NCBI GenBank assembly: GCA_028715785.1 | Contig: JAQURC010000001.1 | Coordinates: forward strand, 140,766-204,765 | Length of the DNA stretch: 64,000 bases | Direction: 5' to 3' | Source of the DNA: Candidatus Omnitrophota bacterium | Lineage (GTDB): Bacteria > Omnitrophota > Gorgyraeia > Gygaellales > Profunditerraquicolaceae | Shown here: one piece after another, positions 1 through 64,000 of the stretch | Layout: the number at the start of each line of letters is the position of its first letter | How positions within the stretch are numbered: the first letter of the stretch is position 1 | Notes under the pieces: generated by a model | What the model was told of the DNA's origin: nothing | Database searches by the model: none | Seen by the model: the letters and a program-made list of their open reading frames with translations, nothing else | Translations under genes and position numbers: made by a program

Positions 1-469
1 CACCTTTATCAATTTCGGCACTAAAATCGGTATGGATACGGTGATTTATCCCTTTACAGTAATTGAAAGGGGTGTTAAAATTGGAAAGCGTTGTTCGGTA
101 GGTCCTTTTGCGCACCTGCGTGAAGATGTCTCCCTTGGCGATAATGTAAGAGTCGGAAATTTTATTGAAATAGTGCGCGCCAAAATCGGCGCTAAAACGT
201 TAGTCAAGCACTTTTCTTATCTCGGAGACAGCTCTGTCGGCTCAAGCGTTAATATTGGAGCAGGGGCAGTTACGGCTAACTTTGATGGCCTAAAGAAAAA
301 TCACACGGTCATTAAGGATAATGTTAATATTGGTTCAGATACCGTGATCGTTGCTCCGGCAAAAATCGGTAAATTCGCCGTTACCGGCGCCGGCTCGGTA
401 ATTACTAAAAATGTTCCGGAAGGGGTTGTTGTGGCAGGGGTTCCGGCCAGGATCTTAAAGAAACGCTAA
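1..469 (+). CDS. glmU: GlmU C-terminal acetyltransferase domain (gene continues upstream of the window)
   Basis: Left-handed beta-helix hexapeptide repeats (VGNF.EI, IGAGAVTANFDG); the frame is open to base 1. Followed by prs, as in many genomes. Confidence 0.7.
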   Translation, partial: TFINFGTKIGMDTVIYPFTVIERGVKIGKRCSVGPFAHLREDVSLGDNVRVGNFIEIVRAKIGAKTLVKHFSYLGDSSVGSSVNIGAGAVTANFDGLKKNHTVIKDNVNIGSDTVIVAPAKIGKFAVTGAGSVITKNVPEGVVVAGVPARILKKR

Positions 470-572
470 GGTAGAGATGGACCCCGCACCTTCTAAATAT
501 TCGTTGTTTAATACGCCGAAGGTTTAAGGGGTTAAATAAAAAAATATTATTAAATAAGAAAGAAGGTGCGGG

Positions 573-1511
573 GTGGATAAGCTGGCAATTTTTAGCGGTA
601 ACGCAAACCCGGAGTTAGCCTGCGCTATCTGTAAAAATTTAAGGGTAAAATTACAGGATGCCCTGGTTGGCAGGTTCAGCGAAGGCGAGATACGGGTAAA
701 GATCAATGAGAATGTGCGCGGAAAAGATGTCTTTATCGTGCAGCCGACCTGCCCGCCGTCAAATGACAACCTGATGGAACTATTGATTATGATCGACGCC
801 TTGCGCAGGGCAAGCGCCAACAGGATTACCGCGGTCATCCCGTATTTTGGTTATGCCCGCCAGGACAGGAAAGACCAGCCGCGCGTGCCGATCACCGCCA
901 AATTAGTGGCCAATCTTTTGACTGTCGCCGGGGCAAACCGGATCCTGACCATGGATTTGCACGCCGGCCAGATCCAGGGTTTTTTCGATATCCCCGTGGA
1001 CCATCTTTTTTCCGTGAACGTATTCGTGGATTATTTTTCCAAGATGGATATTAAAGATCTGGTCGCCGTCTCTCCCGATGTGGGGAGCATTAAGATGGCC
1101 AGGGCTTACGCCAAAAGAGTCTCTGCGGACCTTGCCATAATCGATAAGCGCCGGGTTTCCCCCGAGAAAGCCGAAGCCATGCATATTATGGGCGAGGTAG
1201 AAGGCAAAAATGTGATTATCGTCGATGATTTGATTGCCACAGGCAGTTCTTTGGTTGAGGCGGTAGGGGCTTTAAAAAAAGCCGGCGCCAAAACTATTTA
1301 TGCCGCGATTGCCCACGGTATTTTATCCGGGCCGGCGATCCAGCGCATCGATCAATGTGACGGCCTGGAAAAACTGCTTATCTCCGACAGTGTTCCTCAA
1401 GCCGCGGAGAAAAGCAATCCAAAAATTCAAGTGCTTTCAGTGGCCAATCTTTTGGCCGAAGCGATAAAAAGAATACACAACGAGGAGTCAGTTAGCTGCC
1501 TATTTGACTAG
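573..1511 (+). CDS. prs: Ribose-phosphate pyrophosphokinase
   Basis: 312 aa; N-terminal FSGNANPELA, the PRPP-binding loop DLHAGQIQGFF, and the DDLIATGSS motif. Confidence 0.9.
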   Translation: MDKLAIFSGNANPELACAICKNLRVKLQDALVGRFSEGEIRVKINENVRGKDVFIVQPTCPPSNDNLMELLIMIDALRRASANRITAVIPYFGYARQDRKDQPRVPITAKLVANLLTVAGANRILTMDLHAGQIQGFFDIPVDHLFSVNVFVDYFSKMDIKDLVAVSPDVGSIKMARAYAKRVSADLAIIDKRRVSPEKAEAMHIMGEVEGKNVIIVDDLIATGSSLVEAVGALKKAGAKTIYAAIAHGILSGPAIQRIDQCDGLEKLLISDSVPQAAEKSNPKIQVLSVANLLAEAIKRIHNEESVSCLFD

Positions 1512-1526
1512 GAGAGAAAGGTTGAA

Positions 1527-2222
1527 ATGGAAGAGATAGTTTTAGAAGCAGAGTTAAGAGAGGGTAAAGGAAGGGCCAGTTCTAAAGATTTAAAGGAAAG
1601 CGGTTATTTGCCCGCGGTAGTTTATTCCCACGGCAAGGACGCCTTATCCGTAAAAATTTCCAGGGGCGCGCTTTTAAGATTAGTGCATCAGCATCATTTG
1701 GAAACAAGTATTATTACCTTAAAGATCAAGGATGACAAGAAGGCCAAAGGCCGCCCTTGCCTGATCAAAGAGATCCAGCATGATCCGGTAGGAGAAGATA
1801 TCATCCATGTGGATTTTAATGAAATATCGCTCACCGAGACGATTAAAGTTAATATTCCGATTGAGACCAAGGGTGAAGCTGCCGGCGTTAAACAGGAAGG
1901 CGGATCTTTAGAGCACTTACTCTGGGAGGCGGAAGTAGAATGTCTGCCTACGAATATCCCTAAGAGCATAGAAGTGGATATCAGCGCCCTTAAAATGGGT
2001 GAAGCTATCCATGTGAAAGACATGGCTTTTCCTTCGGGGGTCAAGTGTTTGAATGACCCGGCCGCGGTTGTCTTGCATGTAGTGGCTCCGATGAAGGAAG
2101 AGGCGCCGGCGGAAGCAGTTGAAGGGGAAGCTAAAGAGGAACCCGAAGTTATTAAAGAAAAGAAAGAAGTTCCTGCCGAAGGCGCTCCAGCTAGCGAGGC
2201 TAAAGAGAAAGAAAAGAAGTGA
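1527..2222 (+). CDS. rplY: 50S ribosomal protein L25 / general stress protein Ctc
   Basis: The N-terminal L25 fold motif (LEAELREGKG..YLPAVVYSHGKD) with an acidic/lysine-rich C-terminal extension typical of the Ctc form. Confidence 0.8.
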   Translation: MEEIVLEAELREGKGRASSKDLKESGYLPAVVYSHGKDALSVKISRGALLRLVHQHHLETSIITLKIKDDKKAKGRPCLIKEIQHDPVGEDIIHVDFNEISLTETIKVNIPIETKGEAAGVKQEGGSLEHLLWEAEVECLPTNIPKSIEVDISALKMGEAIHVKDMAFPSGVKCLNDPAAVVLHVVAPMKEEAPAEAVEGEAKEEPEVIKEKKEVPAEGAPASEAKEKEKK

Positions 2223-2797
2223 AGATAATTGTGGGTTTAGGGAATCCCGGTTTAATCTATTCGGGTTCCCGGCACAATATCGGTTCGGCAATCGTAAAAT
2301 CTTTAGCGGTTTCTTTAAAGGTCGCCCTTAAAAGGGATAATTCGGTTCTTTCTTCAGTAGGCGCGGCTAAATTAGGCCAGCATAACATAGTATTAGCCCT
2401 GCCGCGGACCTTTATGAATTTGAGCGGTAAAGCCGTCAGCGCCTTGCTTAAGAAATTTAAAGGCGTGCCGTCCGACCTTTTGGTAGTCTGCGATGATTTG
2501 GATCTGGAGCTGGGCAGGATGAAGATTCGCCCCAGCGGTTCAAGCGGCGGCCACCGCGGGTTAGTTTCGATCATTGAGCATTTGGGAACACAAAATTTCA
2601 GCCGCCTGCGTATCGGCATCGGCCGGCCAAAAAACGCAGTCGATGCGGCGGATTATGTGCTTACGGGTTTTTTACGCGGCCAGAGAATGCTGGTCCAAGA
2701 GGTAAAAGAGGACGCCGTCAATTGCTGCCTAAGCTGGGCGGAAAAAGGCGTAGTTGAAACCATGAACATGTTTAACACAAGGAGTAGAAATGAATAA
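2219..2797 (+). CDS. pth: Peptidyl-tRNA hydrolase
   Basis: MKIIVGLGNPG...RHNIG signature; GTG start; 192 aa. Confidence 0.9.
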   Translation: MKIIVGLGNPGLIYSGSRHNIGSAIVKSLAVSLKVALKRDNSVLSSVGAAKLGQHNIVLALPRTFMNLSGKAVSALLKKFKGVPSDLLVVCDDLDLELGRMKIRPSGSSGGHRGLVSIIEHLGTQNFSRLRIGIGRPKNAVDAADYVLTGFLRGQRMLVQEVKEDAVNCCLSWAEKGVVETMNMFNTRSRNE

Positions 2798-3077
2798 GTA
2801 TGAAGCAATGGTAATTGTCAGGCCCGATTTATCCGATGAAGATAAAAAAACGTTATTTAAGCAGATTGATGAGGCGGTAACTAAAAATGGCGGCCAGATC
2901 TCCAGCTCGGGAGTCTGGGCGGAGAGGCGTAAATTTTATTTCCCGATCAATAAATTCATGGAAGGGATTTATTACCTGGCGGCATTCAGCGCCCCGTCGC
3001 CGGCAATCAAAGAGATCCGCAATATTTATAAACTTAATGAAAATATCCTGAGAGTCCTGTTTACGCGGATGGAGTAA
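2790..3077 (+). CDS. rpsF: 30S ribosomal protein S6
   Basis: MNKYEAMVIVRPDLSDE..., the typical S6 N-terminus; 95 aa; followed by ssb–rpsR–rplI. Confidence 0.85.
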   Translation: MNKYEAMVIVRPDLSDEDKKTLFKQIDEAVTKNGGQISSSGVWAERRKFYFPINKFMEGIYYLAAFSAPSPAIKEIRNIYKLNENILRVLFTRME

Positions 3078-3082
3078 AAACT

Positions 3083-3119
3083 TAGGGGACGGTTCTCTTT
3101 TTTAAGAGAACCGTCCCCT
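3083..3119 (+). terminator. Perfect 15-bp-stem hairpin after rpsF
   Basis: GGGGACGGTTCTCTT / AAGAGAACCGTCCCC are exact inverted complements. The same stem sequence recurs after lpxI (12704). Confidence 0.5.
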
Positions 3120-3145
3120 GGATTTAAATTTAACAGGGGGTTATC

Positions 3146-3607
3146 ATGGCCAGCTATAATAAAGTATTATTGATGGGCAATCTTACCAAGGATCCTGAAT
3201 TGCGCTATACCCCGCAGGGCACAGCCGTAGCTAACCTGCGCCTGGCGGTAAACCGTAAATACCGCACTAAAGACCAGGAGTTAAAAGAAGAGGTTTGTTT
3301 TATTACCGCGGTAGTTTGGAATAAGCAGGCCGAAACTTGTAACCAGTATTTGCATAAAGGAAGCAGTGTTTTTGTCGAAGGCAGGCTGCAGTCGCGCAGC
3401 TGGGAGGATAATGCCGGAGCAAAGCGCTCGGTAATCGAAGTCAGGGCGGAGCGCGTTCAATTTATGGGCGCTCCGGGGGGAGCGGCTAAGGCGCAGGAAC
3501 AAGCCGGCCAGGTACATACTCAGGCAGCGCCTGAGGCAATGCCTGAGGAGCCGACTAGTGAATCAACATGGTTAGCAGAAAGCGAGGATGAAGCACATGA
3601 AGGTTAA
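3146..3607 (+). CDS. ssb: Single-stranded DNA-binding protein
   Basis: NKVLLMGNLTKDPELRYTPQG OB-fold start, with an acidic C-terminal tail (ESEDEAHEG). Confidence 0.85.
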   Translation: MASYNKVLLMGNLTKDPELRYTPQGTAVANLRLAVNRKYRTKDQELKEEVCFITAVVWNKQAETCNQYLHKGSSVFVEGRLQSRSWEDNAGAKRSVIEVRAERVQFMGAPGGAAKAQEQAGQVHTQAAPEAMPEEPTSESTWLAESEDEAHEG

Positions 3608-3875
3608 GACACGAGGTTTTGATAAAGACAAAAAGAAGCTGTTGAAGAAAAAGAAGGACGCGCTTGGCCCGGCGAGAAAAAGATTTTGCCGGTTTTGCGC
3701 GGATAAGTTAGGCAGTATTGATTATAAGGATATAAAGAGGCTGGAAGTTTTTATCACCGAAAAAGGCAAGATCAATTCCAGCCGTTTTTCCGGTAATTGC
3801 GCCAGGCATCAAAGAAGGATCAGGGAGTTAATCAATAAGGCCAGGTTCCTGTCTTTGATTCCCTACACGCGTTAA
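3588..3875 (+). CDS. rpsR: 30S ribosomal protein S18
   Basis: CRFC..IDYKD..LEVFITEKGKI..SRFSGNCARHQR motif. The true start may be an internal Met. Confidence 0.8.
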   Translation: MKHMKVKTRGFDKDKKKLLKKKKDALGPARKRFCRFCADKLGSIDYKDIKRLEVFITEKGKINSSRFSGNCARHQRRIRELINKARFLSLIPYTR

Positions 3876-3882
3876 ATTTAAG

Positions 3883-4326
3883 ATGGAAGTAATTTTAAAT
3901 AAGGACGTGGAAAAAATCGGCAAGGCAGGCAGCGTGGTCCAGGTTAAAGAAGGGTTTGCCAGGAATTTCCTCTTCCCGCATAATTTAGCCAAGCCGGCTA
4001 CCAGCGGCAGCCTTAAAAGATTGGAACAGGAGAAACAGATAAAAAGCGCCCAATCCGCTAAAGTTAAAGAGGAGCTGCTTGCGGTTAAAGACCGCCTGGC
4101 AGGGCTTTCTTTGACCATTTCCGCGCTGGCCCAGGATGACCAGAATTTATACGGCAGCATCAGCGCCCAGGATATCTGTGCGGCCTTAAAGGAAGAAGGT
4201 TTTTCCATCGATAAGAACATTATCGATTTGGCTGAGCCGATAAAATCTTTGGGGATCTATGAAATCCAGATAAAACTGCATCCGGAAATAACCGCTAAAC
4301 TTAAATTATGGGTAGTCAAAAAATAA
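3883..4326 (+). CDS. rplI: 50S ribosomal protein L9
   Basis: MEVILNKDVEKIGKAGSVVQVKEGFARNFLFP, the canonical L9 N-domain. Confidence 0.85.
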   Translation: MEVILNKDVEKIGKAGSVVQVKEGFARNFLFPHNLAKPATSGSLKRLEQEKQIKSAQSAKVKEELLAVKDRLAGLSLTISALAQDDQNLYGSISAQDICAALKEEGFSIDKNIIDLAEPIKSLGIYEIQIKLHPEITAKLKLWVVKK

Positions 4327-5675
4327 TCTCTCCGCAAGATATGATCTTGGATAAACTGCCTCCGCAGAACCTGGAAGCCGAGATGGCGGTATTGGGATCC
4401 ATGCTCCTGGATGAAGAGGCGGTATCTTCGGCGGCTGAAAAATTAGACGCCGGCTGTTTTTATAAAGATACGCATAAGAAAATCTTCCAGGCGATAATGG
4501 ATCTTTATAATGCCAATAAAGCCGTGGACCTGATCACCCTGACCGATGCCTTAAAGAAGGATGGTTCGCTGGATGAAACCGGCGGGGCAAGTTACCTTAC
4601 CTCTTTAGCCAATGCCGTTCCGACTGCCGCCAATATCAACCATTATGCCGGAATCGTGCGCGAAAAATATATCCTGCGCACCTTAATTAATAACTCCACC
4701 AGGATTATTACTGTTTGCCATGAAAGCCAGGGGAATGTCGCCGAGGTCGTGGATACCGCCGAGAAACTTATTTTTGAGGTCAGCGACCGGAAAAATCAAG
4801 GCACCTACCTGCACCTTAAAGAAATTATCAAGGATAGCATTGAAACAATTGACAGGCTTTATCAGAATAAGGCGCATGTTACCGGAGTGCCCACCGGTTA
4901 CGTGGATTTTGATATCAAGACCGCCGGGCTCCAGCCGTCGGATTTAGTGATTATCGCCGGCCGGCCTTCAATGGGAAAGAGCGCTTTTGCCTTAGGGATA
5001 GCCGAATACGCCGGGGTGATTGAAAAAATACCCACCGCGGTCTTTAGCTTAGAGATGTCCAAAGAGCAATTGGTGCAAAGGATGCTTTGTTCGCACGCCC
5101 GGGTGGACGCGCATAAAGTAAGGACAGGATATCTGGCCACTAGCGATTGGCCGCGCTTGACCGCCGCAGCCGGCAAGCTTTCAGAGGCCCCTATATTTAT
5201 TGACGATACTCCGGCAATCTCGGTTATGGAACTGCGCGCCCGCGCCCGGAGGTTAAAATCCCACCACGACATAAAATTAATTATTTTGGATTATATGCAG
5301 TTAATGCGCGGATCGGCGATGAATATGGAGAGCCGCCAGCAGGAGATTTCGGAAATTTCGCGTTCGCTTAAAGCTTTGGCCAGGGAATTAAATGTTCCGG
5401 TGATTGCCATCAGCCAGCTGTCCCGGGCGGTTGAATCGCGCACCGACCATCGCCCGCAGCTTTCAGATCTGAGGGAATCCGGAGCCATTGAACAGGATGC
5501 CGATGTCGTCGTGCTTATTTTAAGGGAGGAATATTATAATCCTTCTCCCGATAATCAGGGCATTGCCGAAGCCATTATTGCCAAGCAGCGTAACGGCCCG
5601 GTGGGTTCTTTAAAGTTAGCTTTTATCAAGGAATTTACCAGGTTTGATAATCTGTCCAGAGTAGGGGAGGTTTAA
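4308..5675 (+). CDS. dnaB: Replicative DNA helicase DnaB
   Basis: 455 aa; N-terminal NLEAEMAVLGSML, Walker A GRPSMGKSAF, ILDYMQLM, and the arginine-finger region. Confidence 0.9.
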   Translation: MGSQKIISPQDMILDKLPPQNLEAEMAVLGSMLLDEEAVSSAAEKLDAGCFYKDTHKKIFQAIMDLYNANKAVDLITLTDALKKDGSLDETGGASYLTSLANAVPTAANINHYAGIVREKYILRTLINNSTRIITVCHESQGNVAEVVDTAEKLIFEVSDRKNQGTYLHLKEIIKDSIETIDRLYQNKAHVTGVPTGYVDFDIKTAGLQPSDLVIIAGRPSMGKSAFALGIAEYAGVIEKIPTAVFSLEMSKEQLVQRMLCSHARVDAHKVRTGYLATSDWPRLTAAAGKLSEAPIFIDDTPAISVMELRARARRLKSHHDIKLIILDYMQLMRGSAMNMESRQQEISEISRSLKALARELNVPVIAISQLSRAVESRTDHRPQLSDLRESGAIEQDADVVVLILREEYYNPSPDNQGIAEAIIAKQRNGPVGSLKLAFIKEFTRFDNLSRVGEV

Positions 5676-5690
5676 ACCTCCCCTACTATT
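5661..5690 (+). terminator. Hairpin GTAGGGGAGGTTTAAACCTCCCCTAC after dnaB
   Basis: Perfect inverted repeat immediately after the dnaB stop. The same GTAGGGGAGGTT arm recurs after bamA. Confidence 0.45.
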
Positions 5691-5739
5691 GTGGATAAAT
5701 TGCATTGATTTAGAGAATATATTCCGATATAATAATTAA

Positions 5740-8133
5740 ATGCGTAAATTAATTCAGGTATTTCTGGCGTTCCTATTTATCTTTAGCGCGGCTATTTTAG
5801 TTTTGGCTGAAGAAAAACCTCAGGATCAAACTGAACAAACTACAGCCGGTTCTCTCGTATCATCCCCTGCAACCTTAAAAAATGTCACCGCCATGGAGGT
5901 CATCGGCAACAAATCTATCAGCACCAACGTGATCATCTCCAAGATGAAGACGCGCATCGGCAGCGCCTATCAGGAGAATATCGTCAGTGATGACTTAAAG
6001 AGGCTTTACCTGCTGGGATTTTTTAGCGATATTAAAATCGATACGCAGGATTATAAAGGCGGCCTGAAGGTTATTATTAACGTTGTGGAGAGGCCGATTA
6101 TTGAAAAAATTACTTTTTCCGGGATTAATCTGATCACGATGAAGGATGATAAATTAAAGCAGCAGTTAAAGAGCCGGGAGACGCAGTATTTGGATTATCC
6201 TTCTTTGGCCGAGGACGTGCGGATTTTAAAAAAGATGTATGAAAAAATGGGTTATAGCCAGGCCGATATCACTTACAAAGTCGATTTAAATGCCGAAAAT
6301 AATAAAACCAGGATAGAATTTACGGTTGTCGAAGGCAAGAAGGTGCGCATCAAAGATATTATTATCCGGGGGAATAAAACTTTTTCCAGCGGCCGCGTCC
6401 TGAAGCTGCTGAAGACCAAGCGCGCCTGGTTTTTTAATGCCGGGGTTTTAAAGGATGAAGTGCTGACGGAGGATATCGCGCGGATCAAATCTTTTTACCA
6501 GCGCGAAGGTTTTACCGATGTTACGGTGGATTATGAAGTTAAATCCGATGCCAAAAAACCGTATCTGCTTTTTATTACCATCAAGATTAATGAAGGAAAA
6601 AAATACCTGGTCGGTTCGGTTATAGTAAAAGGCAATAAGGAGATTACTGAAAAAGAGATCTTAAGCCGTCTGACCGATTGTGTTCCCGGAAAAGTTTTCG
6701 CTCAAGAAGCGATGAAGAAAGATATTATCAATGTCCAGGGCCTGTATTTTGACCGGGGGTATATTTCCGCGGTTGTCCAGGAGTCCACGATAATTAACGC
6801 CGACAGCGGCCGGGTGGATATAACTTACGTGATTACCGAAAACCAGGTTGTTTATGTCGATAAGATCAAGATCCGGGGCAATATTAAAACCAAGGATCTG
6901 GTTATCCGCAGGGAATTGAGGATCCATCCCGGAGAAAAATTCGACGGGGAGAAGCTGCGGCGCAGCAAGGAGAGGCTGACAAATTTAGGATACTTTGATG
7001 AGGTAAGTTACGATACCGAGGAGAGCCCTGAACCGGATAAAAAGAACCTGCTGGTCGATGTAAAAGAGGCCAAGACCGGCTCATTCAGCTTCGGCGGCGG
7101 TTACAGCACGGTTGATCAGTTTATCGGTTTTATTGAGGTTGAGCAGAAGAACTTTGATTGGAAAAACTGGCCTTATTTTACCGGCGCCGGGCAGAATTTA
7201 AAGGCGCGTGCTTCCATCGGTAATTTAAGCAACGGTTTTGAATTAAGTTTTACCGAGCCCTGGATGTTTGATTACCCGGTTTCTTTTGGGTTTGATTTAT
7301 ATCGCCGCACGCACAAGCGCGATACCGACGTAGGCTACGGTTATGACGAAAAAGTTACCGGCGGAGATTTACGTTTAGGCAAAGAGATATCCGAGTATTT
7401 AAGAGGCGACCTGATGTACCGTCTGGATGAGATAGATATCAGCAATATCTCTTCGGATAATACTGAATTAGATCCTGAAAAGGGCAAAAACCTGATTAGT
7501 GTTGTTACTCCGAGCTTATCCTATGATTCAAGGGATAATGTTTTTGATACCAGGAAAGGCGATTTATTAACGGCTTCAATTGATTTTGCCGGCCTGGGAG
7601 GGGATAAAAATTACACGAAATTTTTTGGCCGGGCCTCGCATTATTTCCCGATGCCCCGGGGCGCGGTACTTGAAGTAAGAGGCAGGCTTGGGTTGGCGCA
7701 GCCGTATGGCAGCACAGATAAGGTCCCTATTTATGAAAGGTTTTTTGCCGGCGGCGCTTACACGATTAGAGGTTATGAAGAAAGAAAAGTTGGTCCGGTT
7801 AGCAATAATTCTTCTCATGACCCGCTGGGCGGCGCTTCAATGGCAGTCGGTAATATCGAATATACTTATCCTTTATTTGGTTTTTTAAAGGTTGCCGCGT
7901 TTTATGATGTGGGTAATGTTTGGGAAAAAATAGGGGATATTTTCTCCAATAAGGATGCCAACGGAGTATCGGATTCCGGAGGGCTTAAATCCGGTTTCGG
8001 CCTGGGCTTGCGGATTAAAACCCCGATCGGCCCGATAATGCTGGATTACGGCATACCTTTAGACAAAGAGCCGGGGGAGAGTTCCAAGAAAAAAGGCGGC
8101 AGATTCCATTTCAGCGCCAGCCATGGATTCTAA
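5740..8133 (+). CDS. bamA: Outer-membrane protein assembly factor BamA
   Basis: 797 aa; signal peptide, multiple POTRA-like repeats, a C-terminal beta-barrel with a terminal aromatic residue (..SASHGF). Conserved bamA–skp–lpxD context. Confidence 0.85.
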   Translation: MRKLIQVFLAFLFIFSAAILVLAEEKPQDQTEQTTAGSLVSSPATLKNVTAMEVIGNKSISTNVIISKMKTRIGSAYQENIVSDDLKRLYLLGFFSDIKIDTQDYKGGLKVIINVVERPIIEKITFSGINLITMKDDKLKQQLKSRETQYLDYPSLAEDVRILKKMYEKMGYSQADITYKVDLNAENNKTRIEFTVVEGKKVRIKDIIIRGNKTFSSGRVLKLLKTKRAWFFNAGVLKDEVLTEDIARIKSFYQREGFTDVTVDYEVKSDAKKPYLLFITIKINEGKKYLVGSVIVKGNKEITEKEILSRLTDCVPGKVFAQEAMKKDIINVQGLYFDRGYISAVVQESTIINADSGRVDITYVITENQVVYVDKIKIRGNIKTKDLVIRRELRIHPGEKFDGEKLRRSKERLTNLGYFDEVSYDTEESPEPDKKNLLVDVKEAKTGSFSFGGGYSTVDQFIGFIEVEQKNFDWKNWPYFTGAGQNLKARASIGNLSNGFELSFTEPWMFDYPVSFGFDLYRRTHKRDTDVGYGYDEKVTGGDLRLGKEISEYLRGDLMYRLDEIDISNISSDNTELDPEKGKNLISVVTPSLSYDSRDNVFDTRKGDLLTASIDFAGLGGDKNYTKFFGRASHYFPMPRGAVLEVRGRLGLAQPYGSTDKVPIYERFFAGGAYTIRGYEERKVGPVSNNSSHDPLGGASMAVGNIEYTYPLFGFLKVAAFYDVGNVWEKIGDIFSNKDANGVSDSGGLKSGFGLGLRIKTPIGPIMLDYGIPLDKEPGESSKKKGGRFHFSASHGF

Positions 8134-8157
8134 GGAACAAGGGGACGGTTTGGTTGC

Positions 8158-8187
8158 TGTAGGGGAGGTTACCTCCCCTACAGCTGT
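8158..8187 (+). terminator. Hairpin CTGTAGGGGAGGTTACCTCCCCTACAG after bamA
   Basis: Perfect inverted repeat, preceded by a GGGGACGGTT motif shared with the 3083 and 12704 hairpins. Confidence 0.45.
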
Positions 8188-8225
8188 TGATAATTGAACG
8201 TAATAACAAACAGGAGGGAGCGGAA

Positions 8226-8729
8226 ATGAGAAGGTTGACAGTAGTTTTGTTGGGGGTAATTTTTAGTTTAGTTTTATTTATGGGGATCGCTCAGGCCGCG
8301 GATAAGTTTGGTTATATCGATTTAAGCCGCACCTTTACCGAATATGGCAAGACCAAGGGGTATGATAAAACTTTAAGCGATAAAGAAAAGGCCTATACCG
8401 AAGAACGTGACAAAAAAGTAGCGGACCTAAAGGCTTTTCAAGATAAATTGAATTTGCTTAATGACAAAGAAAGGGAAGCAAAAAAAGACGACCTTCAGAA
8501 TAAAGTAAAAGCCTTTCAGGATTATGACCGCCAGAAACAGGCCGAACTGCGTAAAGAGCAGGATGAAAGAATGAAAGAGATCCTTAAAGATATCGAGGAA
8601 GCGGTTAAGAAATATTCCGAAAAAGAAGGATACACCTTTGTTTTTAATGACCGGGTCTTGGTTTATCAAAATAAGAGCCTGGACATTACCAACCAGATTA
8701 TCGCCATCTTGAATAAGAGCGGTAAATAG
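8226..8729 (+). CDS. skp: Periplasmic chaperone Skp/OmpH
   Basis: Signal peptide (MRRLTVVLLGVIFSLVLFMGIAQA), a lysine/glutamate-rich coiled region, and position between bamA and lpxD. The start was moved to the Met at 8226, which has a GGAGGGAG ribosome-binding site. Confidence 0.7.
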   Translation: MRRLTVVLLGVIFSLVLFMGIAQAADKFGYIDLSRTFTEYGKTKGYDKTLSDKEKAYTEERDKKVADLKAFQDKLNLLNDKEREAKKDDLQNKVKAFQDYDRQKQAELRKEQDERMKEILKDIEEAVKKYSEKEGYTFVFNDRVLVYQNKSLDITNQIIAILNKSGK

Positions 8730-8748
8730 GCTGATTTTTCAATAGGCT

Positions 8749-9783
8749 ATGCAAAAAACACTTAAGGAAATAGCCGAATTTATCGGCGGACAGGTTGTTG
8801 GCAACGGCGACATCCTGATTACCGGGGCTTCAGGAATCAAAGAGGCCGCCGAAGGGGAGATTACCTTCCTGGCTAACCCCAAATACAGTCCGCTTATGGA
8901 TAAGACCCGCGCCGCGGCGATTGTTACCTCGGCTGAGGCGCAGAAAACTACCAAGCCGATAATCTTGATTGAAAATCCTTCCTTGGCTTTTGCCAAAATT
9001 ATTTCCATGTTTATGCCCGATGAAGTAGGGCATCCTAAGGGCATAGATTATACAGTGGTCTTGGGTAAAGGTGTTTCTTTAGGCCGCGACGTGGCTATCG
9101 GGCCTTATACGGTTATCGGCGATAATGCCGTAATAGGGGATAACGCCATAATTTACGCCGGCTGTTATATCGGCCACCACACAAAAATCGGCGCTAAAAC
9201 TTTAATTTATCCGCATGTTTCCATACGCGAACGCATCAGTATCGGCAGAGGCGTAATTATCCATTCCGGCACAGTCATCGGTTCGGACGGTTTTGGGTTT
9301 GCTACGATTAAGGGGATGCATCATAAGATCCCCCAGGTGGGGACAGTGGAGATCGGCGATGATGTCGAGATCGGCGCCAATGTTACCATTGACCGGGCGC
9401 GTTTTGACAAGACGGTTATCGGCCGGGGCACTAAAATCGATAACCTTGTCCAGATTGCCCATAATGTGGTTATCGGCGAAAATTCCCTTATCGTCGCCCA
9501 GGTAGGCATATCCGGCAGCACGATTATCGGTAATAACGTGACTTTAGGCGGCCAAGCCGGCTTGGTCGGCCATATCAGTATCGGCGATAACGCCATTGTA
9601 ACCGCTCAAACCGGAGTGGCAAAATCCGTCCCGCCGGATACTATGGTTTCAGGTTATCCGGCACGGCCTTTTATGACTACGCAAAGAGCAAACGCCAGCC
9701 TCCAGAACTTACCTAAGCTGTTCGATCTGGTTAAGGAATTAAAGAAAAGGATCGAGAGCCTTGAGGCTAAGTTAAATAAATAA
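8749..9783 (+). CDS. lpxD: UDP-3-O-acylglucosamine N-acyltransferase
   Basis: N-terminal LpxD domain plus long hexapeptide repeats; 344 aa. Confidence 0.85.
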
Positions 9784-11076
9784 ATGGAAAAACAGAGAAC
9801 AATCGCCAAGGAAATTCAGCTTAAAGGCATTGGTATCCATACGGGCAATAAGGTTAATATTGCTCTTAAGCCGGCTCCGGCAGACAGCGGCGTAGTTTTT
9901 ATCCGCACGGATATTCCAGGGGCCCCCAGGATAAAGGCCAATGTGGAATTTTTACTGGCGCAGAAATTAAGCCGGCGTTCTTCCATCGGAAACGGCCAGG
10001 CAGAGGTGCAGACTGTAGAGCATCTTATGGCCGCATTATCCAGCTTGGGGATAGATAATATCAATATCCAGATGGATAATAACGAGCTTCCCGGTTTAGA
10101 CGGCAGCGCCAGTGGTTTTGTCGAGGCGCTGGAAAAGGCCGGGATAGCTCAACAGGAAAAAGAAAAATATGTTTATACCGTTAATGCGCCCATCAGTATC
10201 CAGGAAGGGGCAAGTTCGATTACGATCCTGCCGTCTAAAGAGTTTAAGGTTTCCTATACTTTAAGCTACGACCATCCCCTGCTTGAGTCGCAGTTTTTCG
10301 AGGTGGCGGTTAACCCGGAGTCTTTTAAGAAAGAGATTGCCCCGGCGCGGACTTTCTGCATGGAGAGCGAAGCCCGCCAATTGCAAGACCAGGGCTTGGG
10401 CCTGGGGGCCAATTATGAAAATACCCTGGTCGTCGGCACCGAGGGGGTAATTAAAAATAAGCTCAGGTTCAAGGATGAGTTTGTCAGGCATAAGATCCTG
10501 GACTTAATCGGCGATCTTTATTTGGCGGGTTGTCCGATTTGCGGCCATGTGATCGCGATAAAAAGCGGGCATTCTTTGAATCTCAAGATCGCCCAGAAAA
10601 TCTATGAGCAAAGAGCAAAAACACAAGGAGCTGCCGATATGAAAGAGGTCCTGGATGCTAACGAGATTATGAAGATTTTGCCGCACCGCCAGCCATTTTT
10701 GTTTGTCGACCGGGTTACCCATTTGGAAAAAGGCAAGCGGGCAGTCGGCATTAAAAACGTGACCATGAACGATTATTTTTTCCAGGGGCATTTTCCGGGC
10801 CGTCCGGTTATGCCGGGAGTGCTTATTTTAGAGGCGATGGCCCAGGTCGGCGGAGTGATGATGCTGGCCAGCGAGGAGAACCGCGGGAAATTAGCGTTTT
10901 TTATGGCCATCGATAACGCAAAGTTCAGGAAGACGGTTGTCCCCGGGGACCAATTGGTTTTTGAAGTAGAGGCGGGAAAAATGCGTTCAAAGATCGGCTC
11001 GGTGCATGGCAAGGCATTGGTAGACGGCAAAGTTGTCGCCGAAGCCGATTTAATGTTCGCCTTGGTAGAGGATTAA
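9784..11076 (+). CDS. lpxC-fabZ: Bifunctional LpxC deacetylase / FabZ dehydratase fusion
   Basis: N-terminal half has LpxC motifs ([25 protein letters not shown]). C-terminal half is the FabZ hot-dog ([29 protein letters not shown]). 430 aa. Confidence 0.85.
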
Positions 11077-11078
11077 TT

Positions 11079-11861
11079 ATGCAGGTACACCCTTCAGCGA
11101 TAGTTTCTCCGAAAGCAAAATTAGCATCGGGGGTAAGTGTCGGTCCCTTTAGCATAATCGGCGATAATGTCGCTATCGGCGCCGATACCAAGATCGGCGC
11201 GCATTGTGTCGTCGAAGGAAATACCACTGTCGGCGGAGGTTGTGAAATATTCACCGGAGCGGTAATCGGCAGCCGTCCGCAAGACCTTAAATTCAAAGGC
11301 GAAAAAGTATTCTTGGAGATCGGCAACAATAATATTATCCGCGAGTATTGCACGCTTAATCCGGGGACAAAAGAAGGGGCAAAAACAATCATCGGCGATA
11401 ATAATTTACTTATGGCTTATTCGCATATCGCTCACGATTGCCGGGTCGGCAACGGGTGTGTTTTGGCCAATAACTGCACCCTGGCCGGCCATGTTACCAT
11501 TGAAGATATGGTAGTTATCGGCGGCATAGTCGCCATACATCAGTTTGTGCGTATTGGCATGCTTTCGATTACCGGAGGATGTTCTAAGGTTGTCCAGGAT
11601 ATTCCTCCGTTTTCTACCTGCGACGGCCATCCGGCGCGCGTCTACGGTTTGAATCTTATCGGTTTAAGGCGCAAAGGCATTTCCAACGCCTCCATCAAAC
11701 AGCTTGATCAAGCGTTTAAAATGATCTTTAATTCCGGATTATCCGTAAAGCACGCCGTCGAAAAAGCGGAAAAAGAGCTGGAGAAAAGCCAGGAGATAAC
11801 TTATCTGGTTAATTTCGCTAAAAACTCTGAGCGCGGTTTGACCCGCTCTTGTAAAAAATAG
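11079..11861 (+). CDS. lpxA: Acyl-ACP–UDP-GlcNAc O-acyltransferase
   Basis: MQVHPSAIVSPKAKL plus hexapeptide repeats; 260 aa. Confidence 0.85.
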   Translation: MQVHPSAIVSPKAKLASGVSVGPFSIIGDNVAIGADTKIGAHCVVEGNTTVGGGCEIFTGAVIGSRPQDLKFKGEKVFLEIGNNNIIREYCTLNPGTKEGAKTIIGDNNLLMAYSHIAHDCRVGNGCVLANNCTLAGHVTIEDMVVIGGIVAIHQFVRIGMLSITGGCSKVVQDIPPFSTCDGHPARVYGLNLIGLRRKGISNASIKQLDQAFKMIFNSGLSVKHAVEKAEKELEKSQEITYLVNFAKNSERGLTRSCKK

Positions 11862-11883
11862 AACCGCCCCCTGGATTTCCAAT

Positions 11884-12687
11884 ATGAAAAAAATCGGTTT
11901 AATCGCCGGAAACAAAAAATTCCCCCTGCTTTTTGCCGCCGCCGCCCGCAAAAAAGGCTGCGCAATCGTCGCTATCGCCATTAAAGGCGATACCTCCCCA
12001 AAACTAAAGAAACTGGTCGATAAAATATACTGGATCGGCCTGCCTGAATTTCAGAAGATCTTTGAGATATTTAAATCCGAAGCGATAGAGGGCGTGGTCA
12101 TGGCCGGACAAATCAGCCCGCACAGGTTATTCAGTAAAGAGATTAATAAAAGCCCGGAATTAAAACAGATTTTAGAGAGCCTAAAAGACAAAAAGACGGA
12201 TACATTATTCGGGGCGGTGGCGCAAAAATTGGAAGCCGCCGGATTTTCTCTTTTGGATTCAACGACCTTTATGGAGGAGTATCTGCCTGAAAAAGGCGCG
12301 CTGACCAAACATCAGCCGGATTTTAATACCTGGGAGGATGTTTATTTTGGCCTAAAACTGGCTAAGGCAGTAGCCAGCTTAGATATCGGCCAGGCGGTGG
12401 CGGTGAAAAGCAAGGCCATAGTTGCGGTTGAGGCTTTCGAAGGGACGGATAATTTGATCCGGCGGGCAGGCAAGATCGGATGCGGCAGGATTGTTATCGT
12501 TAAGGTAAGCAAGCCCAGGCAGGACATGCGTTTTGATATTCCGGTTATCGGGTTAAATACCATAAAAAACCTGGCCAAGGCCAGGGCCAGGTGCCTGGCG
12601 TTTGAGGCAGGCAAAACACTTTTTATCGACAGAGAAGAAAGTATCCGGCTGGCGGATAAAAAGGGTATCTCGATAGTTGCCGTGTAA
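11884..12687 (+). CDS. lpxI: LpxI-family UDP-2,3-diacylglucosamine hydrolase (DUF1009)
   Basis: MKKIGLIAGNKKFPLL..., and position immediately after lpxA where lpxI normally sits. Confidence 0.65.
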   Translation: MKKIGLIAGNKKFPLLFAAAARKKGCAIVAIAIKGDTSPKLKKLVDKIYWIGLPEFQKIFEIFKSEAIEGVVMAGQISPHRLFSKEINKSPELKQILESLKDKKTDTLFGAVAQKLEAAGFSLLDSTTFMEEYLPEKGALTKHQPDFNTWEDVYFGLKLAKAVASLDIGQAVAVKSKAIVAVEAFEGTDNLIRRAGKIGCGRIVIVKVSKPRQDMRFDIPVIGLNTIKNLAKARARCLAFEAGKTLFIDREESIRLADKKGISIVAV

Positions 12688-12703
12688 AGAATCAAGGGGA
12701 CGG

Positions 12704-12745
12704 TTCTCTGTTTTAGAGAACCGTCCCCTATATTTTTCTTGACAG
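12704..12745 (+). terminator. Rho-independent terminator after lpxI
   Basis: GGGGACGGTTCTCT / AGAGAACCGTCCCC stem followed by TATATTTTT. Confidence 0.55.
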
Positions 12746-12837
12746 CGGCTGTTTGTAGTGCCAGAATAGTATAACTAATACCCCGCGCTTATAAGGTATT
12801 GCGCGGGTATGCCCATTGTGGGCAGAAGGAGGGAGAT

Positions 12838-13116
12838 ATGCCACGGACAGCATCTGGAACAAAACCAACGGAGTTTAAGCTATATGCCCCTGGGGCTAAA
12901 AAGGTTACGGTTGCCGGAAGTTTCAATAAATGGGATGCCAAGAAATTGGCGGCCAAGAAAGATAGCAAGGGTAATTGGCTGGCAAAGGTAGCCCTTACGC
13001 CGGGCAGGTACGAGTATAAATTTGTCGTGGATGAAAACTGGACAAATGACCCCCGCTGCACCTCTTGCGTAACCAACCCGCTGGGGTCGCAAAACTCTGT
13101 AATTGAGGTTAAATAA
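12838..13116 (+). CDS. Small CBM48 / AMPK-beta glycogen-binding-domain-like protein
   Basis: FKLYAPGAKKVTVAGSFNKWD....GNWLAKVALTPGRYEYKFVVDENWTNDP matches the AMPK1_CBM/CBM48 fold signature. Ribosome-binding site AGGAGGGAG before the ATG at 12838. Confidence 0.55.
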   Translation: MPRTASGTKPTEFKLYAPGAKKVTVAGSFNKWDAKKLAAKKDSKGNWLAKVALTPGRYEYKFVVDENWTNDPRCTSCVTNPLGSQNSVIEVK

Positions 13117-13184
13117 TTTAACCTTTTTATTGATTAGAAAGTTAACTTTAGGGCGCTGCTTATTAAGTAGCGCCCTATCAATTT

Positions 13185-13904
13185 ATGAAATATATCTACG
13201 GGCCGATAAAATCGCGCCGGCTGGGGCTTTCCTTGGGCTTGAGCTTAAGCCCTGATAAAATATGCAACCTGGATTGTATCTATTGCCAATGGGGCTCTGT
13301 CGGCAAGACTTTTGCGGAAAGAAAAAAATACGCCAGCGCCGATAAAATCATCTCCGAGTTAAAATCCTGGATCCAAAACAATCCCCAAGAATTTAAAGAG
13401 CTCAAATTCGTCACCCTTTCCGGTTTAGGCGAGCCGACGCTAAATACTTGTATCGGGGAACTGATCGATCAGGTAAAGGCACTTACCGGATGCCGCATCG
13501 CTGTAATCACTAATTCCGCGCTTCTGGGGGATCCCTTGGTGCGTAAAGGGATTTTGAAAGCGGATTTAATCGTTCCTTCCCTGGATGCGGTTGACCCGCG
13601 GATCTTTAAGCAGATTGACCGGCCTGATGCGGCTGTAAAATTAAATGAAATTATCGACGGCCTGATTGCTTTAAGGAAAGAATTTCACGGTAAGATCTGG
13701 CTTGAGATAATGCTGGTTGCCGGGATCAATGACGATTTTGGCCATATCGAGAAATTAAAGAATGTTATCCAGCGTATCAATCCGGATAAAATCCAGCTTA
13801 ATTCCCCGGTGCGCTCAACCGCCGAAAAAAACGTCTTTGCCGTTGAGCGGGGCAGATTAGAGAAGATAAAAGAGGTCCTGGGAGATAAAGCGGAGATTGT
13901 TTAG
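13185..13904 (+). CDS. Radical SAM domain protein
   Basis: CNLDCIYCQ (CxxxCxxC) near the N-terminus, and the G-rich SGLGEPTL SAM motif. Specific family not resolved. Confidence 0.65.
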   Translation: MKYIYGPIKSRRLGLSLGLSLSPDKICNLDCIYCQWGSVGKTFAERKKYASADKIISELKSWIQNNPQEFKELKFVTLSGLGEPTLNTCIGELIDQVKALTGCRIAVITNSALLGDPLVRKGILKADLIVPSLDAVDPRIFKQIDRPDAAVKLNEIIDGLIALRKEFHGKIWLEIMLVAGINDDFGHIEKLKNVIQRINPDKIQLNSPVRSTAEKNVFAVERGRLEKIKEVLGDKAEIV

Positions 13905-13927
13905 GATTTCGCGCCAGCCTATATTGC

Positions 13928-14001
13928 GCGCCTGTAGCTCAACTGGATAGAGCATCAGTCTTCGGAACTGATTGTTGCTGGTTCGACCCCAGCCAGGCGC
14001 A
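13928..14001 (+). tRNA. tRNA-Arg(TCG)
   Basis: Cloverleaf hand-folded: acceptor GCGCCTG/CAGGCGC, anticodon loop CTTCGGA, T-loop GTTCGAC; no encoded CCA. Confidence 0.75.
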
Positions 14002-14056
14002 TATTTGCATATTGAATTTTATTAATTTTTAAGGTAAAATAAACAAACTGATTTTT

Positions 14057-14129
14057 GGGCCATTAGCTCAATTGGCAGAGCAGGACACTCTTAATGTCAA
14101 GGTCGGTGGTTCGACTCCACCATGGCCCA
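14057..14129 (+). tRNA. tRNA-Lys(CTT)
   Basis: Acceptor GGGCCAT/ATGGCCC, anticodon loop CTCTTAA, T-arm GGTGGTTCGACTCCACC. Confidence 0.75.
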
Positions 14130-14151
14130 TTTTTTTCTACTTAAAAACCCG

Positions 14152-14568
14152 ATGAAGAATTATGAAGTATTAGAGCATACCGCCGATATCGGTATCAGGG
14201 TAAAATCCTCATCCTTAGAAGGTTTATTTAAGAGCGCTGGCCTGGCCCTAGTCGAGCTTTGCGCAAAAAAACAAAAAAATCAATTTCCGGAAAAACATAA
14301 ATTCGTAATTACGCAAAAAGCAGCTAATGTCGAGGAGCTTTTTATCAATTGGCTTAATGAATTATTGTCATTATCTTCCGCGGAGGCGCTTATTTTTGAA
14401 GATATTAAAATAAATCAGATCAACGAGCAGTTTGTCGACGCTATCGCCACAGGAACCGATAGCAGGAATTACAAGACCAACGTCGAGATCAAGGCAGCAA
14501 CCTACCATCAGCTTAAAGTCCAAAAAGTCAAATCTCACTGGCAGGCAGAAGTAATTTTTGACGTCTAA
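14152..14568 (+). CDS. Archease (RtcB activator)
   Basis: EHTADIGIRV signature; about 138 aa; immediately upstream of rtcB. The start was moved to the Met at 14152 so it does not overlap the tRNA. Confidence 0.8.
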   Translation: MKNYEVLEHTADIGIRVKSSSLEGLFKSAGLALVELCAKKQKNQFPEKHKFVITQKAANVEELFINWLNELLSLSSAEALIFEDIKINQINEQFVDAIATGTDSRNYKTNVEIKAATYHQLKVQKVKSHWQAEVIFDV

Positions 14569-14576
14569 GGGTTAAA

Positions 14577-16031
14577 ATGCCCGATCATATCCAATTAGAA
14601 AAAATCGATGATTACCGTTGGCGTATTCCCAAAAGCTATAAGCCGGGGATGCGGGTGCCCGGGTTGATTTATGCCAATGAAAAATTATTAGAGAGTATTT
14701 ATAAGGATAAAGCTTTGGAGCAGGTGGCCAATGTGGCGTTTTTGCCCGGAATTGTAAAATATTCCCTGGCCATGCCTGATATCCACTGGGGGTACGGCAT
14801 GCCCATAGGAGGAGTAGCTGCTACAGATATTGATAATGGGGGTGTTGTAGGAGCTGGTCTTGTTGGTTATGACATTAACTGCGGCGTCAGATTAGTTAAA
14901 ACAAATCTGCAATATGATGATGTTAAAGACAAGCTTGAAGATTTAACTAATCGTTTATTTTCCGATGTTCCCGCCGGAGTCGGCTCTGAAGGCAATATCA
15001 AGGTAGGGGCCAAAGAAGAGAAGCAGATATTATTAAAAGGTTCCCGCTGGGCGGTAGAAAACGGATTTGGCACAGAGGATGACCTTGAATGTACCGAAGA
15101 AAACGGCGCGATCCCGGGGGCGGATCCTGAAGCGGTTTCCGAGCGCGCTTTTCAAAGAGGAAAAGCCCAATCAGGCACCCTGGGTTCGGGAAATCATTTT
15201 TTAGAGGTGCAGGTAATCGATCAGCTTTATGACCGGGAGGCTTGCGATACGCTGGGCCTGAATTTAGGCCAGGTGATGGTAATGATCCATTCCGGCTCGC
15301 GCGGATTTGGCTACCAGATTTGCGAGGATTACGCGCGCAAGATGGTCGAAATTTTACCAAAATATAAAATAAACGTTCCCGACAGGCAATTGGCTTGCGC
15401 TCCGGTTAACTCCAGCGAAGGTAAAGCTTATTTGGGGGCAATGCGTTGCGCGGCAAACTATGCCTGGGCAAACCGCCAATGTCTGATGCATTTAGCCCGT
15501 CAGGCGTTTGAGAAAGTTTTTGGTTTATCCTGGCAAAAGCTGGGGATGTTTTTGATTTATGATGTTGCCCATAACATCGCCAAGATCGAAAAGCATGAGG
15601 TTGACGGGCTAAAGAAAAATCTTTGCGTGCATCGTAAGGGCGCCACGCGCGCCTTTGGCCCGGGGGATCCGGCAATACCGCAAAGGTATCGAAAAATCGG
15701 CCAGCCGGTAATTATCCCGGGAGATATGGGCAGGAATTCATATTTGCTGGTGGGCACGCAGAAGGCAATGGAGGAGACTTTTGGCAGCACTTGTCATGGA
15801 GCGGGCCGGCTGATGTCGCGCACCGCCTCGGCCAAATCTACCAGCGCAGATATGTTGTTGAAAGAATTAAGATCTAAAGGTATAATAGTGAAAGCTTCCG
15901 GCCGTAAAACCGTCGTCGAAGAAGCGCCAAAGGCATATAAAGACGTCAATGAGGTGGTCGATGTGGTGCACAACGCCGGAATCGGCAAGCGTGTCTGCCG
16001 GATGCGGCCGCTGGGCGTGGTTAAAGGATAA
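14577..16031 (+). CDS. rtcB: RNA 3'-phosphate ligase RtcB
   Basis: 484 aa; [20 protein letters not shown] motifs. Confidence 0.9.
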
Positions 16032-16033
16032 AA

Positions 16034-17302
16034 ATGTTAGATATAAAATTTATCAGAGAAAATCAGGAATTGGTCAAGAACTCGATCAAGAATCGCGCCT
16101 TGAAAATTGACATTGATGGCCTGATTAAAATCGATGATGAGCGCCGCAAGGCATTGGCGGAGTTTGAAGAGCTGGCTTCTAAGCGCAATAAAGCCAATGA
16201 TGAGATAGGTGTTCTTTTAAAAGAAAAGAAAGACGCAAAAAGTAAAATCTCGTCGATGAAAGAGATTTCAAAGCGCATCGGGGAGCTGGAAGCCCAAATA
16301 AAAGAGAAGGAAGGACAGTTAAATAAACTGCTTTTAAATATCCCCAATGTCGCCCATGCTTCCTTACCAATCGGAGACGCTTCCCAGAATAAAGTTGTGC
16401 GCAGCTGGGGGGAGCCCGGAAAATTTAATTTTAAACCGCTTAGCCATATCGAGATCTGCCAGGATTTGGATATTATAGATTTTAACCGCGCGACCAAAAT
16501 CACCGGTTCCAATTTCATTCTTTTTAAAGGCTGGGGGGCAAAATTAGAACGGGCGCTGATTAATTTTATGCTGGACCTGCATACGGACAAGCACGGTTAC
16601 ACGGAAATTTTCCCGCCGTTTTTAGTCAACCGCGCTTCGATGCTGGGCACCGGGCAGCTGCCGAAACTGGAAGAGGATATGTATAAATTAAAAGATGATG
16701 ATCTTTTCCTGATTCCCACGGCGGAGGTTCCGGTAACCAATATCTTCCGCGATGAAATACTGGAAGAAGAAAAACTGCCGATTTATTATACTGCCTATAC
16801 GGCATGCTTCAGGAGAGAGGCGGGTTCTTATGGCAAAGATACCCGGGGCCTGTCTCGCGTGCACGAATTCGATAAGATCGAGATGGTTAAATTTGTTAGG
16901 CCGGAAGAATCTTTTGATGAATTGGAAAAACTGGTAGCTAATGCCGAAGAGGTCTTACAGCTTTTGGAGCTGCCTTACCGGGTGGCCGTACTTGCCACGC
17001 AGGATTTGAGTTTTGCCGCCGGCAAATGCTATGATCTGGAGGTATATAGCGCCGGGGCCGATAAATGGCTTGAGGTATCCAGCTGCAGTAATTTCGAAAG
17101 TTTCCAGGCCCGCCGGGCAAATATCAGGTTCCGCCGTAAAGAGGGGAAAAAAGTTGAATTTGTACATACTCTCAACGGTTCAGGGGTAGCTTTGGCGCGC
17201 ACGGTTATCGCGATATTAGAAAATTATCAACAGGAGGATGGCTCGGTATTGATCCCTAAAATACTGCAGCCATATTTAAATGGCCAAAAAAGAATTTCCT
17301 GA
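16034..17302 (+). CDS. serS: Seryl-tRNA synthetase
   Basis: N-terminal coiled-coil arm ([14 protein letters not shown]...), class II motifs ([24 protein letters not shown]); 422 aa. Confidence 0.9.
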
Positions 17303-17996
17303 AAAATTAGCGCCGAAAGGCAAAGAAGGCCCCGCGCAAAATGATTTTGGCGCAGGGCTTTCCGGAGATTTTTCCAGCAAGATGTCCGGATTATCCAGTA
17401 AGCTTTTTGGATTAGTTAAAGTTCTTTTAGCGGTGCTTATCCTGCCGTTTGTTTATTCATCCGTCATCTCTTTCCTGAATGAATTCGCGCAGGTTGATAA
17501 ATACCTTCAGCAAATTTTCTGGAACGGGACAATTACTTTTTTGGCAGTCTATCTATTTGTCTGGGAGCCGGTAATAATTTATAATCGAGGACATAAGCTT
17601 TTGGAGATTATGTTTAGTTTCTTCAAGCCGATGGTTAATGTGGCGCCATTTCTATTACCCATATACACGATCTTGTTTTTTATTATTTACGGCCTGTTAT
17701 CGCTGGGGATTAAGGACAGTTGGTTGATTGAATACACGCTTTTTTTGATTGGATTTAGCTCTATCTTACATTTGACTTTTTCGGCTAAGACGATTCGTTC
17801 TAAAAAAGGGGATTTCTTAAAGGCAAATTACATTTTCGGTTTTTCGTTCATTTTTATCCTGAATATCGCCTTGCTTGCCTTTGGCTTTAGCCTTATTTTT
17901 TCCAAGTTCTCATTCGTTAATTTCTGCAACATCTCCTTTGACATAGCTAAGAGTATATTTTACGCTGTTTTTAAACAACTTTTTATTTTTAAATAA
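17280..17996 (+). CDS. Hypothetical polytopic membrane protein
   Basis: Several predicted TM helices, no recognisable motif. Overlaps the serS 3' end, so the true start may be the internal Met near 17382. Confidence 0.4.
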
Positions 17997-18003
17997 AGAA
18001 TTT

Positions 18004-18093
18004 GGAGAGGTCGCATAGGCTGGTCGATTGCACCGGTCTTGAAAACCGGAAGGGGACTTGTTCCCCTCGCGAGTTCGAATCTCGCCCTCTCCG
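18004..18093 (+). tRNA. tRNA-Ser(TGA)
   Basis: Acceptor GGAGAGG/CCTCTCC, anticodon loop CTTGAAA, long variable arm GGGGACTTGTTCCCC, T-arm GCGAGTTCGAATCTCGC. Confidence 0.75.
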
Positions 18094-18118
18094 TTTATTT
18101 TTTAATTTTAAAGGTGCT

Positions 18119-19156
18119 ATGGCAGAGCAGATTAAAAATAAAAGGGTAAAATTTCCCGAAGGTAAACAGAAATTGTTTATCGCAAACGTTAGTAAGAGAT
18201 TAAACTTAGGACGGGATAAGCTGTCTAAAATTTTTAATATAAGCAGGCGGACATTAAGTGATTGGTGCAGAGAAAAATCTACTATGAATTATAAAGCTCT
18301 TTTAGATTTGTATGTTAATTGTAATATACCAATTCCAAAAGAAATTAAGATTTTACCACAATTTTGGTACGTTAAGAAAGCGGCTAAGCTTGGAGCGTTT
18401 ATGCGGAATAAACTTTACGGAAATTTTGGTACGCCCGAAGGAAGACGGAGGGGTGGCCTTGCTACAATAGAGAAATTTATGCGTAAGCCTGAGCTAGCTA
18501 AGAAATTAGGATTAAGAATTATTAAAGATATAAACCGCCCTAAAAGGGGCTTGCAATTAGCGGAATTTGTGGGTATAGTATTGGGCGATGGAGGACTAAC
18601 AGATTATCAGCTGAAGATTACTTTTAATAGAGACACAGACGCTGAACACGCGGATTTTATGAAAGAGTTGATAAAAAAACTCTTTAAATTAACACCAAAA
18701 ATAATTTCAAAAAAGTTAGATAAAGGAAGTGATATCGCGGTTTATAGTAAGAATTTGGTAGAGTTTTTAGAGAGTAACGGCTTGAAGAGGGGAAATAAAG
18801 TTAAAAATAAAGCAGATATTCCCTTCTGGATAAAAAGGAATAATAATTTTCAATTATCTTGCCTGCGGGGATTGATGGATACCGATGGTTCTTGCTATAC
18901 ATATTCGCATAACGTTAATAAAAAGAGATATTATAATGCCGCGCTTTGTTTCGCTAATGCTTCAGAGCCTTTGCTAAGAAGTGTTTACAATATCTTTGAC
19001 ATGAATGGATATTATCCTTGTATTACCGGCAGGCGTGTTTATGTGTATGGGAAGAATGAAATCGCAAAATATTTTCAAAAAGTAGGCACGCATAATCCTA
19101 AACATTTGCAAAAGTACCAAAAATTTATTAGTCCTAAGAATAACTTGAATAAGTAG
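18119..19156 (+). CDS. Free-standing LAGLIDADG-family homing endonuclease-like protein with an N-terminal HTH region
   Basis: Two dodecapeptide motifs (GIVLGDGGL and LRGLMDTDGSC). ATG at 18119; the upstream part of the track ORF is just tRNA-Ser read-through. Confidence 0.7.
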   Translation: MAEQIKNKRVKFPEGKQKLFIANVSKRLNLGRDKLSKIFNISRRTLSDWCREKSTMNYKALLDLYVNCNIPIPKEIKILPQFWYVKKAAKLGAFMRNKLYGNFGTPEGRRRGGLATIEKFMRKPELAKKLGLRIIKDINRPKRGLQLAEFVGIVLGDGGLTDYQLKITFNRDTDAEHADFMKELIKKLFKLTPKIISKKLDKGSDIAVYSKNLVEFLESNGLKRGNKVKNKADIPFWIKRNNNFQLSCLRGLMDTDGSCYTYSHNVNKKRYYNAALCFANASEPLLRSVYNIFDMNGYYPCITGRRVYVYGKNEIAKYFQKVGTHNPKHLQKYQKFISPKNNLNK

Positions 19157-19161
19157 ATTTT

Positions 19162-19246
19162 GGAAGGATGGGAGAGTGGTTGAATCCAGACGCCTCGAAA
19201 GCGTCCAGGCCGCGAGGCCTCGCAGGTTCGAATCCTGCTCCTTCCG
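19162..19246 (+). tRNA. tRNA-Ser(CGA)
   Basis: Acceptor GGAAGGA/TCCTTCC, anticodon loop CTCGAAA, long variable arm, T-arm GCAGGTTCGAATCCTGC. Confidence 0.75.
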
Positions 19247-19284
19247 CTGTAAGATTTAGCCAAATTTAGTTAAAATTTATTTTT

Positions 19285-19369
19285 GGAGAGGTGGCAGAGT
19301 GGTCGAATGCGCGCGCTTGGAGAGCGCGTGACTCGCAAGGGTCCCAGGGTTCGAATCCCTGCCTCTCCG
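19285..19369 (+). tRNA. tRNA-Ser(GGA), the integration target whose 3' end is repeated downstream
   Basis: Acceptor GGAGAGG/CCTCTCC, anticodon loop TTGGAGA, T-arm AGGGTTCGAATCCCT. The 3' 15–25 nt recur at 33971, 40589 and 43174. Confidence 0.75.
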
Positions 19370-19561
19370 TTGTCTTATTTATGCTAAGCAAAAGCATAGC
19401 AACATATACCCGCCAAAATTACCGCAACTCCTATTAAAATCAGTTAGTTACATTGCAGGAAAAGCAAAGCCATTTCAAGATATGACAATATCTCTGGAAT
19501 GGCTTTTTTTGCTTTCTGGTGGTGTTTTGGTGGTGTTTTTGGTGAAAGACCAGTGAGAAGG

Positions 19562-20104
19562 ATGACTCCGGCGACAAGGTTGCTTCGCGATAGATTAGTA
19601 GGTAAATACCTGCATTTTTCTAAACGAAATAAGTTAGCGGATGACGGCTCATTTTATTGCGCTGATAAATACTTAATGGAGCAATTAGGCATTAGCAATA
19701 GTACGATTCAAAGAGCGCGTAGTTATTTAAAAGAAACCGGGGAAATTGATTATGTTATTGGCAAACATAAGGGTAATCCTACGCGGTACTGGATCATATC
19801 AAAGGGTATCAAAATGGAACCCTTTGGACAAGAGATAAAGGGTGTCAAAATGACTGCAAAGGGTGTCAATTTGGTTGTCAAAGGGTATCAAAATGAGACC
19901 CTCTATAATAATGAAGTAAAGAAGGAAGAAAGTAAAAAGGATATACCCGATGCCCTTTCTTTTACCGAAGAAGACAAAGAGGGGATAAGGGCTTTTGCTA
20001 AGTCATATGGGGATGAGAAAGCAATTAAAACCCTGTCAGATAAAGGCTATAATCCGGAATCAATAAGGCAGATACTTGAGGGCATGGCATCATGCAAAGA
20101 ATAA
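19562..20104 (+). CDS. Hypothetical DNA-binding / replication-initiator-like protein of the integrated element
   Basis: wHTH-like segment (LMEQLGISNSTIQRARSYLKETGEI), KG[IV]KM peptide repeats encoded by DNA iterons. The start is uncertain: the track start at 19499 lies inside a hairpin + T-run. Confidence 0.35.
   Translation: MTPATRLLRDRLVGKYLHFSKRNKLADDGSFYCADKYLMEQLGISNSTIQRARSYLKETGEIDYVIGKHKGNPTRYWIISKGIKMEPFGQEIKGVKMTAKGVNLVVKGYQNETLYNNEVKKEESKKDIPDALSFTEEDKEGIRAFAKSYGDEKAIKTLSDKGYNPESIRQILEGMASCKE
19800..19900 (+). repeat. Four tandem ~20-bp iteron-like direct repeats AAAGGGT(A/G)TCAAAATG inside the Rep-like gene
   Basis: Seen directly at about 19801, 19838, 19858 and 19879. Confidence 0.5.
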
Positions 20105-20214
20105 AGACAAATCAAGATATTCATAGCCAAAATAATGCACATTTTTTTGATACTAAATTCCAAATAATGGACACTTGACTGTGCACTCTTTATATTTACT
20201 CATGCGCATTAATT

Positions 20215-20320
20215 GCTATTTGCCTGCGGTAAGCCTTCGCGCAATTCTTCCAACAAGCCTTGCGAAGGCTACCGCATACCAAGCACCAAAAAAATCACTC
20301 AAAACCACTAAGGGAGGCTA
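20215..20320. repeat. Left arm of a 106-bp near-perfect inverted repeat
   Basis: The reverse complement of 21709..21814 matches 20215..20320 with a single mismatch (A/G at 20281). Confidence 0.8.
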
Positions 20321-20333
20321 AAGCCTAAAGAAG

Positions 20334-21110
20334 ATGAGAAAAGGAAGGGTTTGTAAAGAAGAACAGAAACGCAGGATTAAGTTGTTATTAAGATTTATAT
20401 TTACTTTCAAATATGCCACTAGAAACCAAGCTGATATATTCATTCAACAGATAATGAATATGACATATACTCGCAGGCTTATTGCCTATTGTTTAAAAGA
20501 GGGTTATCTCAAATCGTGCCGGGAGCGCTGGTCTAAAGTCAAGATCTATTACTTGACTAAAAAAAGCACGGATTTTATCTTTGAAGAAGAATGTTTTGCC
20601 GAAGATTATCGCTTTGAAAAAAGCTGCCTTGGCGTAAACACGTTTAACCTGCATAATATAGCAGTCGAAGTTTATTTCAAGTTGAAAAAGCTCCTGATTA
20701 TCAAAGAATGGTTCTGCGCGTGGGTTTTGAGGATAGGCGAGCATAAAAGGGCCCTAATCCCGGATAGCGTTATAGCGCTTCAGTCCGGAACAGTTATCGC
20801 CCTGGAAATCGAAACCCAAGTTAAGAAGCTTTCTGAGTTAAAGCATTTGATTGATATATATCGTTATGATATTGACAAAAAGCCCAAGTATGATGCTGTC
20901 TTAATGGTAATTGAATATAAGTTTGATTACGAAGGCATTAAAAAAAGGCTGTTTCACCTTGCGCCGGAATTTTGTTCCAGGACCTTCCTTTTGGCAGATC
21001 TAGATATGTTTAATCAAGGATTGTGTTTTTATGCAAATGAAGTCAGAAGCTTAGAAGAAGCGTTTAAGCTATTGGAAGAGAAAAGTAGAAGTTCACCTTT
21101 GATTTCTTAA
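20334..21110 (+). CDS. Hypothetical protein; possible PD-(D/E)XK-like / replication-relaxation-like protein
   Basis: IPDSVIAL....IALEIETQVKK resembles a restriction-endonuclease-like D...ExK core. Weak call. Starts 14 bp after the left inverted repeat. Confidence 0.35.
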   Translation: MRKGRVCKEEQKRRIKLLLRFIFTFKYATRNQADIFIQQIMNMTYTRRLIAYCLKEGYLKSCRERWSKVKIYYLTKKSTDFIFEEECFAEDYRFEKSCLGVNTFNLHNIAVEVYFKLKKLLIIKEWFCAWVLRIGEHKRALIPDSVIALQSGTVIALEIETQVKKLSELKHLIDIYRYDIDKKPKYDAVLMVIEYKFDYEGIKKRLFHLAPEFCSRTFLLADLDMFNQGLCFYANEVRSLEEAFKLLEEKSRSSPLIS

Positions 21111-21231
21111 AATAAGCCTGCCAAAATCCTTGCTAAAGGCACAAGCGCGCATTAAAATATTGTTGTTTAAGGCCTGAAGAAGGGCACTAATATTGTTTTA
21201 AGCTTTCGCTCCATATAACGCTAAATCTTAA

Positions 21232-21711
21232 ATGTGGAAAACCTACCAGTACATTGCCCGCCGTTATCCAACATGGTTAACTCGAGATGAAGCAAGGCGT
21301 TTAATTCTAGAGGCCCAAAACGGCTCAAAACAAAGTAAGGATGAACTTATTCTTCGACACATTGGGTTTCTAATTTTTAAAGTCCGTACAAAACTATTTC
21401 CTGGGGTACTTAAGCGATACGGAGAGGATATGCTTGCAGAGGTTATTTTACATGCTTATGAGAAAATCAATACTTATGATTTAAATTACTGCGATAAGCA
21501 GGGGAATCCTTTACCCGTCAAATTTACCACTTATATTTGGAAGGACATAGACTGGTTTATAATAAAATCACTAAAGAGGGAGTTTGGATTAAATAAGACG
21601 CATAAGGAATATTCCAAGAATGAAGAACTTTATGAAGAAGATGACGAATTCAACGCCTACAAAAAGAATAAAATTGATCACAGAAGAAACCAACAATGGA
21701 GGCCTATTTAG
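21232..21711 (+). CDS. Hypothetical protein, possibly sigma-70 region-2-like
   Basis: DELILRHIGFLIFKV....AEVILHAYEKINTYD loosely resembles a sigma region 2 signature. Its stop codon is the first bases of the right inverted repeat. Confidence 0.3.
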   Translation: MWKTYQYIARRYPTWLTRDEARRLILEAQNGSKQSKDELILRHIGFLIFKVRTKLFPGVLKRYGEDMLAEVILHAYEKINTYDLNYCDKQGNPLPVKFTTYIWKDIDWFIIKSLKREFGLNKTHKEYSKNEELYEEDDEFNAYKKNKIDHRRNQQWRPI

Positions 21712-21814
21712 CCTCCCTTAGTGGTTTTGAGTGATTTTTTTGGTGCCTGGTATGCGGTAGCCTTCGCAAGGCTTGTTGGAAGAATTGCGCGAAGGCTTAC
21801 CGCAGGCAAATAGC
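21709..21814. repeat. Right arm of the 106-bp inverted repeat
   Basis: See the left arm at 20215..20320. Confidence 0.8.
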
Positions 21815-21901
21815 TTTAAGTGCTTGGGGATAACTGGAAATAAACCTTGACATTTCTTCCCTAACGCTATACACTTATTAATAAATGTATAGCAAAAGGG
21901 A

Positions 21902-22510
21902 GTGTACATGGGTAATAGAGAAACAGAGCTTATAAATTTCCTTAAGAGAAAAAGTGGGCTAGCTAGTTACGCGGAAATAAAAGAAGCCGGTTTTAATAAA
22001 GCCCTTCTTAAGGTTAGCCTGAATTCCGGCCGCATTCAGAAAGTTGATCGTGCGCTGTATGAACTATCCGAAGGTATTTCAGTCTCGAACCCTGACTTGG
22101 TAGCTATTTCAATCAAGGCCCCAAAGGGTGTTGTATGCCTAGTTTCTGCTCTTGCTTTTCATGGAGCGACAACCGAGATTCCTCAATTTGTAGCTATAGC
22201 TATTCCCCGCGGCGCCCATGCCAATAAAATCAAGTATCCGCCAGTAAAGTTTTACCGTTTTGCTTCCAAAGCTTGGGAAGCTGGTATAGAAGAACATAAA
22301 ATTGAAGGCCACAAAATCAAAGTCTATAATCTTGCTAAAACAATTGCGGATTGCTTTAAATTCCGTAACAAAATCGGTATGGACGTTGCGCGTGAGGCTC
22401 TTAAGGTAGCTATAACAGAAAAGAAGATTCTCCCAAAAGACATTATGAAATATGCTAAGATCTGCCGTATTGATAGTATTATTAAACCGATACTGGAAAC
22501 AATGATATGA
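21902..22510 (+). CDS. abiEi: AbiEi-family antitoxin / transcriptional regulator (type IV TA)
   Basis: N-terminal wHTH (ELINFLKRKSGLASYAEIKEAGFNKALL...RALYEL) typical of AbiEi. Overlaps the next gene by 4 nt. Confidence 0.65.
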   Translation: MYMGNRETELINFLKRKSGLASYAEIKEAGFNKALLKVSLNSGRIQKVDRALYELSEGISVSNPDLVAISIKAPKGVVCLVSALAFHGATTEIPQFVAIAIPRGAHANKIKYPPVKFYRFASKAWEAGIEEHKIEGHKIKVYNLAKTIADCFKFRNKIGMDVAREALKVAITEKKILPKDIMKYAKICRIDSIIKPILETMI

Positions 22511-23421
22511 AAAAAGATATCACTAATATTCAAGCTTCTATTCGGACCAGGCTTAAAAATAAAGCTAAAGAAACAAATCGTCCGTTTGCAGAAATTCTGC
22601 AATATTACGGCATGGAAAGATTCCTTTATAGGTTTAGCCGTTCAAAATACGCAGATAAATTTATCTTAAAGGGAGCGCTTTTGTTTACAGTATGGCAGGT
22701 TCCTGAAAGGCGGATAACATTAGATATTGATTTCTTAGCGCGCTATGATAACAAGGTGGCTAGTATTGAGACAGTAGTTAGAGATATCTGTCAGGTGCCT
22801 GTTGATTCTGACGGGCTTATATTCGATTCAGAGACGGTTCAAGGGCGCAAGATTAAAGAAGACGCTGATTACGAAGGAGTCCGCGTGAAATTTATCGGAT
22901 TTCTGGAGCGTTCACGTATACATATGCAAATTGATGTGGGTTTTGGCGATATCATCTATCCGAAGCCCCAAGTGATTGATTATCCTACTATTCTAAGTTT
23001 GCCAAAACCGCATTTTAAAGGATATCCTGTGGAAAGTGTAGTTAGTGAAAAATTTGAGGCTATGGTTAAGCTTGGTCTTTTAAATAGCCGGATGAAAGAC
23101 TTCTATGATATCTGGCTTATGATACGGCAGTTTAATTTTAACGGATCGGATCTTGCCGAAGCACTAAAAAGAACATTTGAGCATCGTAAAACTAATATTC
23201 CCGCAGGAAAGCCATTATTCGCGGAAGAAATCTATGACGAAAAATCTGATCGTCAAACACTCTGGAAAGCGTTTTTAAGAAAAGGTAATATTAAACACGC
23301 ATCGGAAAAGCTGGCTATAACAGCAAAAGAGATAGAAAATTTTCTTATTAAACCGCTGGATGCTATTAATAAGTCGAAGAAGTTTATAGGCGCATGGAAG
23401 GCTCCTGGACCATGGAAATAG
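22507..23421 (+). CDS. abiEii: AbiEii/AbiGii-family nucleotidyltransferase toxin (DUF1814)
   Basis: N-terminus ...IRTRLKNKAKE..RPFAEILQYYGMERFLYRFS...FILKGALLF is characteristic of the family. Confidence 0.75.
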   Translation: MKKDITNIQASIRTRLKNKAKETNRPFAEILQYYGMERFLYRFSRSKYADKFILKGALLFTVWQVPERRITLDIDFLARYDNKVASIETVVRDICQVPVDSDGLIFDSETVQGRKIKEDADYEGVRVKFIGFLERSRIHMQIDVGFGDIIYPKPQVIDYPTILSLPKPHFKGYPVESVVSEKFEAMVKLGLLNSRMKDFYDIWLMIRQFNFNGSDLAEALKRTFEHRKTNIPAGKPLFAEEIYDEKSDRQTLWKAFLRKGNIKHASEKLAITAKEIENFLIKPLDAINKSKKFIGAWKAPGPWK

Positions 23422-23615
23422 CTTTAACTTTGGAATATAATATTTAATCCAAAGAAATAAGTATGTGGCCCAAGATTTTTACGAGCATATGCAATCAAGA
23501 AGAAAAGAAACCTTCATGAGCCGTAGTTCATAGAACAAAGACAAGTGAAGGTTTTTTATTTAACAATATAATCTAATAACTATGGTTCATTTGGTAGGGT
23601 TGAGAGGAGGACGTA

Positions 23616-25019
23616 ATGGCAAAATTAACAAAACCAATAGTTAGAGAAATTATTGATGATTTCGTTCAAGAGATTGAAAGGCGTAAAACGAAAGGACCTA
23701 AACCCTCGAAGGAAGTAATCAATTTTAGAAATGAATTAAAAACGGGATTCGAAAGAGATGTATGGTTAGTCCCAGCCGAACTATTGCTTTATAGAAAGGA
23801 TAATGGAAGAATTGCTTCCGATGTGTTGAATTATGAAAAAAACTTTGGTAAGCTCGATGAAAAAACAGAAGAAGGGCAAAAAATTATCAGGAAATTTCTT
23901 GAAGATAAAGACGAAGAAAAGACAAAAGAATTAATGCAATCTGTTAAACATGAAGGACAACGAGAGCCTGCGATTATTACCTGTGACGGGTTTCTTATTA
24001 ATGGCAATAGAAGAAAGATGGTTTTAGAAAAACTACATGGGCAAGCGCATGATATTTATATGAAAGTAGTGATTCTTCCGGGAAAAGATGACCAAGGAGG
24101 GTCGCCTTCTCAACTCGAGATAGAACAAATCGAAAATAGATATCAACTTCAAAGTGATGGAAAAGCAGAGTATTATGCATTTGATCGAGCATTGTCAATT
24201 AAAAGAAAAATGGCTTTGGGGATGAGTCTTGAAGATCAATTAAAAGATGATCCTGTTTTTGCAGGATTGGATGACAAAAAATTTAAGAAGGCTGTTAGGG
24301 ACCATTATGACGAATATCTTAAACCCTTAGAATGCATAGATAGATATTTAGCATTATTAGGTAGAGAAGAATTATACGGTACTATATCAACTGGAATGGG
24401 AGATAGAGAAGGAAGATGGCAAGCTTTTTTAGATTATTATAATTTTGTTTATAAAAAACTTGAGGATGCAAAACAAAGGATGGAATTAGGGGTTGAAGAT
24501 AAAGAGGTGGGTAAAATTGAGTCTGTGGCTTTTAAAATAATACGTTTGAGAGGGATCGAAGGTATTTCTGATATGTCAAAAGTTCATCAAGTAATGAGAA
24601 AACTTGGCCATTGGCTTAAGAATAGAGATGCAAAGAAAGAATTAATGGCTCTTGCTAATATTGGTTTTGAACTGCCAAAAAATGAATGTTGTGATAAGGA
24701 TGGTAATGAGTATGAAATGGACATGATTGACAGATTATGGTGTAACAAAAACAGAAGCGAAATTATAAGAAGGGTAAAAAAAGCCAAATTTTTAAGAGAT
24801 AATGACAATGAAAGGGAAATTACAATTATACTGCTTGAAAAGGCATTGGAAATATTAAATGACGATTCTCTTGATCCCGAGACCGTTCCATTTGACAGTT
24901 ATTTAAATGCTATGAAATCGGCGAGAGACATTGGAGCGAGAGCCAAAGAAATTGAAGCAGAATTTTATCATTTACAAAAAAAGAATAACGAATTTTTAAA
25001 GAACAAAAAATCAAAATGA
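23616..25019 (+). CDS. ParB/Srx-like nuclease-domain protein
   Basis: QREPAIITCDGFLINGNRRKMVLEKL resembles the ParB N-terminal motif (hydrophobic–GERR–A). Strong ribosome-binding site GAGGAGGA. Overlaps the next gene by 4 nt. Confidence 0.5.
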   Translation: MAKLTKPIVREIIDDFVQEIERRKTKGPKPSKEVINFRNELKTGFERDVWLVPAELLLYRKDNGRIASDVLNYEKNFGKLDEKTEEGQKIIRKFLEDKDEEKTKELMQSVKHEGQREPAIITCDGFLINGNRRKMVLEKLHGQAHDIYMKVVILPGKDDQGGSPSQLEIEQIENRYQLQSDGKAEYYAFDRALSIKRKMALGMSLEDQLKDDPVFAGLDDKKFKKAVRDHYDEYLKPLECIDRYLALLGREELYGTISTGMGDREGRWQAFLDYYNFVYKKLEDAKQRMELGVEDKEVGKIESVAFKIIRLRGIEGISDMSKVHQVMRKLGHWLKNRDAKKELMALANIGFELPKNECCDKDGNEYEMDMIDRLWCNKNRSEIIRRVKKAKFLRDNDNEREITIILLEKALEILNDDSLDPETVPFDSYLNAMKSARDIGARAKEIEAEFYHLQKKNNEFLKNKKSK

Positions 25020-26926
25020 TCTATATTTCATTTAAGGAAAATGCGTTAATTATTCCTGATGTTAAACAAAATCTAAGCGCTGAGCAAATAAGCCAGCTTG
25101 TCTGGTTTGGTTTAAAACGTCATCCCGATAACAGTTCAATCTTATTTAATCAGGTATCTGAAGAAATCTTTCTTAAAATAATAGATTACTTAGAAACTGA
25201 AAAAGTTAAGTTTGCTTTATCTAATGATGTAAAAAATATCTTAGAACGAATTAGGCTTAGTGAAGATCATTTCCGTGATCGGTCAAAAATGGCACAAGAA
25301 TTTAAAGATGGTAAATTAAGAAGTGAAGAAATCAAACAATTCTGCCAATTTGTATCTAAGCTTCCTCGGAAATTTAAGGTCCATCAAATAAAAGCGGCGT
25401 GTCATTTGTATCTTTTAAAAGATAGTGCAAATTTTTCTGTTCCTGGTAGCGGAAAAACATCGGTCGTTTTAGCGGTTTATGAAAAATTGCGAGTAGAAAA
25501 GAAAGTAAATGTTTTGTTTGTAGTGGGACCTCCTTCTTGTTTTGGGCCGTGGAGAAAGGAATTTGAAGCTACGCTTGGAAGGAAGCCTAAAGTCAAAATA
25601 CTCTCTGGTATAGGGCAGAAACATAGAATGAATATTTATTGGGACTATCCGGAAAACGCCGAATTATGCTTAACAACATTTCAAACATTATTAAATGACA
25701 GTCTTGCGGTTAAGCAATTTTTTAAGAGGAAGAATATCGACATATTTTTAGTAATAGATGAAGCGCATTACATAAAACAGGTAGGGGGGAATTGGGCAAA
25801 AGCTGTCTTAGATATCTCATCACTAGCTAAATGTAAATGCGTACTTACAGGAACACCTATGCCTAGAAGTTATACTGATGTTTTTAATATGTTCGATTTC
25901 TTATATGGTAAATATTCGCCCTTTTCATTACAAGAAAAGATTAAGGTCCAATGGCTAGAAAAGAAGAAAGATGACGAAAAAATAAGAAACATGCTTGATC
26001 AAAAAATTGGCCCTTTGTTTTATAGGGTGCGAAAAAGAGACCTAGGGTTATTGCCTCAGATTTTCCACCCCGAAAGATTAATTAAAATGAATAAATATGA
26101 GGAGCTAATTTATAAAGCAATTGAAAATAAAATCCTCAACTATTCAAAAGACGCCTTTCTTAACAATATTGAAACGATTATGCAATTAAGGAAAGGTAGG
26201 ATTATACGTTTACGGCAATGTGTATCTTATGCAGGATTACTTGCGAAGCCTATCGAAGATTACCCTGAGAATTTAATAAAAGGGGAAATTAACCTAAGAA
26301 AAATTATTCTTAACTATGATAAGCTTGAAAAACCGGCTAAGCTTGAATTATTACTTGAGATGGTTAAGAAATTCAATTCAGATAAAGAAAAAGTAATTGT
26401 TTGGGTTAATTTCATTGGGACGTTGGAATTATTAAGGAAAGCATTGCTAAAATCAGGAATCATTTGCGAAAAGATTTATGGAGCAACTCCGGTTGAAAAT
26501 GAAAAATTAGAAAATGCAATTACTAGGGAAAAAATTATCGATAAATTTAAGAAACAAAATAGCGGACTCGATGTTTTATTATTAAATCCTGCGGCTTGCG
26601 CTGAATCAATTTCACTCCATCAAACATGTTTTAGGGCGATTTACTACGATTTATCGTATAATTGTGCGCAGTATCTTCAGTCATTAGATAGAATCCACCG
26701 TGTAGGAGGTTCTGAACATAAGACAGCGCATTATTATTTCCTTCAATATAAGAATACAATCGATGAAGATATAAAAAGCAATTTGGATAAGAAAGTTATA
26801 AGAATGAATAAAATCTTTGAGAAAGACTATTGTATTTATTCTCTTGATATGTTTGAAGAAGATGGGGATTTGGCCGCATATGAAAGACTTTTTGGTCAGA
26901 GGAAGCAAACAATTAGAAAGAATTAA
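25016..26926 (+). CDS. SNF2-family (DEAH) helicase
   Basis: Motif I GSGKTS, II VIDEAHYIK, III LTGTPMP, VI LQSLDRIHRVGG. Confidence 0.8.
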   Translation: MIYISFKENALIIPDVKQNLSAEQISQLVWFGLKRHPDNSSILFNQVSEEIFLKIIDYLETEKVKFALSNDVKNILERIRLSEDHFRDRSKMAQEFKDGKLRSEEIKQFCQFVSKLPRKFKVHQIKAACHLYLLKDSANFSVPGSGKTSVVLAVYEKLRVEKKVNVLFVVGPPSCFGPWRKEFEATLGRKPKVKILSGIGQKHRMNIYWDYPENAELCLTTFQTLLNDSLAVKQFFKRKNIDIFLVIDEAHYIKQVGGNWAKAVLDISSLAKCKCVLTGTPMPRSYTDVFNMFDFLYGKYSPFSLQEKIKVQWLEKKKDDEKIRNMLDQKIGPLFYRVRKRDLGLLPQIFHPERLIKMNKYEELIYKAIENKILNYSKDAFLNNIETIMQLRKGRIIRLRQCVSYAGLLAKPIEDYPENLIKGEINLRKIILNYDKLEKPAKLELLLEMVKKFNSDKEKVIVWVNFIGTLELLRKALLKSGIICEKIYGATPVENEKLENAITREKIIDKFKKQNSGLDVLLLNPAACAESISLHQTCFRAIYYDLSYNCAQYLQSLDRIHRVGGSEHKTAHYYFLQYKNTIDEDIKSNLDKKVIRMNKIFEKDYCIYSLDMFEEDGDLAAYERLFGQRKQTIRKN

Positions 26927-27869
26927 ATTTCCTCAAATAGCGATATTTCTGAATATACTGTTTGAAAATCGCTTATTAGAAGAAGAATTTATTCGAAGAA
27001 ATTTTCGTAGGCATTCTTACAACTACGAAAGTACAAAAAATTTTTTGATTGACATCGGTTTGGCTAAAATCGATAAGAAAGCTATTATTCCCTTAGAAGA
27101 TTTGGAAAATATAGATATTAGGAATGAAAAAGAAGAAGGTAAATTTAAAAAGTATATTATAACTAAGATAGTAAATTCTAACTCCTTTTACAAGGCTCTC
27201 TTGAAGAGTTTTCTCGGAGAATTTAGACAGGAAGAATCAGCATTAATTTTTACACCCAAATTGAAGCAAAGATTAGATTTAAGTGGCATTAGAAATTTTC
27301 TGATAGATTTTGGAGTAATCCGTTTTGATGAAGGGAACAAAGCTTATATAGTAGAAAAAGATTTTGAGGATTTATGTCCAGCTAAACGAAAAGCAAATGT
27401 CACCCTAGTTAATTTTTTACGCTGCAGGAGGGAAGAAGAGAGGCTAGGAAAGAGTGCAGAGCTTAAAATTTTAGAATTTGAAAGAAACAGATTGGCAAGA
27501 TTCCCTACTTTGTTAAAAAGAATTAAACGAATTTCTGATGTAAATATTTCTGCAGGATATGATATTCTTAGTTTTGAAGAAACTCAAGAAAATTTTCCTA
27601 ACAGATTTATTGAAGTCAAAGCAGTTCCTAACGAAGATTTTCATTTTTATTGGTCAAAGAATGAAATAGAAATGGCTATTAGCCAAAAGGAAAGATATTA
27701 TTTATATTTATTGCCAGTTGTCAGAAGGAACAAGTTTGATCTAGAGAAATTATTGATTATAAGTAATCCATATAAAAAAATCTTTGAAAATAAACATGAA
27801 TGGATGAGAGATATTGAAATATATAGCTTCCAAAAATCTGCTGGACCTCAACAATCCATTCTGTTATAA
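26880..27869 (+). CDS. DUF3883-like PD-(D/E)XK-fold protein
   Basis: C-terminal GYDILSFEE....RFIEVKAV (D...E-V-K) restriction-endonuclease-like core. Start uncertain: no Met for a long stretch after the helicase stop, so it may be translationally fused or coupled. Confidence 0.45.
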   Translation: MKDFLVRGSKQLERIKFPQIAIFLNILFENRLLEEEFIRRNFRRHSYNYESTKNFLIDIGLAKIDKKAIIPLEDLENIDIRNEKEEGKFKKYIITKIVNSNSFYKALLKSFLGEFRQEESALIFTPKLKQRLDLSGIRNFLIDFGVIRFDEGNKAYIVEKDFEDLCPAKRKANVTLVNFLRCRREEERLGKSAELKILEFERNRLARFPTLLKRIKRISDVNISAGYDILSFEETQENFPNRFIEVKAVPNEDFHFYWSKNEIEMAISQKERYYLYLLPVVRRNKFDLEKLLIISNPYKKIFENKHEWMRDIEIYSFQKSAGPQQSILL

Positions 27870-27879
27870 TAAGAATAAA

Positions 27880-28803
27880 ATGAAAGCACAGTTAAAGAAG
27901 AATAAACATGCTAGAATTGTAAAAAGTCCATTTGGGTATTTTGGATCTAAGCATAGAATAGCCCTACCACTTATTAAATATATACCTCCACATAATGCAT
28001 GGGTTGATGCATTCTGTGGTTCTGCAGCTGTAACTTTTGCTAAATCACCAGCCCAAATAGAAATAATTAATGATATTAATGGGGAAATTGTAAACTTTTT
28101 TCGGCAATTGAGAAGAAATGGTTCTGAGCTTTGCCGCGAGATTGCCATGACGCCTTATGCTAAGGAAGAATTGTTTTCTGCCCGCTTACATAAGAAAAAT
28201 CTTTCTTCTTTAGAACGAGCTAGGAGATTTTTAGTTTCTTCAATGATGGCTATCAATGGGATATTTGGGGAAGAAAAAGGAGGTTTCTCTTTTTCTAATT
28301 CTTATGCAAGGAATGGGAAAGAGGCAAGGGTTAGTCGATGGTATAATTTACCAGTCCGCTTAGAGGCAATCGTTGAACGATTGAGGAATATAAGGATTGA
28401 ACATAAGGATGCCAGAGAGCTGATTAAAGGTTTTCTTAAACGGCCTGCTACGCTATTATATCTTGACCCGCCATACTTTGCAGAAAGAACCCAAGGTTAT
28501 GAATTTGATCAGAATAATGAAAAATTCCATAAAGAACTTCTTAAATTAGTTTGTAAAGCTAAATGTATGGTAATGATAAGTAGCTACAATAGCGAATTAT
28601 ATGAATCCATTCTTACGAGCAAGCTTGGATGGAAACAGATAAAAATCGCAACACATACCCAGGGTTCAAATGGTAAGCGCATGACTAGAACGGAAATCTT
28701 GTGGTTGAATAAAAATTGTATTGATGCTAAGCGATCACAAATTGTCCCCGTGGTATTATCCAAGAAAGAAAAAAAGACGGGGAAGGTAAATCCTATCAAA
28801 TAA
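27880..28803 (+). CDS. Dam-family (D12 class) N6-adenine DNA methyltransferase
   Basis: SPFGYFGSKHR...AFCGSAAV (SAM motif) and LLYLDPPYF (DPPY catalytic motif). Confidence 0.8.
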   Translation: MKAQLKKNKHARIVKSPFGYFGSKHRIALPLIKYIPPHNAWVDAFCGSAAVTFAKSPAQIEIINDINGEIVNFFRQLRRNGSELCREIAMTPYAKEELFSARLHKKNLSSLERARRFLVSSMMAINGIFGEEKGGFSFSNSYARNGKEARVSRWYNLPVRLEAIVERLRNIRIEHKDARELIKGFLKRPATLLYLDPPYFAERTQGYEFDQNNEKFHKELLKLVCKAKCMVMISSYNSELYESILTSKLGWKQIKIATHTQGSNGKRMTRTEILWLNKNCIDAKRSQIVPVVLSKKEKKTGKVNPIK

Positions 28804-28809
28804 TAGGGA

Positions 28810-30309
28810 ATGCTTATAACAGCTAGTAAGCTATACGACTATTTACAATGTCCCCATAAAGTATGGAGGGATATTTATGGACCTCAAGAAGAAAAAATTG
28901 ATGAAAAGAATCCATTTGTTGAATTGCTTTGGGAAAAGGGCGCACTTCATGAAAAAGAAATAATTTCTGGAATTGGTTCATTTATTGATTTAAGCGAAGG
29001 AACTATTGAAGAAAGAATAAACAAGACATTAGCAGAGATTAAAAAGGGGACGACGTTAATTTATCAGGGTGTTATTCGTTATGAAAACCTCTTAGGCATA
29101 CCAGATTTGCTTAGAATAATGCCTACCGGTAATTATCTTCCCATTGATATTAAGTCAGGAAAAGGATTTGAGGGCCCAGATGAATCCGAAGATGAAGAGA
29201 TAATGCCCAAAAAGCATTATGCAGTACAGCTTTCTCTCTACGTTGAAATTTTATTGAACTTATCCTTTGCAAGCGAGAAAAAGGGAGCCATAATTGATAT
29301 TAGTGGCCGGGAGCTCGTTTATTTGTTAGAAAACGCCCAAGGGGTAAGGAATACGCAGACTTGGTGGGAACTCTATTTAGAAATAAAGAATAGAGTTTCA
29401 GAATTAGTTTCGAATCAAGTGCAGGATAAGCCTGCAATAGCTGGGTCGTGTAAATTATGCCCTTGGTATAATAGCTGTAAAAAATGGTGCTTAGAAAAGG
29501 AAGATTTGACCAAGATTTTCTATCTTGGAAGAAGCAATAGAGAGATTTTAAACAAGGATCTGGGTATAGAGAAAGTAAGAGAGTTGAAAACATTAAATAT
29601 TTCTGATCTTTTAGCTAAAAAGAAGAAAGACAAGACATTCCTTAAAGGATTTGGTGAGACACTTTTAAAAAAGTTTATCACTCGCGCAATAATATTAGAC
29701 GAAACAAAAAAGCCAGTTTTGCACCAACAAGTGCACTTACCAGAAGTTAAAAAAGAACTATTCTTTGATATTGAAGATGATCCAACCCAAGATTTTGTCT
29801 ATCTACATGGAATTTATTCTCGGGATGCAAAGAGTGAAGAGTATATTTATTTCTTGGCTAAAGAAAACACGCGAGATGCTGAGAAGAAAGCTTGGCAAGA
29901 ATTCTGGAATTATATTGATACTTTACATGTTAGTGACTATTCAATTTACTACTATTCTCATCATGAGAAAACAGCGTATAGAAGGTTAAGTCAGAGATAT
30001 CCTGAGATAATCGCAAAAGAAAAGTTAGATACTTTTTTCGACAATCCGAACGCAATTGATTTATACCGAGTAGTAGAAAAGCATACAGATTGGCCTCTTT
30101 CTAGCTATTCACTCAAGGATTTGGCCACTTATCTTGGTTTTAAGTGGAGAGATGAGAGTCCTTCTGGAGCATTGTCTATCCGTTGGTATAACGATTTTCT
30201 ACAAAATCACTCCGAAGAATTGCTTAAACGAATACTTGAATATAACGAAGATGATTGTCGGGCTACGATGGTTCTTAAGGATGGAATCTCGAAGTTAAAT
30301 AAGGAGTAG
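28810..30309 (+). CDS. Cas4/RecB-like PD-(D/E)XK nuclease fused to an RNaseH-like (DEDD-type) exonuclease domain (TM0106-like architecture)
   Basis: N-terminal LQCPHKVWRD, GIPDLL....PIDIKSGK nuclease core, Cys cluster CKLCPWYNSCKKWC (Fe-S type), C-terminal EYNEDDCRATMVL. Confidence 0.6.
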   Translation: MLITASKLYDYLQCPHKVWRDIYGPQEEKIDEKNPFVELLWEKGALHEKEIISGIGSFIDLSEGTIEERINKTLAEIKKGTTLIYQGVIRYENLLGIPDLLRIMPTGNYLPIDIKSGKGFEGPDESEDEEIMPKKHYAVQLSLYVEILLNLSFASEKKGAIIDISGRELVYLLENAQGVRNTQTWWELYLEIKNRVSELVSNQVQDKPAIAGSCKLCPWYNSCKKWCLEKEDLTKIFYLGRSNREILNKDLGIEKVRELKTLNISDLLAKKKKDKTFLKGFGETLLKKFITRAIILDETKKPVLHQQVHLPEVKKELFFDIEDDPTQDFVYLHGIYSRDAKSEEYIYFLAKENTRDAEKKAWQEFWNYIDTLHVSDYSIYYYSHHEKTAYRRLSQRYPEIIAKEKLDTFFDNPNAIDLYRVVEKHTDWPLSSYSLKDLATYLGFKWRDESPSGALSIRWYNDFLQNHSEELLKRILEYNEDDCRATMVLKDGISKLNKE

Positions 30310-30407
30310 CCATTTATCTTGACTTTTAGATAAAAAGGAGTATTATTTATTTAACAATTAGGTGTGTCCCGTGTTTGAAGGGGGAAGTCCCGGACGTTAA
30401 AAAAGTA

Positions 30408-30455
30408 AAACCTTCGTTGGTCAAGTTAAGACCGGCGAGGGTTTTTTGTTTTATA
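30408..30455 (+). terminator. Rho-independent terminator after the nuclease gene
   Basis: About 12-bp stem (CCTTCGTTGGTC...GACCGGCGAGGG, with G·U pairs) followed by TTTTTTGTTTT. Confidence 0.5.
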
Positions 30456-30500
30456 ATATTAATTTAGAAAACCAACTAAACTAACAAAAGGTGGTGAAAT

Positions 30501-31976
30501 ATGACACAAGAAAAGATTAAATGTCCACAATGCGGCACACAATTTGAACTAACAGAGGTTATTTCTCGAGAAATTGAAGCAACTATAAGTCAGAAATACG
30601 AAACACAAATTAGTACTCTAAGAACAGAAGCTGAAGCGCGAGAAAAGCAACTAAAAGAACAGTTTAAATCTGAGCAACACAAGATAGCAGAACAAGCTAA
30701 AAGAGACGCTGCTGAAGCATTGAAAATCGAGCTTGAAACAATAAGATCTCTGCTATCCGAGAAGTCAAAGAAACTTGAAGCTGCCGATAAGAAAGAACTC
30801 GAATTAATAAAGCGTGAGCAATCTGTGCAAGAAAAAGAAAGATCAATGTCGCTTGATTTTGAAAATAAGCTTGCTGTTAAAGAAAAGGAAATTCGAGCTT
30901 TACTCGATAAAGAGAAGAAGGCTGCTGAAGAAAAAGTGCGTAAGCAAGCCGAACAGGCTTATTCCGTTGAGCTAAAAGACACTCAAGAGCAGCTAAAGGA
31001 TTTATCAAAACAATTAGAAGAAAGTCGACAGCAGGAACTGGCATTACGCAAAAGGCAAAGGGAGTTAGAAGATAGGGAGAAATCTCTTGAGTTGGATGCG
31101 ATGCGGAAAGTTGATGCTGAGAAGGGCAAGATTACCGAAGAAGCTAAACGTCAGTTTGAAGAGAAGCACCGGCTTAAGGATGCTGAAAAAGACAAGAAGT
31201 TGGCCGATATGACCCGCCAAATAGATGAACTTAAGCGTAAGGCAGAGCAAGGATCACAACAAGCGCAGGGTGAAATTCTTGAGCTTGATTTGGAAGGCAG
31301 ATTACACTCAAGATTCCCGATGGATGATATTGAGCCCATCCAAAAAGGGATTAAAGGCGGAGATGCTCTTGAAACTGTAAAGTCTCAATTGGGCCATGCA
31401 TGTGGGAAAATCTTGTGGGAGTCTAAGCGAACAAAGGCTTGGAGTGATTCCTGGATACAAAAGGCAAAAGACGATCAATTGGCCGCAAAAGCTGATTTAG
31501 TCGTTATTATGACAGAGATTTTGCCGAAAGGTGTTCAACAATTTGACCAAATTAATGGTGTTTGGGTAGTAGATATCTCTTCAGCGATCAACCTGGCAGT
31601 TGCGCTTAGAACAGGCATGATTCAGGTGGCCCGAGAGCGTGAGCTGCAAGCAGGCAAACAGGGTAAGATGGAGCTAGTCTATAATTATCTGACTGGTCCT
31701 GAATTTAGAAATAGAATAGAGGCTATGGTTAGTTCCTTTGTTGCTATAAAAAGCGTATTAGACGCTGAAAAAAGAGCGATGCAAAAGCTTTGGGCTAGAA
31801 GGGAAAAGCAAATTGAGCGCGTCATAGATAATATCAGTGGTATGCATGGGGATTTAGAGGGTATAGCCGGGAAGGCATTACCAGTTATAAGGGTTCTAGA
31901 GCTACCGGTGGATGGTGGTGAAGGGGAATCCGTTGAGACACAAGAATGGCTGAAAGACGATTCGTTAGAATCTTAA
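30501..31976 (+). CDS. DUF2130-like protein: N-terminal zinc ribbon, long coiled coil, C-terminal globular domain
   Basis: MTQEKIKCPQCGTQFELTEV start, followed by about 280 aa of heptad-rich E/K/Q/R sequence. Confidence 0.5.
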   Translation: MTQEKIKCPQCGTQFELTEVISREIEATISQKYETQISTLRTEAEAREKQLKEQFKSEQHKIAEQAKRDAAEALKIELETIRSLLSEKSKKLEAADKKELELIKREQSVQEKERSMSLDFENKLAVKEKEIRALLDKEKKAAEEKVRKQAEQAYSVELKDTQEQLKDLSKQLEESRQQELALRKRQRELEDREKSLELDAMRKVDAEKGKITEEAKRQFEEKHRLKDAEKDKKLADMTRQIDELKRKAEQGSQQAQGEILELDLEGRLHSRFPMDDIEPIQKGIKGGDALETVKSQLGHACGKILWESKRTKAWSDSWIQKAKDDQLAAKADLVVIMTEILPKGVQQFDQINGVWVVDISSAINLAVALRTGMIQVARERELQAGKQGKMELVYNYLTGPEFRNRIEAMVSSFVAIKSVLDAEKRAMQKLWARREKQIERVIDNISGMHGDLEGIAGKALPVIRVLELPVDGGEGESVETQEWLKDDSLES

Positions 31977-31991
31977 AAAGAACAATATGAT

Positions 31992-32411
31992 TTAGAGCGA
32001 TTCTGCCATATCCTCTAACTTCTTTATTGTACTCGCAAATTTAGCTACTATTACATTAAGCTTAGCTTTATACTCTTCCAGGCGCCTTTTTATTTCTTTT
32101 TTCTCTTCCGGCGTCTTGTGCTCTTTTAGGGCATTCCTTATGCTCTTCAAAAATTCATCAGCAATATTCTTTTGTCCTTCCTCAAATTCTTTACAGACTT
32201 CTGGGTATTTTGTTCGAAGATAAAGGTCGCCTAGCATCGGATCGTCAAGTGCTTCCTCGATCCTCTTCATTACGGCAGGGGAGGGGATCTTGCCATGCTT
32301 TTCGATATAAGTAATATAAGTAGGGTCTACTCCAATCTTGTTTGCTAAATCTTTGGCTGTTAGTTTAGAAATTTTCCTGCTCGTCTTTATTTCCTCTCCT
32401 AAATTTTTCAT
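31992..32411 (-). CDS. XRE-family HTH transcriptional regulator (element repressor candidate)
   Basis: N-terminal HTH (ISKLTAKDLANKIGVDPTYITYIEKHGKIPS). Divergent from the xis–int module. Confidence 0.65.
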   Translation of the reverse strand: MKNLGEEIKTSRKISKLTAKDLANKIGVDPTYITYIEKHGKIPSPAVMKRIEEALDDPMLGDLYLRTKYPEVCKEFEEGQKNIADEFLKSIRNALKEHKTPEEKKEIKRRLEEYKAKLNVIVAKFASTIKKLEDMAESL

Positions 32412-32427
32412 GGCTACATTATAAATT

Positions 32428-32518
32428 AAATCCTATGAATAGTCAATCATTTTTTTCTTGACAAAAGGCTAATTCGTTTATATAATATCCAATGAATGGT
32501 CAGTCAATTAAATGAGCT
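32428..32518. promoter_or_regulatory. Divergent near-consensus sigma-70 promoters with two operator-like repeats (ATGAATNGTCA..)
   Basis: Plus strand: TTGACA 32468-32473, 17-nt spacer, TATAAT 32491-32496. Minus strand: TTGACT (complement of 32451-32456), 17-nt spacer, TATAAT (complement of 32428-32433). Repeats ATGAATAGTCAATCA at 32445-32459 and ATGAATGGTCAGTCAAT at 32502-32518. Confidence 0.6.
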
Positions 32519-32607
32519 AGCAGATGCCACAATAATCCTCATGCTGATCAAAGAAATGTTTTCAGGTATGTTTAGTAGTTATGGGCAGAGAAAGGAAAGT
32601 GAGGGTA

Positions 32608-32790
32608 ATGATGGATAAAGAAATTCTTACGGTTGAAGATATAGCAAGCATATTGCATATTAGGCCCAATACGATACATAGCAAACGTTGGAAAGAAAGG
32701 ACTGGCTGCCCTTTAAATAAACACGGAAAAAGATTGCTGTCTCACGCTCCTGAATTTTGGAAGTGGTTTGAATCGCAGAGAAACCAATGA
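32608..32790 (+). CDS. xis: Excisionase / AlpA-family HTH DNA-binding protein
   Basis: MDKEILTVEDIASILHIRPNTIHSKRWKE matches the excisionase-family HTH. Overlaps the integrase start by 4 nt. Confidence 0.55.
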   Translation: MMDKEILTVEDIASILHIRPNTIHSKRWKERTGCPLNKHGKRLLSHAPEFWKWFESQRNQ

Positions 32791-33887
32791 AAAGATATGC
32801 TGGCGTAAAAGAAACCAAAGCAGGGAATTACCAGGTGAACTTTCGCCTAAACAAAGGCGGGAAGAGGTTCTGGGAGACTATCGAAGCCAATTCCATGCAA
32901 GAGGCTTATAACAAAAGGGCAGAGCTGATAACCCAGAGGCAAAAGGAACTACAGACTCCCGAAGCCGAGAAACTCCGTCTCACATCCGGATTCTCAGAGG
33001 TATGGAAAGGTATAGGTGACGGAATATTAGGAGAACGCAAGCCATGGAAGACTTATCTTCATTATCAAAAGGTCTTTTGGCGGATGTTTGATGATTTTAG
33101 AAATTTGGAATTTCCTTATGTGCAAAACCCAAGCCAATTGACCTTAGCATTCTTTGAGCAATATAAGAATTATTACTCTAGTGATTTAAATCGGCCAAAA
33201 GGATTAAGGGGGGAATTAATTTATGTTAAGGCAATTATGAAACGAATGTATAAGCTGGGTTTTTGCAGTGAGAAGATAATTAAAGATATAGCCGAAAACA
33301 TCAAAAAGCCAAGGCCGAATAAGAAACAATATCCTGAGATTACCAATAGCAAAATTAATGAACTATTAGCTTTTATAAAGAAGGATAAACCGGATTATTA
33401 CAGGCCAATTTACTTTATGAAGCGCACAGGCCGGAGAGTTGAAGAAACAACGCTTATTGAGAAAAGGGATGTTGTTTGGGATGGAATTAAACCCATTAAA
33501 ATCAATATACGCGCAGAAACGACTAAAACCAATGAATATGCTCCTTTGAATAAATTAGATCCAGAGCTAGAGATCCTTATTAGCCAGGCATATAAAGAGT
33601 CGTCCCGGCACAGGGCGCCTTATTTATTCCTCACTAAACGCAACAAGAAATTTAACCAGCGTAGAATTTGTGAGTATTTAAAAGAAGTCAGCGAAAAGAT
33701 TACAGGTGTAAAATTTACTTGTCACTACTTCCGGCATAGATATTGGGTTGAGTGCGGGAAAAACAATGTACCTATTATAGACGCTATGGCAATATCAGGG
33801 AACAAGGATTCAGATGTTGTGATTAATTTTTATAGCCACAGTACAAGTGAAGGTTTGGCAAAAGTGCTTGAGTTGACGAGGTTATAA
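32787..33887 (+). CDS. int: Tyrosine-type site-specific integrase
   Basis: C-terminal catalytic region with R...HYFRHRYW...Y. 366 aa. Lies immediately upstream of the att repeat at 33971. Confidence 0.85.
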   Translation: MKRYAGVKETKAGNYQVNFRLNKGGKRFWETIEANSMQEAYNKRAELITQRQKELQTPEAEKLRLTSGFSEVWKGIGDGILGERKPWKTYLHYQKVFWRMFDDFRNLEFPYVQNPSQLTLAFFEQYKNYYSSDLNRPKGLRGELIYVKAIMKRMYKLGFCSEKIIKDIAENIKKPRPNKKQYPEITNSKINELLAFIKKDKPDYYRPIYFMKRTGRRVEETTLIEKRDVVWDGIKPIKINIRAETTKTNEYAPLNKLDPELEILISQAYKESSRHRAPYLFLTKRNKKFNQRRICEYLKEVSEKITGVKFTCHYFRHRYWVECGKNNVPIIDAMAISGNKDSDVVINFYSHSTSEGLAKVLELTRL

Positions 33888-33970
33888 TGATATGATTACT
33901 GAATTAGGAGAGGTTTTTGGTGGTGTTTCTGGTGGTAAAAGGGGCTTTTTAAGATTAAATTCTAATGTAT

Positions 33971-33985
33971 CCCTGCCTCTCCGAT
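33971..33985 (+). repeat. attR-like direct repeat: 15-nt exact copy of the tRNA-Ser(GGA) 3' end
   Basis: ATCCCTGCCTCTCCG is identical to 19355-19369. It lies 84 bp after the integrase stop. Confidence 0.6.
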
Positions 33986-34387
33986 ATACTTTTTGGATTA
34001 TATTGGGGAATTGGCAGTTACGACACAACTTATTGAAAGTGGGTAAGTTGTGTTTGTTTTTATATGGTAGTGTTTGTTTCTTTTTTTCACTAATAGCGCC
34101 TAAAAGCCGTATAGTTCTGTAAAAACTGTATACCAAGTGTATACCTAAGGTACGGGAAGGGTGGGGACGTACACCATTCAGCCTACTTGATTCGGAAGGT
34201 CTTCATGTGTCATTAGAGGCCCCTGATATTACTTTGTGCCTTTGAGCGCTAAGGAAGTATATCTTCTGCCAAAGGAGATATATCCGGTAAGTGGTTGATA
34301 TTCCACTAGATGTTGTAAGGGTTGGGTAAGGATGAATAAAAGAAAGTAATTGACTTTTTTTGTAGTCATGGTAAGCTTACATTGATT

Positions 34388-34744
34388 ATGAATAGGAAAA
34401 CGTTAGGAGAGAGGATTCGAGAATTGAGAGCCCAAAGGGATTTCTCTCTTCGTGAATTCGCAAAAAAATTAGGTGGGCTTTCGGCGGCATTTCTATCTGA
34501 TGTAGAACTTGGCCGGCGCCATCCGTCTGAAAAGGTGCTAGTCGACATAGCTAGAGTACTTGATACAGCACTTGAAGAGTTACGAAACTATGATACTCGT
34601 GCACCGGTTGAAGATCTCAAACGTCTCGCGTCATCGAACCCTGCATATGGGCTTGCTTTTCGGAAATTAATTGATAAGAAGGTTAGCCCTGAAGATTTAA
34701 TGAAGCTTGCTGAAAAAACGTCCAAGAAAGACGGAAAAAAATGA
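34388..34744 (+). CDS. XRE-family HTH regulator (CapH-like)
   Basis: LGERIRELRAQRDFSLREFAKKLG....LSDVELGRRHPS HTH signature. Overlaps the downstream peptidase by 4 nt. Confidence 0.65.
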   Translation: MNRKTLGERIRELRAQRDFSLREFAKKLGGLSAAFLSDVELGRRHPSEKVLVDIARVLDTALEELRNYDTRAPVEDLKRLASSNPAYGLAFRKLIDKKVSPEDLMKLAEKTSKKDGKK

Positions 34745-35448
34745 AAAGTTTTCGCACAAAGGTAGGTCCATTCGCTGAAAGGCCCTATTATAAACTGAGT
34801 GATATTGAAAATATCTGTAACGATGAATTGCGAAAAGTTGATTTGTTGCCATCGGAACCATCACCAATTCGAATTGAGCGATTTATTGAAAAAAGATTTA
34901 GGATTTTTCCCTCTTATGAAGATTTACCAGAAGGTGTTCTAGGGTGTATTAAATTCGGCACTAAAGGCGTAGAGGAAATAAAAATTTCTAAGTTTCTTAG
35001 CGAAGATGGCGACAAGGTTTCCGAGCGGAGAATTAATACGACTTTAGCTCATGAAGCTGGCCATGGTCTTTTGCATGCACATCTTTTCGTGCTTGGCTTG
35101 CCATCTCAGTCTCTCTTTGAGAATGAAGTTGTAAATACCCCCACAATCCTTTGCAGGGAAGGGGCCGTCACTGGTATCGGCGGAAAAAGTAACTACGATG
35201 GACGCTGGTGGGAATTTCAGGCCAATAGGGCGATGGGCGCACTTCTGCTGCCCAGGTTCCTCGTGCAGAAAAGTACTGAAACGTTCCTTGTGTCTCGCGG
35301 CGCAATGGGTATAAAGACTATTGAAGCAAAGAACCGGGAGTCTGTAATTAAAACGTTGGTCGACGCGTTCGACGTTAATCCCGCCGTTGCTCGTATCCGC
35401 ATTGACGAAATGTATTTCAGGGACAATAAAAATCAGTTGACATTCTAA
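34741..35448 (+). CDS. ImmA/IrrE-family zinc metallopeptidase (CapP-like)
   Basis: HEAGHGLLH (HExxH) in a DUF955/COG2856-type context, paired with an upstream XRE HTH. Confidence 0.7.
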   Translation: MKSFRTKVGPFAERPYYKLSDIENICNDELRKVDLLPSEPSPIRIERFIEKRFRIFPSYEDLPEGVLGCIKFGTKGVEEIKISKFLSEDGDKVSERRINTTLAHEAGHGLLHAHLFVLGLPSQSLFENEVVNTPTILCREGAVTGIGGKSNYDGRWWEFQANRAMGALLLPRFLVQKSTETFLVSRGAMGIKTIEAKNRESVIKTLVDAFDVNPAVARIRIDEMYFRDNKNQLTF

Positions 35449-35465
35449 TTTTTTTTTGCTAAAAT

Positions 35466-35506
35466 GTAAGCATCGTCAGCTTACGAAATAGTAACTTTTC
35501 TATTAT
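35466..35506 (+). promoter_or_regulatory. Palindrome GTAAGC-N7-GCTTAC overlapping a -10-like TATTAT upstream of the Ubl operon
   Basis: Seen in sequence at 35466-35484 and 35501-35506. Strong ribosome-binding site AGGAGGAGG at 35536-35544. Confidence 0.35.
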
Positions 35507-35548
35507 GCAGAAGACCCGGAAGGTTAAGATAAAAAGGAGGAGGTAAAA

Positions 35549-35794
35549 ATGGAACATGAAGAGCATCATCAAGGCGAGCAGAAGTATTTTGTCAATATTG
35601 AGGGTACGGATTATCCTTGGCATGAAGAGGACATTCTTACTGAAGAAATAAGGAAGCTGGGTAATTTGCCTCAGGATCTGCCTGTTGTTGAGGAATTTCC
35701 TGATGGTACTGAAATAACTCTTAGGGCAGGAGAGGTTGTTCATTTGAAGCCCGGTCATAGATTCGGTCGCGCCCCAAAGTTTAAAAGGGGCTAA
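35549..35794 (+). CDS. Small ubiquitin-like protein (multiubiquitin / BilA-like) ending in a C-terminal Gly
   Basis: 81 aa ending ...KFKRG-stop. Immediately followed by E2-like, JAB and E1 genes. Confidence 0.55.
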   Translation: MEHEEHHQGEQKYFVNIEGTDYPWHEEDILTEEIRKLGNLPQDLPVVEEFPDGTEITLRAGEVVHLKPGHRFGRAPKFKRG

Positions 35795-35797
35795 AGG

Positions 35798-36184
35798 GTG
35801 GAAGAAAGAATCGCTGAAGAAGTCCGCATGCTGAAGGATAAATATCCAAGCCTTCAGCATGGGGAAGGCTATGCATGGGTAATGATCCCGGATTTTAATT
35901 TACCGGAAGGATATAACCGTAAAAAGACAAGACTACTTTTTTTAATTTCAGGTTCATATCCACGTACATCCCCAGATAATTTTTATGTTGATGCAGGATT
36001 GAAGTTCGATAACAACAATCTACTGACAAATTACAGTGAGGGAGCTCAGGTACCGATAGAAGGATCGTGGGGTTGTTTCTCTTGGCATCCTGAAATATGG
36101 CAGCCGGTAGCCGAAATTAAAAAAGGAGATAACCTACTTACATTTATGAAATCTGTGAACATTAGGTTACGGGAGAAGAATTGA
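35798..36184 (+). CDS. E2-like ubiquitin-conjugating-fold protein (prokaryotic E2 family)
   Basis: 128 aa. Candidate catalytic Cys in WGCFSWHPEIW. GTG start. Its stop overlaps the JAB ATG. Confidence 0.5.
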   Translation: MEERIAEEVRMLKDKYPSLQHGEGYAWVMIPDFNLPEGYNRKKTRLLFLISGSYPRTSPDNFYVDAGLKFDNNNLLTNYSEGAQVPIEGSWGCFSWHPEIWQPVAEIKKGDNLLTFMKSVNIRLREKN

Positions 36185-36732
36185 TGCGGGTAATCCTGTT
36201 TTTAACAGAACAACAATACAACCTCGTACGGTCGCATCTTTTCAAAGGAAAAAAGGAGCAGGGGTGTTTCCTGTTTGTCAACAGTATCATGGATGCCCAG
36301 TTAATTGAGCTTAAAGTAAAGGATGTCCATAAGGTAGAAGCTGGTGGCTGGAGTTATCAAAGCGGATGTCATCTAGAGCTTGAAGAAAAAGAGAAAGTGA
36401 AGGTAATGTTAAAAGCACGAGAATACGGCTGCGATTTGATTGAATGCCACTCTCATCGATTTGGCGGATTAGCCACTTTTTCCCCGAGCGATATACATGG
36501 CTTGAGTGAATTTGTCCGATACATTTGGTGGAAATTGCCGGGTAAGATATACGGTGCCGTAGTATTTACTAAGAGTGATGTTCGGGGACAGATTTGGCTG
36601 CCTAAACAGGAGAATTCCGTATTTATAAGTGAAATCAAGGTTATTGATAATAAGGGCAACTTTAAAAGATTATGCGGCGTTCCTATTAAAAAATCTTTTT
36701 TTAACATCATTAAGAGGCGGAATAATGATTGA
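36184..36732 (+). CDS. JAB/MPN (JAMM) metalloisopeptidase
   Basis: Canonical JAMM motif ECHSHRFGGLATFSPSD (HxHx7Sx2D) plus an upstream Glu. Confidence 0.8.
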   Translation: MRVILFLTEQQYNLVRSHLFKGKKEQGCFLFVNSIMDAQLIELKVKDVHKVEAGGWSYQSGCHLELEEKEKVKVMLKAREYGCDLIECHSHRFGGLATFSPSDIHGLSEFVRYIWWKLPGKIYGAVVFTKSDVRGQIWLPKQENSVFISEIKVIDNKGNFKRLCGVPIKKSFFNIIKRRNND

Positions 36733-37609
36733 ATCACGGGAGCAATTCTCTAGGCAAATTCTAGCCTTTGGTGCAGAAGGACAAGCAGCCATTATGAATA
36801 CTAAGATTGGAATTGTTGGTTTGGGTGGCATGGGGTCATGCGTTGTGCAAATGCTAAGTCATTTAGGAATCCAGGAATTTATGCTTCTTGACGATGACCG
36901 AGTTGAAAAGTCGAATTTGAATAGGCTTGTTGGCGCTACAAGAGAAGATGTCATAAATAAGACCCTCAAGGTTGAGGTGGCCCAACGAGTCATTAAATCT
37001 ATAAATCCTGAAGCCAAGATAACTTCGCTAGGGAATCTGCGTACTGCGGAAGCCATAGAAGTCCTTTCGACTTTTCCTGATGTGATTTTCGGTTGCGTAG
37101 ATAATGATAGCGCGCGTATGATCCTTACTGATCTTGCAGCAGCATATAAGAAGACATTGGTTGATTGTGCAACTGAAATAGATTTAAAAGGTGATAATGG
37201 CATAAGTTTCGGGGGCAGGGTAGTTGTCGCTCAGCCCGGGGACTTCTGTTTATGGTGCGCAAATCAGATTGATCCGCAAATAGCAAATGAGGAGCTTGAG
37301 AGCGAGCAGGAAAAATCTTTTCGTCGGCATCATGGTTATGGCTTGGGAGCGGAAGTAGTGGCTCCTGCAGTGATGTCTTTAAATGGGGTTATAGCTGGTT
37401 TGGCCGTTACAGAGTTTATTATGTTAATTACCGGCATGAGAAAGCCGGAACGTATGCTGACTTATAAGGGAACGCGAGGAATTGTTGTTGCGACTAAAGA
37501 TGTTAAGAAGCCGGGATGTTTAGTGTGCGATTCATTAATCGGTAAGGGAGATAAGGCAGGTTTAAAGAGATACTTAAGGTCAAATTTACCAAAAGATTTG
37601 CCCGAATAG
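36725..37609 (+). CDS. E1-like ThiF/MoeB-family adenylyltransferase
   Basis: Rossmann IGIVGLGGMGS, LLDDDRVEKSNLNR, two CxxC pairs (CLWC, CLVCD). Overlaps the JAB gene by 8 nt. Confidence 0.8.
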   Translation: MIESREQFSRQILAFGAEGQAAIMNTKIGIVGLGGMGSCVVQMLSHLGIQEFMLLDDDRVEKSNLNRLVGATREDVINKTLKVEVAQRVIKSINPEAKITSLGNLRTAEAIEVLSTFPDVIFGCVDNDSARMILTDLAAAYKKTLVDCATEIDLKGDNGISFGGRVVVAQPGDFCLWCANQIDPQIANEELESEQEKSFRRHHGYGLGAEVVAPAVMSLNGVIAGLAVTEFIMLITGMRKPERMLTYKGTRGIVVATKDVKKPGCLVCDSLIGKGDKAGLKRYLRSNLPKDLPE

Positions 37610-37725
37610 AATAGGGATGCATATAAATAACAAGAAAGGAGCTAATAGCGGCCAAGAAAAACTTCCATAAAATTCCTAAGTTAATTATCCTAAAATTAAA
37701 TAAAATTGCTTCTGATCAGATTGTT

Positions 37726-38604
37726 GTGGGTTGCGTTGAAACTTTTTCAGCAAACGATATTAAGCAGGGATTATTAGGTCATTTATCTATTAAACTAACT
37801 GATTCCGGCTTATCTTTTCTCCCTAGTATTTTACCGTCTCAAAATCGTGGGAAATACAGTGGCCGTAATAAAAATGGTTATGAGATAAAAAGGCGGGATC
37901 TACCCATGGAATCTTATACCCATAGTGTTGAGGCGCCTAATTATGGAGACAGAGGAAGGGGAACTCACGATGTAAGTTGGACTAAGGAGAGATATCAAAA
38001 GGAATTTCACGCACCCGAATCTCTAAAGATTAGAATTGAATCTCCTAATAATGCTCTGGGACAGGATAAATATGTGATTAAGTTTGAGGTAGAAGAAGTC
38101 ATGGGTAAGAAATCTCGTGATTTTAAGGAGCGGCTACTGAAAAACTTAAATATTTTACAGGAAAACATTGGCTCATGCGATGTTCTGCCTGCGGGAAGGA
38201 GTCTCGAGGAATATTTAGAAACATTGCGTGTTTCGTGGGAAATATTGCCTTCAGGAACACGCGAAGAGACGTTGGCAAGGCTAAGCAAGGGGCGGATTCT
38301 TTCAGAACAAGAGCGGAAAGATATGGAAGATCGATTTGATTTTTTTCAGACTTTAAAACCATCAAAGTTTGTTTATGGTATGAGTGGATCAGAAAGGTAT
38401 CTTGGTGCTTTATTACGCGATGATCTTGTTGTTTTTGAAAATATGGAATATGGGAATGCTATCTATGTGATGTTTGAAGATTGGCAGACTTTGAGCCAAA
38501 AAAGCCGAGTTGAATTACTCTCAGGAAGGTATGGAAAGAATTTTGAGCGAATTGTGCATAGAAAAGGATGGAAGGACAATGTAAAAAAAACAATAAAGAC
38601 ATAG
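37726..38604 (+). CDS. Hypothetical protein downstream of the E1 gene (no recognisable motif)
   Basis: 292-aa ORF with a GTG start. Could be an accessory or effector component. Confidence 0.4.
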   Translation: MGCVETFSANDIKQGLLGHLSIKLTDSGLSFLPSILPSQNRGKYSGRNKNGYEIKRRDLPMESYTHSVEAPNYGDRGRGTHDVSWTKERYQKEFHAPESLKIRIESPNNALGQDKYVIKFEVEEVMGKKSRDFKERLLKNLNILQENIGSCDVLPAGRSLEEYLETLRVSWEILPSGTREETLARLSKGRILSEQERKDMEDRFDFFQTLKPSKFVYGMSGSERYLGALLRDDLVVFENMEYGNAIYVMFEDWQTLSQKSRVELLSGRYGKNFERIVHRKGWKDNVKKTIKT

Positions 38605-38816
38605 AGCTATCATAGAAAGGGGTTAAGATGTCGATAATTATTTCAGTTAGAACTCCCTAATGGGGTTAGGTTTAGTATTAATGGGATAGAAGATTGGTTG
38701 AAAAGCAGGAAAGTTAGGGAAGATGTAGTTATAAATTTAATCAAAACACTTTTATTCCTTAAAGATTGAGGTATAATAAATTAAAGTTCATTCCTTTTTA
38801 ATGAAAGGAGTTCAGA

Positions 38817-38993
38817 ATGGCAACTCTAACGTTAGGTAAAAGACAGCGACCTTTAGTAAAAACTTTTCATGAAGCTAAGAAAGACATAGTTGTAAGAAGC
38901 TATGTTCCGGCAGGTATACAGAGGTTATCTTCGACTTCTGTTAGTACTGGTAAACTAGTTATTGTCATGAAAAAAATAAGTAGACATCGGTAA
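38817..38993 (+). CDS. Possible small ORF (58 aa)
   Basis: ATG preceded by AAAGGAG. Below the ORF-track length cutoff. No homology call possible. Confidence 0.2.
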   Translation: MATLTLGKRQRPLVKTFHEAKKDIVVRSYVPAGIQRLSSTSVSTGKLVIVMKKISRHR

Positions 38994-39013
38994 GAGTATA
39001 ATTACTCTCTTGT

Positions 39014-40471
39014 ATGAAATATACTAATAATGATGAAAAAAGATATTTTCCGAAAGAAAAGAATGAAAATAAAGACTATAGAACAGAATGGAGAAGAGAT
39101 TTTGCTCGAATAATCCATTCTTCCTCATTCCGAAGACTGCAAGGAAAAACTCAATTATTTCCTGGTAACGAAAGTGATTTTTTCAGAAACCGCCTCACCC
39201 ATTCATTAGAAGTAGCTCAAATCGCAAAATCTATAACATTAAAACTAAATAACGACCTAAGGAAGTCGAGAAAAAAATATTTCATTGAACCCGATATCGT
39301 TGAAATTGCTGGTCTTGCCCATGACATTGGACATCCTCCTTTTGGTCATTTCGGTGAAGAAGTGTTAGATAGGGGCATGGTGGATTACGGAGGATTCGAA
39401 GGCAATGCTCAAGCTCTCAGGTTATTAGCTACTGTTGAGAAAAAAACTAATCCTTCCTCGACACGTTATGGTATTCTGGATAATGGAAGAGATACTCGTG
39501 TTGGTTTAAATCTTACAGCCCGTTGCTTAGCGTCAATTATAAAATATGACCAAGAGATTCCCAGAGAAAGTACACAAAGAAATCATCTACTCGAGACCGG
39601 AATTATAAAGAAAATTTCGCCTATTAAAGGTTACTATCAAGAAGAAAAAGCCAAAGTTGATTTTATTAAAGCTGCTGTTGTTGGAAAAACAAAACTTACA
39701 AAAGGATTGAAAACAATTGAATGCCAAATAATGGATCTTGCAGATGATATTGCCTATTCGACATATGATCTTGAAGATTCATTCAAAGCGGAATTTATAA
39801 AACCCATTGATATTATGTCTGTTAATGACAATATTCTTGATGAAGTTGTGAGAGTAATAAATGAGCGTTTAAATATAAATTTGAATAAAGGTAATATTCA
39901 AGAAGTAATCTATGAAATATTTAAAGATATATTTGAGGTTCCTTACGCAATAAAAGGTATTTTGAAAAATCCGTCTAAAAAATTTCTTCAGAATCTACAT
40001 AACTATGGATTGAGAGATGCAAATGTGTCCTCAAATAGGTTTGCTCAAGACGGATATTATAGGACAGATCTTACATCTGGTCTCGTGAATAGTTTTATTC
40101 AAAGTATAGAAATTAATCATATTGATAAAGAAACCCCAGCCCTGTCAACTATAAAAATCAATCCGAAACACCTGTTGGAAATTGAAATCTTAAAAGTATT
40201 AACTTATGAATGTCAAATTCAATCTCATAAACTCAAGATTGTTGCGTATAGGTGCAAGGATATTATTGAGTTTATCTTTAATACATTGATGGCAGAGAAA
40301 GGATTTCAATTACTTCCTTCAGATTTTAAATCAATTTATGAAAAGATTGATTCAAATAAAAGACCTCGCATCATATGTGATTTTATAGCAGGGATGACCG
40401 ATAGATACGTGCTTGAATTTTATGGAAGGTTAACTTCTGAAAATCCTCAGACTATTTTTAAACCTTGTTGA
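39014..40471 (+). CDS. dGTPase-family HD-domain triphosphohydrolase
   Basis: FRRLQGKTQLFP....RLTHSLEVAQIAKS....AHDIGHPPFGH matches the dGTP triphosphohydrolase HD motif order. Confidence 0.8.
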   Translation: MKYTNNDEKRYFPKEKNENKDYRTEWRRDFARIIHSSSFRRLQGKTQLFPGNESDFFRNRLTHSLEVAQIAKSITLKLNNDLRKSRKKYFIEPDIVEIAGLAHDIGHPPFGHFGEEVLDRGMVDYGGFEGNAQALRLLATVEKKTNPSSTRYGILDNGRDTRVGLNLTARCLASIIKYDQEIPRESTQRNHLLETGIIKKISPIKGYYQEEKAKVDFIKAAVVGKTKLTKGLKTIECQIMDLADDIAYSTYDLEDSFKAEFIKPIDIMSVNDNILDEVVRVINERLNINLNKGNIQEVIYEIFKDIFEVPYAIKGILKNPSKKFLQNLHNYGLRDANVSSNRFAQDGYYRTDLTSGLVNSFIQSIEINHIDKETPALSTIKINPKHLLEIEILKVLTYECQIQSHKLKIVAYRCKDIIEFIFNTLMAEKGFQLLPSDFKSIYEKIDSNKRPRIICDFIAGMTDRYVLEFYGRLTSENPQTIFKPC

Positions 40472-40474
40472 GCT

Positions 40475-40542
40475 TGTGCCCAGAATGTGTTCATTCGAGT
40501 GAAAACAATCTGAAGAAACTGTACGATTTCTGTATACCAAAT
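40475..40542 (+). repeat. Conserved ~68-bp block, copy 1
   Basis: GTGCCCAGAATGTG...AAACAATCTGAAGAAACTGTACGATTTCTGTATACCAAAT. Nearly identical to 43060-43126. Confidence 0.6.
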
Positions 40543-40588
40543 CGGTTGTATTAACGTAACTTGTTGATTATAATTACCTTGTGAGTGT

Positions 40589-40613
40589 CAGGGTTTATTT
40601 CCCTGCCTCTCCG
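40589..40613 (+). repeat. attR-like repeat: 25-nt imperfect copy of the tRNA-Ser(GGA) T-arm/acceptor 3' end
   Basis: CAGGGTTTATTTCCCTGCCTCTCCG versus the tRNA's CAGGGTTCGAATCCCTGCCTCTCCG. Confidence 0.65.
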
Positions 40614-40753
40614 CCAATTAAGAAATGGGGCGTCTTTGAAGAAGGGACGGAAGCGAGCTTCCGTCGAAAAATTGAGGCGGCGCTTTTTTAAAATATTCTT
40701 ACACTACATTTCTTATTTTATGATATAATGTAGTGTAAAAGGAGAAAGTAGGA

Positions 40754-41059
40754 ATGAAGGTGTTACAGGGCATACTATCAGAGAGTAAAGAATACTATTT
40801 AGACATTAAGAAAAAAATAGAAAAGAGGCTAGTTAACCTTCCTATTGGGAGCATTAAGGAAAGAGAGATATCCGGGAAGAGATATTATTATTTGCAGTTT
40901 CGTAAAGATAAAAAAGTTATTCAGAAGTATCTGGGAAAAAATAAGCCGGAAGAAATCATTAGGCAGATAAGAGAGCGTAATGTTTTAAGGGGGGAGTTAA
41001 AGAAGGTGAACGAGGCTTTGAAGATAGTTAAAAGATCCGAGGGTAAAAAGCGTGGTTGA
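40754..41059 (+). CDS. Small basic protein, upstream partner of the nucleotidyltransferase
   Basis: 101 aa. Overlaps the next gene by 8 nt. No firm motif. Confidence 0.35.
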   Translation: MKVLQGILSESKEYYLDIKKKIEKRLVNLPIGSIKEREISGKRYYYLQFRKDKKVIQKYLGKNKPEEIIRQIRERNVLRGELKKVNEALKIVKRSEGKKRG

Positions 41060-41738
41060 ACCGATTAGGAGAATCTTAAAGGTATTTGCCGATAACGGCC
41101 TTTTTGAAGAAGGTGTTGAGCTTATCGGCAGTTGGTGTTTTAAGTTGTACCAGGATTACCTGGGAGTAAGAAAGTTTCCCTTAAGCAGCCTCGATGTTGA
41201 TTTCTTGATTCCCGTTCCTTTCCATGGCAAAAAGCATTTGGGCTTTATAGAACAATTAGAGGATTTAGGGTTTGAGGCGGATTTTAAACGAGACGGTTCA
41301 TTATTTTTATGGAATGCGGATTTAAAAATAGAGTTTATAACAGTTGAGAAAAGCGGAGGGACTGACAAGGCGATAAGAATTAAGAAACTCGGTATCGATG
41401 CTATTCCTCTAAGGCGCGTTGGGTTTCTTTTGGATGGATCGGTAAGCATAACGGATGCAGGCCTAAGAATAAAAGTTCCTTCGCCGGTTCGTTTTTGTCT
41501 TCATAAACTGATTATTGCGCCACTAAGAAAGAAGCCGGATAAGAACTTAAAAGACTTACAACAGGCTATTTATACGTCTACAATCGTAGACAAGAGAGAA
41601 ATGTGGCAAATGTTCCTTTCTTTACCTAAGAAATGGCAGCAAACTGTTTTGAGGTCGATAGATAAGGCTGAAGGAGAGTTACCATTACTTAAGGAAGATA
41701 TAGATAAACTTAGGCTTACACTACAGAATGTGAAATAA
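41052..41738 (+). CDS. Nucleotidyltransferase-fold (pol-beta superfamily) protein
   Basis: GS....SSLDVDF (hG[GS] x(n) DxD) motif. Confidence 0.5.
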   Translation: MVEPIRRILKVFADNGLFEEGVELIGSWCFKLYQDYLGVRKFPLSSLDVDFLIPVPFHGKKHLGFIEQLEDLGFEADFKRDGSLFLWNADLKIEFITVEKSGGTDKAIRIKKLGIDAIPLRRVGFLLDGSVSITDAGLRIKVPSPVRFCLHKLIIAPLRKKPDKNLKDLQQAIYTSTIVDKREMWQMFLSLPKKWQQTVLRSIDKAEGELPLLKEDIDKLRLTLQNVK

Positions 41739-41754
41739 TAGAGGTTGTAGTGTA

Positions 41755-41940
41755 ATAACTGCTCGGTGAGGACGCTGGATGCTGCAGCCGCCCCCCACCC
41801 GGCTGCAGCATCCAGCTGCGCCGCACACGCATTGCATTAGCAAGAAGGCCGCCGGCCCAGGCGGCCGCCAAGTGAGGCTTTGCCCAAGCAAAGCCGAACG
41901 GTGAAACACAAGATACGGGAGCCGCCCAGGCGGCGGGACA
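41755..41940. other. GC-rich, highly palindromic ~190-bp segment (possible structured ncRNA or recombination site)
   Basis: 16-bp perfect hairpin CTGGATGCTGCAGCCG / CGGCTGCAGCATCCAG, plus GGCCGCC/GGCGGCC, GGCTTTGC/GCAAAGCC and GCCGCC/GGCGGC hairpins. Confidence 0.3.
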
Positions 41941-42059
41941 TATTGATAGATAGATTAAGGTGCGTTAAAGATTGTTAGAACATATTGGTAAACGCACCGA
42001 TAATTTTTAGTTGGTTTTAAAGCGTACATATAAATAGTAACACTAATCTGAGGTGAGAA

Positions 42060-42962
42060 ATGAAAAAGATAGCTGTTTTATTATTCATAGCAATATTTGC
42101 TAGTGGGTGCGCTACATTCCCCACACAACAAGTTAAATCAATTTGGCCGCAACCATCTAGTCAGGTTAAGTGGTATTGGTCAAATTGGCAGATGCTCTCT
42201 AGCGCGGATGAAGCAATTGGGGTTTTAAAAAATCTCCAACAAAATTTTGTTGAATATGCCGCTGGGCAGCCTTTTAAAACATTTGATGTGGATAAATATG
42301 GATTACGCGTAAAGTGGGAGTGGACCGAAACATCGCAGACTACTGAATATGTTCCTACCTATGGAGGGTCTTTCTTTGGTTCGACTTATGTGCCTTATTA
42401 TGGCGGGACTAATCAGACACGCACCAATACCAGTCAGTATGCAGGGGCGTTTGTAATTCCTTTTGCTGAAGTTTCCGATATATGGATGGCCCATGTTCCG
42501 GGTTTACCTCGTGAATACAAATGGCAGATTTCAGTTTCTTTGGGAGACAAGCCTATTGTTAATCTGCGTGCTCCTGATGAGCAAACAGTCCGACAACTGG
42601 GTAATGCTATTGCTACCTTAAGCCGCGAACAAGGCCGTATTCTTCCCCGCTGCCTCTTCGGGATGACAGTTTTCTCGCTAACTCCAGAACAGTCAGCAGA
42701 GCTTGTACTTAGCCCGGGGACTGGTGTTTTGGTCGTTAATGTAGATGTAGGTGGCCCGGCAGAGAAGGCGGGCGTGCTTTTTCTAGATGTAATTTTGGAA
42801 GTAGACGGCCAGCCTGTAAAAAATAATGAAGAATTAAATGCCCGGTCTTTAAATAAGAAAAGCGTAAAATTTAAAATTTTACGCCGCCAAAAGATTACCG
42901 ATGAGACAGGAAAGACCAACTTACAAAATATCGAGGTTTTTCTTTCCGTGAATGTTGGATAA
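42060..42962 (+). CDS. Lipoprotein (lipobox LFIAIFASGC) of unknown function
   Basis: Signal peptide + Cys lipobox. C-terminal region has a PDZ-like G-rich segment. Confidence 0.5.
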   Translation: MKKIAVLLFIAIFASGCATFPTQQVKSIWPQPSSQVKWYWSNWQMLSSADEAIGVLKNLQQNFVEYAAGQPFKTFDVDKYGLRVKWEWTETSQTTEYVPTYGGSFFGSTYVPYYGGTNQTRTNTSQYAGAFVIPFAEVSDIWMAHVPGLPREYKWQISVSLGDKPIVNLRAPDEQTVRQLGNAIATLSREQGRILPRCLFGMTVFSLTPEQSAELVLSPGTGVLVVNVDVGGPAEKAGVLFLDVILEVDGQPVKNNEELNARSLNKKSVKFKILRRQKITDETGKTNLQNIEVFLSVNVG

Positions 42963-43059
42963 TAGAAAGATTTGAGGCGGGATTTCGCTAGATAAAAGAT
43001 TAAGGTGTTCAAAAACTCGACTAATTAGGGCTGGGTTTAACCATTCAGTCCTTTTGTTT

Positions 43060-43126
43060 GTGCCCAAAATGTGCCCAAATAAAGGGAAACAATCTGAAAA
43101 AACTGTATGATTTCTGTATACCAAAT
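43060..43126 (+). repeat. Conserved ~67-bp block, copy 2
   Basis: GTGCCCAAAATGTG...AAACAATCTGAAAAAACTGTATGATTTCTGTATACCAAAT. Confidence 0.6.
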
Positions 43127-43173
43127 GAGTTTTGCAGCTATAACCTCTTGCTATAATAGCGTTTGGAAAAGGC

Positions 43174-43198
43174 GGGTTTAGTTCTCCCTGCCTCTCCG
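43174..43198 (+). repeat. attR-like repeat: imperfect copy of the tRNA-Ser(GGA) 3' end
   Basis: GGGTTTAGTTCTCCCTGCCTCTCCG. Confidence 0.65.
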
Positions 43199-43241
43199 AA
43201 ATATACCGAAAAAATAAAATTATAGAAAAGGCGGATGGAGG

Positions 43242-44918
43242 ATGGTGAAGACAAATATAGCCGTAGTGACTACCGGGGCGGTGTCGCTGGGCAGTTATGA
43301 GGCAGGGGTCTTATATGAACTATTTCATATCCTGCGTTTGCCCGCTAATGCGGGTAAGTATGAAGTTGATGTATTGACCGGCGCTTCCGCCGGCTCGGTC
43401 AACAGCATAATCTATGCCTTGGCCGCAGTGTATGATCCTGCGTTGATTGATTTCATGCGCAAGATTTGGGTAGATAAACTGGATATCCTGCAGCTTATGC
43501 GCGGAAAAAGTTTTTCAAAGAGTTCCATTTTTTCCGACAAGGCCATTAAAAAAATAAGAAAAGAACTGACAGAAAAGATTCCTGATGCCGGGCCGATAGG
43601 CGCCGCTTCCTCCGGCAAGGTAAAGGTGGGTTTGACTTTGACAAACCTTTCGGGTATCCCATATGCGGTCAATTTTACGAATATTGAAAAAGAGTATAAA
43701 CTTACTACCTTTGCCGACTGGTATTCCTGTGAGGTGCCCGGTGATATCAAAGATGCGGAAGATGTGGGTAAATTGATTGATGTGGCCACTGCTTCCGGGG
43801 CGTTTCCTTTTGCTTTTCCCGCCGTAAATTTGAAACGCCGGGCAAAAGATTACGCCAATACCGCCTTGCCTTCGGGGCAAGACACGTTTGATTTTATCTA
43901 CGTAGATGGAGGCCTCTTTAATAACGAACCGATTAATCGGGCCAGGGAGTTGGTGAAAGACCTTGATGGGCAATATGCCAAACAATCGCAGGAGGCAAAA
44001 GCGCCCCAACGCATCTATCTTTTGGTTGACCCGACTCCGCCTGAAGAATGCGCGCCGTTTAATAATAAAAAACCAAGTATAGCCGAGGTCGCCGGAAGGC
44101 TTATCCCGGCAATATTGACTGAAGCGCATTATCGCGATTGGAACGATGCCATCAAAATAAACCAGCGGCTAAAATGGCAGATTGATTTTCTAAAAGATCT
44201 CAAAGAACAGTTTATTCGCCCAGCCGTGTATTCCGTCGAGGTTTTAAATACGCTCGGCAGCATCTTTGCCGTTTATGCCACGAGATTAGCCAAGGAAAAA
44301 TTAGAATTGACGCACAAAGAGACAAGGGGTGAAAAAATACGCGTGAATGAAGATACGATCAAGAAATACAAAAATGATAATCTGGATCGTGTAAGGGCCT
44401 ATCTACGCAGTGAGAAAATATTGGAGGGAGGAGAGGAAAACGAACTAAAAGAAGGAGAAAACGATGCTCCTTTAGATAAAACGCTGATCAATTTGGCATT
44501 TATTATGGAATGCGTCGGAGCTCTGCGCGCCAAAGTTGAATTGGATATCCGGCCGGTATTTCCTGCCTCAAAAAAGCCTCTTGCCGGAAAATTCTTGGGA
44601 AATTTCGGAGGGTTTATGTGGCAAAGACTGCGCGAACACGATTTTGAGGCAGGGCGCGCCGCGGCAAGGAATTTCGCGGCTTCTCCTGTAAGCGAAGGCG
44701 GATTGGGGTTAAGTGTTAAAGATATGCCGCCATTAGGAAGTATAAAAAAATTTACAGGGATATGTAAAGACGTGCCGTTGCCGCGCTGGATAAGAATTAC
44801 GATAGCGGCAATTTTCAGGCTGATAGTAGCCATAGTCAGGGCAATGGTCAGCCGGCGGATGCTGCTTATCTATCTTTGTGCCGGTATTATTATTGTTTTA
44901 TTTTTGATTATGAAATAG
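43242..44918 (+). CDS. Patatin-like phospholipase with C-terminal transmembrane anchor
   Basis: Oxyanion/glycine-rich start (VVTTGAVSLGSYEAG), GxSxG nucleophile motif GASAGSVN, DGG (YVDGGLFNN) Asp. C-terminal hydrophobic helix. Confidence 0.75.
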   Translation: MVKTNIAVVTTGAVSLGSYEAGVLYELFHILRLPANAGKYEVDVLTGASAGSVNSIIYALAAVYDPALIDFMRKIWVDKLDILQLMRGKSFSKSSIFSDKAIKKIRKELTEKIPDAGPIGAASSGKVKVGLTLTNLSGIPYAVNFTNIEKEYKLTTFADWYSCEVPGDIKDAEDVGKLIDVATASGAFPFAFPAVNLKRRAKDYANTALPSGQDTFDFIYVDGGLFNNEPINRARELVKDLDGQYAKQSQEAKAPQRIYLLVDPTPPEECAPFNNKKPSIAEVAGRLIPAILTEAHYRDWNDAIKINQRLKWQIDFLKDLKEQFIRPAVYSVEVLNTLGSIFAVYATRLAKEKLELTHKETRGEKIRVNEDTIKKYKNDNLDRVRAYLRSEKILEGGEENELKEGENDAPLDKTLINLAFIMECVGALRAKVELDIRPVFPASKKPLAGKFLGNFGGFMWQRLREHDFEAGRAAARNFAASPVSEGGLGLSVKDMPPLGSIKKFTGICKDVPLPRWIRITIAAIFRLIVAIVRAMVSRRMLLIYLCAGIIIVLFLIMK

Positions 44919-44953
44919 CGTAAAATAAGTGAAGGCGTTTGTATTTATGCCGG

Positions 44954-45322
44954 TTAGTTTTGTTTTTGTTCCGGAATATATTTTTTTATTATTCTATGCA
45001 TTTCGTCTAGATCTATAGGTTTAATAAGGTAATCGCTTGCCCCCAGCGCCCGCGCTTCGTTTTGGTTTGAGCTGTCCTCTCCTGCGCTAATCATTATAGC
45101 TTTTATGCTGATGTTTATTTCTTTCATTTTCCTCAAGAGGTCAAGCCCGTCTATATCCGGCATTTTAATATCCAGAAAAACCCATTCAGGCTTGTGGCGG
45201 TTAAATAACTCGAGCGCTTCCTGGCCGCAAGTTGCCTTTTCTACGTTTAGGCCAAGGCGTTTAAGGAAAATACTAAACAAATTAACAACTTCGATTTCAT
45301 CATCAACGACAAGGACATTCAT
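44954..45322 (-). CDS. Single-domain response regulator (CheY-like receiver)
   Basis: MNVLVVDDE..., phospho-acceptor D in FLDIKMPDIDG, conserved K. 122 aa. Confidence 0.8.
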   Translation of the reverse strand: MNVLVVDDEIEVVNLFSIFLKRLGLNVEKATCGQEALELFNRHKPEWVFLDIKMPDIDGLDLLRKMKEINISIKAIMISAGEDSSNQNEARALGASDYLIKPIDLDEMHRIIKKYIPEQKQN

Positions 45323-45332
45323 AGCTGCCTCC

Positions 45333-47498
45333 TTATTCCGCTGCCGGTTTTTTCGGTAATTCTATAATAAAAGAAGTCCCTTTCATATATTCTGAAGTAA
45401 ACCAGATTTTGCCTTTATGATTTTCTTCTATAATCCTTTTTACTACGTAGGCCCCTATGCCTGAGCCGGATTTATAGGAAGTTTTGGTGGTAAAGAAAGG
45501 GGCAAACACCTTAGGTTTATCCTCTTCTTTTATACCTATGCCGTTATCCGATATTTTTATTATTTGATGGTCTTGCGTGCGCGTTAAGCTTAATTCTATC
45601 GCGGGAACAAAGGACTCCAGCTCTTTTGCGCTGCTCTGCATTTTTCTTTCCTTGATGGCTTCATAGGCATTATCCAGCAAATTATAGATAACTTCGGTTA
45701 ATTGCGATTTCACTCCGTATATCGCGTCTTCACTATCAATTTTTACACTAAGAGGCAGGGAGGCGGCTTCGTGTTTAAGCATTAAAAGCAGAGAGGAGAG
45801 TTCTATGGTTTCTTTAAAGGAAAAAATGCCGAAGAGATTTTCTTTTTTTTCTACTTTGGCAAAATCAAGGATCCCCTTGATGATACTGTCAGTCCTTTTT
45901 ACGTTATCCATGATGGAAACGGCTATTTCATCCAGGTACTTAAAAGTTTTGTCTAATTCCGGGTTGCTATTAATCAGCTTGGCATGTTTTGCCACGAAGC
46001 TTCTTCCCACGATTTTTATTTCTCCGCCTGCTAAGGAAAACAGGTTAAGCCTGTTTTTAATCTGGTGGGCAATGCCATCAGCCATGCCTCCAATCGAAGC
46101 AAGCTTCTCGGCGGCGAACATCCTTTGCTGCGAATCTTTTGATTCTTCAAAAAATATGCAGTTTTCAATGGCCAGCGCCGCCTGGCGCGAGAGGATCTTA
46201 AAGACATTGATATCTTCATTAGAATAAGGATGGGTGTTTATTTTCTCGCCTAGAAATACAAAGCCAAAAAGCTCCTCACCGATTAACACGGGGATAACTA
46301 TTTTGGATTTGGAAAGTATGTTTGAAGAACCTTTTATTTGTTCGGGCGCATTTTCGAAAAAAAAGTTTCCGTGGTTTTCCTTAAGGTAATCGATAAAAGG
46401 ATCGTCCATAGCGAAACTTTTAACGCATTCTCCGATATTGGATTCTCCGCGTATTGACTTTAGTTGATACAAATTGTTTTTTTTGTCTCTAATAAAAATC
46501 GCGCTAAAATTAAGCCTTATCGTGTTTTTCAGGGTAAAAACAATGCGTTTTGATAACCTGGCTAAATCATGTTCGGTAACCATGCCAACCGCGGCCCGCA
46601 AAAGTATCCTTTGATAACGGCGCTGTTGGGCTAAAATGGCTGATTCGGCTTTCATCTGCAGGAAACGGTAGACCAGCGGCCCTATTGTTGCGAAAATAAC
46701 CGCAAGAGAAGTAGCGAGTAATCCCGAACCCGTGCGCTTAAGCACGATAAACGGTATACCTAGAACAATAGTGTAGACGGCAAGAAATATGCCTGCGCGG
46801 GTAAAGATAATTTTGATATTCATAAGACGATATTTAATTATGGCATAACTGACAAAAGCTACGTAAATCGAAACCAGAGGGTTAAGAAATGGAGGAATTG
46901 GTAATCGATACCAGGGGAAATAATTAAATACACCGGCAGTATATCCTATAGCTGTCCCAATGAAAATATAAAGAATTTGATTTCTAAAAACGCCTGAATG
47001 GCGTTTAAGGGCACCTATCATCAAGATGTAAGAGTAAATAATATTACCAAGAAAGTGAATCAGGTGGAAATGGAAAACAGGCCCGGGTTTCAACCAATAA
47101 GGAAAAATAAGGAAAGGACCAAGATCTTTTGCAAATAATTGCGTATAAGCGGTACATCCGATGATAAGGCTGATAAGATAATTGACAAGGTTTATTCTTT
47201 TATTAAAATTTGGCTTAAGGAAAACTGATATAAAATGGGTGGAGGTAGCGGGCATGAATATTACAAATAACATTACGGTTCGCAGATAAAACTCAGCTAG
47301 GGAACTATTTTTGACGGTACTCAGCCATAAAAAATGAAAAAGCCCCCAGCCCGAAGCTACTAAGGTAAAAACAGCAAAGATTCTGTTGACAGGAGATTTT
47401 GGATTCTTGGAAAGGACAAAAATTGATAATACAAAAAGGGTGATAAAATTAAGCAGGCCAGATAACGCATAATAATTTAACGGGATATGTTCCAGCAT
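45333..47498 (-). CDS. Sensor histidine kinase with N-terminal multi-TM sensor, GAF-like domain, HisKA and HATPase_c
   Basis: About 7 TM helices. H-box AHQIKNRLN, G-box DNGIGI, GSGIGAYVV. Confidence 0.8.
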   Translation of the reverse strand: MLEHIPLNYYALSGLLNFITLFVLSIFVLSKNPKSPVNRIFAVFTLVASGWGLFHFLWLSTVKNSSLAEFYLRTVMLFVIFMPATSTHFISVFLKPNFNKRINLVNYLISLIIGCTAYTQLFAKDLGPFLIFPYWLKPGPVFHFHLIHFLGNIIYSYILMIGALKRHSGVFRNQILYIFIGTAIGYTAGVFNYFPWYRLPIPPFLNPLVSIYVAFVSYAIIKYRLMNIKIIFTRAGIFLAVYTIVLGIPFIVLKRTGSGLLATSLAVIFATIGPLVYRFLQMKAESAILAQQRRYQRILLRAAVGMVTEHDLARLSKRIVFTLKNTIRLNFSAIFIRDKKNNLYQLKSIRGESNIGECVKSFAMDDPFIDYLKENHGNFFFENAPEQIKGSSNILSKSKIVIPVLIGEELFGFVFLGEKINTHPYSNEDINVFKILSRQAALAIENCIFFEESKDSQQRMFAAEKLASIGGMADGIAHQIKNRLNLFSLAGGEIKIVGRSFVAKHAKLINSNPELDKTFKYLDEIAVSIMDNVKRTDSIIKGILDFAKVEKKENLFGIFSFKETIELSSLLLMLKHEAASLPLSVKIDSEDAIYGVKSQLTEVIYNLLDNAYEAIKERKMQSSAKELESFVPAIELSLTRTQDHQIIKISDNGIGIKEEDKPKVFAPFFTTKTSYKSGSGIGAYVVKRIIEENHKGKIWFTSEYMKGTSFIIELPKKPAAE

Positions 47499-47503
47499 CT
47501 AAA

Positions 47504-48880
47504 TTAAATTTTCGTTAACGTAAGAAAGAAAATTGTCCCTGTGCCTTCTTTTTCAATCTTCAAGGAATATTTATCCGAACCCAATTCCTTAGTGGCATTA
47601 ATTAAATCCTCCCTACCTCTCTTAATAAAAGACCAATTAGATATCCATTCCGGGCCCAAAGAGGGAAATGTTATATCCTTATCTTTGTACGTAATAACCA
47701 GCATGCCTTTATCATTCAGCAACTGGAATAAGAAATGCAATAATTTCTTAAATATCCTGTCTGGTAAATATTCAGTTAAGCCAAGAATGTAAATGATGTC
47801 TTGCTTGCCTATGAGATCACGGTACTTAGCATTTTTAGAGATATCCAAAACATTTTCATGCAAAAATCTTGTTTCAATATTTGAGGGCAGATTATTCAGA
47901 GCTGACTCGGAGAATTTTAAAGCATCTTTATCATTATCAAGGCCGGTAAAAATTATCTTTTTCCCAGATATTTCCGATAAAAGAAGCGGATCGGAAAACA
48001 ACTCCCTTATATCTCTACTCGGGCCACAGGCTATATTTAGCATTCTGATAGTAGATAAATTACTATTTTCCATAAAATCCTGTAAGATATTTTTCATTTT
48101 ATTTTTGCGAGCTCTGGCAGCCATAGCGTATTCACTGTTCAAAAAATATCTATCGCCATAGAAACCGAAACTTTTATTTTCTGCTAACGGTTTATTATTA
48201 TAAATTATCTCAAAGAGTTCAAAATCCCCGGGATACCCCCGTGGCCTATCGTAAGCCATTTTTATAACGGGGCTTTTATAAAACCAACAGCCGGTTATCT
48301 CCCTAAATATTTGTTTTGTCTTTTTCATATGAATATTACTATCGACTATCTTCTCTAAGGCCTCCCCCTTAAGAAGGAATTCATTGCTAAGCGTAACTAG
48401 TTTTTTTTCTGCCTCTTCCGATTCAATTTTTCCTTCGCCTGTTTCCTGAGCCAGCGCAGATAAATTTTCGTGGTGCTGTCTAATATCCTTATTAAAGAAA
48501 TCCTCTATTTTTATTTTTAAATTTTCATCTTTGATGTCAGCGCTGGCCTTTTTTGCGAAGCTATCAAATATAAAATCTCTTGTTTGAAGTAAGTGATTTT
48601 TATCTAATAAGGAAAACCGTGCCCCAAATTGAGATTTATTCCCTGGCAGGATTTTATGCCAGACTACTTTCGCAGAGATTTTAGTAGGTTGTTTAGGTTT
48701 GGGAGATATTAAATTCATTAACAGCGAAATATTTTCGGGTAATACCGGTTTTTCACAATCAAAGCATATACCTGTTTCACTAATATTAAGGACATTAGCT
48801 TCTGCGTCGGGGAATAATCTGATAGGAAAATTTACTGCTATTCTCGGGGAGTATCTATTATCTACTTGTGATAGCATCAA
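47504..48880 (-). CDS. PilZ-domain protein fused to a putative class-I SAM-dependent methyltransferase-like domain
   Basis: N-terminal PilZ motifs (RYSPRIAV...NISETGI). C-terminal MLNIACGPSRD resembles a SAM motif I. Confidence 0.45.
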   Translation of the reverse strand: MMLSQVDNRYSPRIAVNFPIRLFPDAEANVLNISETGICFDCEKPVLPENISLLMNLISPKPKQPTKISAKVVWHKILPGNKSQFGARFSLLDKNHLLQTRDFIFDSFAKKASADIKDENLKIKIEDFFNKDIRQHHENLSALAQETGEGKIESEEAEKKLVTLSNEFLLKGEALEKIVDSNIHMKKTKQIFREITGCWFYKSPVIKMAYDRPRGYPGDFELFEIIYNNKPLAENKSFGFYGDRYFLNSEYAMAARARKNKMKNILQDFMENSNLSTIRMLNIACGPSRDIRELFSDPLLLSEISGKKIIFTGLDNDKDALKFSESALNNLPSNIETRFLHENVLDISKNAKYRDLIGKQDIIYILGLTEYLPDRIFKKLLHFLFQLLNDKGMLVITYKDKDITFPSLGPEWISNWSFIKRGREDLINATKELGSDKYSLKIEKEGTGTIFFLTLTKI

Positions 48881-48943
48881 AGCACCTCCTTAGGTTATAT
48901 TTGTTGCTATGTTAATAGGATCTCTTTTTACCTCCATTATTTT

Positions 48944-50266
48944 TTAAAGTTTAAAGGTCAAAGTCAAGAGGTAGACATTGATAAATGTATCGTATTTCCC
49001 GTTAATATTTGCACCGCTTGATGAACCTACGGCATTATTGATTTTTCTTTGGTTATAAAACATTGCCGCATACGCGAAATCAAGGCTTAAATTTTTATTG
49101 ATCTGATACCCCGTTCCCAGGGTCAGAGAATTTGAAGTGGAATCCGGTAAAGCGGTATCGAAAGTTCCCTCGGGTATGGGTGTTTTATGGAAAAAATAGC
49201 CCGCCCTTAGTTTCCAGTTGTCATTAACTTTGTATTCTGTCCCGAAAGCCCAAGACAAAACAGCCCGCCAATCCCTTTGAACAGGATTGCCGGCATTTAA
49301 AACAGCCAGCCGCGCGGCATCTGTTTCCGACGGATAATCAATCTGTTCTTTATCTACTGAAGACCAATCCATCCACTCTATGTCGGCCTCAAACCGCCAT
49401 TTGTCATCCGGCTTAAAACAATAGCCCAGTAATATGCTCTGCGGCAATCTTGATTTTGTAGACATATCGGTTTCATAAGAAGCTCCTCCGAAAGTGCTTT
49501 GATAGGTGCCGTTCAAGTCATTAAGATAAACCTTGCCTTTATACGTTAAATCCACAGCGCTGCGGTACATCAGCCCAAAAGAATGGTTTTTATTAAGCTT
49601 ATATAGCGTAGATAGCCTGTAGCCCCAGGCATTATTATCTCTCCCTTTTAGCTGGAAATCTCCGTCGGCTCCGCCCCAGGAGGCCTGGTTGAGTTTTTTC
49701 TTTTTATTTGCCAGGGCTTTTGTATAATCCAGGCCTGCGCCCACAGAAATATTATCATTTATTTCATATGCCGCGGTAAGCATAACATCCTGCGTGATTA
49801 CATCGCTTTTCGTAGCCACGTATTTTGAGAAACTATCTTCCGCCCAATAAGTCCCTAAGCCCCAATAAGAAGTTGCGCCCAGGCCAAAGGAAAATTTTTC
49901 CAGGCCAAAGTCGCTTACGACAAAACCGTTAGGAATTGTAAATACCTGCCTGCGCCTGTCTGTTTGGTTTCCGGCAGTATCTTCATAAGTGCAAAATGGC
50001 TGGACTACGGAAGCGCCCACGGAAACATACGTTTTTCCTTTTAACTGGGTAAGGCCGGCGGGATTATAGTAAATAGCCGAAGGATTATCCGCCTGCGCCA
50101 CGAAAGCAGAGCCTTTTCCCAAGGCTTCAGCGTCCGGGACCTCAAGGCGATACGCTCCTGAACCGGCAGAATAGGCATTTTTTAGAGGAAAGGTTAATGC
50201 CAACCCGAGCAAAAAGATAACTACTATCTTTTTCGTTTTTATGCTCATTATTTTGGTTTTGAGCAT
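48944..50266 (-). CDS. fadL: FadL/TodX-family outer-membrane hydrophobic-compound transporter
   Basis: Signal peptide, AIYYNPAGL motif, a beta-barrel with a C-terminal aromatic residue (..LTFKL). Confidence 0.75.
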   Translation of the reverse strand: MLKTKIMSIKTKKIVVIFLLGLALTFPLKNAYSAGSGAYRLEVPDAEALGKGSAFVAQADNPSAIYYNPAGLTQLKGKTYVSVGASVVQPFCTYEDTAGNQTDRRRQVFTIPNGFVVSDFGLEKFSFGLGATSYWGLGTYWAEDSFSKYVATKSDVITQDVMLTAAYEINDNISVGAGLDYTKALANKKKKLNQASWGGADGDFQLKGRDNNAWGYRLSTLYKLNKNHSFGLMYRSAVDLTYKGKVYLNDLNGTYQSTFGGASYETDMSTKSRLPQSILLGYCFKPDDKWRFEADIEWMDWSSVDKEQIDYPSETDAARLAVLNAGNPVQRDWRAVLSWAFGTEYKVNDNWKLRAGYFFHKTPIPEGTFDTALPDSTSNSLTLGTGYQINKNLSLDFAYAAMFYNQRKINNAVGSSSGANINGKYDTFINVYLLTLTFKL

Positions 50267-50456
50267 GGAACATCATGCCATTGTTAAAGTTGCGGAATTT
50301 ATTTTCAGCAAAACTTACAAAAATCATTATAATCGATTTCTTAGGTTTGTCCACGGTTTTTTTTATTTAACTATAAGAAAACAGGAGAGTTAGGAGAGTT
50401 AAGAATTGACTTTTATATGTTAAGGTGGTATTATTTATTCAAAACGGGGAGGGGGG

Positions 50457-50849
50457 ATGGGAAAGAATAAGATTATGATTATTGATGACGAGAGCGGCGC
50501 CGTTGATTTATTAAAACACCGCCTGGAAAGCGAAGGTTATCAGGTGTTTGCGTTGTCGGATGCCAAAGAAGTTATTTCTGAACTTCATAGTTTTGTTCCG
50601 GATTTGATAATATTGGATTTGTTGATGCCGGAATATGGGGGATTGGATGTCTGCGAGATGTTGAATAAAGAACCCCTGGGGTTAAACACGCCGATTATCG
50701 TCGTAAGCGGTTTGAATAAAGATACCGATAAAAAGAAAGCTTATAGCCTGGGGATAGAGGAATATTTTGTAAAACCTGTTGACATGAATGTTTTGTTGGC
50801 GGCAATTAAGAAGCTCATAAAGAATAAGCATGATACAGCCGAAAATTAA
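50457..50849 (+). CDS. Single-domain response regulator (CheY-like)
   Basis: IMIIDDE..., DLLMPEYGG, conserved K. Confidence 0.75.
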   Translation: MGKNKIMIIDDESGAVDLLKHRLESEGYQVFALSDAKEVISELHSFVPDLIILDLLMPEYGGLDVCEMLNKEPLGLNTPIIVVSGLNKDTDKKKAYSLGIEEYFVKPVDMNVLLAAIKKLIKNKHDTAEN

Positions 50850-51972
50850 AATACTCTTGCCAATAATTTTTACAACGCTTATAATCGCCGGATTTTTTCT
50901 TGCGCAAGGATTCATTTCTAATTTGTCAAGATCCTTGGCTAAAGATAAACTTGCCCCGAAAGAATTAAAAGAAGCATTATATTGGCAGGAGGCCGGCGAA
51001 GGCAAGGTGCAGTGTTTTTTATGCCCCAGGCGATGTTTGATACCTTTGGGCCAGCGGGGTTTTTGCCGCGCAAGAAAGAATATCAAAGGCAAGCTCTATG
51101 CCTTAACTTACGGCCAGCCCGTGGCCATACATATCGACCCGGTAGAGAAGAAGCCGCTTTTTCATGTTTACCCGGGGACAAGATCTTTTTCCATTGCTAC
51201 CGCCGGATGCAATTTAAGATGCAAGTTTTGCCAGAACTGGGAAATTTCCCAGATGGATCCGGAAACAGTGAAAACGGTTTATGTTTTGCCGCAGGATATC
51301 GTAAGAGAGGCCAAGCAGAGCGGTTCAAAGACAATAGCTTTTACTTACACCGAGCCGGTGATCTTCTATGAATATATGCTTGATATCGCCAAACTGGCCA
51401 AAAAGGAGGGCATTGCCTGCGTTATGCATTCGGCGGGTTTTGTTAATGAGGAGCCCCTGCGCCAGCTGTCCAAATACTTAACCGCCGCAAATATCGACCT
51501 GAAAGGTTTTAGCGATAAATATTATTCCTCTTTTTGCGAAGGCAATTTAACCAGCGTCCTTAATTCTCTTAAGGTATTAAAAGAGGAAAAAGTCTGGGTG
51601 GAGGTAACCAATCTTATCATCCCTTCCGCCAATGATTCCGACGAAGATATCGGCAATCTTTGTTCATGGGTAAAAGATAACCTGGGCCCGGATACCCCGG
51701 TGCATTTCTCCAGGTTCTTCCCGATGTATAAGCTGGTGGATTTGTCTCCTACTCCGCTTAAAACATTAATCCGCGCAAAAGAGATCGCTAAAAAAACAGG
51801 ATTACATTATGTATACATCGGCAATGTCCCGGAAAATTTAGGAGAAGATACAATTTGCCCCGTATGCGCCAAACTTCTGGTTAAGCGCGCAGGCTATACC
51901 ATATTGGAGAATAATGTTATTAAAGGTAAGTGCAGATTCTGCGGCGCTAAGATCCCCGGAGCATGGGATTAG
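50830..51972 (+). CDS. AmmeMemoRadiSam-system-type radical SAM enzyme
   Basis: GCNLRCKFCQNWEIS (CxxxCxxCQN) signature, N-terminal TM segment. Overlaps the response-regulator 3' end. Confidence 0.7.
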   Translation: MIQPKIKILLPIIFTTLIIAGFFLAQGFISNLSRSLAKDKLAPKELKEALYWQEAGEGKVQCFLCPRRCLIPLGQRGFCRARKNIKGKLYALTYGQPVAIHIDPVEKKPLFHVYPGTRSFSIATAGCNLRCKFCQNWEISQMDPETVKTVYVLPQDIVREAKQSGSKTIAFTYTEPVIFYEYMLDIAKLAKKEGIACVMHSAGFVNEEPLRQLSKYLTAANIDLKGFSDKYYSSFCEGNLTSVLNSLKVLKEEKVWVEVTNLIIPSANDSDEDIGNLCSWVKDNLGPDTPVHFSRFFPMYKLVDLSPTPLKTLIRAKEIAKKTGLHYVYIGNVPENLGEDTICPVCAKLLVKRAGYTILENNVIKGKCRFCGAKIPGAWD

Positions 51973-54080
51973 CCGCGCAGGTTTTTCAGGGCAAAAATCG
52001 CGTTGAAGAAGATTAAGGCCAGAAGGCTATGCGGTATCCCCAGAAATGGTATAAGCAGTATCCCGCTTACGATTGTCCCCAGGAATGCTCCGATTAAATC
52101 CGCTGAATAGATAGTCATAGCTAAGTTTTTATCGTCAAATTTATTTTTAAGCAGGCTTTGCGCCAGGAGCGGATAGGAACTGCCGGTAAGGAAGCCGCAG
52201 ATCAGGGAGTAGAGATAGAAGATAAGCTCGGCGTAACCAACCTTTGCGATTATTTTCAGGTTCCAAAATAAAATAAAGACCGAGATCATCCAGAAGAGAT
52301 AAAGCCCCGAGAGCATGCCGGCACGATAGGTTTTAATTGTATTTAAGAGGAATGTCCCGATGCCAAGGGCGGCCATAAACAAGGCGATTAATAAGCCTAG
52401 CTTCCAAAACAAAGCCCCGCAATAAAGCTGGAATAACACAAAGATTATCGAACTAAAGCTGATCGAGGTAAATCCGACCATCCCGGTATTTAAGAAGCAG
52501 GAGATTTTTTTAAAAAGATAGCCGAAAATCATTATCAACGCTGCCAAAAACAAAAGAGACGCGGTTATGCCTGAGCGCATTTTCTTGAAATCTATTTTGA
52601 GGTTAGGATAAAACTTGATTTGTTCCAGGATAAGATAATTAAGGAAACCCGACGGGTTAAGGTCGGTATTTGCCGGAATATTTCTATCCAGCATGCTTTC
52701 TGTGTAACCGCGCATCGCAGGGTCAAGATAGTCTTTAAAATGATAGATTGTGAAAAAAATAGTCCGGGGGTTTGCCTTGGCAAAATTATCCAGCAGATCA
52801 CCGGCATTGATTTTTTGCCCCCCGGAAGCGATTATGATCATGGAATCCGAAGGGATAACAAATCTATTCGTAAATACCCTGTCTATGGCATTGATTATGC
52901 TGGAGTCAAATCTGGCAAATTGCGGGCTTAGTATCTCTCTTTTAGAAGGGATGGTAAATGAAAATACGCCTTTTGGTTTCAGGCGCCCGGGAATAAGTTT
53001 GAAAAAATCTTCGGTGAAATAGCGGTTTAAGGCCAGGTTAACCGGCGCGGGCATATTCATTAAAATAGCGTCATATTGCCTGTTTGCGTTCTTAAGGTAT
53101 AGGCGGGGATCATCGGTAATAAAATTAACCTTGTTTTTCAACCCCGCAGGCGACCTCTTTTGCGCAAGTTTTGAGATCAGCGGGTTTATCTGCAGGCAAT
53201 CCAGCGAGTTTAATTTATATTTAGCTATTTCTCCCACCTGCCCGGAGAGGGCCGCGCCGATAAAGAGGATATCTTTATTAACTAAGGGGTTGGTCGCGGA
53301 CAAGCTCATGTGGATGAATTCTTCATTGGCGGATTTATCTTCGCTTGTAACTAAAGAGGACCCTCCTGAAAATAATGTGGTTGCCCCTGCCTTATAGGCG
53401 GTGATAACCGGCCCGTAGCTGGAGCCAAGATTTGCCAGGATATCAGAGCCAGCGAATTCTTTCCTAAGAATAGGGTTAAAACTTACTGCGGAGATTATGG
53501 TTATGATAATGATGAGGCAGGCCGGCAGGATTTTTTTATAGTGATTTTTAATGGCGGGCAATAAAATCAGCGGTGATAACGAGAAAATCAACGGGTTTGT
53601 ATAATCGATAAAGCAAAAAGTAAAAGCGATGCCTCCTAAGAAAAAGCCTGCTGCCTCAAAGGCAAAGAACTTGGCGTAGATATCTTTTTGCGTCTGATTG
53701 CCTTTTAGGTATTCCTGCACAAAATGCCTGAAGGCAAGGCCGATGGTAAAAGCAGTTGGCCCGATCAGGATAATACTTAAAAATAATACAAGGCCAAGGC
53801 TCGCTGCGTCATAATATTTTAATCCTGCCAGTGATTTTGCCAGGTGGATCAGGCATATGGAAAGCGCAAAAGACAGGGAGGCCAGGATAGAGAGCGTTAT
53901 TGTGCGCAGTTTTTTAGAAGTTTTGAGGATACTGCCTAAGGAGCAAAAAATAATCCAGAAACCCACGGCGACCACAAAGGCCAGCTCGTTTTTGGCGATG
54001 GAGAAGCTGAATTCGCGCAAGATGACCAGCTGGAATATTGCGGCAATTATCCCTAAGGGTATGAAGATAATCATAGACAA
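51969..54080 (-). CDS. Fused multi-TM (MFS-like) / spermidine-synthase-family protein
   Basis: 703 aa. About 8 N-terminal TM helices, a central aminopropyltransferase-like Rossmann domain (DILFIGAALSGQ..., DAILMNMPAP), C-terminal TM helices. Confidence 0.6.
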   Translation of the reverse strand: MSMIIFIPLGIIAAIFQLVILREFSFSIAKNELAFVVAVGFWIIFCSLGSILKTSKKLRTITLSILASLSFALSICLIHLAKSLAGLKYYDAASLGLVLFLSIILIGPTAFTIGLAFRHFVQEYLKGNQTQKDIYAKFFAFEAAGFFLGGIAFTFCFIDYTNPLIFSLSPLILLPAIKNHYKKILPACLIIIITIISAVSFNPILRKEFAGSDILANLGSSYGPVITAYKAGATTLFSGGSSLVTSEDKSANEEFIHMSLSATNPLVNKDILFIGAALSGQVGEIAKYKLNSLDCLQINPLISKLAQKRSPAGLKNKVNFITDDPRLYLKNANRQYDAILMNMPAPVNLALNRYFTEDFFKLIPGRLKPKGVFSFTIPSKREILSPQFARFDSSIINAIDRVFTNRFVIPSDSMIIIASGGQKINAGDLLDNFAKANPRTIFFTIYHFKDYLDPAMRGYTESMLDRNIPANTDLNPSGFLNYLILEQIKFYPNLKIDFKKMRSGITASLLFLAALIMIFGYLFKKISCFLNTGMVGFTSISFSSIIFVLFQLYCGALFWKLGLLIALFMAALGIGTFLLNTIKTYRAGMLSGLYLFWMISVFILFWNLKIIAKVGYAELIFYLYSLICGFLTGSSYPLLAQSLLKNKFDDKNLAMTIYSADLIGAFLGTIVSGILLIPFLGIPHSLLALIFFNAIFALKNLRG

Positions 54081-54111
54081 TCTTTCCTTTTCTTATTATA
54101 TTAATCCCAAG

Positions 54112-54759
54112 ATGAATGAAAGTCTATATTATTTATTTTTAAGCGGCTTGATCCTTGGATCAGGCCCTTGTTTAAGCTTTTGCGCGCCGATTTTGATCAG
54201 TTTTACCGCCGCTTATAAACCGTCGCTAAAAGGGGCGCTGTTTTCCTATTTGTCTTTTTCTTCGGCCAAGCTGGCCAGTTATATGGTTATCGGAGCTTTA
54301 TGCGGCGTATTTTCCGGCATATTAAAAAGCGGTTTCTTTACGAACTACCTTAATATCATAAACATAACTTTAGGTTTTTTTATTTTACTCGTCGGTATTT
54401 TGACAATTATTTCCAAAGAACCGTTAAGCAGCAGGTATTGCGCGTTTCTCTCTAAAGGGAACTTAAGGAACGCCGGCATTCTGGGTTTCTTGGCGGGTTT
54501 TTCTCCCTGCTTTCCCCTTTTGGGCATCTTAAATTACATTATTATTATTTCTCACTCGCCGTTTCAAGGATTGTTTTATGCTTTTATCTTCGGGTTGGGG
54601 ACCAGCATCTCTCCGGTTGTCTTGTTGGTTGGGTTATCGGGCAGGCTTGCCGGTAATCTCTCGAGCAATAATAAAATTAAGGCATTAATTAGATTCGTCT
54701 CCAGCTTTATTTTGATCTATTTGGGGGCAGGAATAATTTTGCAGAGGTTTACGCGTTAG
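54112..54759 (+). CDS. Membrane protein with paired Pro-Cys motifs (CcdA/DsbD-like or related transporter fold)
   Basis: GSGPCLSFCAP and GFSPCFPLLG within TM helices. Start moved to the Met at 54112 to avoid overlap with the convergent gene. Confidence 0.4.
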   Translation: MNESLYYLFLSGLILGSGPCLSFCAPILISFTAAYKPSLKGALFSYLSFSSAKLASYMVIGALCGVFSGILKSGFFTNYLNIINITLGFFILLVGILTIISKEPLSSRYCAFLSKGNLRNAGILGFLAGFSPCFPLLGILNYIIIISHSPFQGLFYAFIFGLGTSISPVVLLVGLSGRLAGNLSSNNKIKALIRFVSSFILIYLGAGIILQRFTR

Positions 54760-54848
54760 CAAAACTTATGGATTGACAATGAGGCAGTAACATTGTAATA
54801 TGTTGTAGCGACGGGAGCTAGAGAAAATTTGCCGGCTAAAAAGAGGCA

Positions 54849-55241
54849 GTGATGGCAGAGGAAAAGATCATAAAATCAAGACGCCGAGGTTTTTCATTAA
54901 TTGAATTGATGTTTGGTGTTGTTGTTTTATTGGTTACGATTATCGCCGCCCTCTCTTCGACTATTAACTCTATGTTCCTGAATGAATCCAGCAGGAACAT
55001 TGTCACCGCAGCCAATGATGCGCAGTATGTGTTGGAGTTGATAAAAACGCAGAGTTTCGGTAATATCCCGGCCTATGTTTCAGGTTTTTCTCCTACGAAA
55101 TTCAATAATTTATCGGCAGAGACAGTTACTTTCCCCGGGCCTGTATATACCGCCAATCTGGATACAATAACCGTGAACATTACTTGGAATGAGAGAAATG
55201 CTGCCAAAACCTTCTCGATTACTACGCGTTTTGCGCAATAA
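54849..55241 (+). CDS. Type IV pilin-like / pseudopilin (prepilin N-terminal methylation motif)
   Basis: RRGFSLIELMFGVVVLLV, a class III signal-peptide cleavage motif. Confidence 0.65.
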   Translation: MMAEEKIIKSRRRGFSLIELMFGVVVLLVTIIAALSSTINSMFLNESSRNIVTAANDAQYVLELIKTQSFGNIPAYVSGFSPTKFNNLSAETVTFPGPVYTANLDTITVNITWNERNAAKTFSITTRFAQ

Positions 55242-55809
55242 CAATAAGTTAAGAGGTTTTACCCTGATGGAAACGCTCTTTGTCGCCCTTATTTTAGGCG
55301 TGATTATCGGGGTATTCTTTTACGCTGAAAACGCAGTGCAGCATTCTTTTAACTTAAGCTCGGCAAGAGGCAGCCTCCAGTCGGAAGTGAGGCGGACAAT
55401 TAGCTGGATAATCAAGGATACCCGTCAGTCGGTTAGCTGGGATATAGCCAATAATAATCCTACCCCAAGTTATATTAAATTCAGGCAAGTTACCGGGTGG
55501 GATACAACCAACAGCACCTTATTATTAACTAATTATTATATAGAATATACCTATGATGCCGTTGATCATAAAATCACCCGTAGGACAAGCGACTTAAACA
55601 ATAATACTATAGGGTCATGGACTTTAAATAACGTAATCGCTGCGCCTTTTTTTACTGTAAATTCTTTGGGGGAGATTGTCCCGTTGAATAATGGCGACTT
55701 ACTTACCAGCAAGCAGTTAGTTATTGCTATATCCGGAAAGGACAAGGTGTTAGGTATGCCAGATACAACCTATAGCTTAACTGAAGAGGTGCAAATAAGA
55801 AATGGTTAA
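55231..55809 (+). CDS. Type IV pilin-like / pseudopilin
   Basis: ...KLRGFTLMETLFVALILGVIIG. Probable TTG start at 55231 giving a short leader; the track ORF starts at 55189. Confidence 0.55.
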   Translation: MRNNNKLRGFTLMETLFVALILGVIIGVFFYAENAVQHSFNLSSARGSLQSEVRRTISWIIKDTRQSVSWDIANNNPTPSYIKFRQVTGWDTTNSTLLLTNYYIEYTYDAVDHKITRRTSDLNNNTIGSWTLNNVIAAPFFTVNSLGEIVPLNNGDLLTSKQLVIAISGKDKVLGMPDTTYSLTEEVQIRNG

Positions 55810-56701
55810 TAATCGAAGCGTAGTTTTGGTCTATTCTCTTTTGGTAACCATGGTTTTGTCTGTTTTGCTTGGCTCGTTATATCTTAGCAGTATAAACGAA
55901 AATCAGCTTGCTACTAGATACGCGGATTCTACGCGGGCACTTTGGTTGGCAGAAGCAGGAATCGCGGAGGCAAAAAGTAATGCCGGTGTTAGTAGCATAC
56001 CTGAGAAGCCCCTTGATGATAGTCGGTACACTTACCGCGTTGACATAGCTCAAATAGGAGCAACAAACTATTATAATGTAACTTCTACCGGCACTGTGAC
56101 CTCACCAAGCGGTAGGATTACAAGGCGTGCAGTGAATGCCACGATGAAGTTGACCCCTCCCAGCGCCGCGCAGTTCCAATATGGCGTTGAAACGACAAGC
56201 GGTACTCTGGATTATAAACCTAAGTGTATTGAGAATACGGAAAATCCTGCTAATATTGCTAAAACAGGTTCGACCCAGACTTTCGATAATCTTTTTGGTA
56301 TTAGTAAAGCTGAAATGAAAGCGATATCCCAGGCGCAAGGGACTTATCTGAGCGGTAACTTTGGCAATACGATAAATGGAAGCGGAGTAACCTGGGTGGA
56401 TGTGACTCTAGGTCAGGTACTGGATATACAGCATTTAAATGGCAGCGGAATTGTTATTATAAACGGGAATTTCAAAGTTGATGGTGTGCCGGGAGACGGT
56501 TTTAACGGTATACTTTACATTATCGGGCAGTTGGAAACGCTGGGTAATAGTTCTGTTAATGGGACTGTTTTTGTAGAGAGCAGCGCGGCAATAGGCGCGG
56601 ATTTTTCCGGGAGTTCTTTAATAAAGTATAACTCTACTAACATAGCCAGCGTTTTGCTTGCCGTAGCTACTAAATCAACGGTTTCCTGGCGGGAGCAATA
56701 A
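55802..56701 (+). CDS. PilX/GspK-like minor pilin-type protein
   Basis: N-terminal hydrophobic helix followed by the ...ATRYADSTRALWLAEAGIAEA pattern seen in PilX-like proteins. Confidence 0.4.
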   Translation: MVNNRSVVLVYSLLVTMVLSVLLGSLYLSSINENQLATRYADSTRALWLAEAGIAEAKSNAGVSSIPEKPLDDSRYTYRVDIAQIGATNYYNVTSTGTVTSPSGRITRRAVNATMKLTPPSAAQFQYGVETTSGTLDYKPKCIENTENPANIAKTGSTQTFDNLFGISKAEMKAISQAQGTYLSGNFGNTINGSGVTWVDVTLGQVLDIQHLNGSGIVIINGNFKVDGVPGDGFNGILYIIGQLETLGNSSVNGTVFVESSAAIGADFSGSSLIKYNSTNIASVLLAVATKSTVSWREQ

Positions 56702-56710
56702 GCTGCAGCG

Positions 56711-57226
56711 ATGAAAAAGGTAAAACAAAAATCTAAAAATAATCAAGCAGGCGGCGCAAAGGGCCCGGATTATTTACAAATAATAGAACGCCGCCATTTT
56801 ATCCGCCATCCGTTGTCCCTGCCCCTTACTTACAAGATTATTAATTCGGGATTAGGCAGGAGCCGGGAGGATGTGCGGGCTCAAACAAGCAATGTAAGCA
56901 TGGGAGGATTGCTGTTTCCGGGAAAACATTCTGTCCAGCCCAATTCTATGGTTGCGATAAAAATGCCTTTTGAGGATAAGATGTTTAATATCAAGGCAAA
57001 AGTTGTCCGCTGCGTTAATAATCCGGAGACAAAGCTTTATGATATCGCGGTAAGTTTTTTCAGGTTTCACGAAGCTTTTAAGGCAAAAATGATCGAGCAG
57101 ATCTATCTTATTTCAGAATACCGGGACCTGCTTATTTTACAATCGGGCAAAGAGGTTTCTCTTGCCGAAGCGTCGCGTAAGTGGATAAAACGATATTCGG
57201 AACGGTTTAAAAGGCTCTACTGGTAG
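56711..57226 (+). CDS. PilZ-domain c-di-GMP-binding protein
   Basis: RRHFIRHP (RxxxR) and NVSMGGL (D/NxSxGG). Confidence 0.65.
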   Translation: MKKVKQKSKNNQAGGAKGPDYLQIIERRHFIRHPLSLPLTYKIINSGLGRSREDVRAQTSNVSMGGLLFPGKHSVQPNSMVAIKMPFEDKMFNIKAKVVRCVNNPETKLYDIAVSFFRFHEAFKAKMIEQIYLISEYRDLLILQSGKEVSLAEASRKWIKRYSERFKRLYW

Positions 57227-57241
57227 GACCATAAGGAACTG

Positions 57242-57751
57242 ATGAATATATTCGTAGGGAATTTATCTTTTGAGGCCAAAGAAGCGGATGTGCATAAAGC
57301 TTTCGCGGTTTTCGGCGCGGTTTCTTCCGTGGCAATCGTAATGGAGAAGAAAGGCAAGAAGTCGCGGGGGTTCGGGTTTGTTGAAATGGTTAATGAACAG
57401 GAGGCGCTTGCCGCGATTGCGGCTTTGGCCGGCAAGGAAATATTGGGCAGGCCGGTTAATGTCATGCCTTCTGTCGCCAAGCCCAAGAAACCAAAAAATA
57501 AGTTTTCAGCTAAAAAGGACACGCGTCCTCCGGTTTTTAAGCGGACAGGAAAGTATAAAGAAGGCAGGCGCACAATTAGTTATATGAAGCAGCGCTTAGA
57601 CGCCGGGATTACCACTCCGGTTGCCCAGCGTAAATACAAGCCTAATCCTCTGCGTTGGCGTAAGGCAGCTAAGCCTTGGCGAAAGAGCAGCGATGCTCGT
57701 ACGCAGCCGAATTTCAAAAAACGCAGCAGCCCAGCCAGCCATAAAAAATGA
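57242..57751 (+). CDS. RRM-type RNA-binding protein with basic C-terminal tail
   Basis: RNP-2 IFVGNL and RNP-1 RGFGFVEM. Confidence 0.8.
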   Translation: MNIFVGNLSFEAKEADVHKAFAVFGAVSSVAIVMEKKGKKSRGFGFVEMVNEQEALAAIAALAGKEILGRPVNVMPSVAKPKKPKNKFSAKKDTRPPVFKRTGKYKEGRRTISYMKQRLDAGITTPVAQRKYKPNPLRWRKAAKPWRKSSDARTQPNFKKRSSPASHKK

Positions 57752-57993
57752 AATTAAAGCTTAATCTTTTTCCGCCGGTTGCGGATATGGAAGATAAGAT
57801 GGCCAAGATTTTGCAAGAGGCGGTGGATGGCCGGGCCAGCATAGTCGAGATTGCCTACGGCAGCGCTTCGGATGACGTGAAAAAACGCATCCTTAATTTT
57901 TTAAATAAAAAAGAGGTCCGCCGGCTTTATTCAAGATTAGAGAAAACCGATAAAGGCTGGGGGAGGGTTTATTTGCATTTCAGGTGGAAGTAA
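57748..57993 (+). CDS. Small Smr-domain-like protein
   Basis: VEIAYGSASDDVKKRILNFL....KGWGRVYLHF resembles the Smr core. Weak call. Confidence 0.4.
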   Translation: MKLKLNLFPPVADMEDKMAKILQEAVDGRASIVEIAYGSASDDVKKRILNFLNKKEVRRLYSRLEKTDKGWGRVYLHFRWK

Positions 57994-57999
57994 AAAAAT

Positions 58000-60009
58000 A
58001 TGGAAAAAAATAAGCTTCTTGAAGAATTCCATTCATTAGTCCAGGTCGATGACCATGACGGCCATTACGCTGAAGATATAAAGGACGGCGACTATTTTGG
58101 CATGCCCTTAAAGAGCATTGTCGAGGCGGAAAAACGCCTGCGCTCTTCCGGCCACCGCGGCATTGCCTATTTTTCCATGGAGTATGGCCTGGCCACCAGC
58201 TGTTATAATAAATTATCCAGCCAGTTTCCTTTAAATCCCGTTAATAAACTGCCGGAAAACGCGGTTTTTTCCAATTTTCGCGTGGCAGATTATTTTTTTG
58301 CTTTGCACCAGGATAATATCATTGATTTGCCTATTTACAGCGGCGGCCTGGGTATTTTAGCCGGGGACACCGTCAAGACCATGGCTGACTATAAGCTTCC
58401 GGTAGCCGCCATCGGGATACTTTGGAGCTCCGGTTATTTCCGGCAAAAGTTTTGGTTTAAATACGGCCAGGCCCCCGAGAAAATGCGCTGGGACCCGTAT
58501 ACTTATCCGGGCCTGGTCCCTTTAAAGAATAAAATAAAAATTTCTCTTAAATCCGAAGATGTTTACCTTAAGCTTTGGAAATATTATGCCTATAACCATA
58601 AGCACGATTACGTTGTGCCGCTGGTCTTATTGGATTCCAATATTGAACGCAACAGCCAGCCCGCCAAAGAGTTGACCGACCAGCTTTACCGCAGCGATAA
58701 TGTATTTTTGAAGTTATTGCAGAGGGTGGTGCTGGGGTTTGGCGGGGTAAGCGCGTTGAATGAATTAGGGTATCATATCGATACCTATCATCTTAACGAA
58801 GGCCATGCCGTATTTGCCTTTGTGGCCAAAGCGCGGGGCTTAAGCAGCGATGAAGTGGACAAGCTTAAAAACAATTTTGTTTATACCTGCCATACCCCCG
58901 TTGAAGCCGGCCACGATAAGTTTTCTTTCGACGACCTGGGTAAGGTGCTTAAGAAAGAAGACACGGAGATTATCGAAAAATTCGGCAAGGAGCATTCGGG
59001 ATTAGCCAACCTTACGCTGCTTTCGATGAATATTTCTTCGGCGATTAACGCGGTTTCCCATAATCATCAAAAGGTAATGCATATCCAGTTTCCCCAATAT
59101 AAAAACCGCATACAGTATATTACTAACGGCGTGCATCACTGCACCTGGATGTCGCAAAAGTTCCAGGAACTTTTTGAAAAGTTCCCCGCGACATTCCCTG
59201 ATTTTAAGAATAATCCGATGATCTTGTCGCAGGCGCCGGAGCTTAAAAACAATCCTGATTTTCGCGCCCAGCTTTGGGAAGCGCACCAGTCGAATAAAGG
59301 CGATTTCTGTAAATTCCTGGAGAAATGGTCGCTGAAGAAGGATCTATTTACGATCTGCTGGGCAAGGAGGATCGCCGCGTATAAGAGGCCCAGCCTTATC
59401 CTGCACGATATCAACAGGCTGGTGCGTATCGCCGAGGAGACCGGGCCTCTGCAGATTATTCTGGCCGGCAAGGCCCACCCCAACGATAACCTGGGTTTTA
59501 CTTATATTAATGAAGTGCTGGATAAAGTGGATAAGCTGAATGTAGATTATGAAAAATTAAAAATAATCGTGCTGGAAAATTATGATATTTCCCTTGCGCG
59601 GATGCTCACTTCCAGCGTCGATGTCTGGTTAAACAATCCCCTGCCGCCTTTTGAGGCTTCCGGGACCAGCGGGATGAAGGCGATTTTAAATGCCGTCCTG
59701 CAGATGAGCACGGTTGACGGCTGGGTGGCTGAAGCAACGGACAGAAAAATGGGCGCGTTCTTCGGGTATAAGAATAGCGAAGGCAGCGTTGGTGATGAAT
59801 TTGACCTGCACATGGATGATGATTCCGAAGAATTGTATCAAGCCTTAGAGAGGATGGCCGGCCTTTATTATAAGACCAACCGCAAAGGCAAAGTTGATAT
59901 TTCTTCCAGATGGATAGACATGATGATTGAATGTGTCTGCACCGCCGCGCAGTTTAATACCTATCGCATGCTCGATCAATATAAACACCTTGTTTGGAAA
60001 ATTGCTTAA
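58000..60009 (+). CDS. glgP: Alpha-glucan (glycogen) phosphorylase, GT35
   Basis: PLP-lysine motif EASGTSGMKA. 669 aa. N-terminal YFSMEYGL. Confidence 0.85.
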   Translation: MEKNKLLEEFHSLVQVDDHDGHYAEDIKDGDYFGMPLKSIVEAEKRLRSSGHRGIAYFSMEYGLATSCYNKLSSQFPLNPVNKLPENAVFSNFRVADYFFALHQDNIIDLPIYSGGLGILAGDTVKTMADYKLPVAAIGILWSSGYFRQKFWFKYGQAPEKMRWDPYTYPGLVPLKNKIKISLKSEDVYLKLWKYYAYNHKHDYVVPLVLLDSNIERNSQPAKELTDQLYRSDNVFLKLLQRVVLGFGGVSALNELGYHIDTYHLNEGHAVFAFVAKARGLSSDEVDKLKNNFVYTCHTPVEAGHDKFSFDDLGKVLKKEDTEIIEKFGKEHSGLANLTLLSMNISSAINAVSHNHQKVMHIQFPQYKNRIQYITNGVHHCTWMSQKFQELFEKFPATFPDFKNNPMILSQAPELKNNPDFRAQLWEAHQSNKGDFCKFLEKWSLKKDLFTICWARRIAAYKRPSLILHDINRLVRIAEETGPLQIILAGKAHPNDNLGFTYINEVLDKVDKLNVDYEKLKIIVLENYDISLARMLTSSVDVWLNNPLPPFEASGTSGMKAILNAVLQMSTVDGWVAEATDRKMGAFFGYKNSEGSVGDEFDLHMDDDSEELYQALERMAGLYYKTNRKGKVDISSRWIDMMIECVCTAAQFNTYRMLDQYKHLVWKIA

Positions 60010-60057
60010 AATCCGTATAGATTTATTCCCGGAATATGATAAAATAACTGACAATTT

Positions 60058-60131
60058 GCGCCCATAGCTCAACTGGATAGAGCACCAGCCTACGGAGCTG
60101 GTTGTTGCTGGTTCGACCCCAGCTGGGCGCA
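60058..60131 (+). tRNA. tRNA-Arg(ACG)
   Basis: Acceptor GCGCCCA/TGGGCGC, anticodon loop CTACGGA. Near-identical backbone to tRNA-Arg(TCG) at 13928. Confidence 0.75.
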
Positions 60132-60162
60132 TTAAATCGTGATCAAAAAACACATCATATAT

Positions 60163-60645
60163 ATGCAGGAGGCTTTAAAAGAAGCAGAGAAGGCTTCCGG
60201 CGAAGATGAAGTTCCCGTCGGAGCGGTAATTGTCCATCAGGACAAAATTATCGCCCGCGGCCACAACCAGATTGAGCGCCTGAAAGACCCCACAGCGCAT
60301 GCCGAAATAATCGCCATAACGGGCGCCGCCAGTTATCTGGGGACAAAGTGGTTGAACCAGGCCAGCCTCTATGTTACAATTGAGCCGTGCAGTATGTGCG
60401 CGGGGGCATTGGTTCTGGCGCGGATAAAAAACCTGTATTTTGGCTCAAGCGACCCCAAAACCGGCGCCTGCGGCTCGGTAGTTAATATCGCAAACCATAA
60501 AAAATTAAATCACCGGATTAAAGTAACTAAAGGAATCCTTGCGGCAGAGTGCAGTTCTTTGTTGAAAGATTTTTTTAAGCAAAAACGAAAAAAATCTAAA
60601 GGCCCTGGAGAGGTGGCTGAGTGGTCGAAAGCAACTCACTGCTAA
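60163..60645 (+). CDS. tadA: tRNA-specific adenosine deaminase TadA
   Basis: HAEIIAI (HAE) and EPCSMCAGAL (PCxxC) zinc motifs. The 3' end overlaps tRNA-Ser(GCT) by about 39 nt. Confidence 0.8.
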   Translation: MQEALKEAEKASGEDEVPVGAVIVHQDKIIARGHNQIERLKDPTAHAEIIAITGAASYLGTKWLNQASLYVTIEPCSMCAGALVLARIKNLYFGSSDPKTGACGSVVNIANHKKLNHRIKVTKGILAAECSSLLKDFFKQKRKKSKGPGEVAEWSKATHC

Positions 60646-60695
60646 TGAGTTGACCTGGGCAACTGGGTCCCTGGGTTCGAATCCCAGCCTCTCCG
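60607..60695 (+). tRNA. tRNA-Ser(GCT)
   Basis: Acceptor GGAGAGG/CCTCTCC, anticodon loop CTGCTAA, long variable arm, T-arm CTGGGTTCGAATCCCAG. Confidence 0.75.
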
Positions 60696-60852
60696 AAATT
60701 GATATCATTTTGAACCATCAGGGTCATTTTCGCGGTCCTTTCGGTTCGATTGTAAATGCGTCCGCCAATTGAAAAATGTCTTTCTTGCTTCGTCCCCAAG
60801 TTTACCCCAAGAGGTTGCTCGATTAAAAATGTTATGCAAAATTTCCGCAGGC

Positions 60853-63800
60853 AGTAAATAATATGAATAAAAGAATACTGACGGCCATAGCAGTGTTGGT
60901 TATTATAATTGCCTTTGCAGGCTGGCAATACAAGCCTAAGCCGATTTCGAAAGCGCCTGTATCTGCCGCTTTGGCCGAAAGAACCTGGCTTAACGATGGG
61001 GCAATATATGAAACACATCCTTACTATTACCCGAATCATTCTTTCAGGGAAATAACCGACGATATTCCACGCATTGCTGATTTAGGCGTCAAGACAATAT
61101 ATATACTGCCTGTCTGGGAACACCAGGATTCAAATCCTCCGCAGAATTATATCTACCTCATTACTAATTATTCGCGCTTGGATCCGTTGTACGGCACAGG
61201 GGCAGAGCTGAAAGAGCTTGTGAATACAGCCCATAATTATAACATGAAAGTGATATTTGATCTTGTCACCTGTTGCGCATCGTGGAAAAGCATACCTTTT
61301 GTGAATAATTGGACTCTCAAGATTTCTTTATCTGAACTTCGGGCAAAGGCAGCGCAGTTAGGATGGAAGCTGCAAAACAGCACAGACGGAAATGGAAACA
61401 AATATACGTACTATAATTGCCGGGCAGGATATGGCGGGCAGAATAAATGCGATTTCTTAGGCAAGGTTGATGGTGATGTTGTGACAGCATATTATTATCC
61501 TATAGCCACATTCGGCCCTGCCATCGACAGGACAAATCCTGATGCAGTAAATTATTTCGTAAACGCTGCAGAATATTCCGTGAAAGAGTACGGCATTGAC
61601 GGCTGGAGGCTGGATGTGCCCAACAATCACTGGAATCCGGATATATTTTCCGACGAACATTCAAGCCTTCAGATGTTAAGAAATGCAAAAGCATTGATGC
61701 AGGCAAATAAACCAAATGTTGTTTTCTTTGCAGAGCTTCCGTACCTCGATCCCTCGGATTCTGCATTGGACGAAGTTGCAGAAGCATCTTACAGCCATGG
61801 CTTTAGCAAATATGTGTTCTATAAACTCATTCCGGGGCAGGGAAGTTCAAAAGAGCTTGTGGATCTATTGCAGCTAGAAAATGAAAAAGTAGAGTATGGC
61901 AGGACACGGTCGCGGATGGTGGAAGAGCATGGAAGTCAGAGGTTGGCCAACAGCGCCCCGAAGCTGAATAAGCCGCTGCTTGTGTTAATATCGACAATCC
62001 CGGGTATCCCGATGATACAGGCAGGACAGGAAATCGGAGCGACAGAAGAATGGTTCTACAATGGGAAAGCGCAGGCACAGGTAAACTGGTCCAAGGGAGA
62101 TTATGCATTGCGCGATTTTTACAAAAAAGTGTTTGCAATCCGCAATTCCAATAACGTTTTAAAATATGGCGACATAAAAAATGTCTGGAAATCCGGAGAC
62201 AATATCTATGCATATTCAAGGACATACGGAAACGAAACGGTAATCATAGCGATTAATTTCAACGGCAATCAGGCGGAAAGTATTTTGGAGGTTCCGTTTG
62301 AGAAAGGAACGCGGTTAACAGATGAACTGTCGGGCGAAACTTTCACGGTAGAGATACCGTCGAGTTTTAAAATAACCATACCGGCTTATAGTCCGAGAAT
62401 TTTAACAATAGAAGGTTTTGCAAAGTTCAACGCCTCGCCAAACAGCGGATTCTCCGGCGAAAAATTGAATCTTGGGCCCAAGGGAGAAGAAACTTTGGTA
62501 ATTGCAGGCATCCCGCAGATGAATCTTCCCAATAAAGGGGTCTCTAAGCCTTCGTGGAAAGAAATTGAAGCGGCGCTTCCGCAATATAAAGATATCGGAG
62601 TAAACACGATTTTCATCTGGACTCCTTATGAGGCGATATGGCCGGAAGAAGGGCGGACAATGCCGGTGAAAACGGAGAAAGGCATTGAGAACATTGGAAT
62701 AAAGAATTCCTTTATAGTCAAAGATTACCTGAAGACCGATCCTGAACGGGGAACTGAAGAAGAATTTCTACATATGGTGCAAACAGCGCATTCGCTTGGC
62801 ATTAAAGTAATTGCGCAATTGCAAATTACGGTTACCGCTCCCGGAACTTTTGTTTATGAAAATCATCCTGATTGGATGTTGAAAAGCATCTACGGAGAGC
62901 CGGCGATTTTTTGGCCTTGGGGTATAACGCAATATGGGTATGTTGTGAACAAGGCTGACCCCGGGCTCATTAATTATGTAACTGATACGATCCTTCCTCT
63001 TTGGATAAAGAAATGGGATGTAGACGGAGTGTATTTGGATTCGGGAGGAATGGCATACTGCGATTCTTATATAAAAAATCTATGCGATAAGTCAAGCTAC
63101 GCGGAAGGTTTTGAATGTCTGACGCCTGTTGATGGATATTTTAGTCCTGAGCCGCTCACCAAAGCCATGAGGGAGAAAATTGAAGAATTAGGTAAGGAGA
63201 CGGGGAAGAACCTGATATTCGCAGGCGAGATACCGTTTTTGACCGCGCGGGATATGCCTGATGACATTATCATTAAGACATGCAATGGTGACGTATCGGG
63301 GTGGTGGGTTGACCCTGGCGGCAACAGGACGCTTGGAAAGTATTTTGATTGGGTGCAGGGCTATAATTTCAGGGGACTGCTAAAACTGGTTTACGAAGGA
63401 AAACTTCCGCATTCGGATGATTATGTCAGCACTGTCAAGTTAGTGCAGAACGAACTCGAAGGAAAATATGCGAAAACCGCGAAATTCGTTAACATGTGGG
63501 TGGAGGCTCACAAATTCGCCGGCCTTCTTAACCCGGACGTCTCGAATCCTTATATAACCCTTGTCGCCACGGCTCCGGGCAATATTATCTGGATAGGAGA
63601 ATATCAGATAATTCTGAATGAAGAAATAGCCAAAAGGCTCGGATATAAGCCGGACATTTTAAAGGAACAATACAAGAAACTCATTGCAATCAAGAAAGCC
63701 TTTCCGGCTTTGCAGTCGGATAATATCGAAGACGCGCTGATAAGCCCGAAGATCCCGAAACTTATCGCCTACAACCGATGGGAGGGGGATGGATCGGTTA

Positions 63801-64000
63801 CCGTGATCGTAAACATAGACGGCAAACCCGTTGATGCGGTTGTAAAGACGCGCTTTAGCGGAAATGATGTTGCTATTTATGATTTGTTGAGCGGCGAAAC
63901 ATTTTCAGGTGATCCTCAGAATCTGAAAATCGGAATGGCATCTTATGGCTCAAGGATTTTAACAATCCGGCAGGCCCCGCCGAGATCTCCTCTTCAAATA
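60853..64000 (+). CDS. Large secreted/anchored glycoside hydrolase family 13 protein with two tandem alpha-amylase-type catalytic domains (3' end beyond window)
   Basis: Read directly from the sequence, not from the ORF track, because there is no stop inside the window. MNKRILTAIAVLVIIIAFA signal/anchor. GH13 region I (MKVIFDLV), region II (GIDGWRLDVPNNH). A second domain has IKVIAQLQ and DVDGVYLDSGG. Confidence 0.6.

Follow-up and report, generated by a model that had tools for sequence, protein, structure and literature searches.

The 23.8 kb that lie behind tRNA-Ser(GGA) in this window (the whole 64-kb stretch of DNA analysed) appear from their anatomy to be the product of repeated integration events that targeted the final 14-15 nt of the tRNA gene. 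The explanation that best accounts for the locus as a whole, to which we assign a probability of roughly 80%, is tandem accretion by site-specific integration, with a self-sufficient element (A), two CIME-like elements (B and C) and a promoter-like element that points outward from a conserved right-arm module. Repeated site-specific integration, as originally predicted, is supported by the non-random repeats, the int and xis genes and arm motif of A, the occurrence of related modules behind xis-int pairs, cores that match the tRNA of each host, and a lowered GC content. The features of the locus are collected in Table 1.

Table 1. Coordinates of features in and around the tRNA-Ser(GGA) array
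Feature	Position	Strand	Basis or remark
tRNA-Ser(GGA)	19285..19369	+	ARAGORN (tRNA-Ser(gga) called 19284-19370); direct reading
Element A	19370..33983	+	14.6 kb, GC 36.2%, bounded by exact core copies
Replication-initiator-like gene	19499..20104	+	PHROG replication initiator / O-like / DnaD-like, E 6e-8
Tandem pair of TGGTGGTGTTT, A left arm	19517..19538	+	putative IntA arm-type sites
AbiEi	21902-22510	+	PADLOC E 1e-67
AbiEii	22507-23421	+	PADLOC E 4e-99; Pfam AbiEii
Five-gene cluster	23616..30309	+	Pfam, PADLOC
cI-like HTH repressor, divergent from xis-int	31992..32411	-	Pfam HTH_3; PHROG repressor
xis candidate, 69 aa	32581-32790	+	weak Pfam HTH_17
Tyrosine integrase IntA	32787-33887	+	Pfam Phage_integrase over full domain; PHROG integrase E 1e-21
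TGGTGGTGTTT, A right arm	33918..33928	+	motif search; one-mismatch copy 34065-34075 just past core
Repeat 1	33969..33983	+	exact 15-mer of tRNA 3' end; attR of A and left boundary of B
Element B	33984..40613	+	6.6 kb, GC 38.4%, bounded by cores
Intrinsic terminator, 13-bp stem	34022..34054	+	39 nt past repeat 1
TGTATACCAAGTGTATACC, B left arm	34127..34147	+	two copies of a motif common to right-end modules; putative arm sites
CapH-like HTH	34382-34744	+	Pfam
CapP-like M78 peptidase	34741-35448	+	Pfam; PADLOC capP E 4e-7
Ubl (Multi_ubiq), E2 (Prok-E2_E), JAB, E1 (ThiF) operon	35549..37609	+	Pfam; PADLOC JAB, E1-E2, weak BilD
Defence-type dGTPase	39014..40471	+	PADLOC E 9e-119; Pfam HD and HD_assoc
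B right-arm module including repeat 2	40474..40613	+	nhmmer 108 bits, E 3e-31; alignment
Element C	40614..43198	+	2.6 kb, GC 41.5%, bounded by cores
DUF6788 gene	40754-41059	+	element C
NTP_transf_8 gene	41052-41738	+	element C
PDZ lipoprotein gene	42060-42962	+	element C
C right-arm module, extended -10 TGcTATAAT, repeat 3	43058..43198	+	nhmmer 91 bits
Patatin-like phospholipase, first gene of presumed chromosomal flank	43242..44918	+	Pfam

By direct reading, tRNA-Ser(GGA) ends in ...CAGGGTTCGAATCCCTGCCTCTCCG, and its last 14 nt (19356-19369) form the attachment core, which makes the tRNA gene the attL of the array. This 14-mer, TCCCTGCCTCTCCG, is present in four exact copies, all on the + strand, at 19356, 33970, 40600 and 43185, against 0.02 copies expected from shuffles (none of 100 shuffles reached five), so that the tRNA 3' end does recur three times downstream as first proposed. 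Allowing one mismatch adds a single match, the true 3' end of tRNA-Ser(gct) at 60682, and with up to three mismatches there is no additional core copy within 19.4-43.2 kb. The core-to-core spacings of 14,614, 6,630 and 2,585 bp define units A, B and C and agree with the suggested partition into about 14.6, 6.6 and 2.6 kb. The exact 15-mer ATCCCTGCCTCTCCG marks both boundaries of element A, at 19355 and 33969; the original prediction had placed the second copy at 33971, 84 bp past the integrase stop, and was right that it is exact, but the distance from the stop is really 81 nt. The two more distal repeats had been described as imperfect 25-mers, which is true of repeat 2 (40589-40613; 21 of 25 bases match the tRNA end, with all four mismatches in the T-loop and the T-stem halves kept) but not of repeat 3 (43174-43198), where a 1-2-nt indel is needed and an ungapped alignment matches the 14-mer only. 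The GC contents of the three elements compare with 45.6% upstream. That of C is near the value for the downstream flank, where housekeeping-type genes follow the patatin gene as far as tRNA-Arg(acg) at 60057.

Element A is a complete integrative element carrying defence cargo, with a tyrosine integrase located at one end, tRNA repeats at both boundaries and arm-type motifs in both arms. IntA, whose translation shows TGRR, HYFR and FYSH motifs, is the sole recombinase of the whole window, and the intact-looking xis and int genes at the right end of A bear out the view that only the first element encodes these functions. The 11-mer TGGTGGTGTTT occurs in the 64 kb only at 19517, 19528, 33918 and 34065, all within ~170 nt of the A cores, and its copies are putative binding sites for IntA. 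The presence of four 21-nt iteron-like repeats (19801-19900) inside the Rep-like gene suggests that the element probably replicates. Its AbiEi and AbiEii genes are adjacent, with a 4-nt overlap, and qualify as an AbiE abortive-infection/type IV TA system. The five-gene cluster encodes a 467-aa unknown protein, an SNF2 helicase, a NOV_C/PD-T4-1-like protein, a D12 methyltransferase and a Cas4-like nuclease with PD-(D/E)XK and RNaseH-fold assignments (Pfam, PADLOC), and is a candidate for an unclassified defence system. A prophage or phage satellite, for which genes for capsid, terminase or packaging, or for hijacking these, would be expected, does not fit the array, as the PHROG matches of ten A, B and C proteins are only to a replication initiator, regulators, an integrase and one weak MazG-like protein, and no viral contig matched.

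In B and C (33984-43198) no recombinase was found by Pfam, PADLOC or tblastn, and conjugation or mobilisation genes are absent throughout A, B and C. Both elements therefore conform to the definition of a CIME in having no integration or transfer genes. They differ in the attL and attR sites that a CIME should also retain, which are present in B (exact cores, a right arm and left-arm motifs) and only partly in C because the left arm shows no motifs; neither TGTATACC nor the GTGCCCA motif was found at the C left end, and C may thus be missing a functional left arm. The CapH-like and CapP-like genes of B are a regulator pair. In the adjoining operon, Ubl, E2, JAB and E1 are separate genes and no B protein matches DUF6527 (BubE), which sets it apart from the Bub (6E) operon, defined by Ubl, E2 and E1 plus the DUF6527 protease BubE (PMC11601596); the gene order is similar to that of Bil, yet the BilD match is weak only. 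The expectation that nearly all of the cargo is defence-related thus holds for AbiE, the helicase/methyltransferase cluster, the Ubl operon, the dGTPase and NTP_transf_8, but not demonstrably for the PDZ lipoprotein of C or several genes of A, and the cargo of C as a whole is not clearly defensive.

The right arms of B and C are homologous (75% over about 145 columns) and belong to a family of non-coding modules of about 115-140 nt, with 27 nhmmer matches in metagenome and Omnitrophota DNA (E 1e-21 to 1e-32). In B the module consists, in order, of a GTGCCCA repeat, CTGTA..TGTATACCAA repeats, a promoter-like TTGTAT-N17-TATAAT, a T-arm-like hairpin and the 14-nt core; repeat 1 has no preceding module and has IntA arm motifs beside it. 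At two other loci (L085 and L096) the module lies 23 nt past the stop codon of an integrase that follows xis, and at three more (L083, L102 and L084) one gene intervenes between xis-int and module. The integrase of these module-linked pairs, IntM, is ~26% identical to IntA, and no IntM-type integrase occurs within the window. Elsewhere (L097, L101, L098 and L032) tRNA-Ser(GGA) is directly followed by integrase-less units of 1.1-3.7 kb closed by the module. The first unit starts at the tRNA itself in every case, and the cores of the module copies are all oriented as in the tRNA. In two other Omnitrophota (L011 and L012) the downstream repeat is the exact 3' end of that species' own tRNA-Ser(GGA), and in L032 the module core shares a C-to-T change with the host tRNA, with one mismatch to it. 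Because the downstream repeats follow each species' own tRNA in this way, they are attachment sites and not ordinary intergenic sequence, in line with the original prediction. Other tRNAs in these loci have no such repeats, the single exception, of 167 nt, being at tRNA-Ser(tga) in L012, and in L005 tRNA-Ser(GGA) is present without a repeat.

The absence of a recombinase from B and C, and of IntM from the window, is also what would be expected if the two were inert wreckage: formerly complete elements from which the integrase was deleted and which have become fixed in the chromosome, their repeats being functionless scars. C has no recognisable left-arm motifs, one cargo gene in L101 is frameshifted, and decay into CIMEs is the standard route for streptococcal tandems (PMC5704250). 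The modules themselves argue otherwise, however, since those of integrase-less units score 95-112 bits, equal to or above the 91-98 bits of modules beside integrases, and their cores are still exact 14-mers in nearly all copies. Moreover, none of the ten fully bounded module-ended units encodes a recombinase, and yet all keep the full module, with cargo that is unrelated and mostly intact. The earlier suggestion of decaying remnants is therefore right about the missing recombinase, but the B and C arms are conserved as well as integrase-adjacent ones, which speaks against simple decay, and we consider the wreckage account possible but rather unlikely.

A second alternative, which we regard as improbable, is an integron-like array in which IntA, the gene of which ends 81 nt before the plain core, acquires and rearranges the module-ended cassettes that follow. 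The cassettes are indeed small, co-oriented and mostly integrase-less, and L084 copies the window layout, with an IntA-like integrase (only 40% identical) followed after 83 nt by a plain core and then by a cassette and a module with core. The same order, however, is the automatic outcome of an A-type insertion at the tRNA ahead of older units, and the arm motif set of the module differs from that of A. In L083, L085 and L102 modules are physically coupled to IntM and not to IntA. Nor are they attC-like palindromes: direct repeats, a promoter-like region and a tRNA core make them up, and they are linked to lambda-type xis-int pairs. The array thus does not look like an integron, in which cassettes end in attC-type imperfect palindromes and an IntI-type integrase lies next to attI.

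The promoter-like part of the module is strongly conserved, with TATAAT invariant in 21 of 21 distinct modules and GTTG 17 nt upstream, and the TTG-type -35 box and TATAAT point outward across the core. Canonical sigma-70-type sites occur ahead of serS and tRNA-Lys in the same genome, although the module -35 box has only three of six consensus bases and a generic promoter scan did not call the module promoter. In 20 of 21 cases the next downstream ORF runs in the same direction as the module, and at times it lies 25-60 nt from the core; the co-orientation is weak evidence given that nearly all genes of the region are on the + strand. On these sequence features, the putative module promoter would drive transcription of whatever follows it. 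This would be another unit or, at the end of the present array, the patatin gene, which starts 44 nt past the C module and may be transcribed from it; if a unit were circular, its own genes would be transcribed. A terminator separates the module from the following gene at some left ends, and left ends elsewhere that are homologous to that of B retain the stem of its terminator through compensatory changes. That module and core are instead a dispersed regulatory or MITE-like portable promoter, resembling the tRNA by chance, is very improbable: the promoter-like module does recur in many contexts, tightly placed between co-oriented genes, but its core varies with the tRNA-Ser(GGA) of the host, modules directly follow xis-int pairs, the first unit always begins at the tRNA with all copies in tRNA orientation, and repeat 1 is a core with IntA arm motifs and no module.

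Under tandem accretion, each incoming element would rebuild the tRNA with its own core copy and displace older elements distally, leaving one core copy at each junction, and element left ends would supply the terminator behind the tRNA. Element A, with xis, IntA, a repressor and its own arm motif on both sides, would be self-sufficient. B and C would be integrase-less units of a second att family that behave like cis- or trans-mobilisable (CIME-like) elements, and since their att and integrase family is not that of A, IntA is not an obvious helper. Their movement would need an IntM-type enzyme in trans, or excision of a composite between outer att sites, with B or C carried along as passengers. 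Searches for an empty tRNA-Ser(GGA)-to-patatin junction or a circular junction found neither; exact-protein look-ups gave only short contigs of the same arrangement, and the nearest relatives, whose SerS is no more than 86% identical, have diverged too far to reveal the ancestral site.

The closest precedents for accretion are ICESt1/ICESt3 of Streptococcus thermophilus and the tRNA-Lys islands of S. agalactiae (PMC5704250), which are likewise stacked at a tRNA 3' end with an att copy per junction, can be excised as composites, and combine one integrase-bearing unit with neighbours that have no integrase and keep their att sites. Here, in contrast, genes for conjugation or mobilisation are absent, the arm in the integrase-less units is of another integrase family than that of their neighbour, many related units are only about 1-3.7 kb with one to few genes, and the arm has a conserved promoter-like element. 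The ssrA islands of Dehalococcoides, 15 of which have no integration module and were proposed as CIMEs (PMC3146451), are also multiple islands in tandem behind a single small-RNA gene, in a lineage of the small-genome, uncultivated type, with a roughly 20-bp repeat of the gene 3' end and conserved sequence upstream of each repeat; they differ in their tmRNA target, a serine recombinase at attL and reductive dehalogenase cargo in place of defence and envelope genes. Element A resembles the tycheposons of Prochlorococcus, tyrosine-recombinase elements at tRNA genes including tRNA-Ser (10.1101/2020.12.28.424599), in which new arrivals push older ones into the island, partial tRNAs and remnants are scattered and replication modules occur; in the passages of that description that were searched, neither a conserved arm module bearing a promoter nor an abundance of integrase-less mini-units was found. 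Integron arrays likewise have one integrase gene followed by small co-oriented cassettes that each carry a conserved recombination module at the end, but here attachment is at a tRNA 3' end, the arms are lambda-type with direct repeats and not attC hairpins, and each module has a promoter-like element where integrons have one Pc.

Stacking itself is a known route of island growth. What is new is the host phylum, Omnitrophota, together with the strongly conserved promoter-like arm module, which hints at cassettes that can be mobilised in trans.

The gene for tRNA-Ser(GGA) is the last of five tRNA genes at 13.9-19.4 kb, and the 14-mer that forms its 3' terminus (TCCCTGCCTCTCCG, here called the core) recurs exactly on the + strand at three downstream positions, against an expectation of 0.02 matches in shuffled sequence. 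With a tolerance of three mismatches, no extra core copy appears within the region of the tandem units. The three downstream copies claimed in the original prediction are thus real, although their coordinates were off by 1-2 nt; the exact 15-mer placed at 33971, 84 bp past the integrase stop, begins at 33969 with the stop 81 nt upstream. Repeat 2 matches the tRNA end at 21 of 25 bases, all mismatches falling in the T-loop, and repeat 3 requires an indel to match beyond the 14-mer. Core-to-core distances of 14,614, 6,630, and 2,585 bp agree with the proposed partition into units of about 14.6, 6.6, and 2.6 kb (elements A, B, and C), and GC content is 45.6% upstream of the array and 42.9% downstream.

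Features of the tRNA-Ser(GGA) locus, of the arm module, and of related contigs
Feature	Position	Remarks
serS	16034-17302	SerS 86% identical to nearest relative (GTDB species representatives)
ORF, ~340 aa	18131-19156 (+)	between tRNA-Ser(tga) and tRNA-Ser(cga); weak LAGLIDADG_3 and HTH match
tRNA-Ser(GGA)	19284-19370	ARAGORN; 19285-19369 by direct reading of the sequence
Element A	19370-33983	GC 36.2%
Iteron-like repeats, 4 x 21 nt (AAAGGGTRTCAAAATG...)	19801-19900	inside Rep-like gene of A
Five-gene cluster of A	23616-30309	unknown 467-aa protein, SNF2 helicase, NOV_C/PD-T4-1-like, D12 methylase, PD-(D/E)XK + RNaseH-fold nuclease
IntA	32787-33887	tyrosine integrase of A
Repeat 1	33969-33983	exact 15-mer; core at 33970
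Element B	33984-40613	GC 38.4%
CapH/CapP-like pair	34382-35448	HTH + M78 peptidase; precedes Ubl-E2-JAB-E1 operon
Repeat 2	40600	core
Element C	40614-43198	GC 41.5%
Repeat 3	43185	core
Module part 1	leftmost	GTGCCCA direct repeat; subset of modules
Module part 2	after GTGCCCA repeat	CTGTAYGATTTCTGTATACCAAA
Module part 3	after part 2	GTTGCA, 17-nt spacer, TATAAT (invariant)
Module part 4	right end	T-arm-like hairpin, then core
Short units	L093 2413-2515; L094 76-165 (reverse-complement coordinates)	76-89 nt, module core to degenerate core
tRNA-Ser(GGA) duplication	L012 18088-18300	3' end and ~30 nt of downstream flank, 162 nt away
tRNA-Ser(tga) repeat	L012 12081-12262	similar, 167 nt away
Paired cores	L087 1447-1950 (module-oriented)	478 nt apart, each followed by CATTGTTGACGCTCAGGCGAACCCT

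A new finding is that repeats 2 and 3 are each preceded by ~140 nt of mutually homologous sequence (75% over ~145 aligned columns). A gapped pattern derived from these two stretches (TGTATACCAA-N45-75-core) matched 22 metagenome contigs, and a profile built from its matches recovered 27 sites (E 1e-21 to 1e-32), including one in an Omnitrophota genome (L032) and, in L089, L094, and L100, second copies at a distance of 1.0-2.1 kb; the profile detected no such module at repeat 1. A tRNA-like RNA or known RNA family was considered for the module and rejected, given that Rfam returned no match and that the 5' acceptor strand is missing; the 3' half of the hairpin is invariant, so covariation cannot be judged. 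ORFs of 29 and 32 aa lie in this conserved stretch before repeats 2 and 3; descent from a small CPxC protein was likewise rejected, since L094, L095, and L088 interrupt the frame with indels or early stops. Integrase C-termini do not resemble the module, which disposes of an integrase 3' end.

The setting of the module in other contigs points to an attachment function. In L085 and L096, it begins 23 nt past the stop codon of IntM, a 362-aa tyrosine integrase that shares ~26% identity with IntA and has a 60-aa HTH_17 xis upstream, and in L083, L102, and L084 a single cargo gene lies between integrase and module. Contig L084 has the layout of our locus, with an IntA-like integrase (40% identity), 83 nt, a plain core, a 1.5-kb GDSL cassette, and module plus core. 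In L097, L101, L098, and L032, tRNA-Ser(GGA) itself precedes 1.1-3.7 kb of cargo ending in a module, this cargo comprising radical SAM/SPASM genes, a MazE-like pair, an ABC-3 transporter operon, and an unknown 592-aa protein. Other module-linked cargo includes PMT_2 glycosyltransferases, a polysaccharide deacetylase, GDSL/TPR proteins, and an RES toxin. No integrase is present in any of the 10 units for which both boundaries are seen. The tRNA-Ser(GGA) 3' ends of L011 and L012 are repeated exactly in their own contigs (...CTGCTTCTCCGCCA and ...CTATCTCTCCGCCA), and the module core of L032 shares a C-to-T change with the L032 tRNA; the repeat sequence follows the host tRNA-Ser(GGA). Apart from the tRNA-Ser(tga) of L012, no 3'-end repeats of other tRNAs were found in these loci. 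Ordinary conserved intergenic sequence, a reading that would have refuted the original prediction, is excluded by the adjacency to xis-int, the units starting at a tRNA, and the host-matching repeats. We identify the module as the attachment arm that a second family of elements carries on its integrase-proximal side.

Smaller arrangements were also seen. The short units of L093 and L094, whose second core is GCCCTGCCTCTCCG or a near variant and whose intervening sequence is conserved, may be miniature elements or scars left by excision, and the two L012 duplications are gene-less miniature insertions. The flank CATTGTTGACGCTCAGGCGAACCCT recurs in L085 at ~5150 (module-oriented) and looks like another recurrent junction type.

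Element A is equipped like an autonomous integrative element. It encodes a replication-initiator-like protein (PHROG E 6e-8), a sigma-like small gene product, a DUF2130 protein, and AbiEi and AbiEii (PADLOC E 1e-67 and 4e-99), followed in its right part by a divergent cI-like repressor, a 69-aa xis candidate, and IntA. With its internal iteron-like repeats, the Rep-like gene recalls a lambda O-type initiator gene that has an origin inside it. No single system named in PADLOC fits the five-gene cluster, which may be an undescribed defence system. The 11-mer TGGTGGTGTTT occurs just four times in the 64 kb, with two copies 148-169 nt right of the tRNA core and one 42 nt left of repeat 1; a copy with one mismatch lies 82 nt right of repeat 1. 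This distribution is the pattern expected of arm-type sites, which the integrase would bind. A similar repeat, GGTGTTAAAA, stands beside the tRNA repeat of a small integrase-less unit in L011. A viral origin of the elements was rejected, as neither the arm pattern nor IntA has relatives in IMG/VR.

Elements B and C carry no recombinase, and IntA is the sole integrase in the 64-kb window, as predicted for the tRNA-proximal element. Element B encodes the CapH/CapP-like regulator pair, the Ubl-E2-JAB-E1 operon, an unknown 292-aa protein, and a defence-type dGTPase, and element C a DUF6788 and NTP_transf_8 pair and a PDZ lipoprotein. CapH/CapP-like regulators occur in 31% of Bub operons (PMC11601596), and because such a pair heads the Ubl operon of B, DNA-damage-inducible expression is suggested by analogy with CBASS and Bub operons. 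The operon is like Bub in these regulators but lacks the DUF6527 protein that defines Bub, and we therefore do not file it there. At its left end, element B has a terminator with a 13-bp stem 39 nt past the core, kept by compensatory changes in the homologous left ends of L084 and L101, and two module-like TGTATACC motifs. In other contigs, a ~100-nt set of left-end motifs including CTTGTGCCCA immediately follows the module core, a combination that makes an attP-like junction between tandem units. The left end of C is homologous to the post-module sequence of L083, L103, and L101 and is devoid of the TGTATACC/CTTGTGCCCA arm motifs of the other left ends.

The core repeats, the module beside xis-int, and the tracking of the host tRNA support the proposed repeated site-specific integration at tRNA-Ser(GGA). 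Successive integrase-driven insertions into the final 14-15 nt of the tRNA gene would each shift older units distally, the left ends providing a terminator behind the tRNA. Element A presumably excises itself, and movement of B and C would need an IntM-type enzyme, which these 64 kb do not encode, or composite co-excision. For B and C, originally suggested to be mobilized in trans or decaying, retained function is favoured over decay, because their modules score as high as integrase-adjacent ones.

The module may also act as an outward promoter keeping downstream genes expressed, as its conservation leads us to infer. Its invariant -10 box and TTG-type -35 box are oriented across the core, sigma-70-type sites lie upstream of serS and tRNA-Lys in the host genome, and in 20 of 21 cases the following ORF has the same orientation, at times only 25-60 nt away; patatin starts 44 nt past repeat 3. 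Against this reading, terminators stand at some module junctions and a + strand gene bias is general. A generic promoter scan did not call the module because the -35 box matches at 3 of 6 bases.

The closest SerS matches are nearly all from Candidatus Omnitrophota MAGs, and the order tRNA-Arg(tcg), tRNA-Lys(ctt), serS, a 238-aa gene, tRNA-Ser(tga), tRNA-Ser(cga) is kept in these relatives, with no synteny past tRNA-Ser(cga). We took 43198 as the right boundary because the next 17 kb are housekeeping-type (patatin, two-component proteins, FadL, radical SAM, pseudopilins, and glycogen phosphorylase), reaching tRNA-Arg(acg), tadA, and tRNA-Ser(gct). An island extending to tRNA-Arg(acg) at 60 kb had been prompted by L005, where only ~600 nt separate tRNA-Ser(cga) from tRNA-Arg(acg), and was rejected given the housekeeping-type content of 43.2-60 kb, which has no further cores. 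Exact-protein look-ups (patatin, the gene preceding the tRNAs, the first genes of B and C, and IntA) gave no match, or 2-2.8 kb SRR22315506 contigs with the identical arrangement, and found neither an empty site nor another arrangement; since no excision product was obtained either, every statement on mobility is an inference.

The tRNA-Ser cluster as a whole looks like a variable region because inserts of 4-5.5 kb in the Omnitrophota relatives L006, L011, and L012 split tRNA-Ser genes that other relatives keep side by side; consistent 3'-end repeats in the cluster belong to tRNA-Ser(GGA) only. The ~340-aa ORF has a homologue (45% identity) adjoining tRNA-Ser(gct) in L005 and may be a homing-endonuclease-like gene moving among tRNA-Ser genes.

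The tandem build-up of att-bounded units that lack an integrase is already established, and this locus has precedents in the CIMEs of streptococcal ICEs (PMC5704250), the Dehalococcoides ssrA islands, 15 of which lack an integration module (PMC3146451), and the Prochlorococcus islands described as built by tycheposons (10.1101/2020.12.28.424599). A 2026 preprint describes many hypervariable and mobile-element loci in Omnitrophota (10.64898/2026.06.07.730766), and its passages retrieved on integrases, defence, tRNA, islands, and mobile elements do not describe the tRNA-Ser(GGA) site or the module. In this little-studied phylum, what stands out is how conserved and promoter-like the arm module is and how abundant the tiny units without an integrase are. 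We tentatively propose, with a probability of about 0.3, that the module-ended, integrase-less units are not wreckage but a dedicated Omnitrophota cassette system, mobilized in trans by IntM-type integrases and with an outward promoter in each arm. Cassettes of 1-7 kb with defence, toxin-antitoxin, envelope-modifying, or transporter genes would build up co-oriented arrays behind tRNA-Ser(GGA), and the promoter would keep a displaced downstream unit or host gene expressed. If true, this would be an integron-like gene-capture platform made of lambda-type att arms and a tRNA attB.

Omnitrophota are known almost solely from metagenomes, and their gene exchange is for this reason largely inferred. 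Our locus and the 27 related module sites point to tRNA-Ser(GGA) as a recurrent landing pad in the phylum, and they define two att/integrase families with recognizable arm motifs. Module plus core provides a simple sequence handle with which variable cargo (defence systems, for instance) can be located even in fragmentary assemblies and, if the integrase-less units are mobile, they would constitute a compact natural cassette system with its promoter built in.

Follow-up and report, generated by a model that had tools for sequence, protein, structure and literature searches.

The window (the whole 64,000-nucleotide stretch of DNA analysed here) carries a 14.6-kb integrative element of low G+C content on the plus strand (19355–33983) at a tRNA-Ser(GGA) gene. 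Its attL site (19355–19369) is the 3′ end of this tRNA gene, attR (33969–33983) is an exact 15-nt repeat of that end, and a tyrosine integrase gene (32787–33887) and a small helix-turn-helix ORF (32581–32790) precede attR. A replication-initiator-like gene (Rep, lambda O/DnaD-like; 19499–20104, plus strand) contains four iteron-like repeats of 21–22 nt at 19801–19900. It is followed by a cassette of two genes, and then by AbiEi (21902–22510) and AbiEii (22507–23421), a toxin-antitoxin/abortive-infection pair on the plus strand that has a promoter-like site (21847–21875) and a palindrome (21858–21901) upstream. The island cargo comprises defence genes, and no type IV secretion system (T4SS) domains were detected among the island ORFs.

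The cassette is bracketed by two arms, 20215–20322 on the plus strand and 21707–21814 on the minus strand, which are reverse complements over 108 bp with a single mismatch (A at 20282 versus the complement of 21747). The preliminary description had reported a near-perfect inverted repeat of 106 bp; the repeat is real, and its length has to be corrected by 2 bp in the inward direction. A weak, imperfect extension lengthens it to at most 117 bp. The 66-nt core of the arm occurs exactly twice in the 64-kb window, compared with none expected from 100 shuffles. As had been noted from the letters, the arms enclose exactly two ORFs, ORF1 (20334–21110, 258 aa) and ORF2 (21232–21711, 159 aa), and the stop codon of ORF2 (TAG, 21709–21711) is formed by bases of the right arm. 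The flank to the left of the left arm carries ..CATGCGCATTAATT, and the reverse complement of the ORF2 end carries TAGGCCTCCATTG... The same arm-bounded architecture was found in at least ten independent assemblies, so that an assembly artefact, which had been raised as a possible explanation, can be set aside.

The left arm contains a hairpin (20225–20277), a C/A-rich tract (20278–20311) and the Shine-Dalgarno (SD) sequence GGGAGG of ORF1. Just outside it lies a promoter-like site, TGGACA-17-TATATT (20168–20196, plus strand), which is a consensus match only; the flank that carries it is conserved in the related loci L001 and L007, and if the site is in use, the left arm would be transcribed as the leader of ORF1. 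The right arm with its outer extension (21707–21830, minus strand) comprises the repeat, a hairpin at 21752–21804 and, in the outer extension, the 17-mer CCCAAGCACTTAAAGCT at 21812–21828. Compared with the L007 type, 28 nt are missing from the inner side of the window's right arm, and the window's left arm has lost the outer 17-mer through a deletion of about 46 nt, leaving the right arm with its 17-mer as the only complete copy of the element described below.

ORF1 encodes an N-terminal winged helix followed by a PD-(D/E)XK nuclease domain, and probably belongs to the Replic_Relax (PF13814)/MOBC-like relaxase family. PF13814 has been equated with the MobC relaxase superfamily (PMC5357655), and the MOBC relaxases, which join a winged helix at the N terminus to a PD-(D/E)XK enzyme domain, bind to repeats located 70–120 bp from nic (PMC12857230). 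ORF1 itself gave no Pfam match above the curated cut-off, and its match to the NCBIfam model MobC_subf is weak (E 6.9e-8, 32 bits against a cut-off of 200 bits); PF13814 was detected in 8 of the 20 aligned family members, and most of the 103 homologues carry a precomputed PF13814 match. Its AlphaFold model (pLDDT 90.1) has EcoO109I as the best PDB match (E 4.9e-4), followed by Can2 and NucS/EndoMS, and the N-terminal part of the model resembles winged-helix regulators of the MarR/MecI type. The residues D144, E158, E160 and K164 show little or no variation, the PD..ExE..K core of the family profile can be aligned with an ORF from the mob region of CloDF13, and dN/dS values of 0.11–0.25 were obtained. 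The predicted structure unites a PD-(D/E)XK fold, conserved acidic and lysine residues and an N-terminal winged helix, and the original suggestion of a PD-(D/E)XK-like protein is supported by the weak MobC_subf match, the PF13814 matches of the homologues and the model. No relative of ORF1 was found by tblastn against 72,556 PLSDB plasmids, no match to the arm by blastn against the same plasmids, and no identical record by exact-protein look-ups for ORF1 and AbiEi of the window.

ORF2 encodes a sigma-70 region-2-like domain with a charged tail (residues 120–159) that is predicted to be disordered. At least the first 17 PDB matches obtained by Foldseek for its model (pLDDT 68) are all sigma region 2, with probabilities of 0.9–1.0, rmsd values of 2.2–4.2 Å and TM-scores to the target of 0.64–0.74, albeit with E-values of only 0.05–0.6. 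The proposal of a sigma-region-2-like protein is thus supported by the fold, with weak HMM matches; no match extends past region 2 and region 4 is absent, and ORF2 is therefore not to be classed as a complete sigma factor. It occupies the position that a (truncated) coupling-protein gene has in relatives.

The context of ORF1 is clearest in the full-length relatives, where the gene order is TraG_N/VirB6-like, cis element, Replic_Relax, coupling protein, TrbC/VirB2, TraL/VirB3, TraE/VirB8, CagX/VirB9 and TrbI/VirB10. The coupling protein of these loci carries TraG-D_C, T4SS-DNA_transf and TrwB_AAD_bind domains, and no other relaxase was found upstream in them. The Replic_Relax gene thus adjoins coupling-protein and T4SS genes as the sole relaxase gene in the relatives, and not in the window. 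The window and its clade have no secretion genes, and their coupling protein is either cut down to its membrane domain or replaced by the sigma-2-like gene; the more distant locus L032 has the relaxase together with a full coupling protein. In all relatives of the integrative-mobilisable type, the gene to the left of the cassette is Rep. With its integrase, tRNA att repeats, relaxase and putative origin of transfer (oriT), and without mating-pore genes, the 14.6-kb island has the composition of an integrative mobilisable element, and the cassette would be its mobilisation module.

By their sequence, both arms are copies of one conserved cis element. In order, it consists of the 17-mer CCCAAGCACTTAAAGCT, a hairpin with a stem of about 15 bp, and a C/A-rich tract that continues into the ribosome-binding site. 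This element is present as a single copy, at constant spacing, 95–160 nt 5′ of the start codon in almost every Omnitrophota homologue, and it also precedes proteins that are only 44–50% identical to ORF1; the conservation of its sequence far exceeds that of the protein encoded downstream. The hairpin is kept in all homologous elements, with 89.6% of cells paired compared with 33–50% when the partner was slid, four pairs changed on both sides, and z-scores of −2.6 to −4.2 for the DNA folds. Its 3′ half is almost invariant in sequence. In being intergenic, adjacent to a relaxase gene, hairpin-bearing and highly conserved in its core, the element has the features of an oriT.

Several other identities for the element were considered and rejected. 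Small arm-encoded proteins (ORFs 20175–20321 and 21718–21909, and a 90-aa 'C6' ORF in relatives) were discarded, since 1-nt indels that separate close relatives put the overlapping 'ORF' out of frame although the nucleotides themselves are preserved, which shows that it is not a protein that is being conserved. An intrinsic terminator was discarded because on neither strand is the hairpin followed by a T-run, the scan having found only a small minus-strand junction hairpin; and a part of a replication origin because the element is present also in loci without a Rep gene. An Rfam scan of 19000–23000 (E ≤ 1) returned tRNAs only and nothing on the arms. The 17-mer has 18 matches in viral contigs, all of them without the hairpin and the relaxase gene, and these are therefore chance matches.

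The inverted second copy recurs in at least ten related loci, pairs of the element being present in the window, L001/2, L007, L010, L032, L035–38, L066 and L068, with arms of 108–167 bp spaced 1.4–3.7 kb apart. All of these elements are without secretion genes, and Rep is present wherever the upstream side can be read. The duplication junctions are common to lineages whose genes differ by a dS of 0.4–1.2; the two arms nevertheless differ at only 0–1 positions within a genome, compared with 6–16 between genomes, and this far better match within genomes points to gene conversion. The ongoing homogenisation that had been offered as one reading of the near-identity is thus borne out. Between the window and L035 (dS about 1.0–1.2) the arms differ by 10–13%. 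The arms diverge about eightfold more slowly than synonymous sites, and purifying selection acts on their sequence. The window's left arm has no 17-mer, nor has either arm of L001 or L066; the arms there are still near-identical, so the 17-mer is not what maintains the repeat.

The suggestion that the repeat marks a recombination hotspot stands in part, on three observations. The phylogeny of ORF1 is incongruent with the type of the second gene, which makes the cassette a mosaic. In L035, a 2.4-kb cargo insertion is bounded by a third, partial arm. In L041, a 1.6-kb deletion has removed the whole cassette and left the neighbouring genes intact; this natural 'empty' variant, joined at a GCYTG microhomology with 12 nt of the left arm remaining, indicates that the module is dispensable. 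Site-specific insertion at the arm is not supported, as the breakpoints differ in position between the window's left arm, the L001 right arm, the third copy in L035 and L041.

Taken together, these data lead us to a reading to which we give somewhat better than an even chance, namely that the arms are copies of an oriT/relaxase-binding leader, homogenised by gene conversion and acting as two inverted oriTs. The cis element itself is most likely such an oriT/relaxase-binding leader, judging from its position and conservation: the intergenic location by the relaxase gene and, in full-length relatives, by coupling-protein and T4SS genes, and the high conservation fit an origin of transfer combined with a relaxase-binding and leader region. 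The same region could also be only a promoter/operator or an RNA leader. In this reading, the second arm arose when the element was long ago duplicated in inverted orientation at the module's downstream end, and the phylogenetic pattern shows that gene conversion between the arms has since kept the copies almost identical. The inverted pair would then offer two relaxase-binding/oriT sites, such that either strand could be nicked and led out, and the window element, having no secretion genes of its own, would have to borrow those of a helper. Comparison of the loci further shows that the arms serve as portable homology for the swapping, insertion and deletion of modules. Some elements without the 17-mer may be transfer-dead.

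The second arm might instead be a functionless relic of an old duplication of the leader, kept only by conversion from the selected left arm, a possibility that we rate as rather unlikely. The demonstrated concerted evolution of the arms agrees with it, and conversion from the constrained left arm alone could explain the conservation of the right one. So do the different truncations of the arms in different lineages (in the window, of the 17-mer on the left and the inner 28 nt on the right), the loss of the 17-mer from both arms in L001 and L066, and the loss of the whole cassette from L041 with the adjacent genes unharmed. Against a relic, however, the architecture persists at a relaxase dS above 1 and in the 44%-identical L032, where the junction is different, which implies either very long retention or recurrent origin. 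Moreover, in L035, where conversion has lapsed and the right arm differs from the left at 9 positions, the changes cluster mainly in the hairpin loop and spare the stems.

RNA-level regulation is a further, distinctly less probable explanation, in which the left arm in the 5′ leader and the right arm at the 3′ end of the transcript would pair into a 108–167-bp duplex over the ribosome-binding site (and over the start codon in the L007 type), repressing translation or forming an RNase III target so that the nuclease is kept low. The promoter-like site upstream of the left arm is compatible with such a transcript, as are the stop codon of the last gene inside the right arm and the want of a canonical terminator before it; the arm also reaches over the SD in the window and, in L007-type loci, past it over the ATG and six codons. 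In L032, on the other hand, the repeat ends about 22 nt before the SD, no Rfam family was recognised, and the 3′ half-stem and the 17-mer are invariant in sequence, and not merely complementary. As the cis element is single-copy in most loci, its primary role cannot depend on arm pairing.

Arm pairing is also central to a more speculative view, which we hold to be very doubtful, that the inverted pair is a working device whose arms anneal in the entering single strand (or in the mRNA). The annealed arms would give a duplex of 108–167 bp that closes a loop of 1.4–3.7 kb around exactly the mobilisation genes, and this duplex would rebuild a double-stranded recognition site or a promoter on single-stranded DNA. 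This would let the relaxase, a restriction-enzyme-like protein that forms no covalent intermediate with DNA, act on the incoming strand or seal it again. Another possibility is that synthesis of the complementary strand is preceded by expression of the relaxase and of its sigma-2-like or membrane partner. If true, such a device would be a new solution to how MOBC-type transfer terminates. In a related and equally speculative view, the module (nuclease, membrane domain of the coupling protein and Imm-like protein) may have been domesticated for the exclusion of related conjugative elements.

Invertible switches such as fimS, hin and the shufflons resemble the locus in having inverted repeats around a short segment. 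Their repeats are sites of 9–30 bp for a co-encoded, dedicated recombinase, and both orientations coexist. Here, in contrast, the arms measure 108–167 bp, no recombinase accompanies them and one orientation is seen. A phase-variable segment had been among the first proposals. In this model recombination between the arms flips the cassette and uncouples ORF1 and ORF2 from an outside promoter; it draws on the long, near-identical inverted repeats with ongoing exchange and on the position of the sole promoter-like site of ORF1, outside the segment, so that a flip would silence ORF1, but we now consider it very unlikely. None of about 18 independent loci has the cassette flipped with respect to its neighbours, the left-hand Rep gene or the right-hand toxin-antitoxin genes, a count taken from consensus assemblies, in which a rare minority orientation could go unseen. 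There is no invertase or recombinase gene in or beside the cassette, the integrase being 11 kb away at its att site.

A foldback or MITE-like element was likewise proposed at the outset. Such an element, or an autonomous transposable (IS-like) cassette, with the arms as terminal inverted repeats and the ORF1 nuclease as the excising enzyme, would account for repeats around a nuclease gene and for variants with and without the cassette, yet is highly improbable, because the search for further copies found the arm only twice in 64 kb, the context of the cassette is identical in every relative, the flanking sequences TTAATT and TTTAAG do not form the direct repeat that a target-site duplication would leave, the arms are homologous to a single-copy element upstream of a gene, and the 12 nt of left arm and the microhomology left in L041 indicate deletion by slippage, not excision.

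The relaxase TaxC of the IncX plasmids is an HUH-type enzyme. A dual inverted oriT arrangement is already known from these plasmids, and what we describe would be a variant of it, the oriT role being inferred here from position and conservation. In IncX plasmids, long inverted repeats enclose two oriTs (PMC3402527; Avila et al. 1996 via PMC5587640), and in R6K, pOLA52 and R485 one of the inverted transfer-origin copies is by the relaxase gene and the pair is near the replication-initiator gene (PMC3402527; PMC5587640), as in the Omnitrophota loci. The present system differs in its MOBC-like PD-(D/E)XK enzyme, its location on an integrative island of Omnitrophota, the putative status of its oriT, and the arms only 1.4–3.7 kb apart around just the mobilisation genes.

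Among MOBC systems, pAD1 (TraX/oriT2) and CloDF13 (MobC with the coupling protein MobB) share a restriction-endonuclease-like relaxase with an N-terminal winged helix next to a VirD4-type coupling protein, and the MOBC origin has two parts, an inverted-repeat structure and, tens of bp from it, a distinct binding region (PMC12857230). The sequence similarity of ORF1 to these relaxases is remote, however, and the origin-like region is duplicated here in inverted orientation. The streptococcal IME_Class_8 elements are likewise compact integrase islands with a PF13814 relaxase, an optional VirD4 coupling protein and no secretion system of their own (PMC5357655), but they use serine integrases, whereas the window element has a tyrosine integrase at a tRNA gene and a leader duplicated in inverted orientation, and the coupling protein is, in its clade, truncated to the membrane domain or replaced by the sigma-2-like gene.

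Conjugation has scarcely been studied in the Omnitrophota, very small bacteria that form an uncultivated phylum, and the recognition, cutting and re-sealing of the origin by PD-(D/E)XK (MOBC) relaxases is an open question (PMC12857230). The locus and its approximately 40 relatives offer a sharply defined candidate origin, made up of an invariant 17-mer, a hairpin whose 3′ half is likewise invariant, and a C/A-rich tract, together with natural variants (one copy, two inverted copies, 17-mer deleted) that suit direct biochemistry. They are also a clean case of gene conversion holding long inverted repeats together while the enclosed genes swap, and a reminder to annotators that long inverted repeats need not mean switches or transposons. 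One ORF2 gene, 84% identical to that of the window, stands outside any cassette in the locus L039, and its homology ends exactly at 21229 and 21706.

The two arms of the cassette, 20215-20322 (+) and 21707-21814 (−), each 108 bp long, match as reverse complements at all positions but one (A at 20282 against the complement of 21747), so the long near-perfect inverted repeat of the preliminary description is borne out. Exactly two ORFs lie between them, as also described, at 20334-21110 (ORF1, 258 aa) and 21232-21711 (ORF2, 159 aa), and the TAG stop codon of ORF2 indeed falls inside the right arm. Within the 64-kb window, the 66-nt arm core has exactly two occurrences (none expected from shuffles), and each arm contains one hairpin (20225-20277 and 21752-21804, TGCGGTA(A)GCCTTCGC..GCGAAGGCTACCGCA); for single-stranded DNA, the folding energies of the arms are −17 to −22 kcal/mol (z-scores −2.6 to −3.5). 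An assembly artefact was excluded, since the architecture recurs in independent assemblies. The observation is thus confirmed, and the interpretation first attached to it is partly supported.

From the comparison with the close relatives of window-like synteny (loci L001/2, L007, L009, L010, L066 and L068), it is evident that the arms are copies of a conserved cis element upstream of relaxase genes. The shared gene order is RtcB, SerRS, tRNA-Ser, Rep-like gene, arm, relaxase gene, further genes, inverted arm and AbiE-type genes, and the repeat of these relatives is longer than that of the window (129-167 bp), running from ..ATCCCCAAGCACTTAAAGCT through the hairpin, a C/A-rich tract and a Shine-Dalgarno sequence to the ATG and six relaxase codons. 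L032 (44% protein identity) has a homologous arm pair of 137 bp, 99% identical. Compared with L007, the left arm of the window has lost its outer 46 nt, including a 17-mer, and the complete copy of the element in the window is the right arm only (through 21830). In nearly all other ORF1 homologues the element, the 17-mer CCCAAGCACTTAAAGCT and then the hairpin, is single-copy at a constant distance upstream. The 3′ half-stem, CGAAGGC[T/A]ACCGCA, hardly varies; the 5′ half-stem does, yet remains complementary (89.6% of cells paired, against 33-50% when slid), with both-sided changes at four pairs. Among close relatives, 1-nt indels frameshift the overlapping ORFs while the nucleotides are kept, meaning that the element is conserved at the nucleic-acid level.

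ORF1 has about 100 homologues, nearly all in Candidatus Omnitrophota metagenome bins; most carry a precomputed match to PF13814 (Replic_Relax), which represents relaxases of the MobC superfamily (PMC5357655), and NCBI annotates some of the homologues as 'replication-relaxation family protein'. A Pfam search of ORF1 itself gave no match, PF13814 was detected in 8 of the 20 aligned family members, and the match of ORF1 to NCBIfam MobC_subf is weak (6.9e-8, under the cut-off); the conserved core of the family profile aligns with an ORF of the CloDF13 mob region. The confident structural model (pLDDT 90) predicts an N-terminal MarR/MecI-type winged helix and a C-terminal PD-(D/E)XK nuclease, with EcoO109I as the best PDB match, followed by Can2 and NucS, and supports the PD-(D/E)XK-like protein suggested earlier. 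Residues D144, E158, E160 and K164 are conserved. The restriction-endonuclease-like MOBC relaxases have a winged helix at the N terminus, and the repeats to which they bind lie 70-120 bp away from nic (PMC12857230).

The single-copy loci have the order TraG_N/VirB6-like gene, cis element, Replic_Relax gene, coupling-protein gene (754 aa in the full-length loci, with TraG-D_C, T4SS-DNA_transf and TrwB_AAD_bind domains) and T4SS-type genes (TrbC/VirB2, TraL/VirB3, TraE/VirB8, CagX/VirB9 and TrbI/VirB10), with housekeeping genes or an integrase upstream. These full-length loci are integrative conjugative elements; no second relaxase is present in them, and the Replic_Relax protein is their sole relaxase candidate. 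As the conserved site lies beside this gene, it is best read, from its position and conservation, as a candidate origin of transfer (oriT) and relaxase-binding leader. We infer that the arms would have oriT activity and that the second copy would be functional, the two forming inverted relaxase-binding/oriT-like sites around the mobilisation genes. As precedent, the IncX plasmids (for example, R6K) come closest: their oriTs, as outlined in PMC3402527 and by Avila et al. 1996 (cited in PMC5587640), are paired within long inverted repeats near the replication gene, one copy adjoining the relaxase gene. In contrast to that precedent, the dual inverted origin-like sites would here go with an enzyme of MOBC type, on an integrative element of Omnitrophota, and the main value of the locus is that it offers a candidate origin, well defined and open to testing, for relaxases of a poorly understood class.

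The inverted second copy occurs in elements without secretion genes, together with a Rep gene wherever the upstream side is readable, and was not found within 6 kb downstream in conjugative-type loci. Among the elements without secretion genes, the coupling-protein gene is full length (L032), reduced to a ~300-aa membrane domain with a 64-aa Imm_superinfect-like gene after it (L001, L007, L066, L068 and others), or replaced by ORF2 (window, L035-38). All these module genes are under purifying selection (dN/dS 0.11-0.25), indicating a stable derived form and not debris. The window shares its right-arm inner junction with L035, and the L007-type loci have another junction type in common; the duplications are thus older than these lineages. 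By ORF1, the window groups with the truncated-coupling-protein loci and L035 with L068, a grouping incongruent with the second gene, which has therefore been exchanged between lineages.

For ORF2 (14 homologues), the model matches sigma-factor region 2 only and supports the sigma-region-2-like protein proposed at the outset; region 4 is absent from it and the C-terminal 40 residues are disordered. A copy in L039 (1953-2430) is 84% identical in an unrelated context, with homology limits at exactly 21229 and 21706, the nucleotide homology extending from 3 nt before the ATG to the last sense codon. Both this homologue, next to an acyl-carrier-protein gene and a ParE toxin gene, and that of L040 (1090-1533), next to an IS66 transposase gene, lie outside any relaxase cassette.

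Within a genome the arms differ at 0-1 positions (9 in L035), whereas same-side arms of different genomes differ at 6-16 positions over 115 columns. Judging from these differences, the arms are in concerted evolution by gene conversion, and the homogenisation suspected earlier holds. Between the window and L035 the arms are 10-13% different, far below the synonymous divergence of ~1.0-1.2, so the arm sequence is constrained; the arm-to-arm differences of L035 are concentrated in the loop, leaving the stems untouched. Gene conversion might also maintain the second arm as a functionless relic, which we consider rather improbable. An mRNA 5′/3′ duplex of the arms over the ribosome-binding site seems quite unlikely. 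The long inverted repeat had also been taken as a possible invertible segment; a flipped cassette was sought in ~18 independent loci linking flank to interior across an arm, and the orientation was the same throughout these assembled loci, with no recombinase adjacent to the cassette; a switch that inverts rarely is improbable. A MITE or other transposable cassette is scarcely credible, as only two copies of the arm are present in the window, the context is constant in relatives, no target duplication is present, and the 'empty' site of L041 is not a clean excision.

The relative L041, 90-95% identical, has lost the cassette in full (window 20227-21826), and its junction, with 12 nt of the left arm kept and GCYTG microhomology, is of the kind that slippage over a long inverted repeat typically leaves. 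Another toxin-antitoxin-like module (AbiEi_2, NTP_transf_8 and metallophosphatase genes) forms a 2.4-kb insertion in L035-38, flanked on one side by the right arm and on the other by a third arm copy, itself partial; cargo modules appear to be added at the arm. At this locus (L035 1630-1706 and 4140-4179; also in L036-L038), the third partial arm comprises the 17-mer and 5′ half-stem in right-arm orientation. In L033 (1-999), an internal deletion fuses relaxase residues 16-65 to the truncated coupling protein; L033 and L010 are two cassettes on separate islands of one genome bin (JAUYBI01), and two relaxase-module copies are also present in several other bins (CAKKRH01, PCRK01, JBDRJF01). L025 has two cis-element copies facing away from each other 5.8 kb apart, 3-79 (−) and 5881-5933 (+), and a 439-bp inverted repeat (703-1141 / 5107-5539) including a 155-aa gene, which suggests that inverted duplications around the element recur.

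The cassette lies in a 14.6-kb island: the 3′ end of tRNA-Ser(GGA) (19355-19369) is exactly repeated at 33969-33983, right after a tyrosine integrase (32787-33887), and G+C drops from ~0.47 to 0.30-0.40 across the region. The island contains an initiator gene (lambda-O/DnaD-like, with four internal iteron-like repeats), the cassette, AbiEi/AbiEii and a defence-like block. No secretion genes were found in it, so the island has the appearance of an integrative mobilisable element whose mobilisation module is the cassette. The cargo at 23616-31976 (a ParB-like 467-aa protein, a ZorD/DpdE/DrmD-like SNF2 helicase, a PD-T4-1-like DUF3883/NOV_C protein, a D12 (Dam-type) adenine methylase, a Cas4-like PD-(D/E)XK + RNase-H-like fusion and a DUF2130 protein) looks like an uncharacterised defence block.

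The four iteron-like repeats (19801-19900, 21-22 nt, AAAGGGTRTCAAAATG..) lie within the coding sequence of ORF 19499-20104 and also code a KG[IV]KM-type peptide repeat; the lambda origin is similarly inside gene O. Immediately upstream of AbiEi, a promoter-like TTGACA-17-TACACT overlaps a 44-bp palindrome (21847-21901, TCCCTAACGCTATACACTTATTAATAAATGTATAGCAAAAGGGA), probably an autoregulatory operator of the AbiE pair, and is kept in the cassette-less L041. Between two tRNA-Ser genes, ORF 18002-19156, with HTH and LAGLIDADG-like domains (weak, E 1.8e-4), is possibly what is left of a homing endonuclease. The start as listed overlaps tRNA-Ser(TGA) (18003-18094), and translation therefore probably begins at a later position. 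The 14-15-nt tRNA-Ser(GGA) 3′ end, (T)CCCTGCCTCTCCG, at 19355-19369 recurs three times downstream (33969-33983, 40600-40613 and 43185-43198), suggesting a single tRNA gene at which integrative elements of 14.6, 6.6 and 2.6 kb, three in all, have accumulated in tandem; low G+C reaches to ~41 kb. In the second island, 34382-37609 encodes an Xre-type HTH protein with an M78-peptidase-like partner and a ThiF/E1-like protein by small unknown ORFs, possibly the remnant of a ubiquitin-like or CBASS-type defence system.

Follow-up and report, generated by a model that had tools for sequence, protein, structure and literature searches.

A horizontally mobile four-gene operon combining a ParB/Srx-fold protein, a SNF2-family ATPase, a NOV_C nuclease and a DNA methyltransferase: a probable restriction-like defence system

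In the window, i.e., the whole 64,000-nucleotide stretch of DNA analysed here, the ORF calls placed five co-directional genes on the + strand between positions 23616 and 30309. The first gene, G1, encodes a ParB/Srx-fold protein of 467 aa (23616..25019, +). It is followed by the genes of a SNF2-family ATPase/translocase of 632-636 aa (25016..26926, +), a winged-helix/NOV_C nuclease of 329 aa (gene 3, 26880..27869, +, alternative start 26817), a predicted D12-class methyltransferase of 307 aa (gene 4, 27880..28803, +, alternative start 27814) and a TM0106-family nuclease (gene 5, 28810..30309, +; TIGR03491, 1.4e-75). As read from the sequence, the G1 stop and the helicase start overlap in an ATGA (25016-25019). 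With gene 3 starting at 26880, a position in agreement with the 329-aa NCBI protein P0121, the helicase and gene 3 overlap by 47 nt in different frames. Spacers of 10 and 6 nt then precede the ATG codons of the methyltransferase (27880) and gene 5 (28810), respectively. The transcription unit is closed by an intrinsic-terminator-like hairpin with a 16-bp stem and a T run (30407..30445, +). Upstream, a promoter-like site (23413..23441, +; TGGAAA, 17-nt spacer, TATAAT), which is a consensus match only, falls in the 194-nt gap separating abiEii from G1. The gene content and operon structure observed directly here bear out a preliminary description of this DNA, which had placed five co-oriented ORFs with overlaps or short spacers between an AbiE pair and a terminator; AbiEi and AbiEii were both recognised by PADLOC (1e-67 and 4e-99).

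The operon is carried as cargo on a 14.6-kb integrase island inserted at tRNA-Ser, directly visible beside AbiE. The left border of the island is the attL core at the 3' end of tRNA-Ser(gga) (19355..19369, +), and the attR core (33969..33983, +), a direct repeat of this 3' end, lies just downstream of a tyrosine integrase gene (32787-33887). A MobC-like gene is also present on the island.

Of all components, G1 is the best conserved. Its ParB-like boxes are RKDNGR (residues 60-65), GQREPAIITCDGFLINGNRRK (114-134) and IENRYQLQ (172-179), its C-terminal half is all-helical, and G130-N-R132-R133, Q115-x3-A/I and E173-N-R-Y-Q are invariant in the alignment. The protein has the ParB N-domain fold, with a GxxRxxA-type arginine box and flanking boxes. 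The ParB-like call of the preliminary description was thus correct at the structure level but not at the family level, G1 having no match among the Pfam, PADLOC and NCBIfam models; a G1 profile search against PDB sequences gave no match either. The family comprises 1557 clusters at 50% identity, with more than 1500 homologues in more than 15 phyla, annotated everywhere as hypothetical proteins. From these boxes, which correspond to the NTP-binding boxes of ParB-like proteins, we infer that G1 may bind an NTP, possibly CTP. The conservation of G1 is unusually high for a defence gene, an observation that we counted against the defence reading.

The SNF2-family protein matched the Pfam models SNF2-rel_dom (5e-20), ResIII and Helicase_C. 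Its motifs I (GSGKT), II (DEAH), III (TGTP) and VI (QSLDRIHRVGG), already reported in the preliminary description, were recovered and are at least 90% conserved across 68 orthologues. The N-terminal domain of ~140 aa is poorly conserved, and these 140 residues gave no nuclease match, the SNF2 core itself being matched. With PADLOC, the helicase hit HmaA (2.6e-7), DpdE (5e-19) and, at the level of generic helicases, DrmD and BrxH. Its gene adjoins G1 in 80/81 loci; it is fragmented in about 9 loci and pseudogenised in several.

Gene 3 encodes two N-terminal winged-helix domains and a C-terminal NOV_C/DUF3883 PD-(D/E)XK domain (PF13020, 2.7e-13; 50.2 bits for a cut-off of 22.1). D228, E245, K247 and E262, i.e., the D...ExK...E catalytic set, are invariant and are the counterparts of the residues that were mutated in HmaA, whose NOV_C domain is a nickase required for defence against T4 (PMC11232893). 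The catalytic motifs of the operon are directly seen to be intact. The PADLOC HmaA matches, to the helicase as well as to the NOV_C protein (1.4e-3), were weak. Like the Hma system, the locus associates a SNF2 ATPase and a NOV_C/DUF3883 PD-(D/E)XK nuclease with a methyltransferase. However, HmaA is a single 1180-aa SNF2-NOV_C fusion whereas the two parts are separate ORFs here, neither HmaB, the DUF1156 MTase, nor HmaC, the DUF499 ATPase, was found among the window genes or the recurrent neighbours, and Hma has no ParB-like protein. As judged from these domains, the SNF2 and NOV_C proteins correspond to HmaA encoded in two pieces.

Gene 4 carries a DPPY motif and matched Pfam MethyltransfD12 (4.9e-18) and PADLOC MTase_II (7e-47), the nearest solved structure being DpnM (1e-9). 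Its product can accordingly be classified, by sequence, as a D12-class (Dam-like) N6-adenine DNA methyltransferase. Across the related loci, the methyltransferase was of the D12 type in 46 cases and of the N6_N4 type in 27, the G1 tree implying 7 or more changes between the two, and C5 MTases were found in the Streptococcus, Lactiplantibacillus and Priestia relatives. The core is joined by a methyltransferase gene in 73/81 loci, sometimes upstream or inverted, and most of the others end at a contig edge. The retention of a methyltransferase while its family varies fits selection for generic self-marking, and we propose that this enzyme would mark self DNA.

The product of gene 5 combines a Cas4-like 4-Cys PD-(D/E)XK domain with an RNase-H-fold domain (Pfam PDDEXK_1, 3e-5, and RNase_H_2, 6.7e-30; Cas4 was also matched). 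It scored 255.1 bits over residues 3-491 against TIGR03491 (curated cut-off 97.45), the catalogued family of TM0106 RecB-like nucleases. Hence the SNF2, DUF3883, D12 methyltransferase and Cas4/RNase-H-like assignments of the preliminary description all held under HMM scans. That description had also taken the five genes as one unit, and a single obligate system including the Cas4/RNase-H-like nuclease would agree with the short junction before gene 5, the lack of a terminator there and the common terminator after it. In addition, unrelated Cas4-like PDDEXK_1 genes of 221-250 aa fill the same slot in three loci (L090, L091, and L023), and PDDEXK_1 is among the commonest neighbour families (3/142 neighbours). 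However, tblastn detected no homologue of gene 5 in the 80 related loci, and the closest relative (L089) has none either. Moreover, TIGR03491 is a stand-alone family, and the PDDEXK_1 gene of L090 was compared with gene 5 and ruled out as its orthologue. We consider such an obligate five-gene system very unlikely. Gene 5, which is co-transcribed here, is apparently a locus-specific passenger or an optional accessory outside the conserved core, and the conserved unit is reduced to genes 1-4.

The association G1-SNF2-NOV_C-MTase recurs in the genomes of 80 other species, which represent more than 15 phyla. This cross-phylum set of four genes, observed directly, is associated far beyond chance, gene 5 excluded; the co-occurrence of homologues elsewhere expected from the preliminary description was therefore found for genes 1-4 and not for gene 5. 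The next commonest flanking family is present in only 5-7 loci, flanking genes being otherwise unrelated, and no homologue of gene 5, gene 6 (DUF2130) or AbiE that could make them members of the system was detected by tblastn in 84 loci. The earlier view of a conserved, self-contained operon joining a helicase, a methyltransferase and a nuclease is supported, and the operon has spread horizontally. Its distribution is sporadic, with about 143 matches among 185,579 species genomes. Most related loci are chromosomal and their immediate neighbours are mostly ordinary genes; AriA, AbiL, NucC, NsnA or MADS genes neighbour some of them, so that enrichment in defence islands appears modest by this qualitative assessment. 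Cultured carriers include Pedobacter sp. BMA, which has the PNP variant described below, Verrucomicrobiaceae bacterium E54, the Javan191 prophage region of Streptococcus equi and plasmids of Firmicutes.

Repeated swapping of both the methyltransferase and the nuclease was directly observed among these loci. The nuclease is either a NOV_C protein in trans or an HNH domain fused to G1, the HNH-G1 fusions (L092-L094) all being devoid of NOV_C. In another variant, a PLD domain is fused to the SNF2 protein and accompanied by a MutH/Sau3AI gene; this PLD domain is present in the L. plantarum relative and absent from the window helicase. A Type III Mod-Res pair shares one operon with the Lactococcus plasmid relative, and one locus (L022) is limited to G1-SNF2-MTase. 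In seven Bacteroidota loci forming one clade, NOV_C is replaced by a PNP_UDP_1 gene, whose best matches, well below cut-off, are MTA/SAH nucleosidases. The PNP gene could assist the methyltransferase instead of being an effector; no obvious nuclease would then remain in this clade.

The MutH/Sau3AI-family and Vsr genes that adjoin the core in some relatives, together with the Dam-like character of the D12 enzyme, would suit a housekeeping function in methyl-directed repair or replication, in which methyltransferase, nickase and helicase would be analogous to Dam, MutH and UvrD. We regard this possibility as extremely unlikely, considering the sporadic and horizontally transferred distribution of the operon, its presence on islands and plasmids, the pseudogenised helicases and the interchangeable methyltransferase families.

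Together with Hma, the closest known system is AbiR, which consists of abiRa/b/c and the LlaKR2I methylase on the Lactococcus lactis plasmid pKR223 (PMC13064643). AbiR, in which AbiRb is ParB-like and AbiRc is the SNF2 protein, stops phage DNA from being replicated; it becomes toxic when the LlaKR2I methylase is missing, a dependence whose mechanism is still listed as unresolved in a 2026 review (PMC13064643). In both systems, a ParB-fold protein (AbiRb/AbiRii, the middle protein of AbiR) is followed by a SNF2-type helicase and a methylase accompanies the core, although the latter resemblance corresponds here to genomic co-occurrence only (the 73/81 loci mentioned above). Firmicute loci with the AbiR architecture can be recognised as relatives by sequence: they encode a G1-like protein at 30% identity, the Firmicute relatives sharing only 28-33% in all, and the window helicase matched the Enterococcus helicase with an E-value of 2e-60. 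Unannotated ParB-SNF2 pairs are present in Enterococcus, Staphylococcus, Bacillus and Streptococcus. Several differences separate the two systems. The ~820-aa sigma70-like AbiRa/AbiRi is absent upstream of G1 in the window and in the 80 loci; the Enterococcus locus does have it, in the form of a protein of 815 aa that weakly matches MzaA/sigma70. AbiRc/AbiRiii has an N-terminal restriction-endonuclease-like domain whereas the window helicase gave no such match, a separate winged-helix/NOV_C nuclease is present here, and the methyltransferase (D12/N6_N4) lies within the operon instead of being borrowed from a Type II system. No protein named AbiR was found among 120 database relatives of the Lactococcus ParB-like protein. 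Based on architecture, fold and the description of AbiR in the review, the four-gene system is most likely related to AbiR.

The toxicity of AbiR deprived of its methylase raises an alternative, namely a selfish addiction module in which the methyltransferase would be the antidote to a ParB-SNF2-nuclease toxin and would stabilise the island through post-segregational killing while conferring hardly any protection against phages, or none. The residence of the operon on an integrase island next to the AbiE toxin-antitoxin pair would agree with this, and the fragmented helicases fit a costly element. However, AbiR reduces phage DNA replication, defence against T4 involves the NOV_C domain of HmaA, and an ATP-driven translocase and a ParB-like sensor exceed the needs of a toxin; furthermore, addiction and defence can coexist in restriction-modification-like systems. 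We thus find a purely selfish role unlikely.

Another alternative comes from the polyvalent proteins of phages and conjugative elements, in which the trio of ParB, adenine-MTase and SNF2 domains also occurs (PMC5512222). The operon could be an unfused version of such proteins, e.g., DarB, and serve counter-defence or establishment by methylating the DNA of an incoming element so that it evades host restriction. Besides the shared trio, this would fit one relative locus adjoining a TrwC relaxase and a TraG coupling protein, the MobC-like gene and integrase of the window island, and a ParB_N-MTase fusion near the L090 locus. Against it, a scan of the 2.9 million viral contigs of IMG/VR recovered no relative of the G1 family and the plasmid and phage collections yielded only distant partial relatives, the loci are mostly chromosomal with ordinary neighbours, the conserved but swapped nuclease (NOV_C, HNH, PLD, and MutH) has no role in anti-restriction, and AbiR, the relative on which experiments were performed, defends its host. 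A counter-defence function therefore seems quite improbable.

Resemblances to other known systems are more partial. Dpd also pairs DpdB, a ParB-like NTPase, with SNF2-like helicases (PMC12839542), DpdE matching the helicase, but DpdA/TGT, DpdC and the preQ0 genes are absent here and modification would involve an ordinary SAM-dependent methyltransferase. In the Type III, Type ISP, DISARM and BREX systems, a methyltransferase marks self while an SF2 motor and a nuclease act on unmarked DNA, whereas here two distinct proteins provide the motor and the nuclease, and a ParB-fold component is added. DrmB (DUF1998), DrmC (PLD), PglZ, BrxC and HsdS were all absent from the operon and its flanks. We thus rejected membership in DISARM, BREX, Dpd, Type I and Type III because their defining genes are absent, as the preliminary description had concluded for DISARM, BREX and the classical Type I and Type III systems. 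Its broader remark that the operon could not be matched to a named multi-gene system needs qualifying, since the core architecture is that of AbiR and the SNF2 and NOV_C pair resembles a divided HmaA. The GmrSD/BrxU-type ParB(DUF262)-HNH enzymes likewise couple a ParB-fold NTPase to a nuclease, reminiscent of the HNH-G1 fusions, but they are single-protein Type IV enzymes cutting modified DNA, without methyltransferase or helicase. The four-gene system is not described in the paper on BREX diversity.

The modification-dependent defence suggested by the preliminary description is in line with the hallmarks of the operon, i.e., a helicase, a methyltransferase and a nuclease, conserved together and horizontally spread. 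We conclude that genes 1-4 probably constitute a restriction-like defence system that is self-contained and horizontally mobile, driven by ATP and gated by methylation. In this model, the methyltransferase would mark host DNA at a target motif, and G1 and the SNF2 ATPase would form a sensor-motor core loading on double-stranded DNA and translocating along it. On unmarked phage or plasmid DNA, the core would license the winged-helix/NOV_C nuclease to nick or cut, which would block replication of the invader. From the sequences, we infer a physical complex of the components, a methylation-sensitive activation and an anti-phage phenotype.

More tentatively, it is possible that G1 is an NTP (CTP)-gated DNA clamp by which a new class of restriction-modification systems would tell self from non-self. 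G1 would then load or slide on DNA, sense its methylation status jointly with the SNF2 motor and license the effector of each locus, whether a NOV_C, HNH, PLD or MutH-like nuclease or a PNP-type nucleosidase. If true, this clamp mechanism would explain the methylase dependence of AbiR and extend the CTPase switch of ParB from chromosome segregation to immunity.

G1 defines a large family without existing Pfam, NCBIfam or PADLOC model, and its strict link to a SNF2 motor, combined with swappable methyltransferases and nucleases, outlines a testable restriction-like architecture around the ParB/Srx NTPase fold. AbiR, Hma and the unannotated ParB-SNF2 pairs of the four genera named above would thereby be brought into one frame, which may also offer an explanation for the need of AbiR for its methylase.

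We recovered five co-directional open reading frames where the preliminary description had placed them, starting with G1 (467-aa ParB/Srx-fold protein, 23616-25019, + strand). Direct reading of the sequence also confirmed the overlaps and short spacers between them: G1 and the SNF2 helicase gene share an ATGA overlap (25016-25019, +), the third gene most likely starts at 26880 (+), in agreement with a 329-aa NCBI protein (P0121), with a 47-nt overlap with the helicase gene, and the ATG codons of the methyltransferase (27880, +) and of gene 5 (28810, +) follow spacers of 10 and 6 nt, respectively. The flanks were as described, with AbiEi and AbiEii directly upstream and a strong terminator-like hairpin (30407-30445, +) 3' of gene 5, and the domain calls for four of the five genes (SNF2 helicase, NOV_C/DUF3883, D12 methyltransferase, PDDEXK_1/Cas4 with RNase_H_2) were backed by Pfam, PADLOC and NCBIfam. 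Past the terminator, a gene with its own promoter-like site encodes a DUF2130 protein (30501-31976, 7.4e-64). The N-terminal half of this protein is a long coiled coil, and its LmuB-like matches are weak.

More than 1500 homologues of G1, with 47-70% identity, came from very distant phyla. Scanning one genome per GTDB species for G1 yielded 143 relatives; the 80 loci retrieved belong to Omnitrophota, Zixibacteria, Chloroflexota, Nitrospirota, Planctomycetota, Bacteroidota, Patescibacteria, Proteobacteria, Acidobacteriota, Verrucomicrobiota, Actinomycetota and others. When the 81 loci were compared by tblastn and all-against-all ORF clustering, an SNF2 helicase recurred around G1 in 80 of them, a NOV_C protein in 67, and a D12 or an N6_N4 (PF01555) methyltransferase in 46 and 27, respectively; no other family was recurrent, the next commonest flanking one being present in 5-7 loci only. 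By the same comparison, none of the related loci contained gene 5, AbiE or a counterpart of the DUF2130 gene. Since only the SNF2, NOV_C and methyltransferase genes recur with G1, the conserved unit comprises four genes. G1 and helicase distances between loci were correlated (r = 0.63), as expected for genes inherited together. In about 9 of the 80 loci (L017, L024, L030, L032, L038, L047, L066, L072, and L076), two or three ORFs stand in place of an intact SNF2 gene, which in L072 is interrupted by a 517-aa ORF; these could be cases of pseudogenisation or assembly errors.

The fifth gene belongs, over its full length, to a catalogued family of RecB-like nucleases, TM0106 (TIGR03491, 1.4e-75). 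In the window it is co-transcribed with the others, but it is missing even from the nearest relative, L089; the five-gene unit proposed earlier was not upheld, and an obligate unit of five genes is less well supported than one of four. PDDEXK_1 was among the commonest neighbour families of the related loci, and in a few lineages Cas4-like PDDEXK_1 genes occupy the gene-5 slot (L090 4985-5650, L091 5002-5667, L023 14191-14943, and L006 17823-18197). Those of L090, L091 and L023 (221-250 aa) directly follow the system and are unrelated to gene 5. A Cas4-like nuclease is possibly an optional accessory of the system.

In the G1 neighbour-joining tree, the methyltransferase family changed at least 7 times, and its gene lies downstream, upstream or inverted. 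In some members of the close family, an HNH nuclease (CxxC...ICHI...NLILLCxxCH) is fused to the N terminus of G1, with a length of about 165 aa in L092 7001-8893 and L094 6001-7863; both of these loci, the two inspected for such fusions, have SNF2 and D12 methyltransferase genes, and neither has a NOV_C gene. NOV_C is also missing from seven Bacteroidota loci that are monophyletic (L057, L064, L070, L071, L075, L083, and L084); in these, G1 is instead preceded, at a distance of 3 nt, by a PNP_UDP_1 gene (about 9200-9997 in each locus). The PNP_UDP_1 gene has a match to the effector model of the CBASS 'PN-superfamily' (3e-19) and, far below their cut-offs, to MTA/SAH nucleosidase models; it may encode an effector or a methyltransferase helper. 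In distant Firmicutes relatives, the ParB-like and SNF2 genes have different partners for modification and cleavage: in the Streptococcus phage region Javan191, a C5 cytosine methyltransferase and a NOV_C gene, and a C5 methyltransferase and a MutH/Sau3AI-family endonuclease on Lactiplantibacillus and Priestia plasmids, where the helicase bears an N-terminal PLD nuclease domain. On the Lactococcus lactis plasmid pIBB109_AgSa_3 (L095 3002-11016), a pair related to that of the window, a ParB N-domain protein and a 620-aa helicase, is encoded after Type III Mod and Res genes, with overlaps at the gene junctions; classical restriction-modification systems can therefore have the dyad attached to them.

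The last 14-15 bases of a tRNA-Ser(gga) gene (3' end, 19355-19369) recur as direct repeats at 33969-33983, 40600-40613 and 43185-43198. The copy at 33969-33983 lies just past a tyrosine integrase gene (32787-33887), and the operon is therefore carried as cargo on an integrated island of 14.6 kb. The repeats indicate three tandem islands (19.4-34.0, 34.0-40.6, and 40.6-43.2 kb), with the operon in the first, the only one with a recognisable integrase. The second island contains, downstream of an HTH gene, a Prok-E2_E protein (PF14462, 1.9e-11), a 183-aa ORF without family and a ThiF/E1-like protein (1e-42); this cluster (35798-37609) resembles the bacterial cassettes for ubiquitin-like conjugation that occur in defence islands. 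At the end of the second island, an HD + HD_assoc (dGTPase-like) phosphohydrolase (39014-40471) may be a nucleotide-depleting defence gene. Further on, a 101-aa ORF and an NTP_transf_8 nucleotidyltransferase (40754-41738), which may form a toxin-antitoxin-like pair, precede a PDZ-domain protein (42060-42962) and a 558-aa patatin-like phospholipase (43242-44918). Immediate neighbours in other genomes were heterogeneous, with many housekeeping genes, a few recombinases and some defence genes (AriA, AbiE, AbiL, NucC, NsnA, and MADS components). No relative of G1 was present in 2.9 million viral contigs, and in plasmid and phage collections there were distant relatives only. A counter-defence role, as for polyvalent proteins that combine ParB, MTase and SNF2 (PMC5512222), is a less well supported reading.

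The best-supported interpretation of the four genes is a methylation-gated, ATP-driven restriction-like system, in which the methyltransferase would mark self DNA, the conserved ParB-fold protein and SNF2 translocase would form the sensing and motor core, and the variable nuclease would carry out the response. From gene co-occurrence we infer that the proteins may form a complex, that G1 may bind NTP and that unmethylated DNA may trigger cutting. Two published precedents support this interpretation: lactococcal AbiR, with ParB-like AbiRb and SNF2 AbiRc, lowers the replication of phage DNA and becomes toxic when the LlaKR2I methylase is missing (PMC13064643), and HmaA is an SNF2-NOV_C fusion whose NOV_C domain is a nickase needed for T4 defence (PMC11232893). 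A mainly selfish addiction module, or a repair module, is less well supported than this restriction-like system.

The four-gene system would work like AbiR and ATP-dependent restriction-modification. Unlike AbiR as described in the literature, it has no sigma70-like AbiRa, and the poorly conserved N-terminal 140 residues of its helicase gave no match to a nuclease domain such as that of AbiRc. Membership in Hma fails for want of an SNF2-NOV_C fusion, DUF1156 and DUF499, and DISARM, BREX and Dpd were excluded as their defining genes are missing. An AbiR-like trio (815-aa sigma70-like, 403-aa ParB-like, and 620-aa helicase) was seen on the Enterococcus lactis plasmid NZ_CP078095 (L085 4459-13167), flanked by a Type I restriction-modification system on one side and, on the other, by a putative McrBC-like AAA ATPase pair, so read from the sizes and sequences; its ParB-like protein occurs on more than 50 Enterococcus plasmids. 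The window system may have gone unnoticed so far because no family model covers G1, which is rare among cultured organisms. It represents a large branch that has so far lacked annotation, is distributed over environmental phyla and combines a methyltransferase of its own, built into the operon, with a nuclease that is modular.
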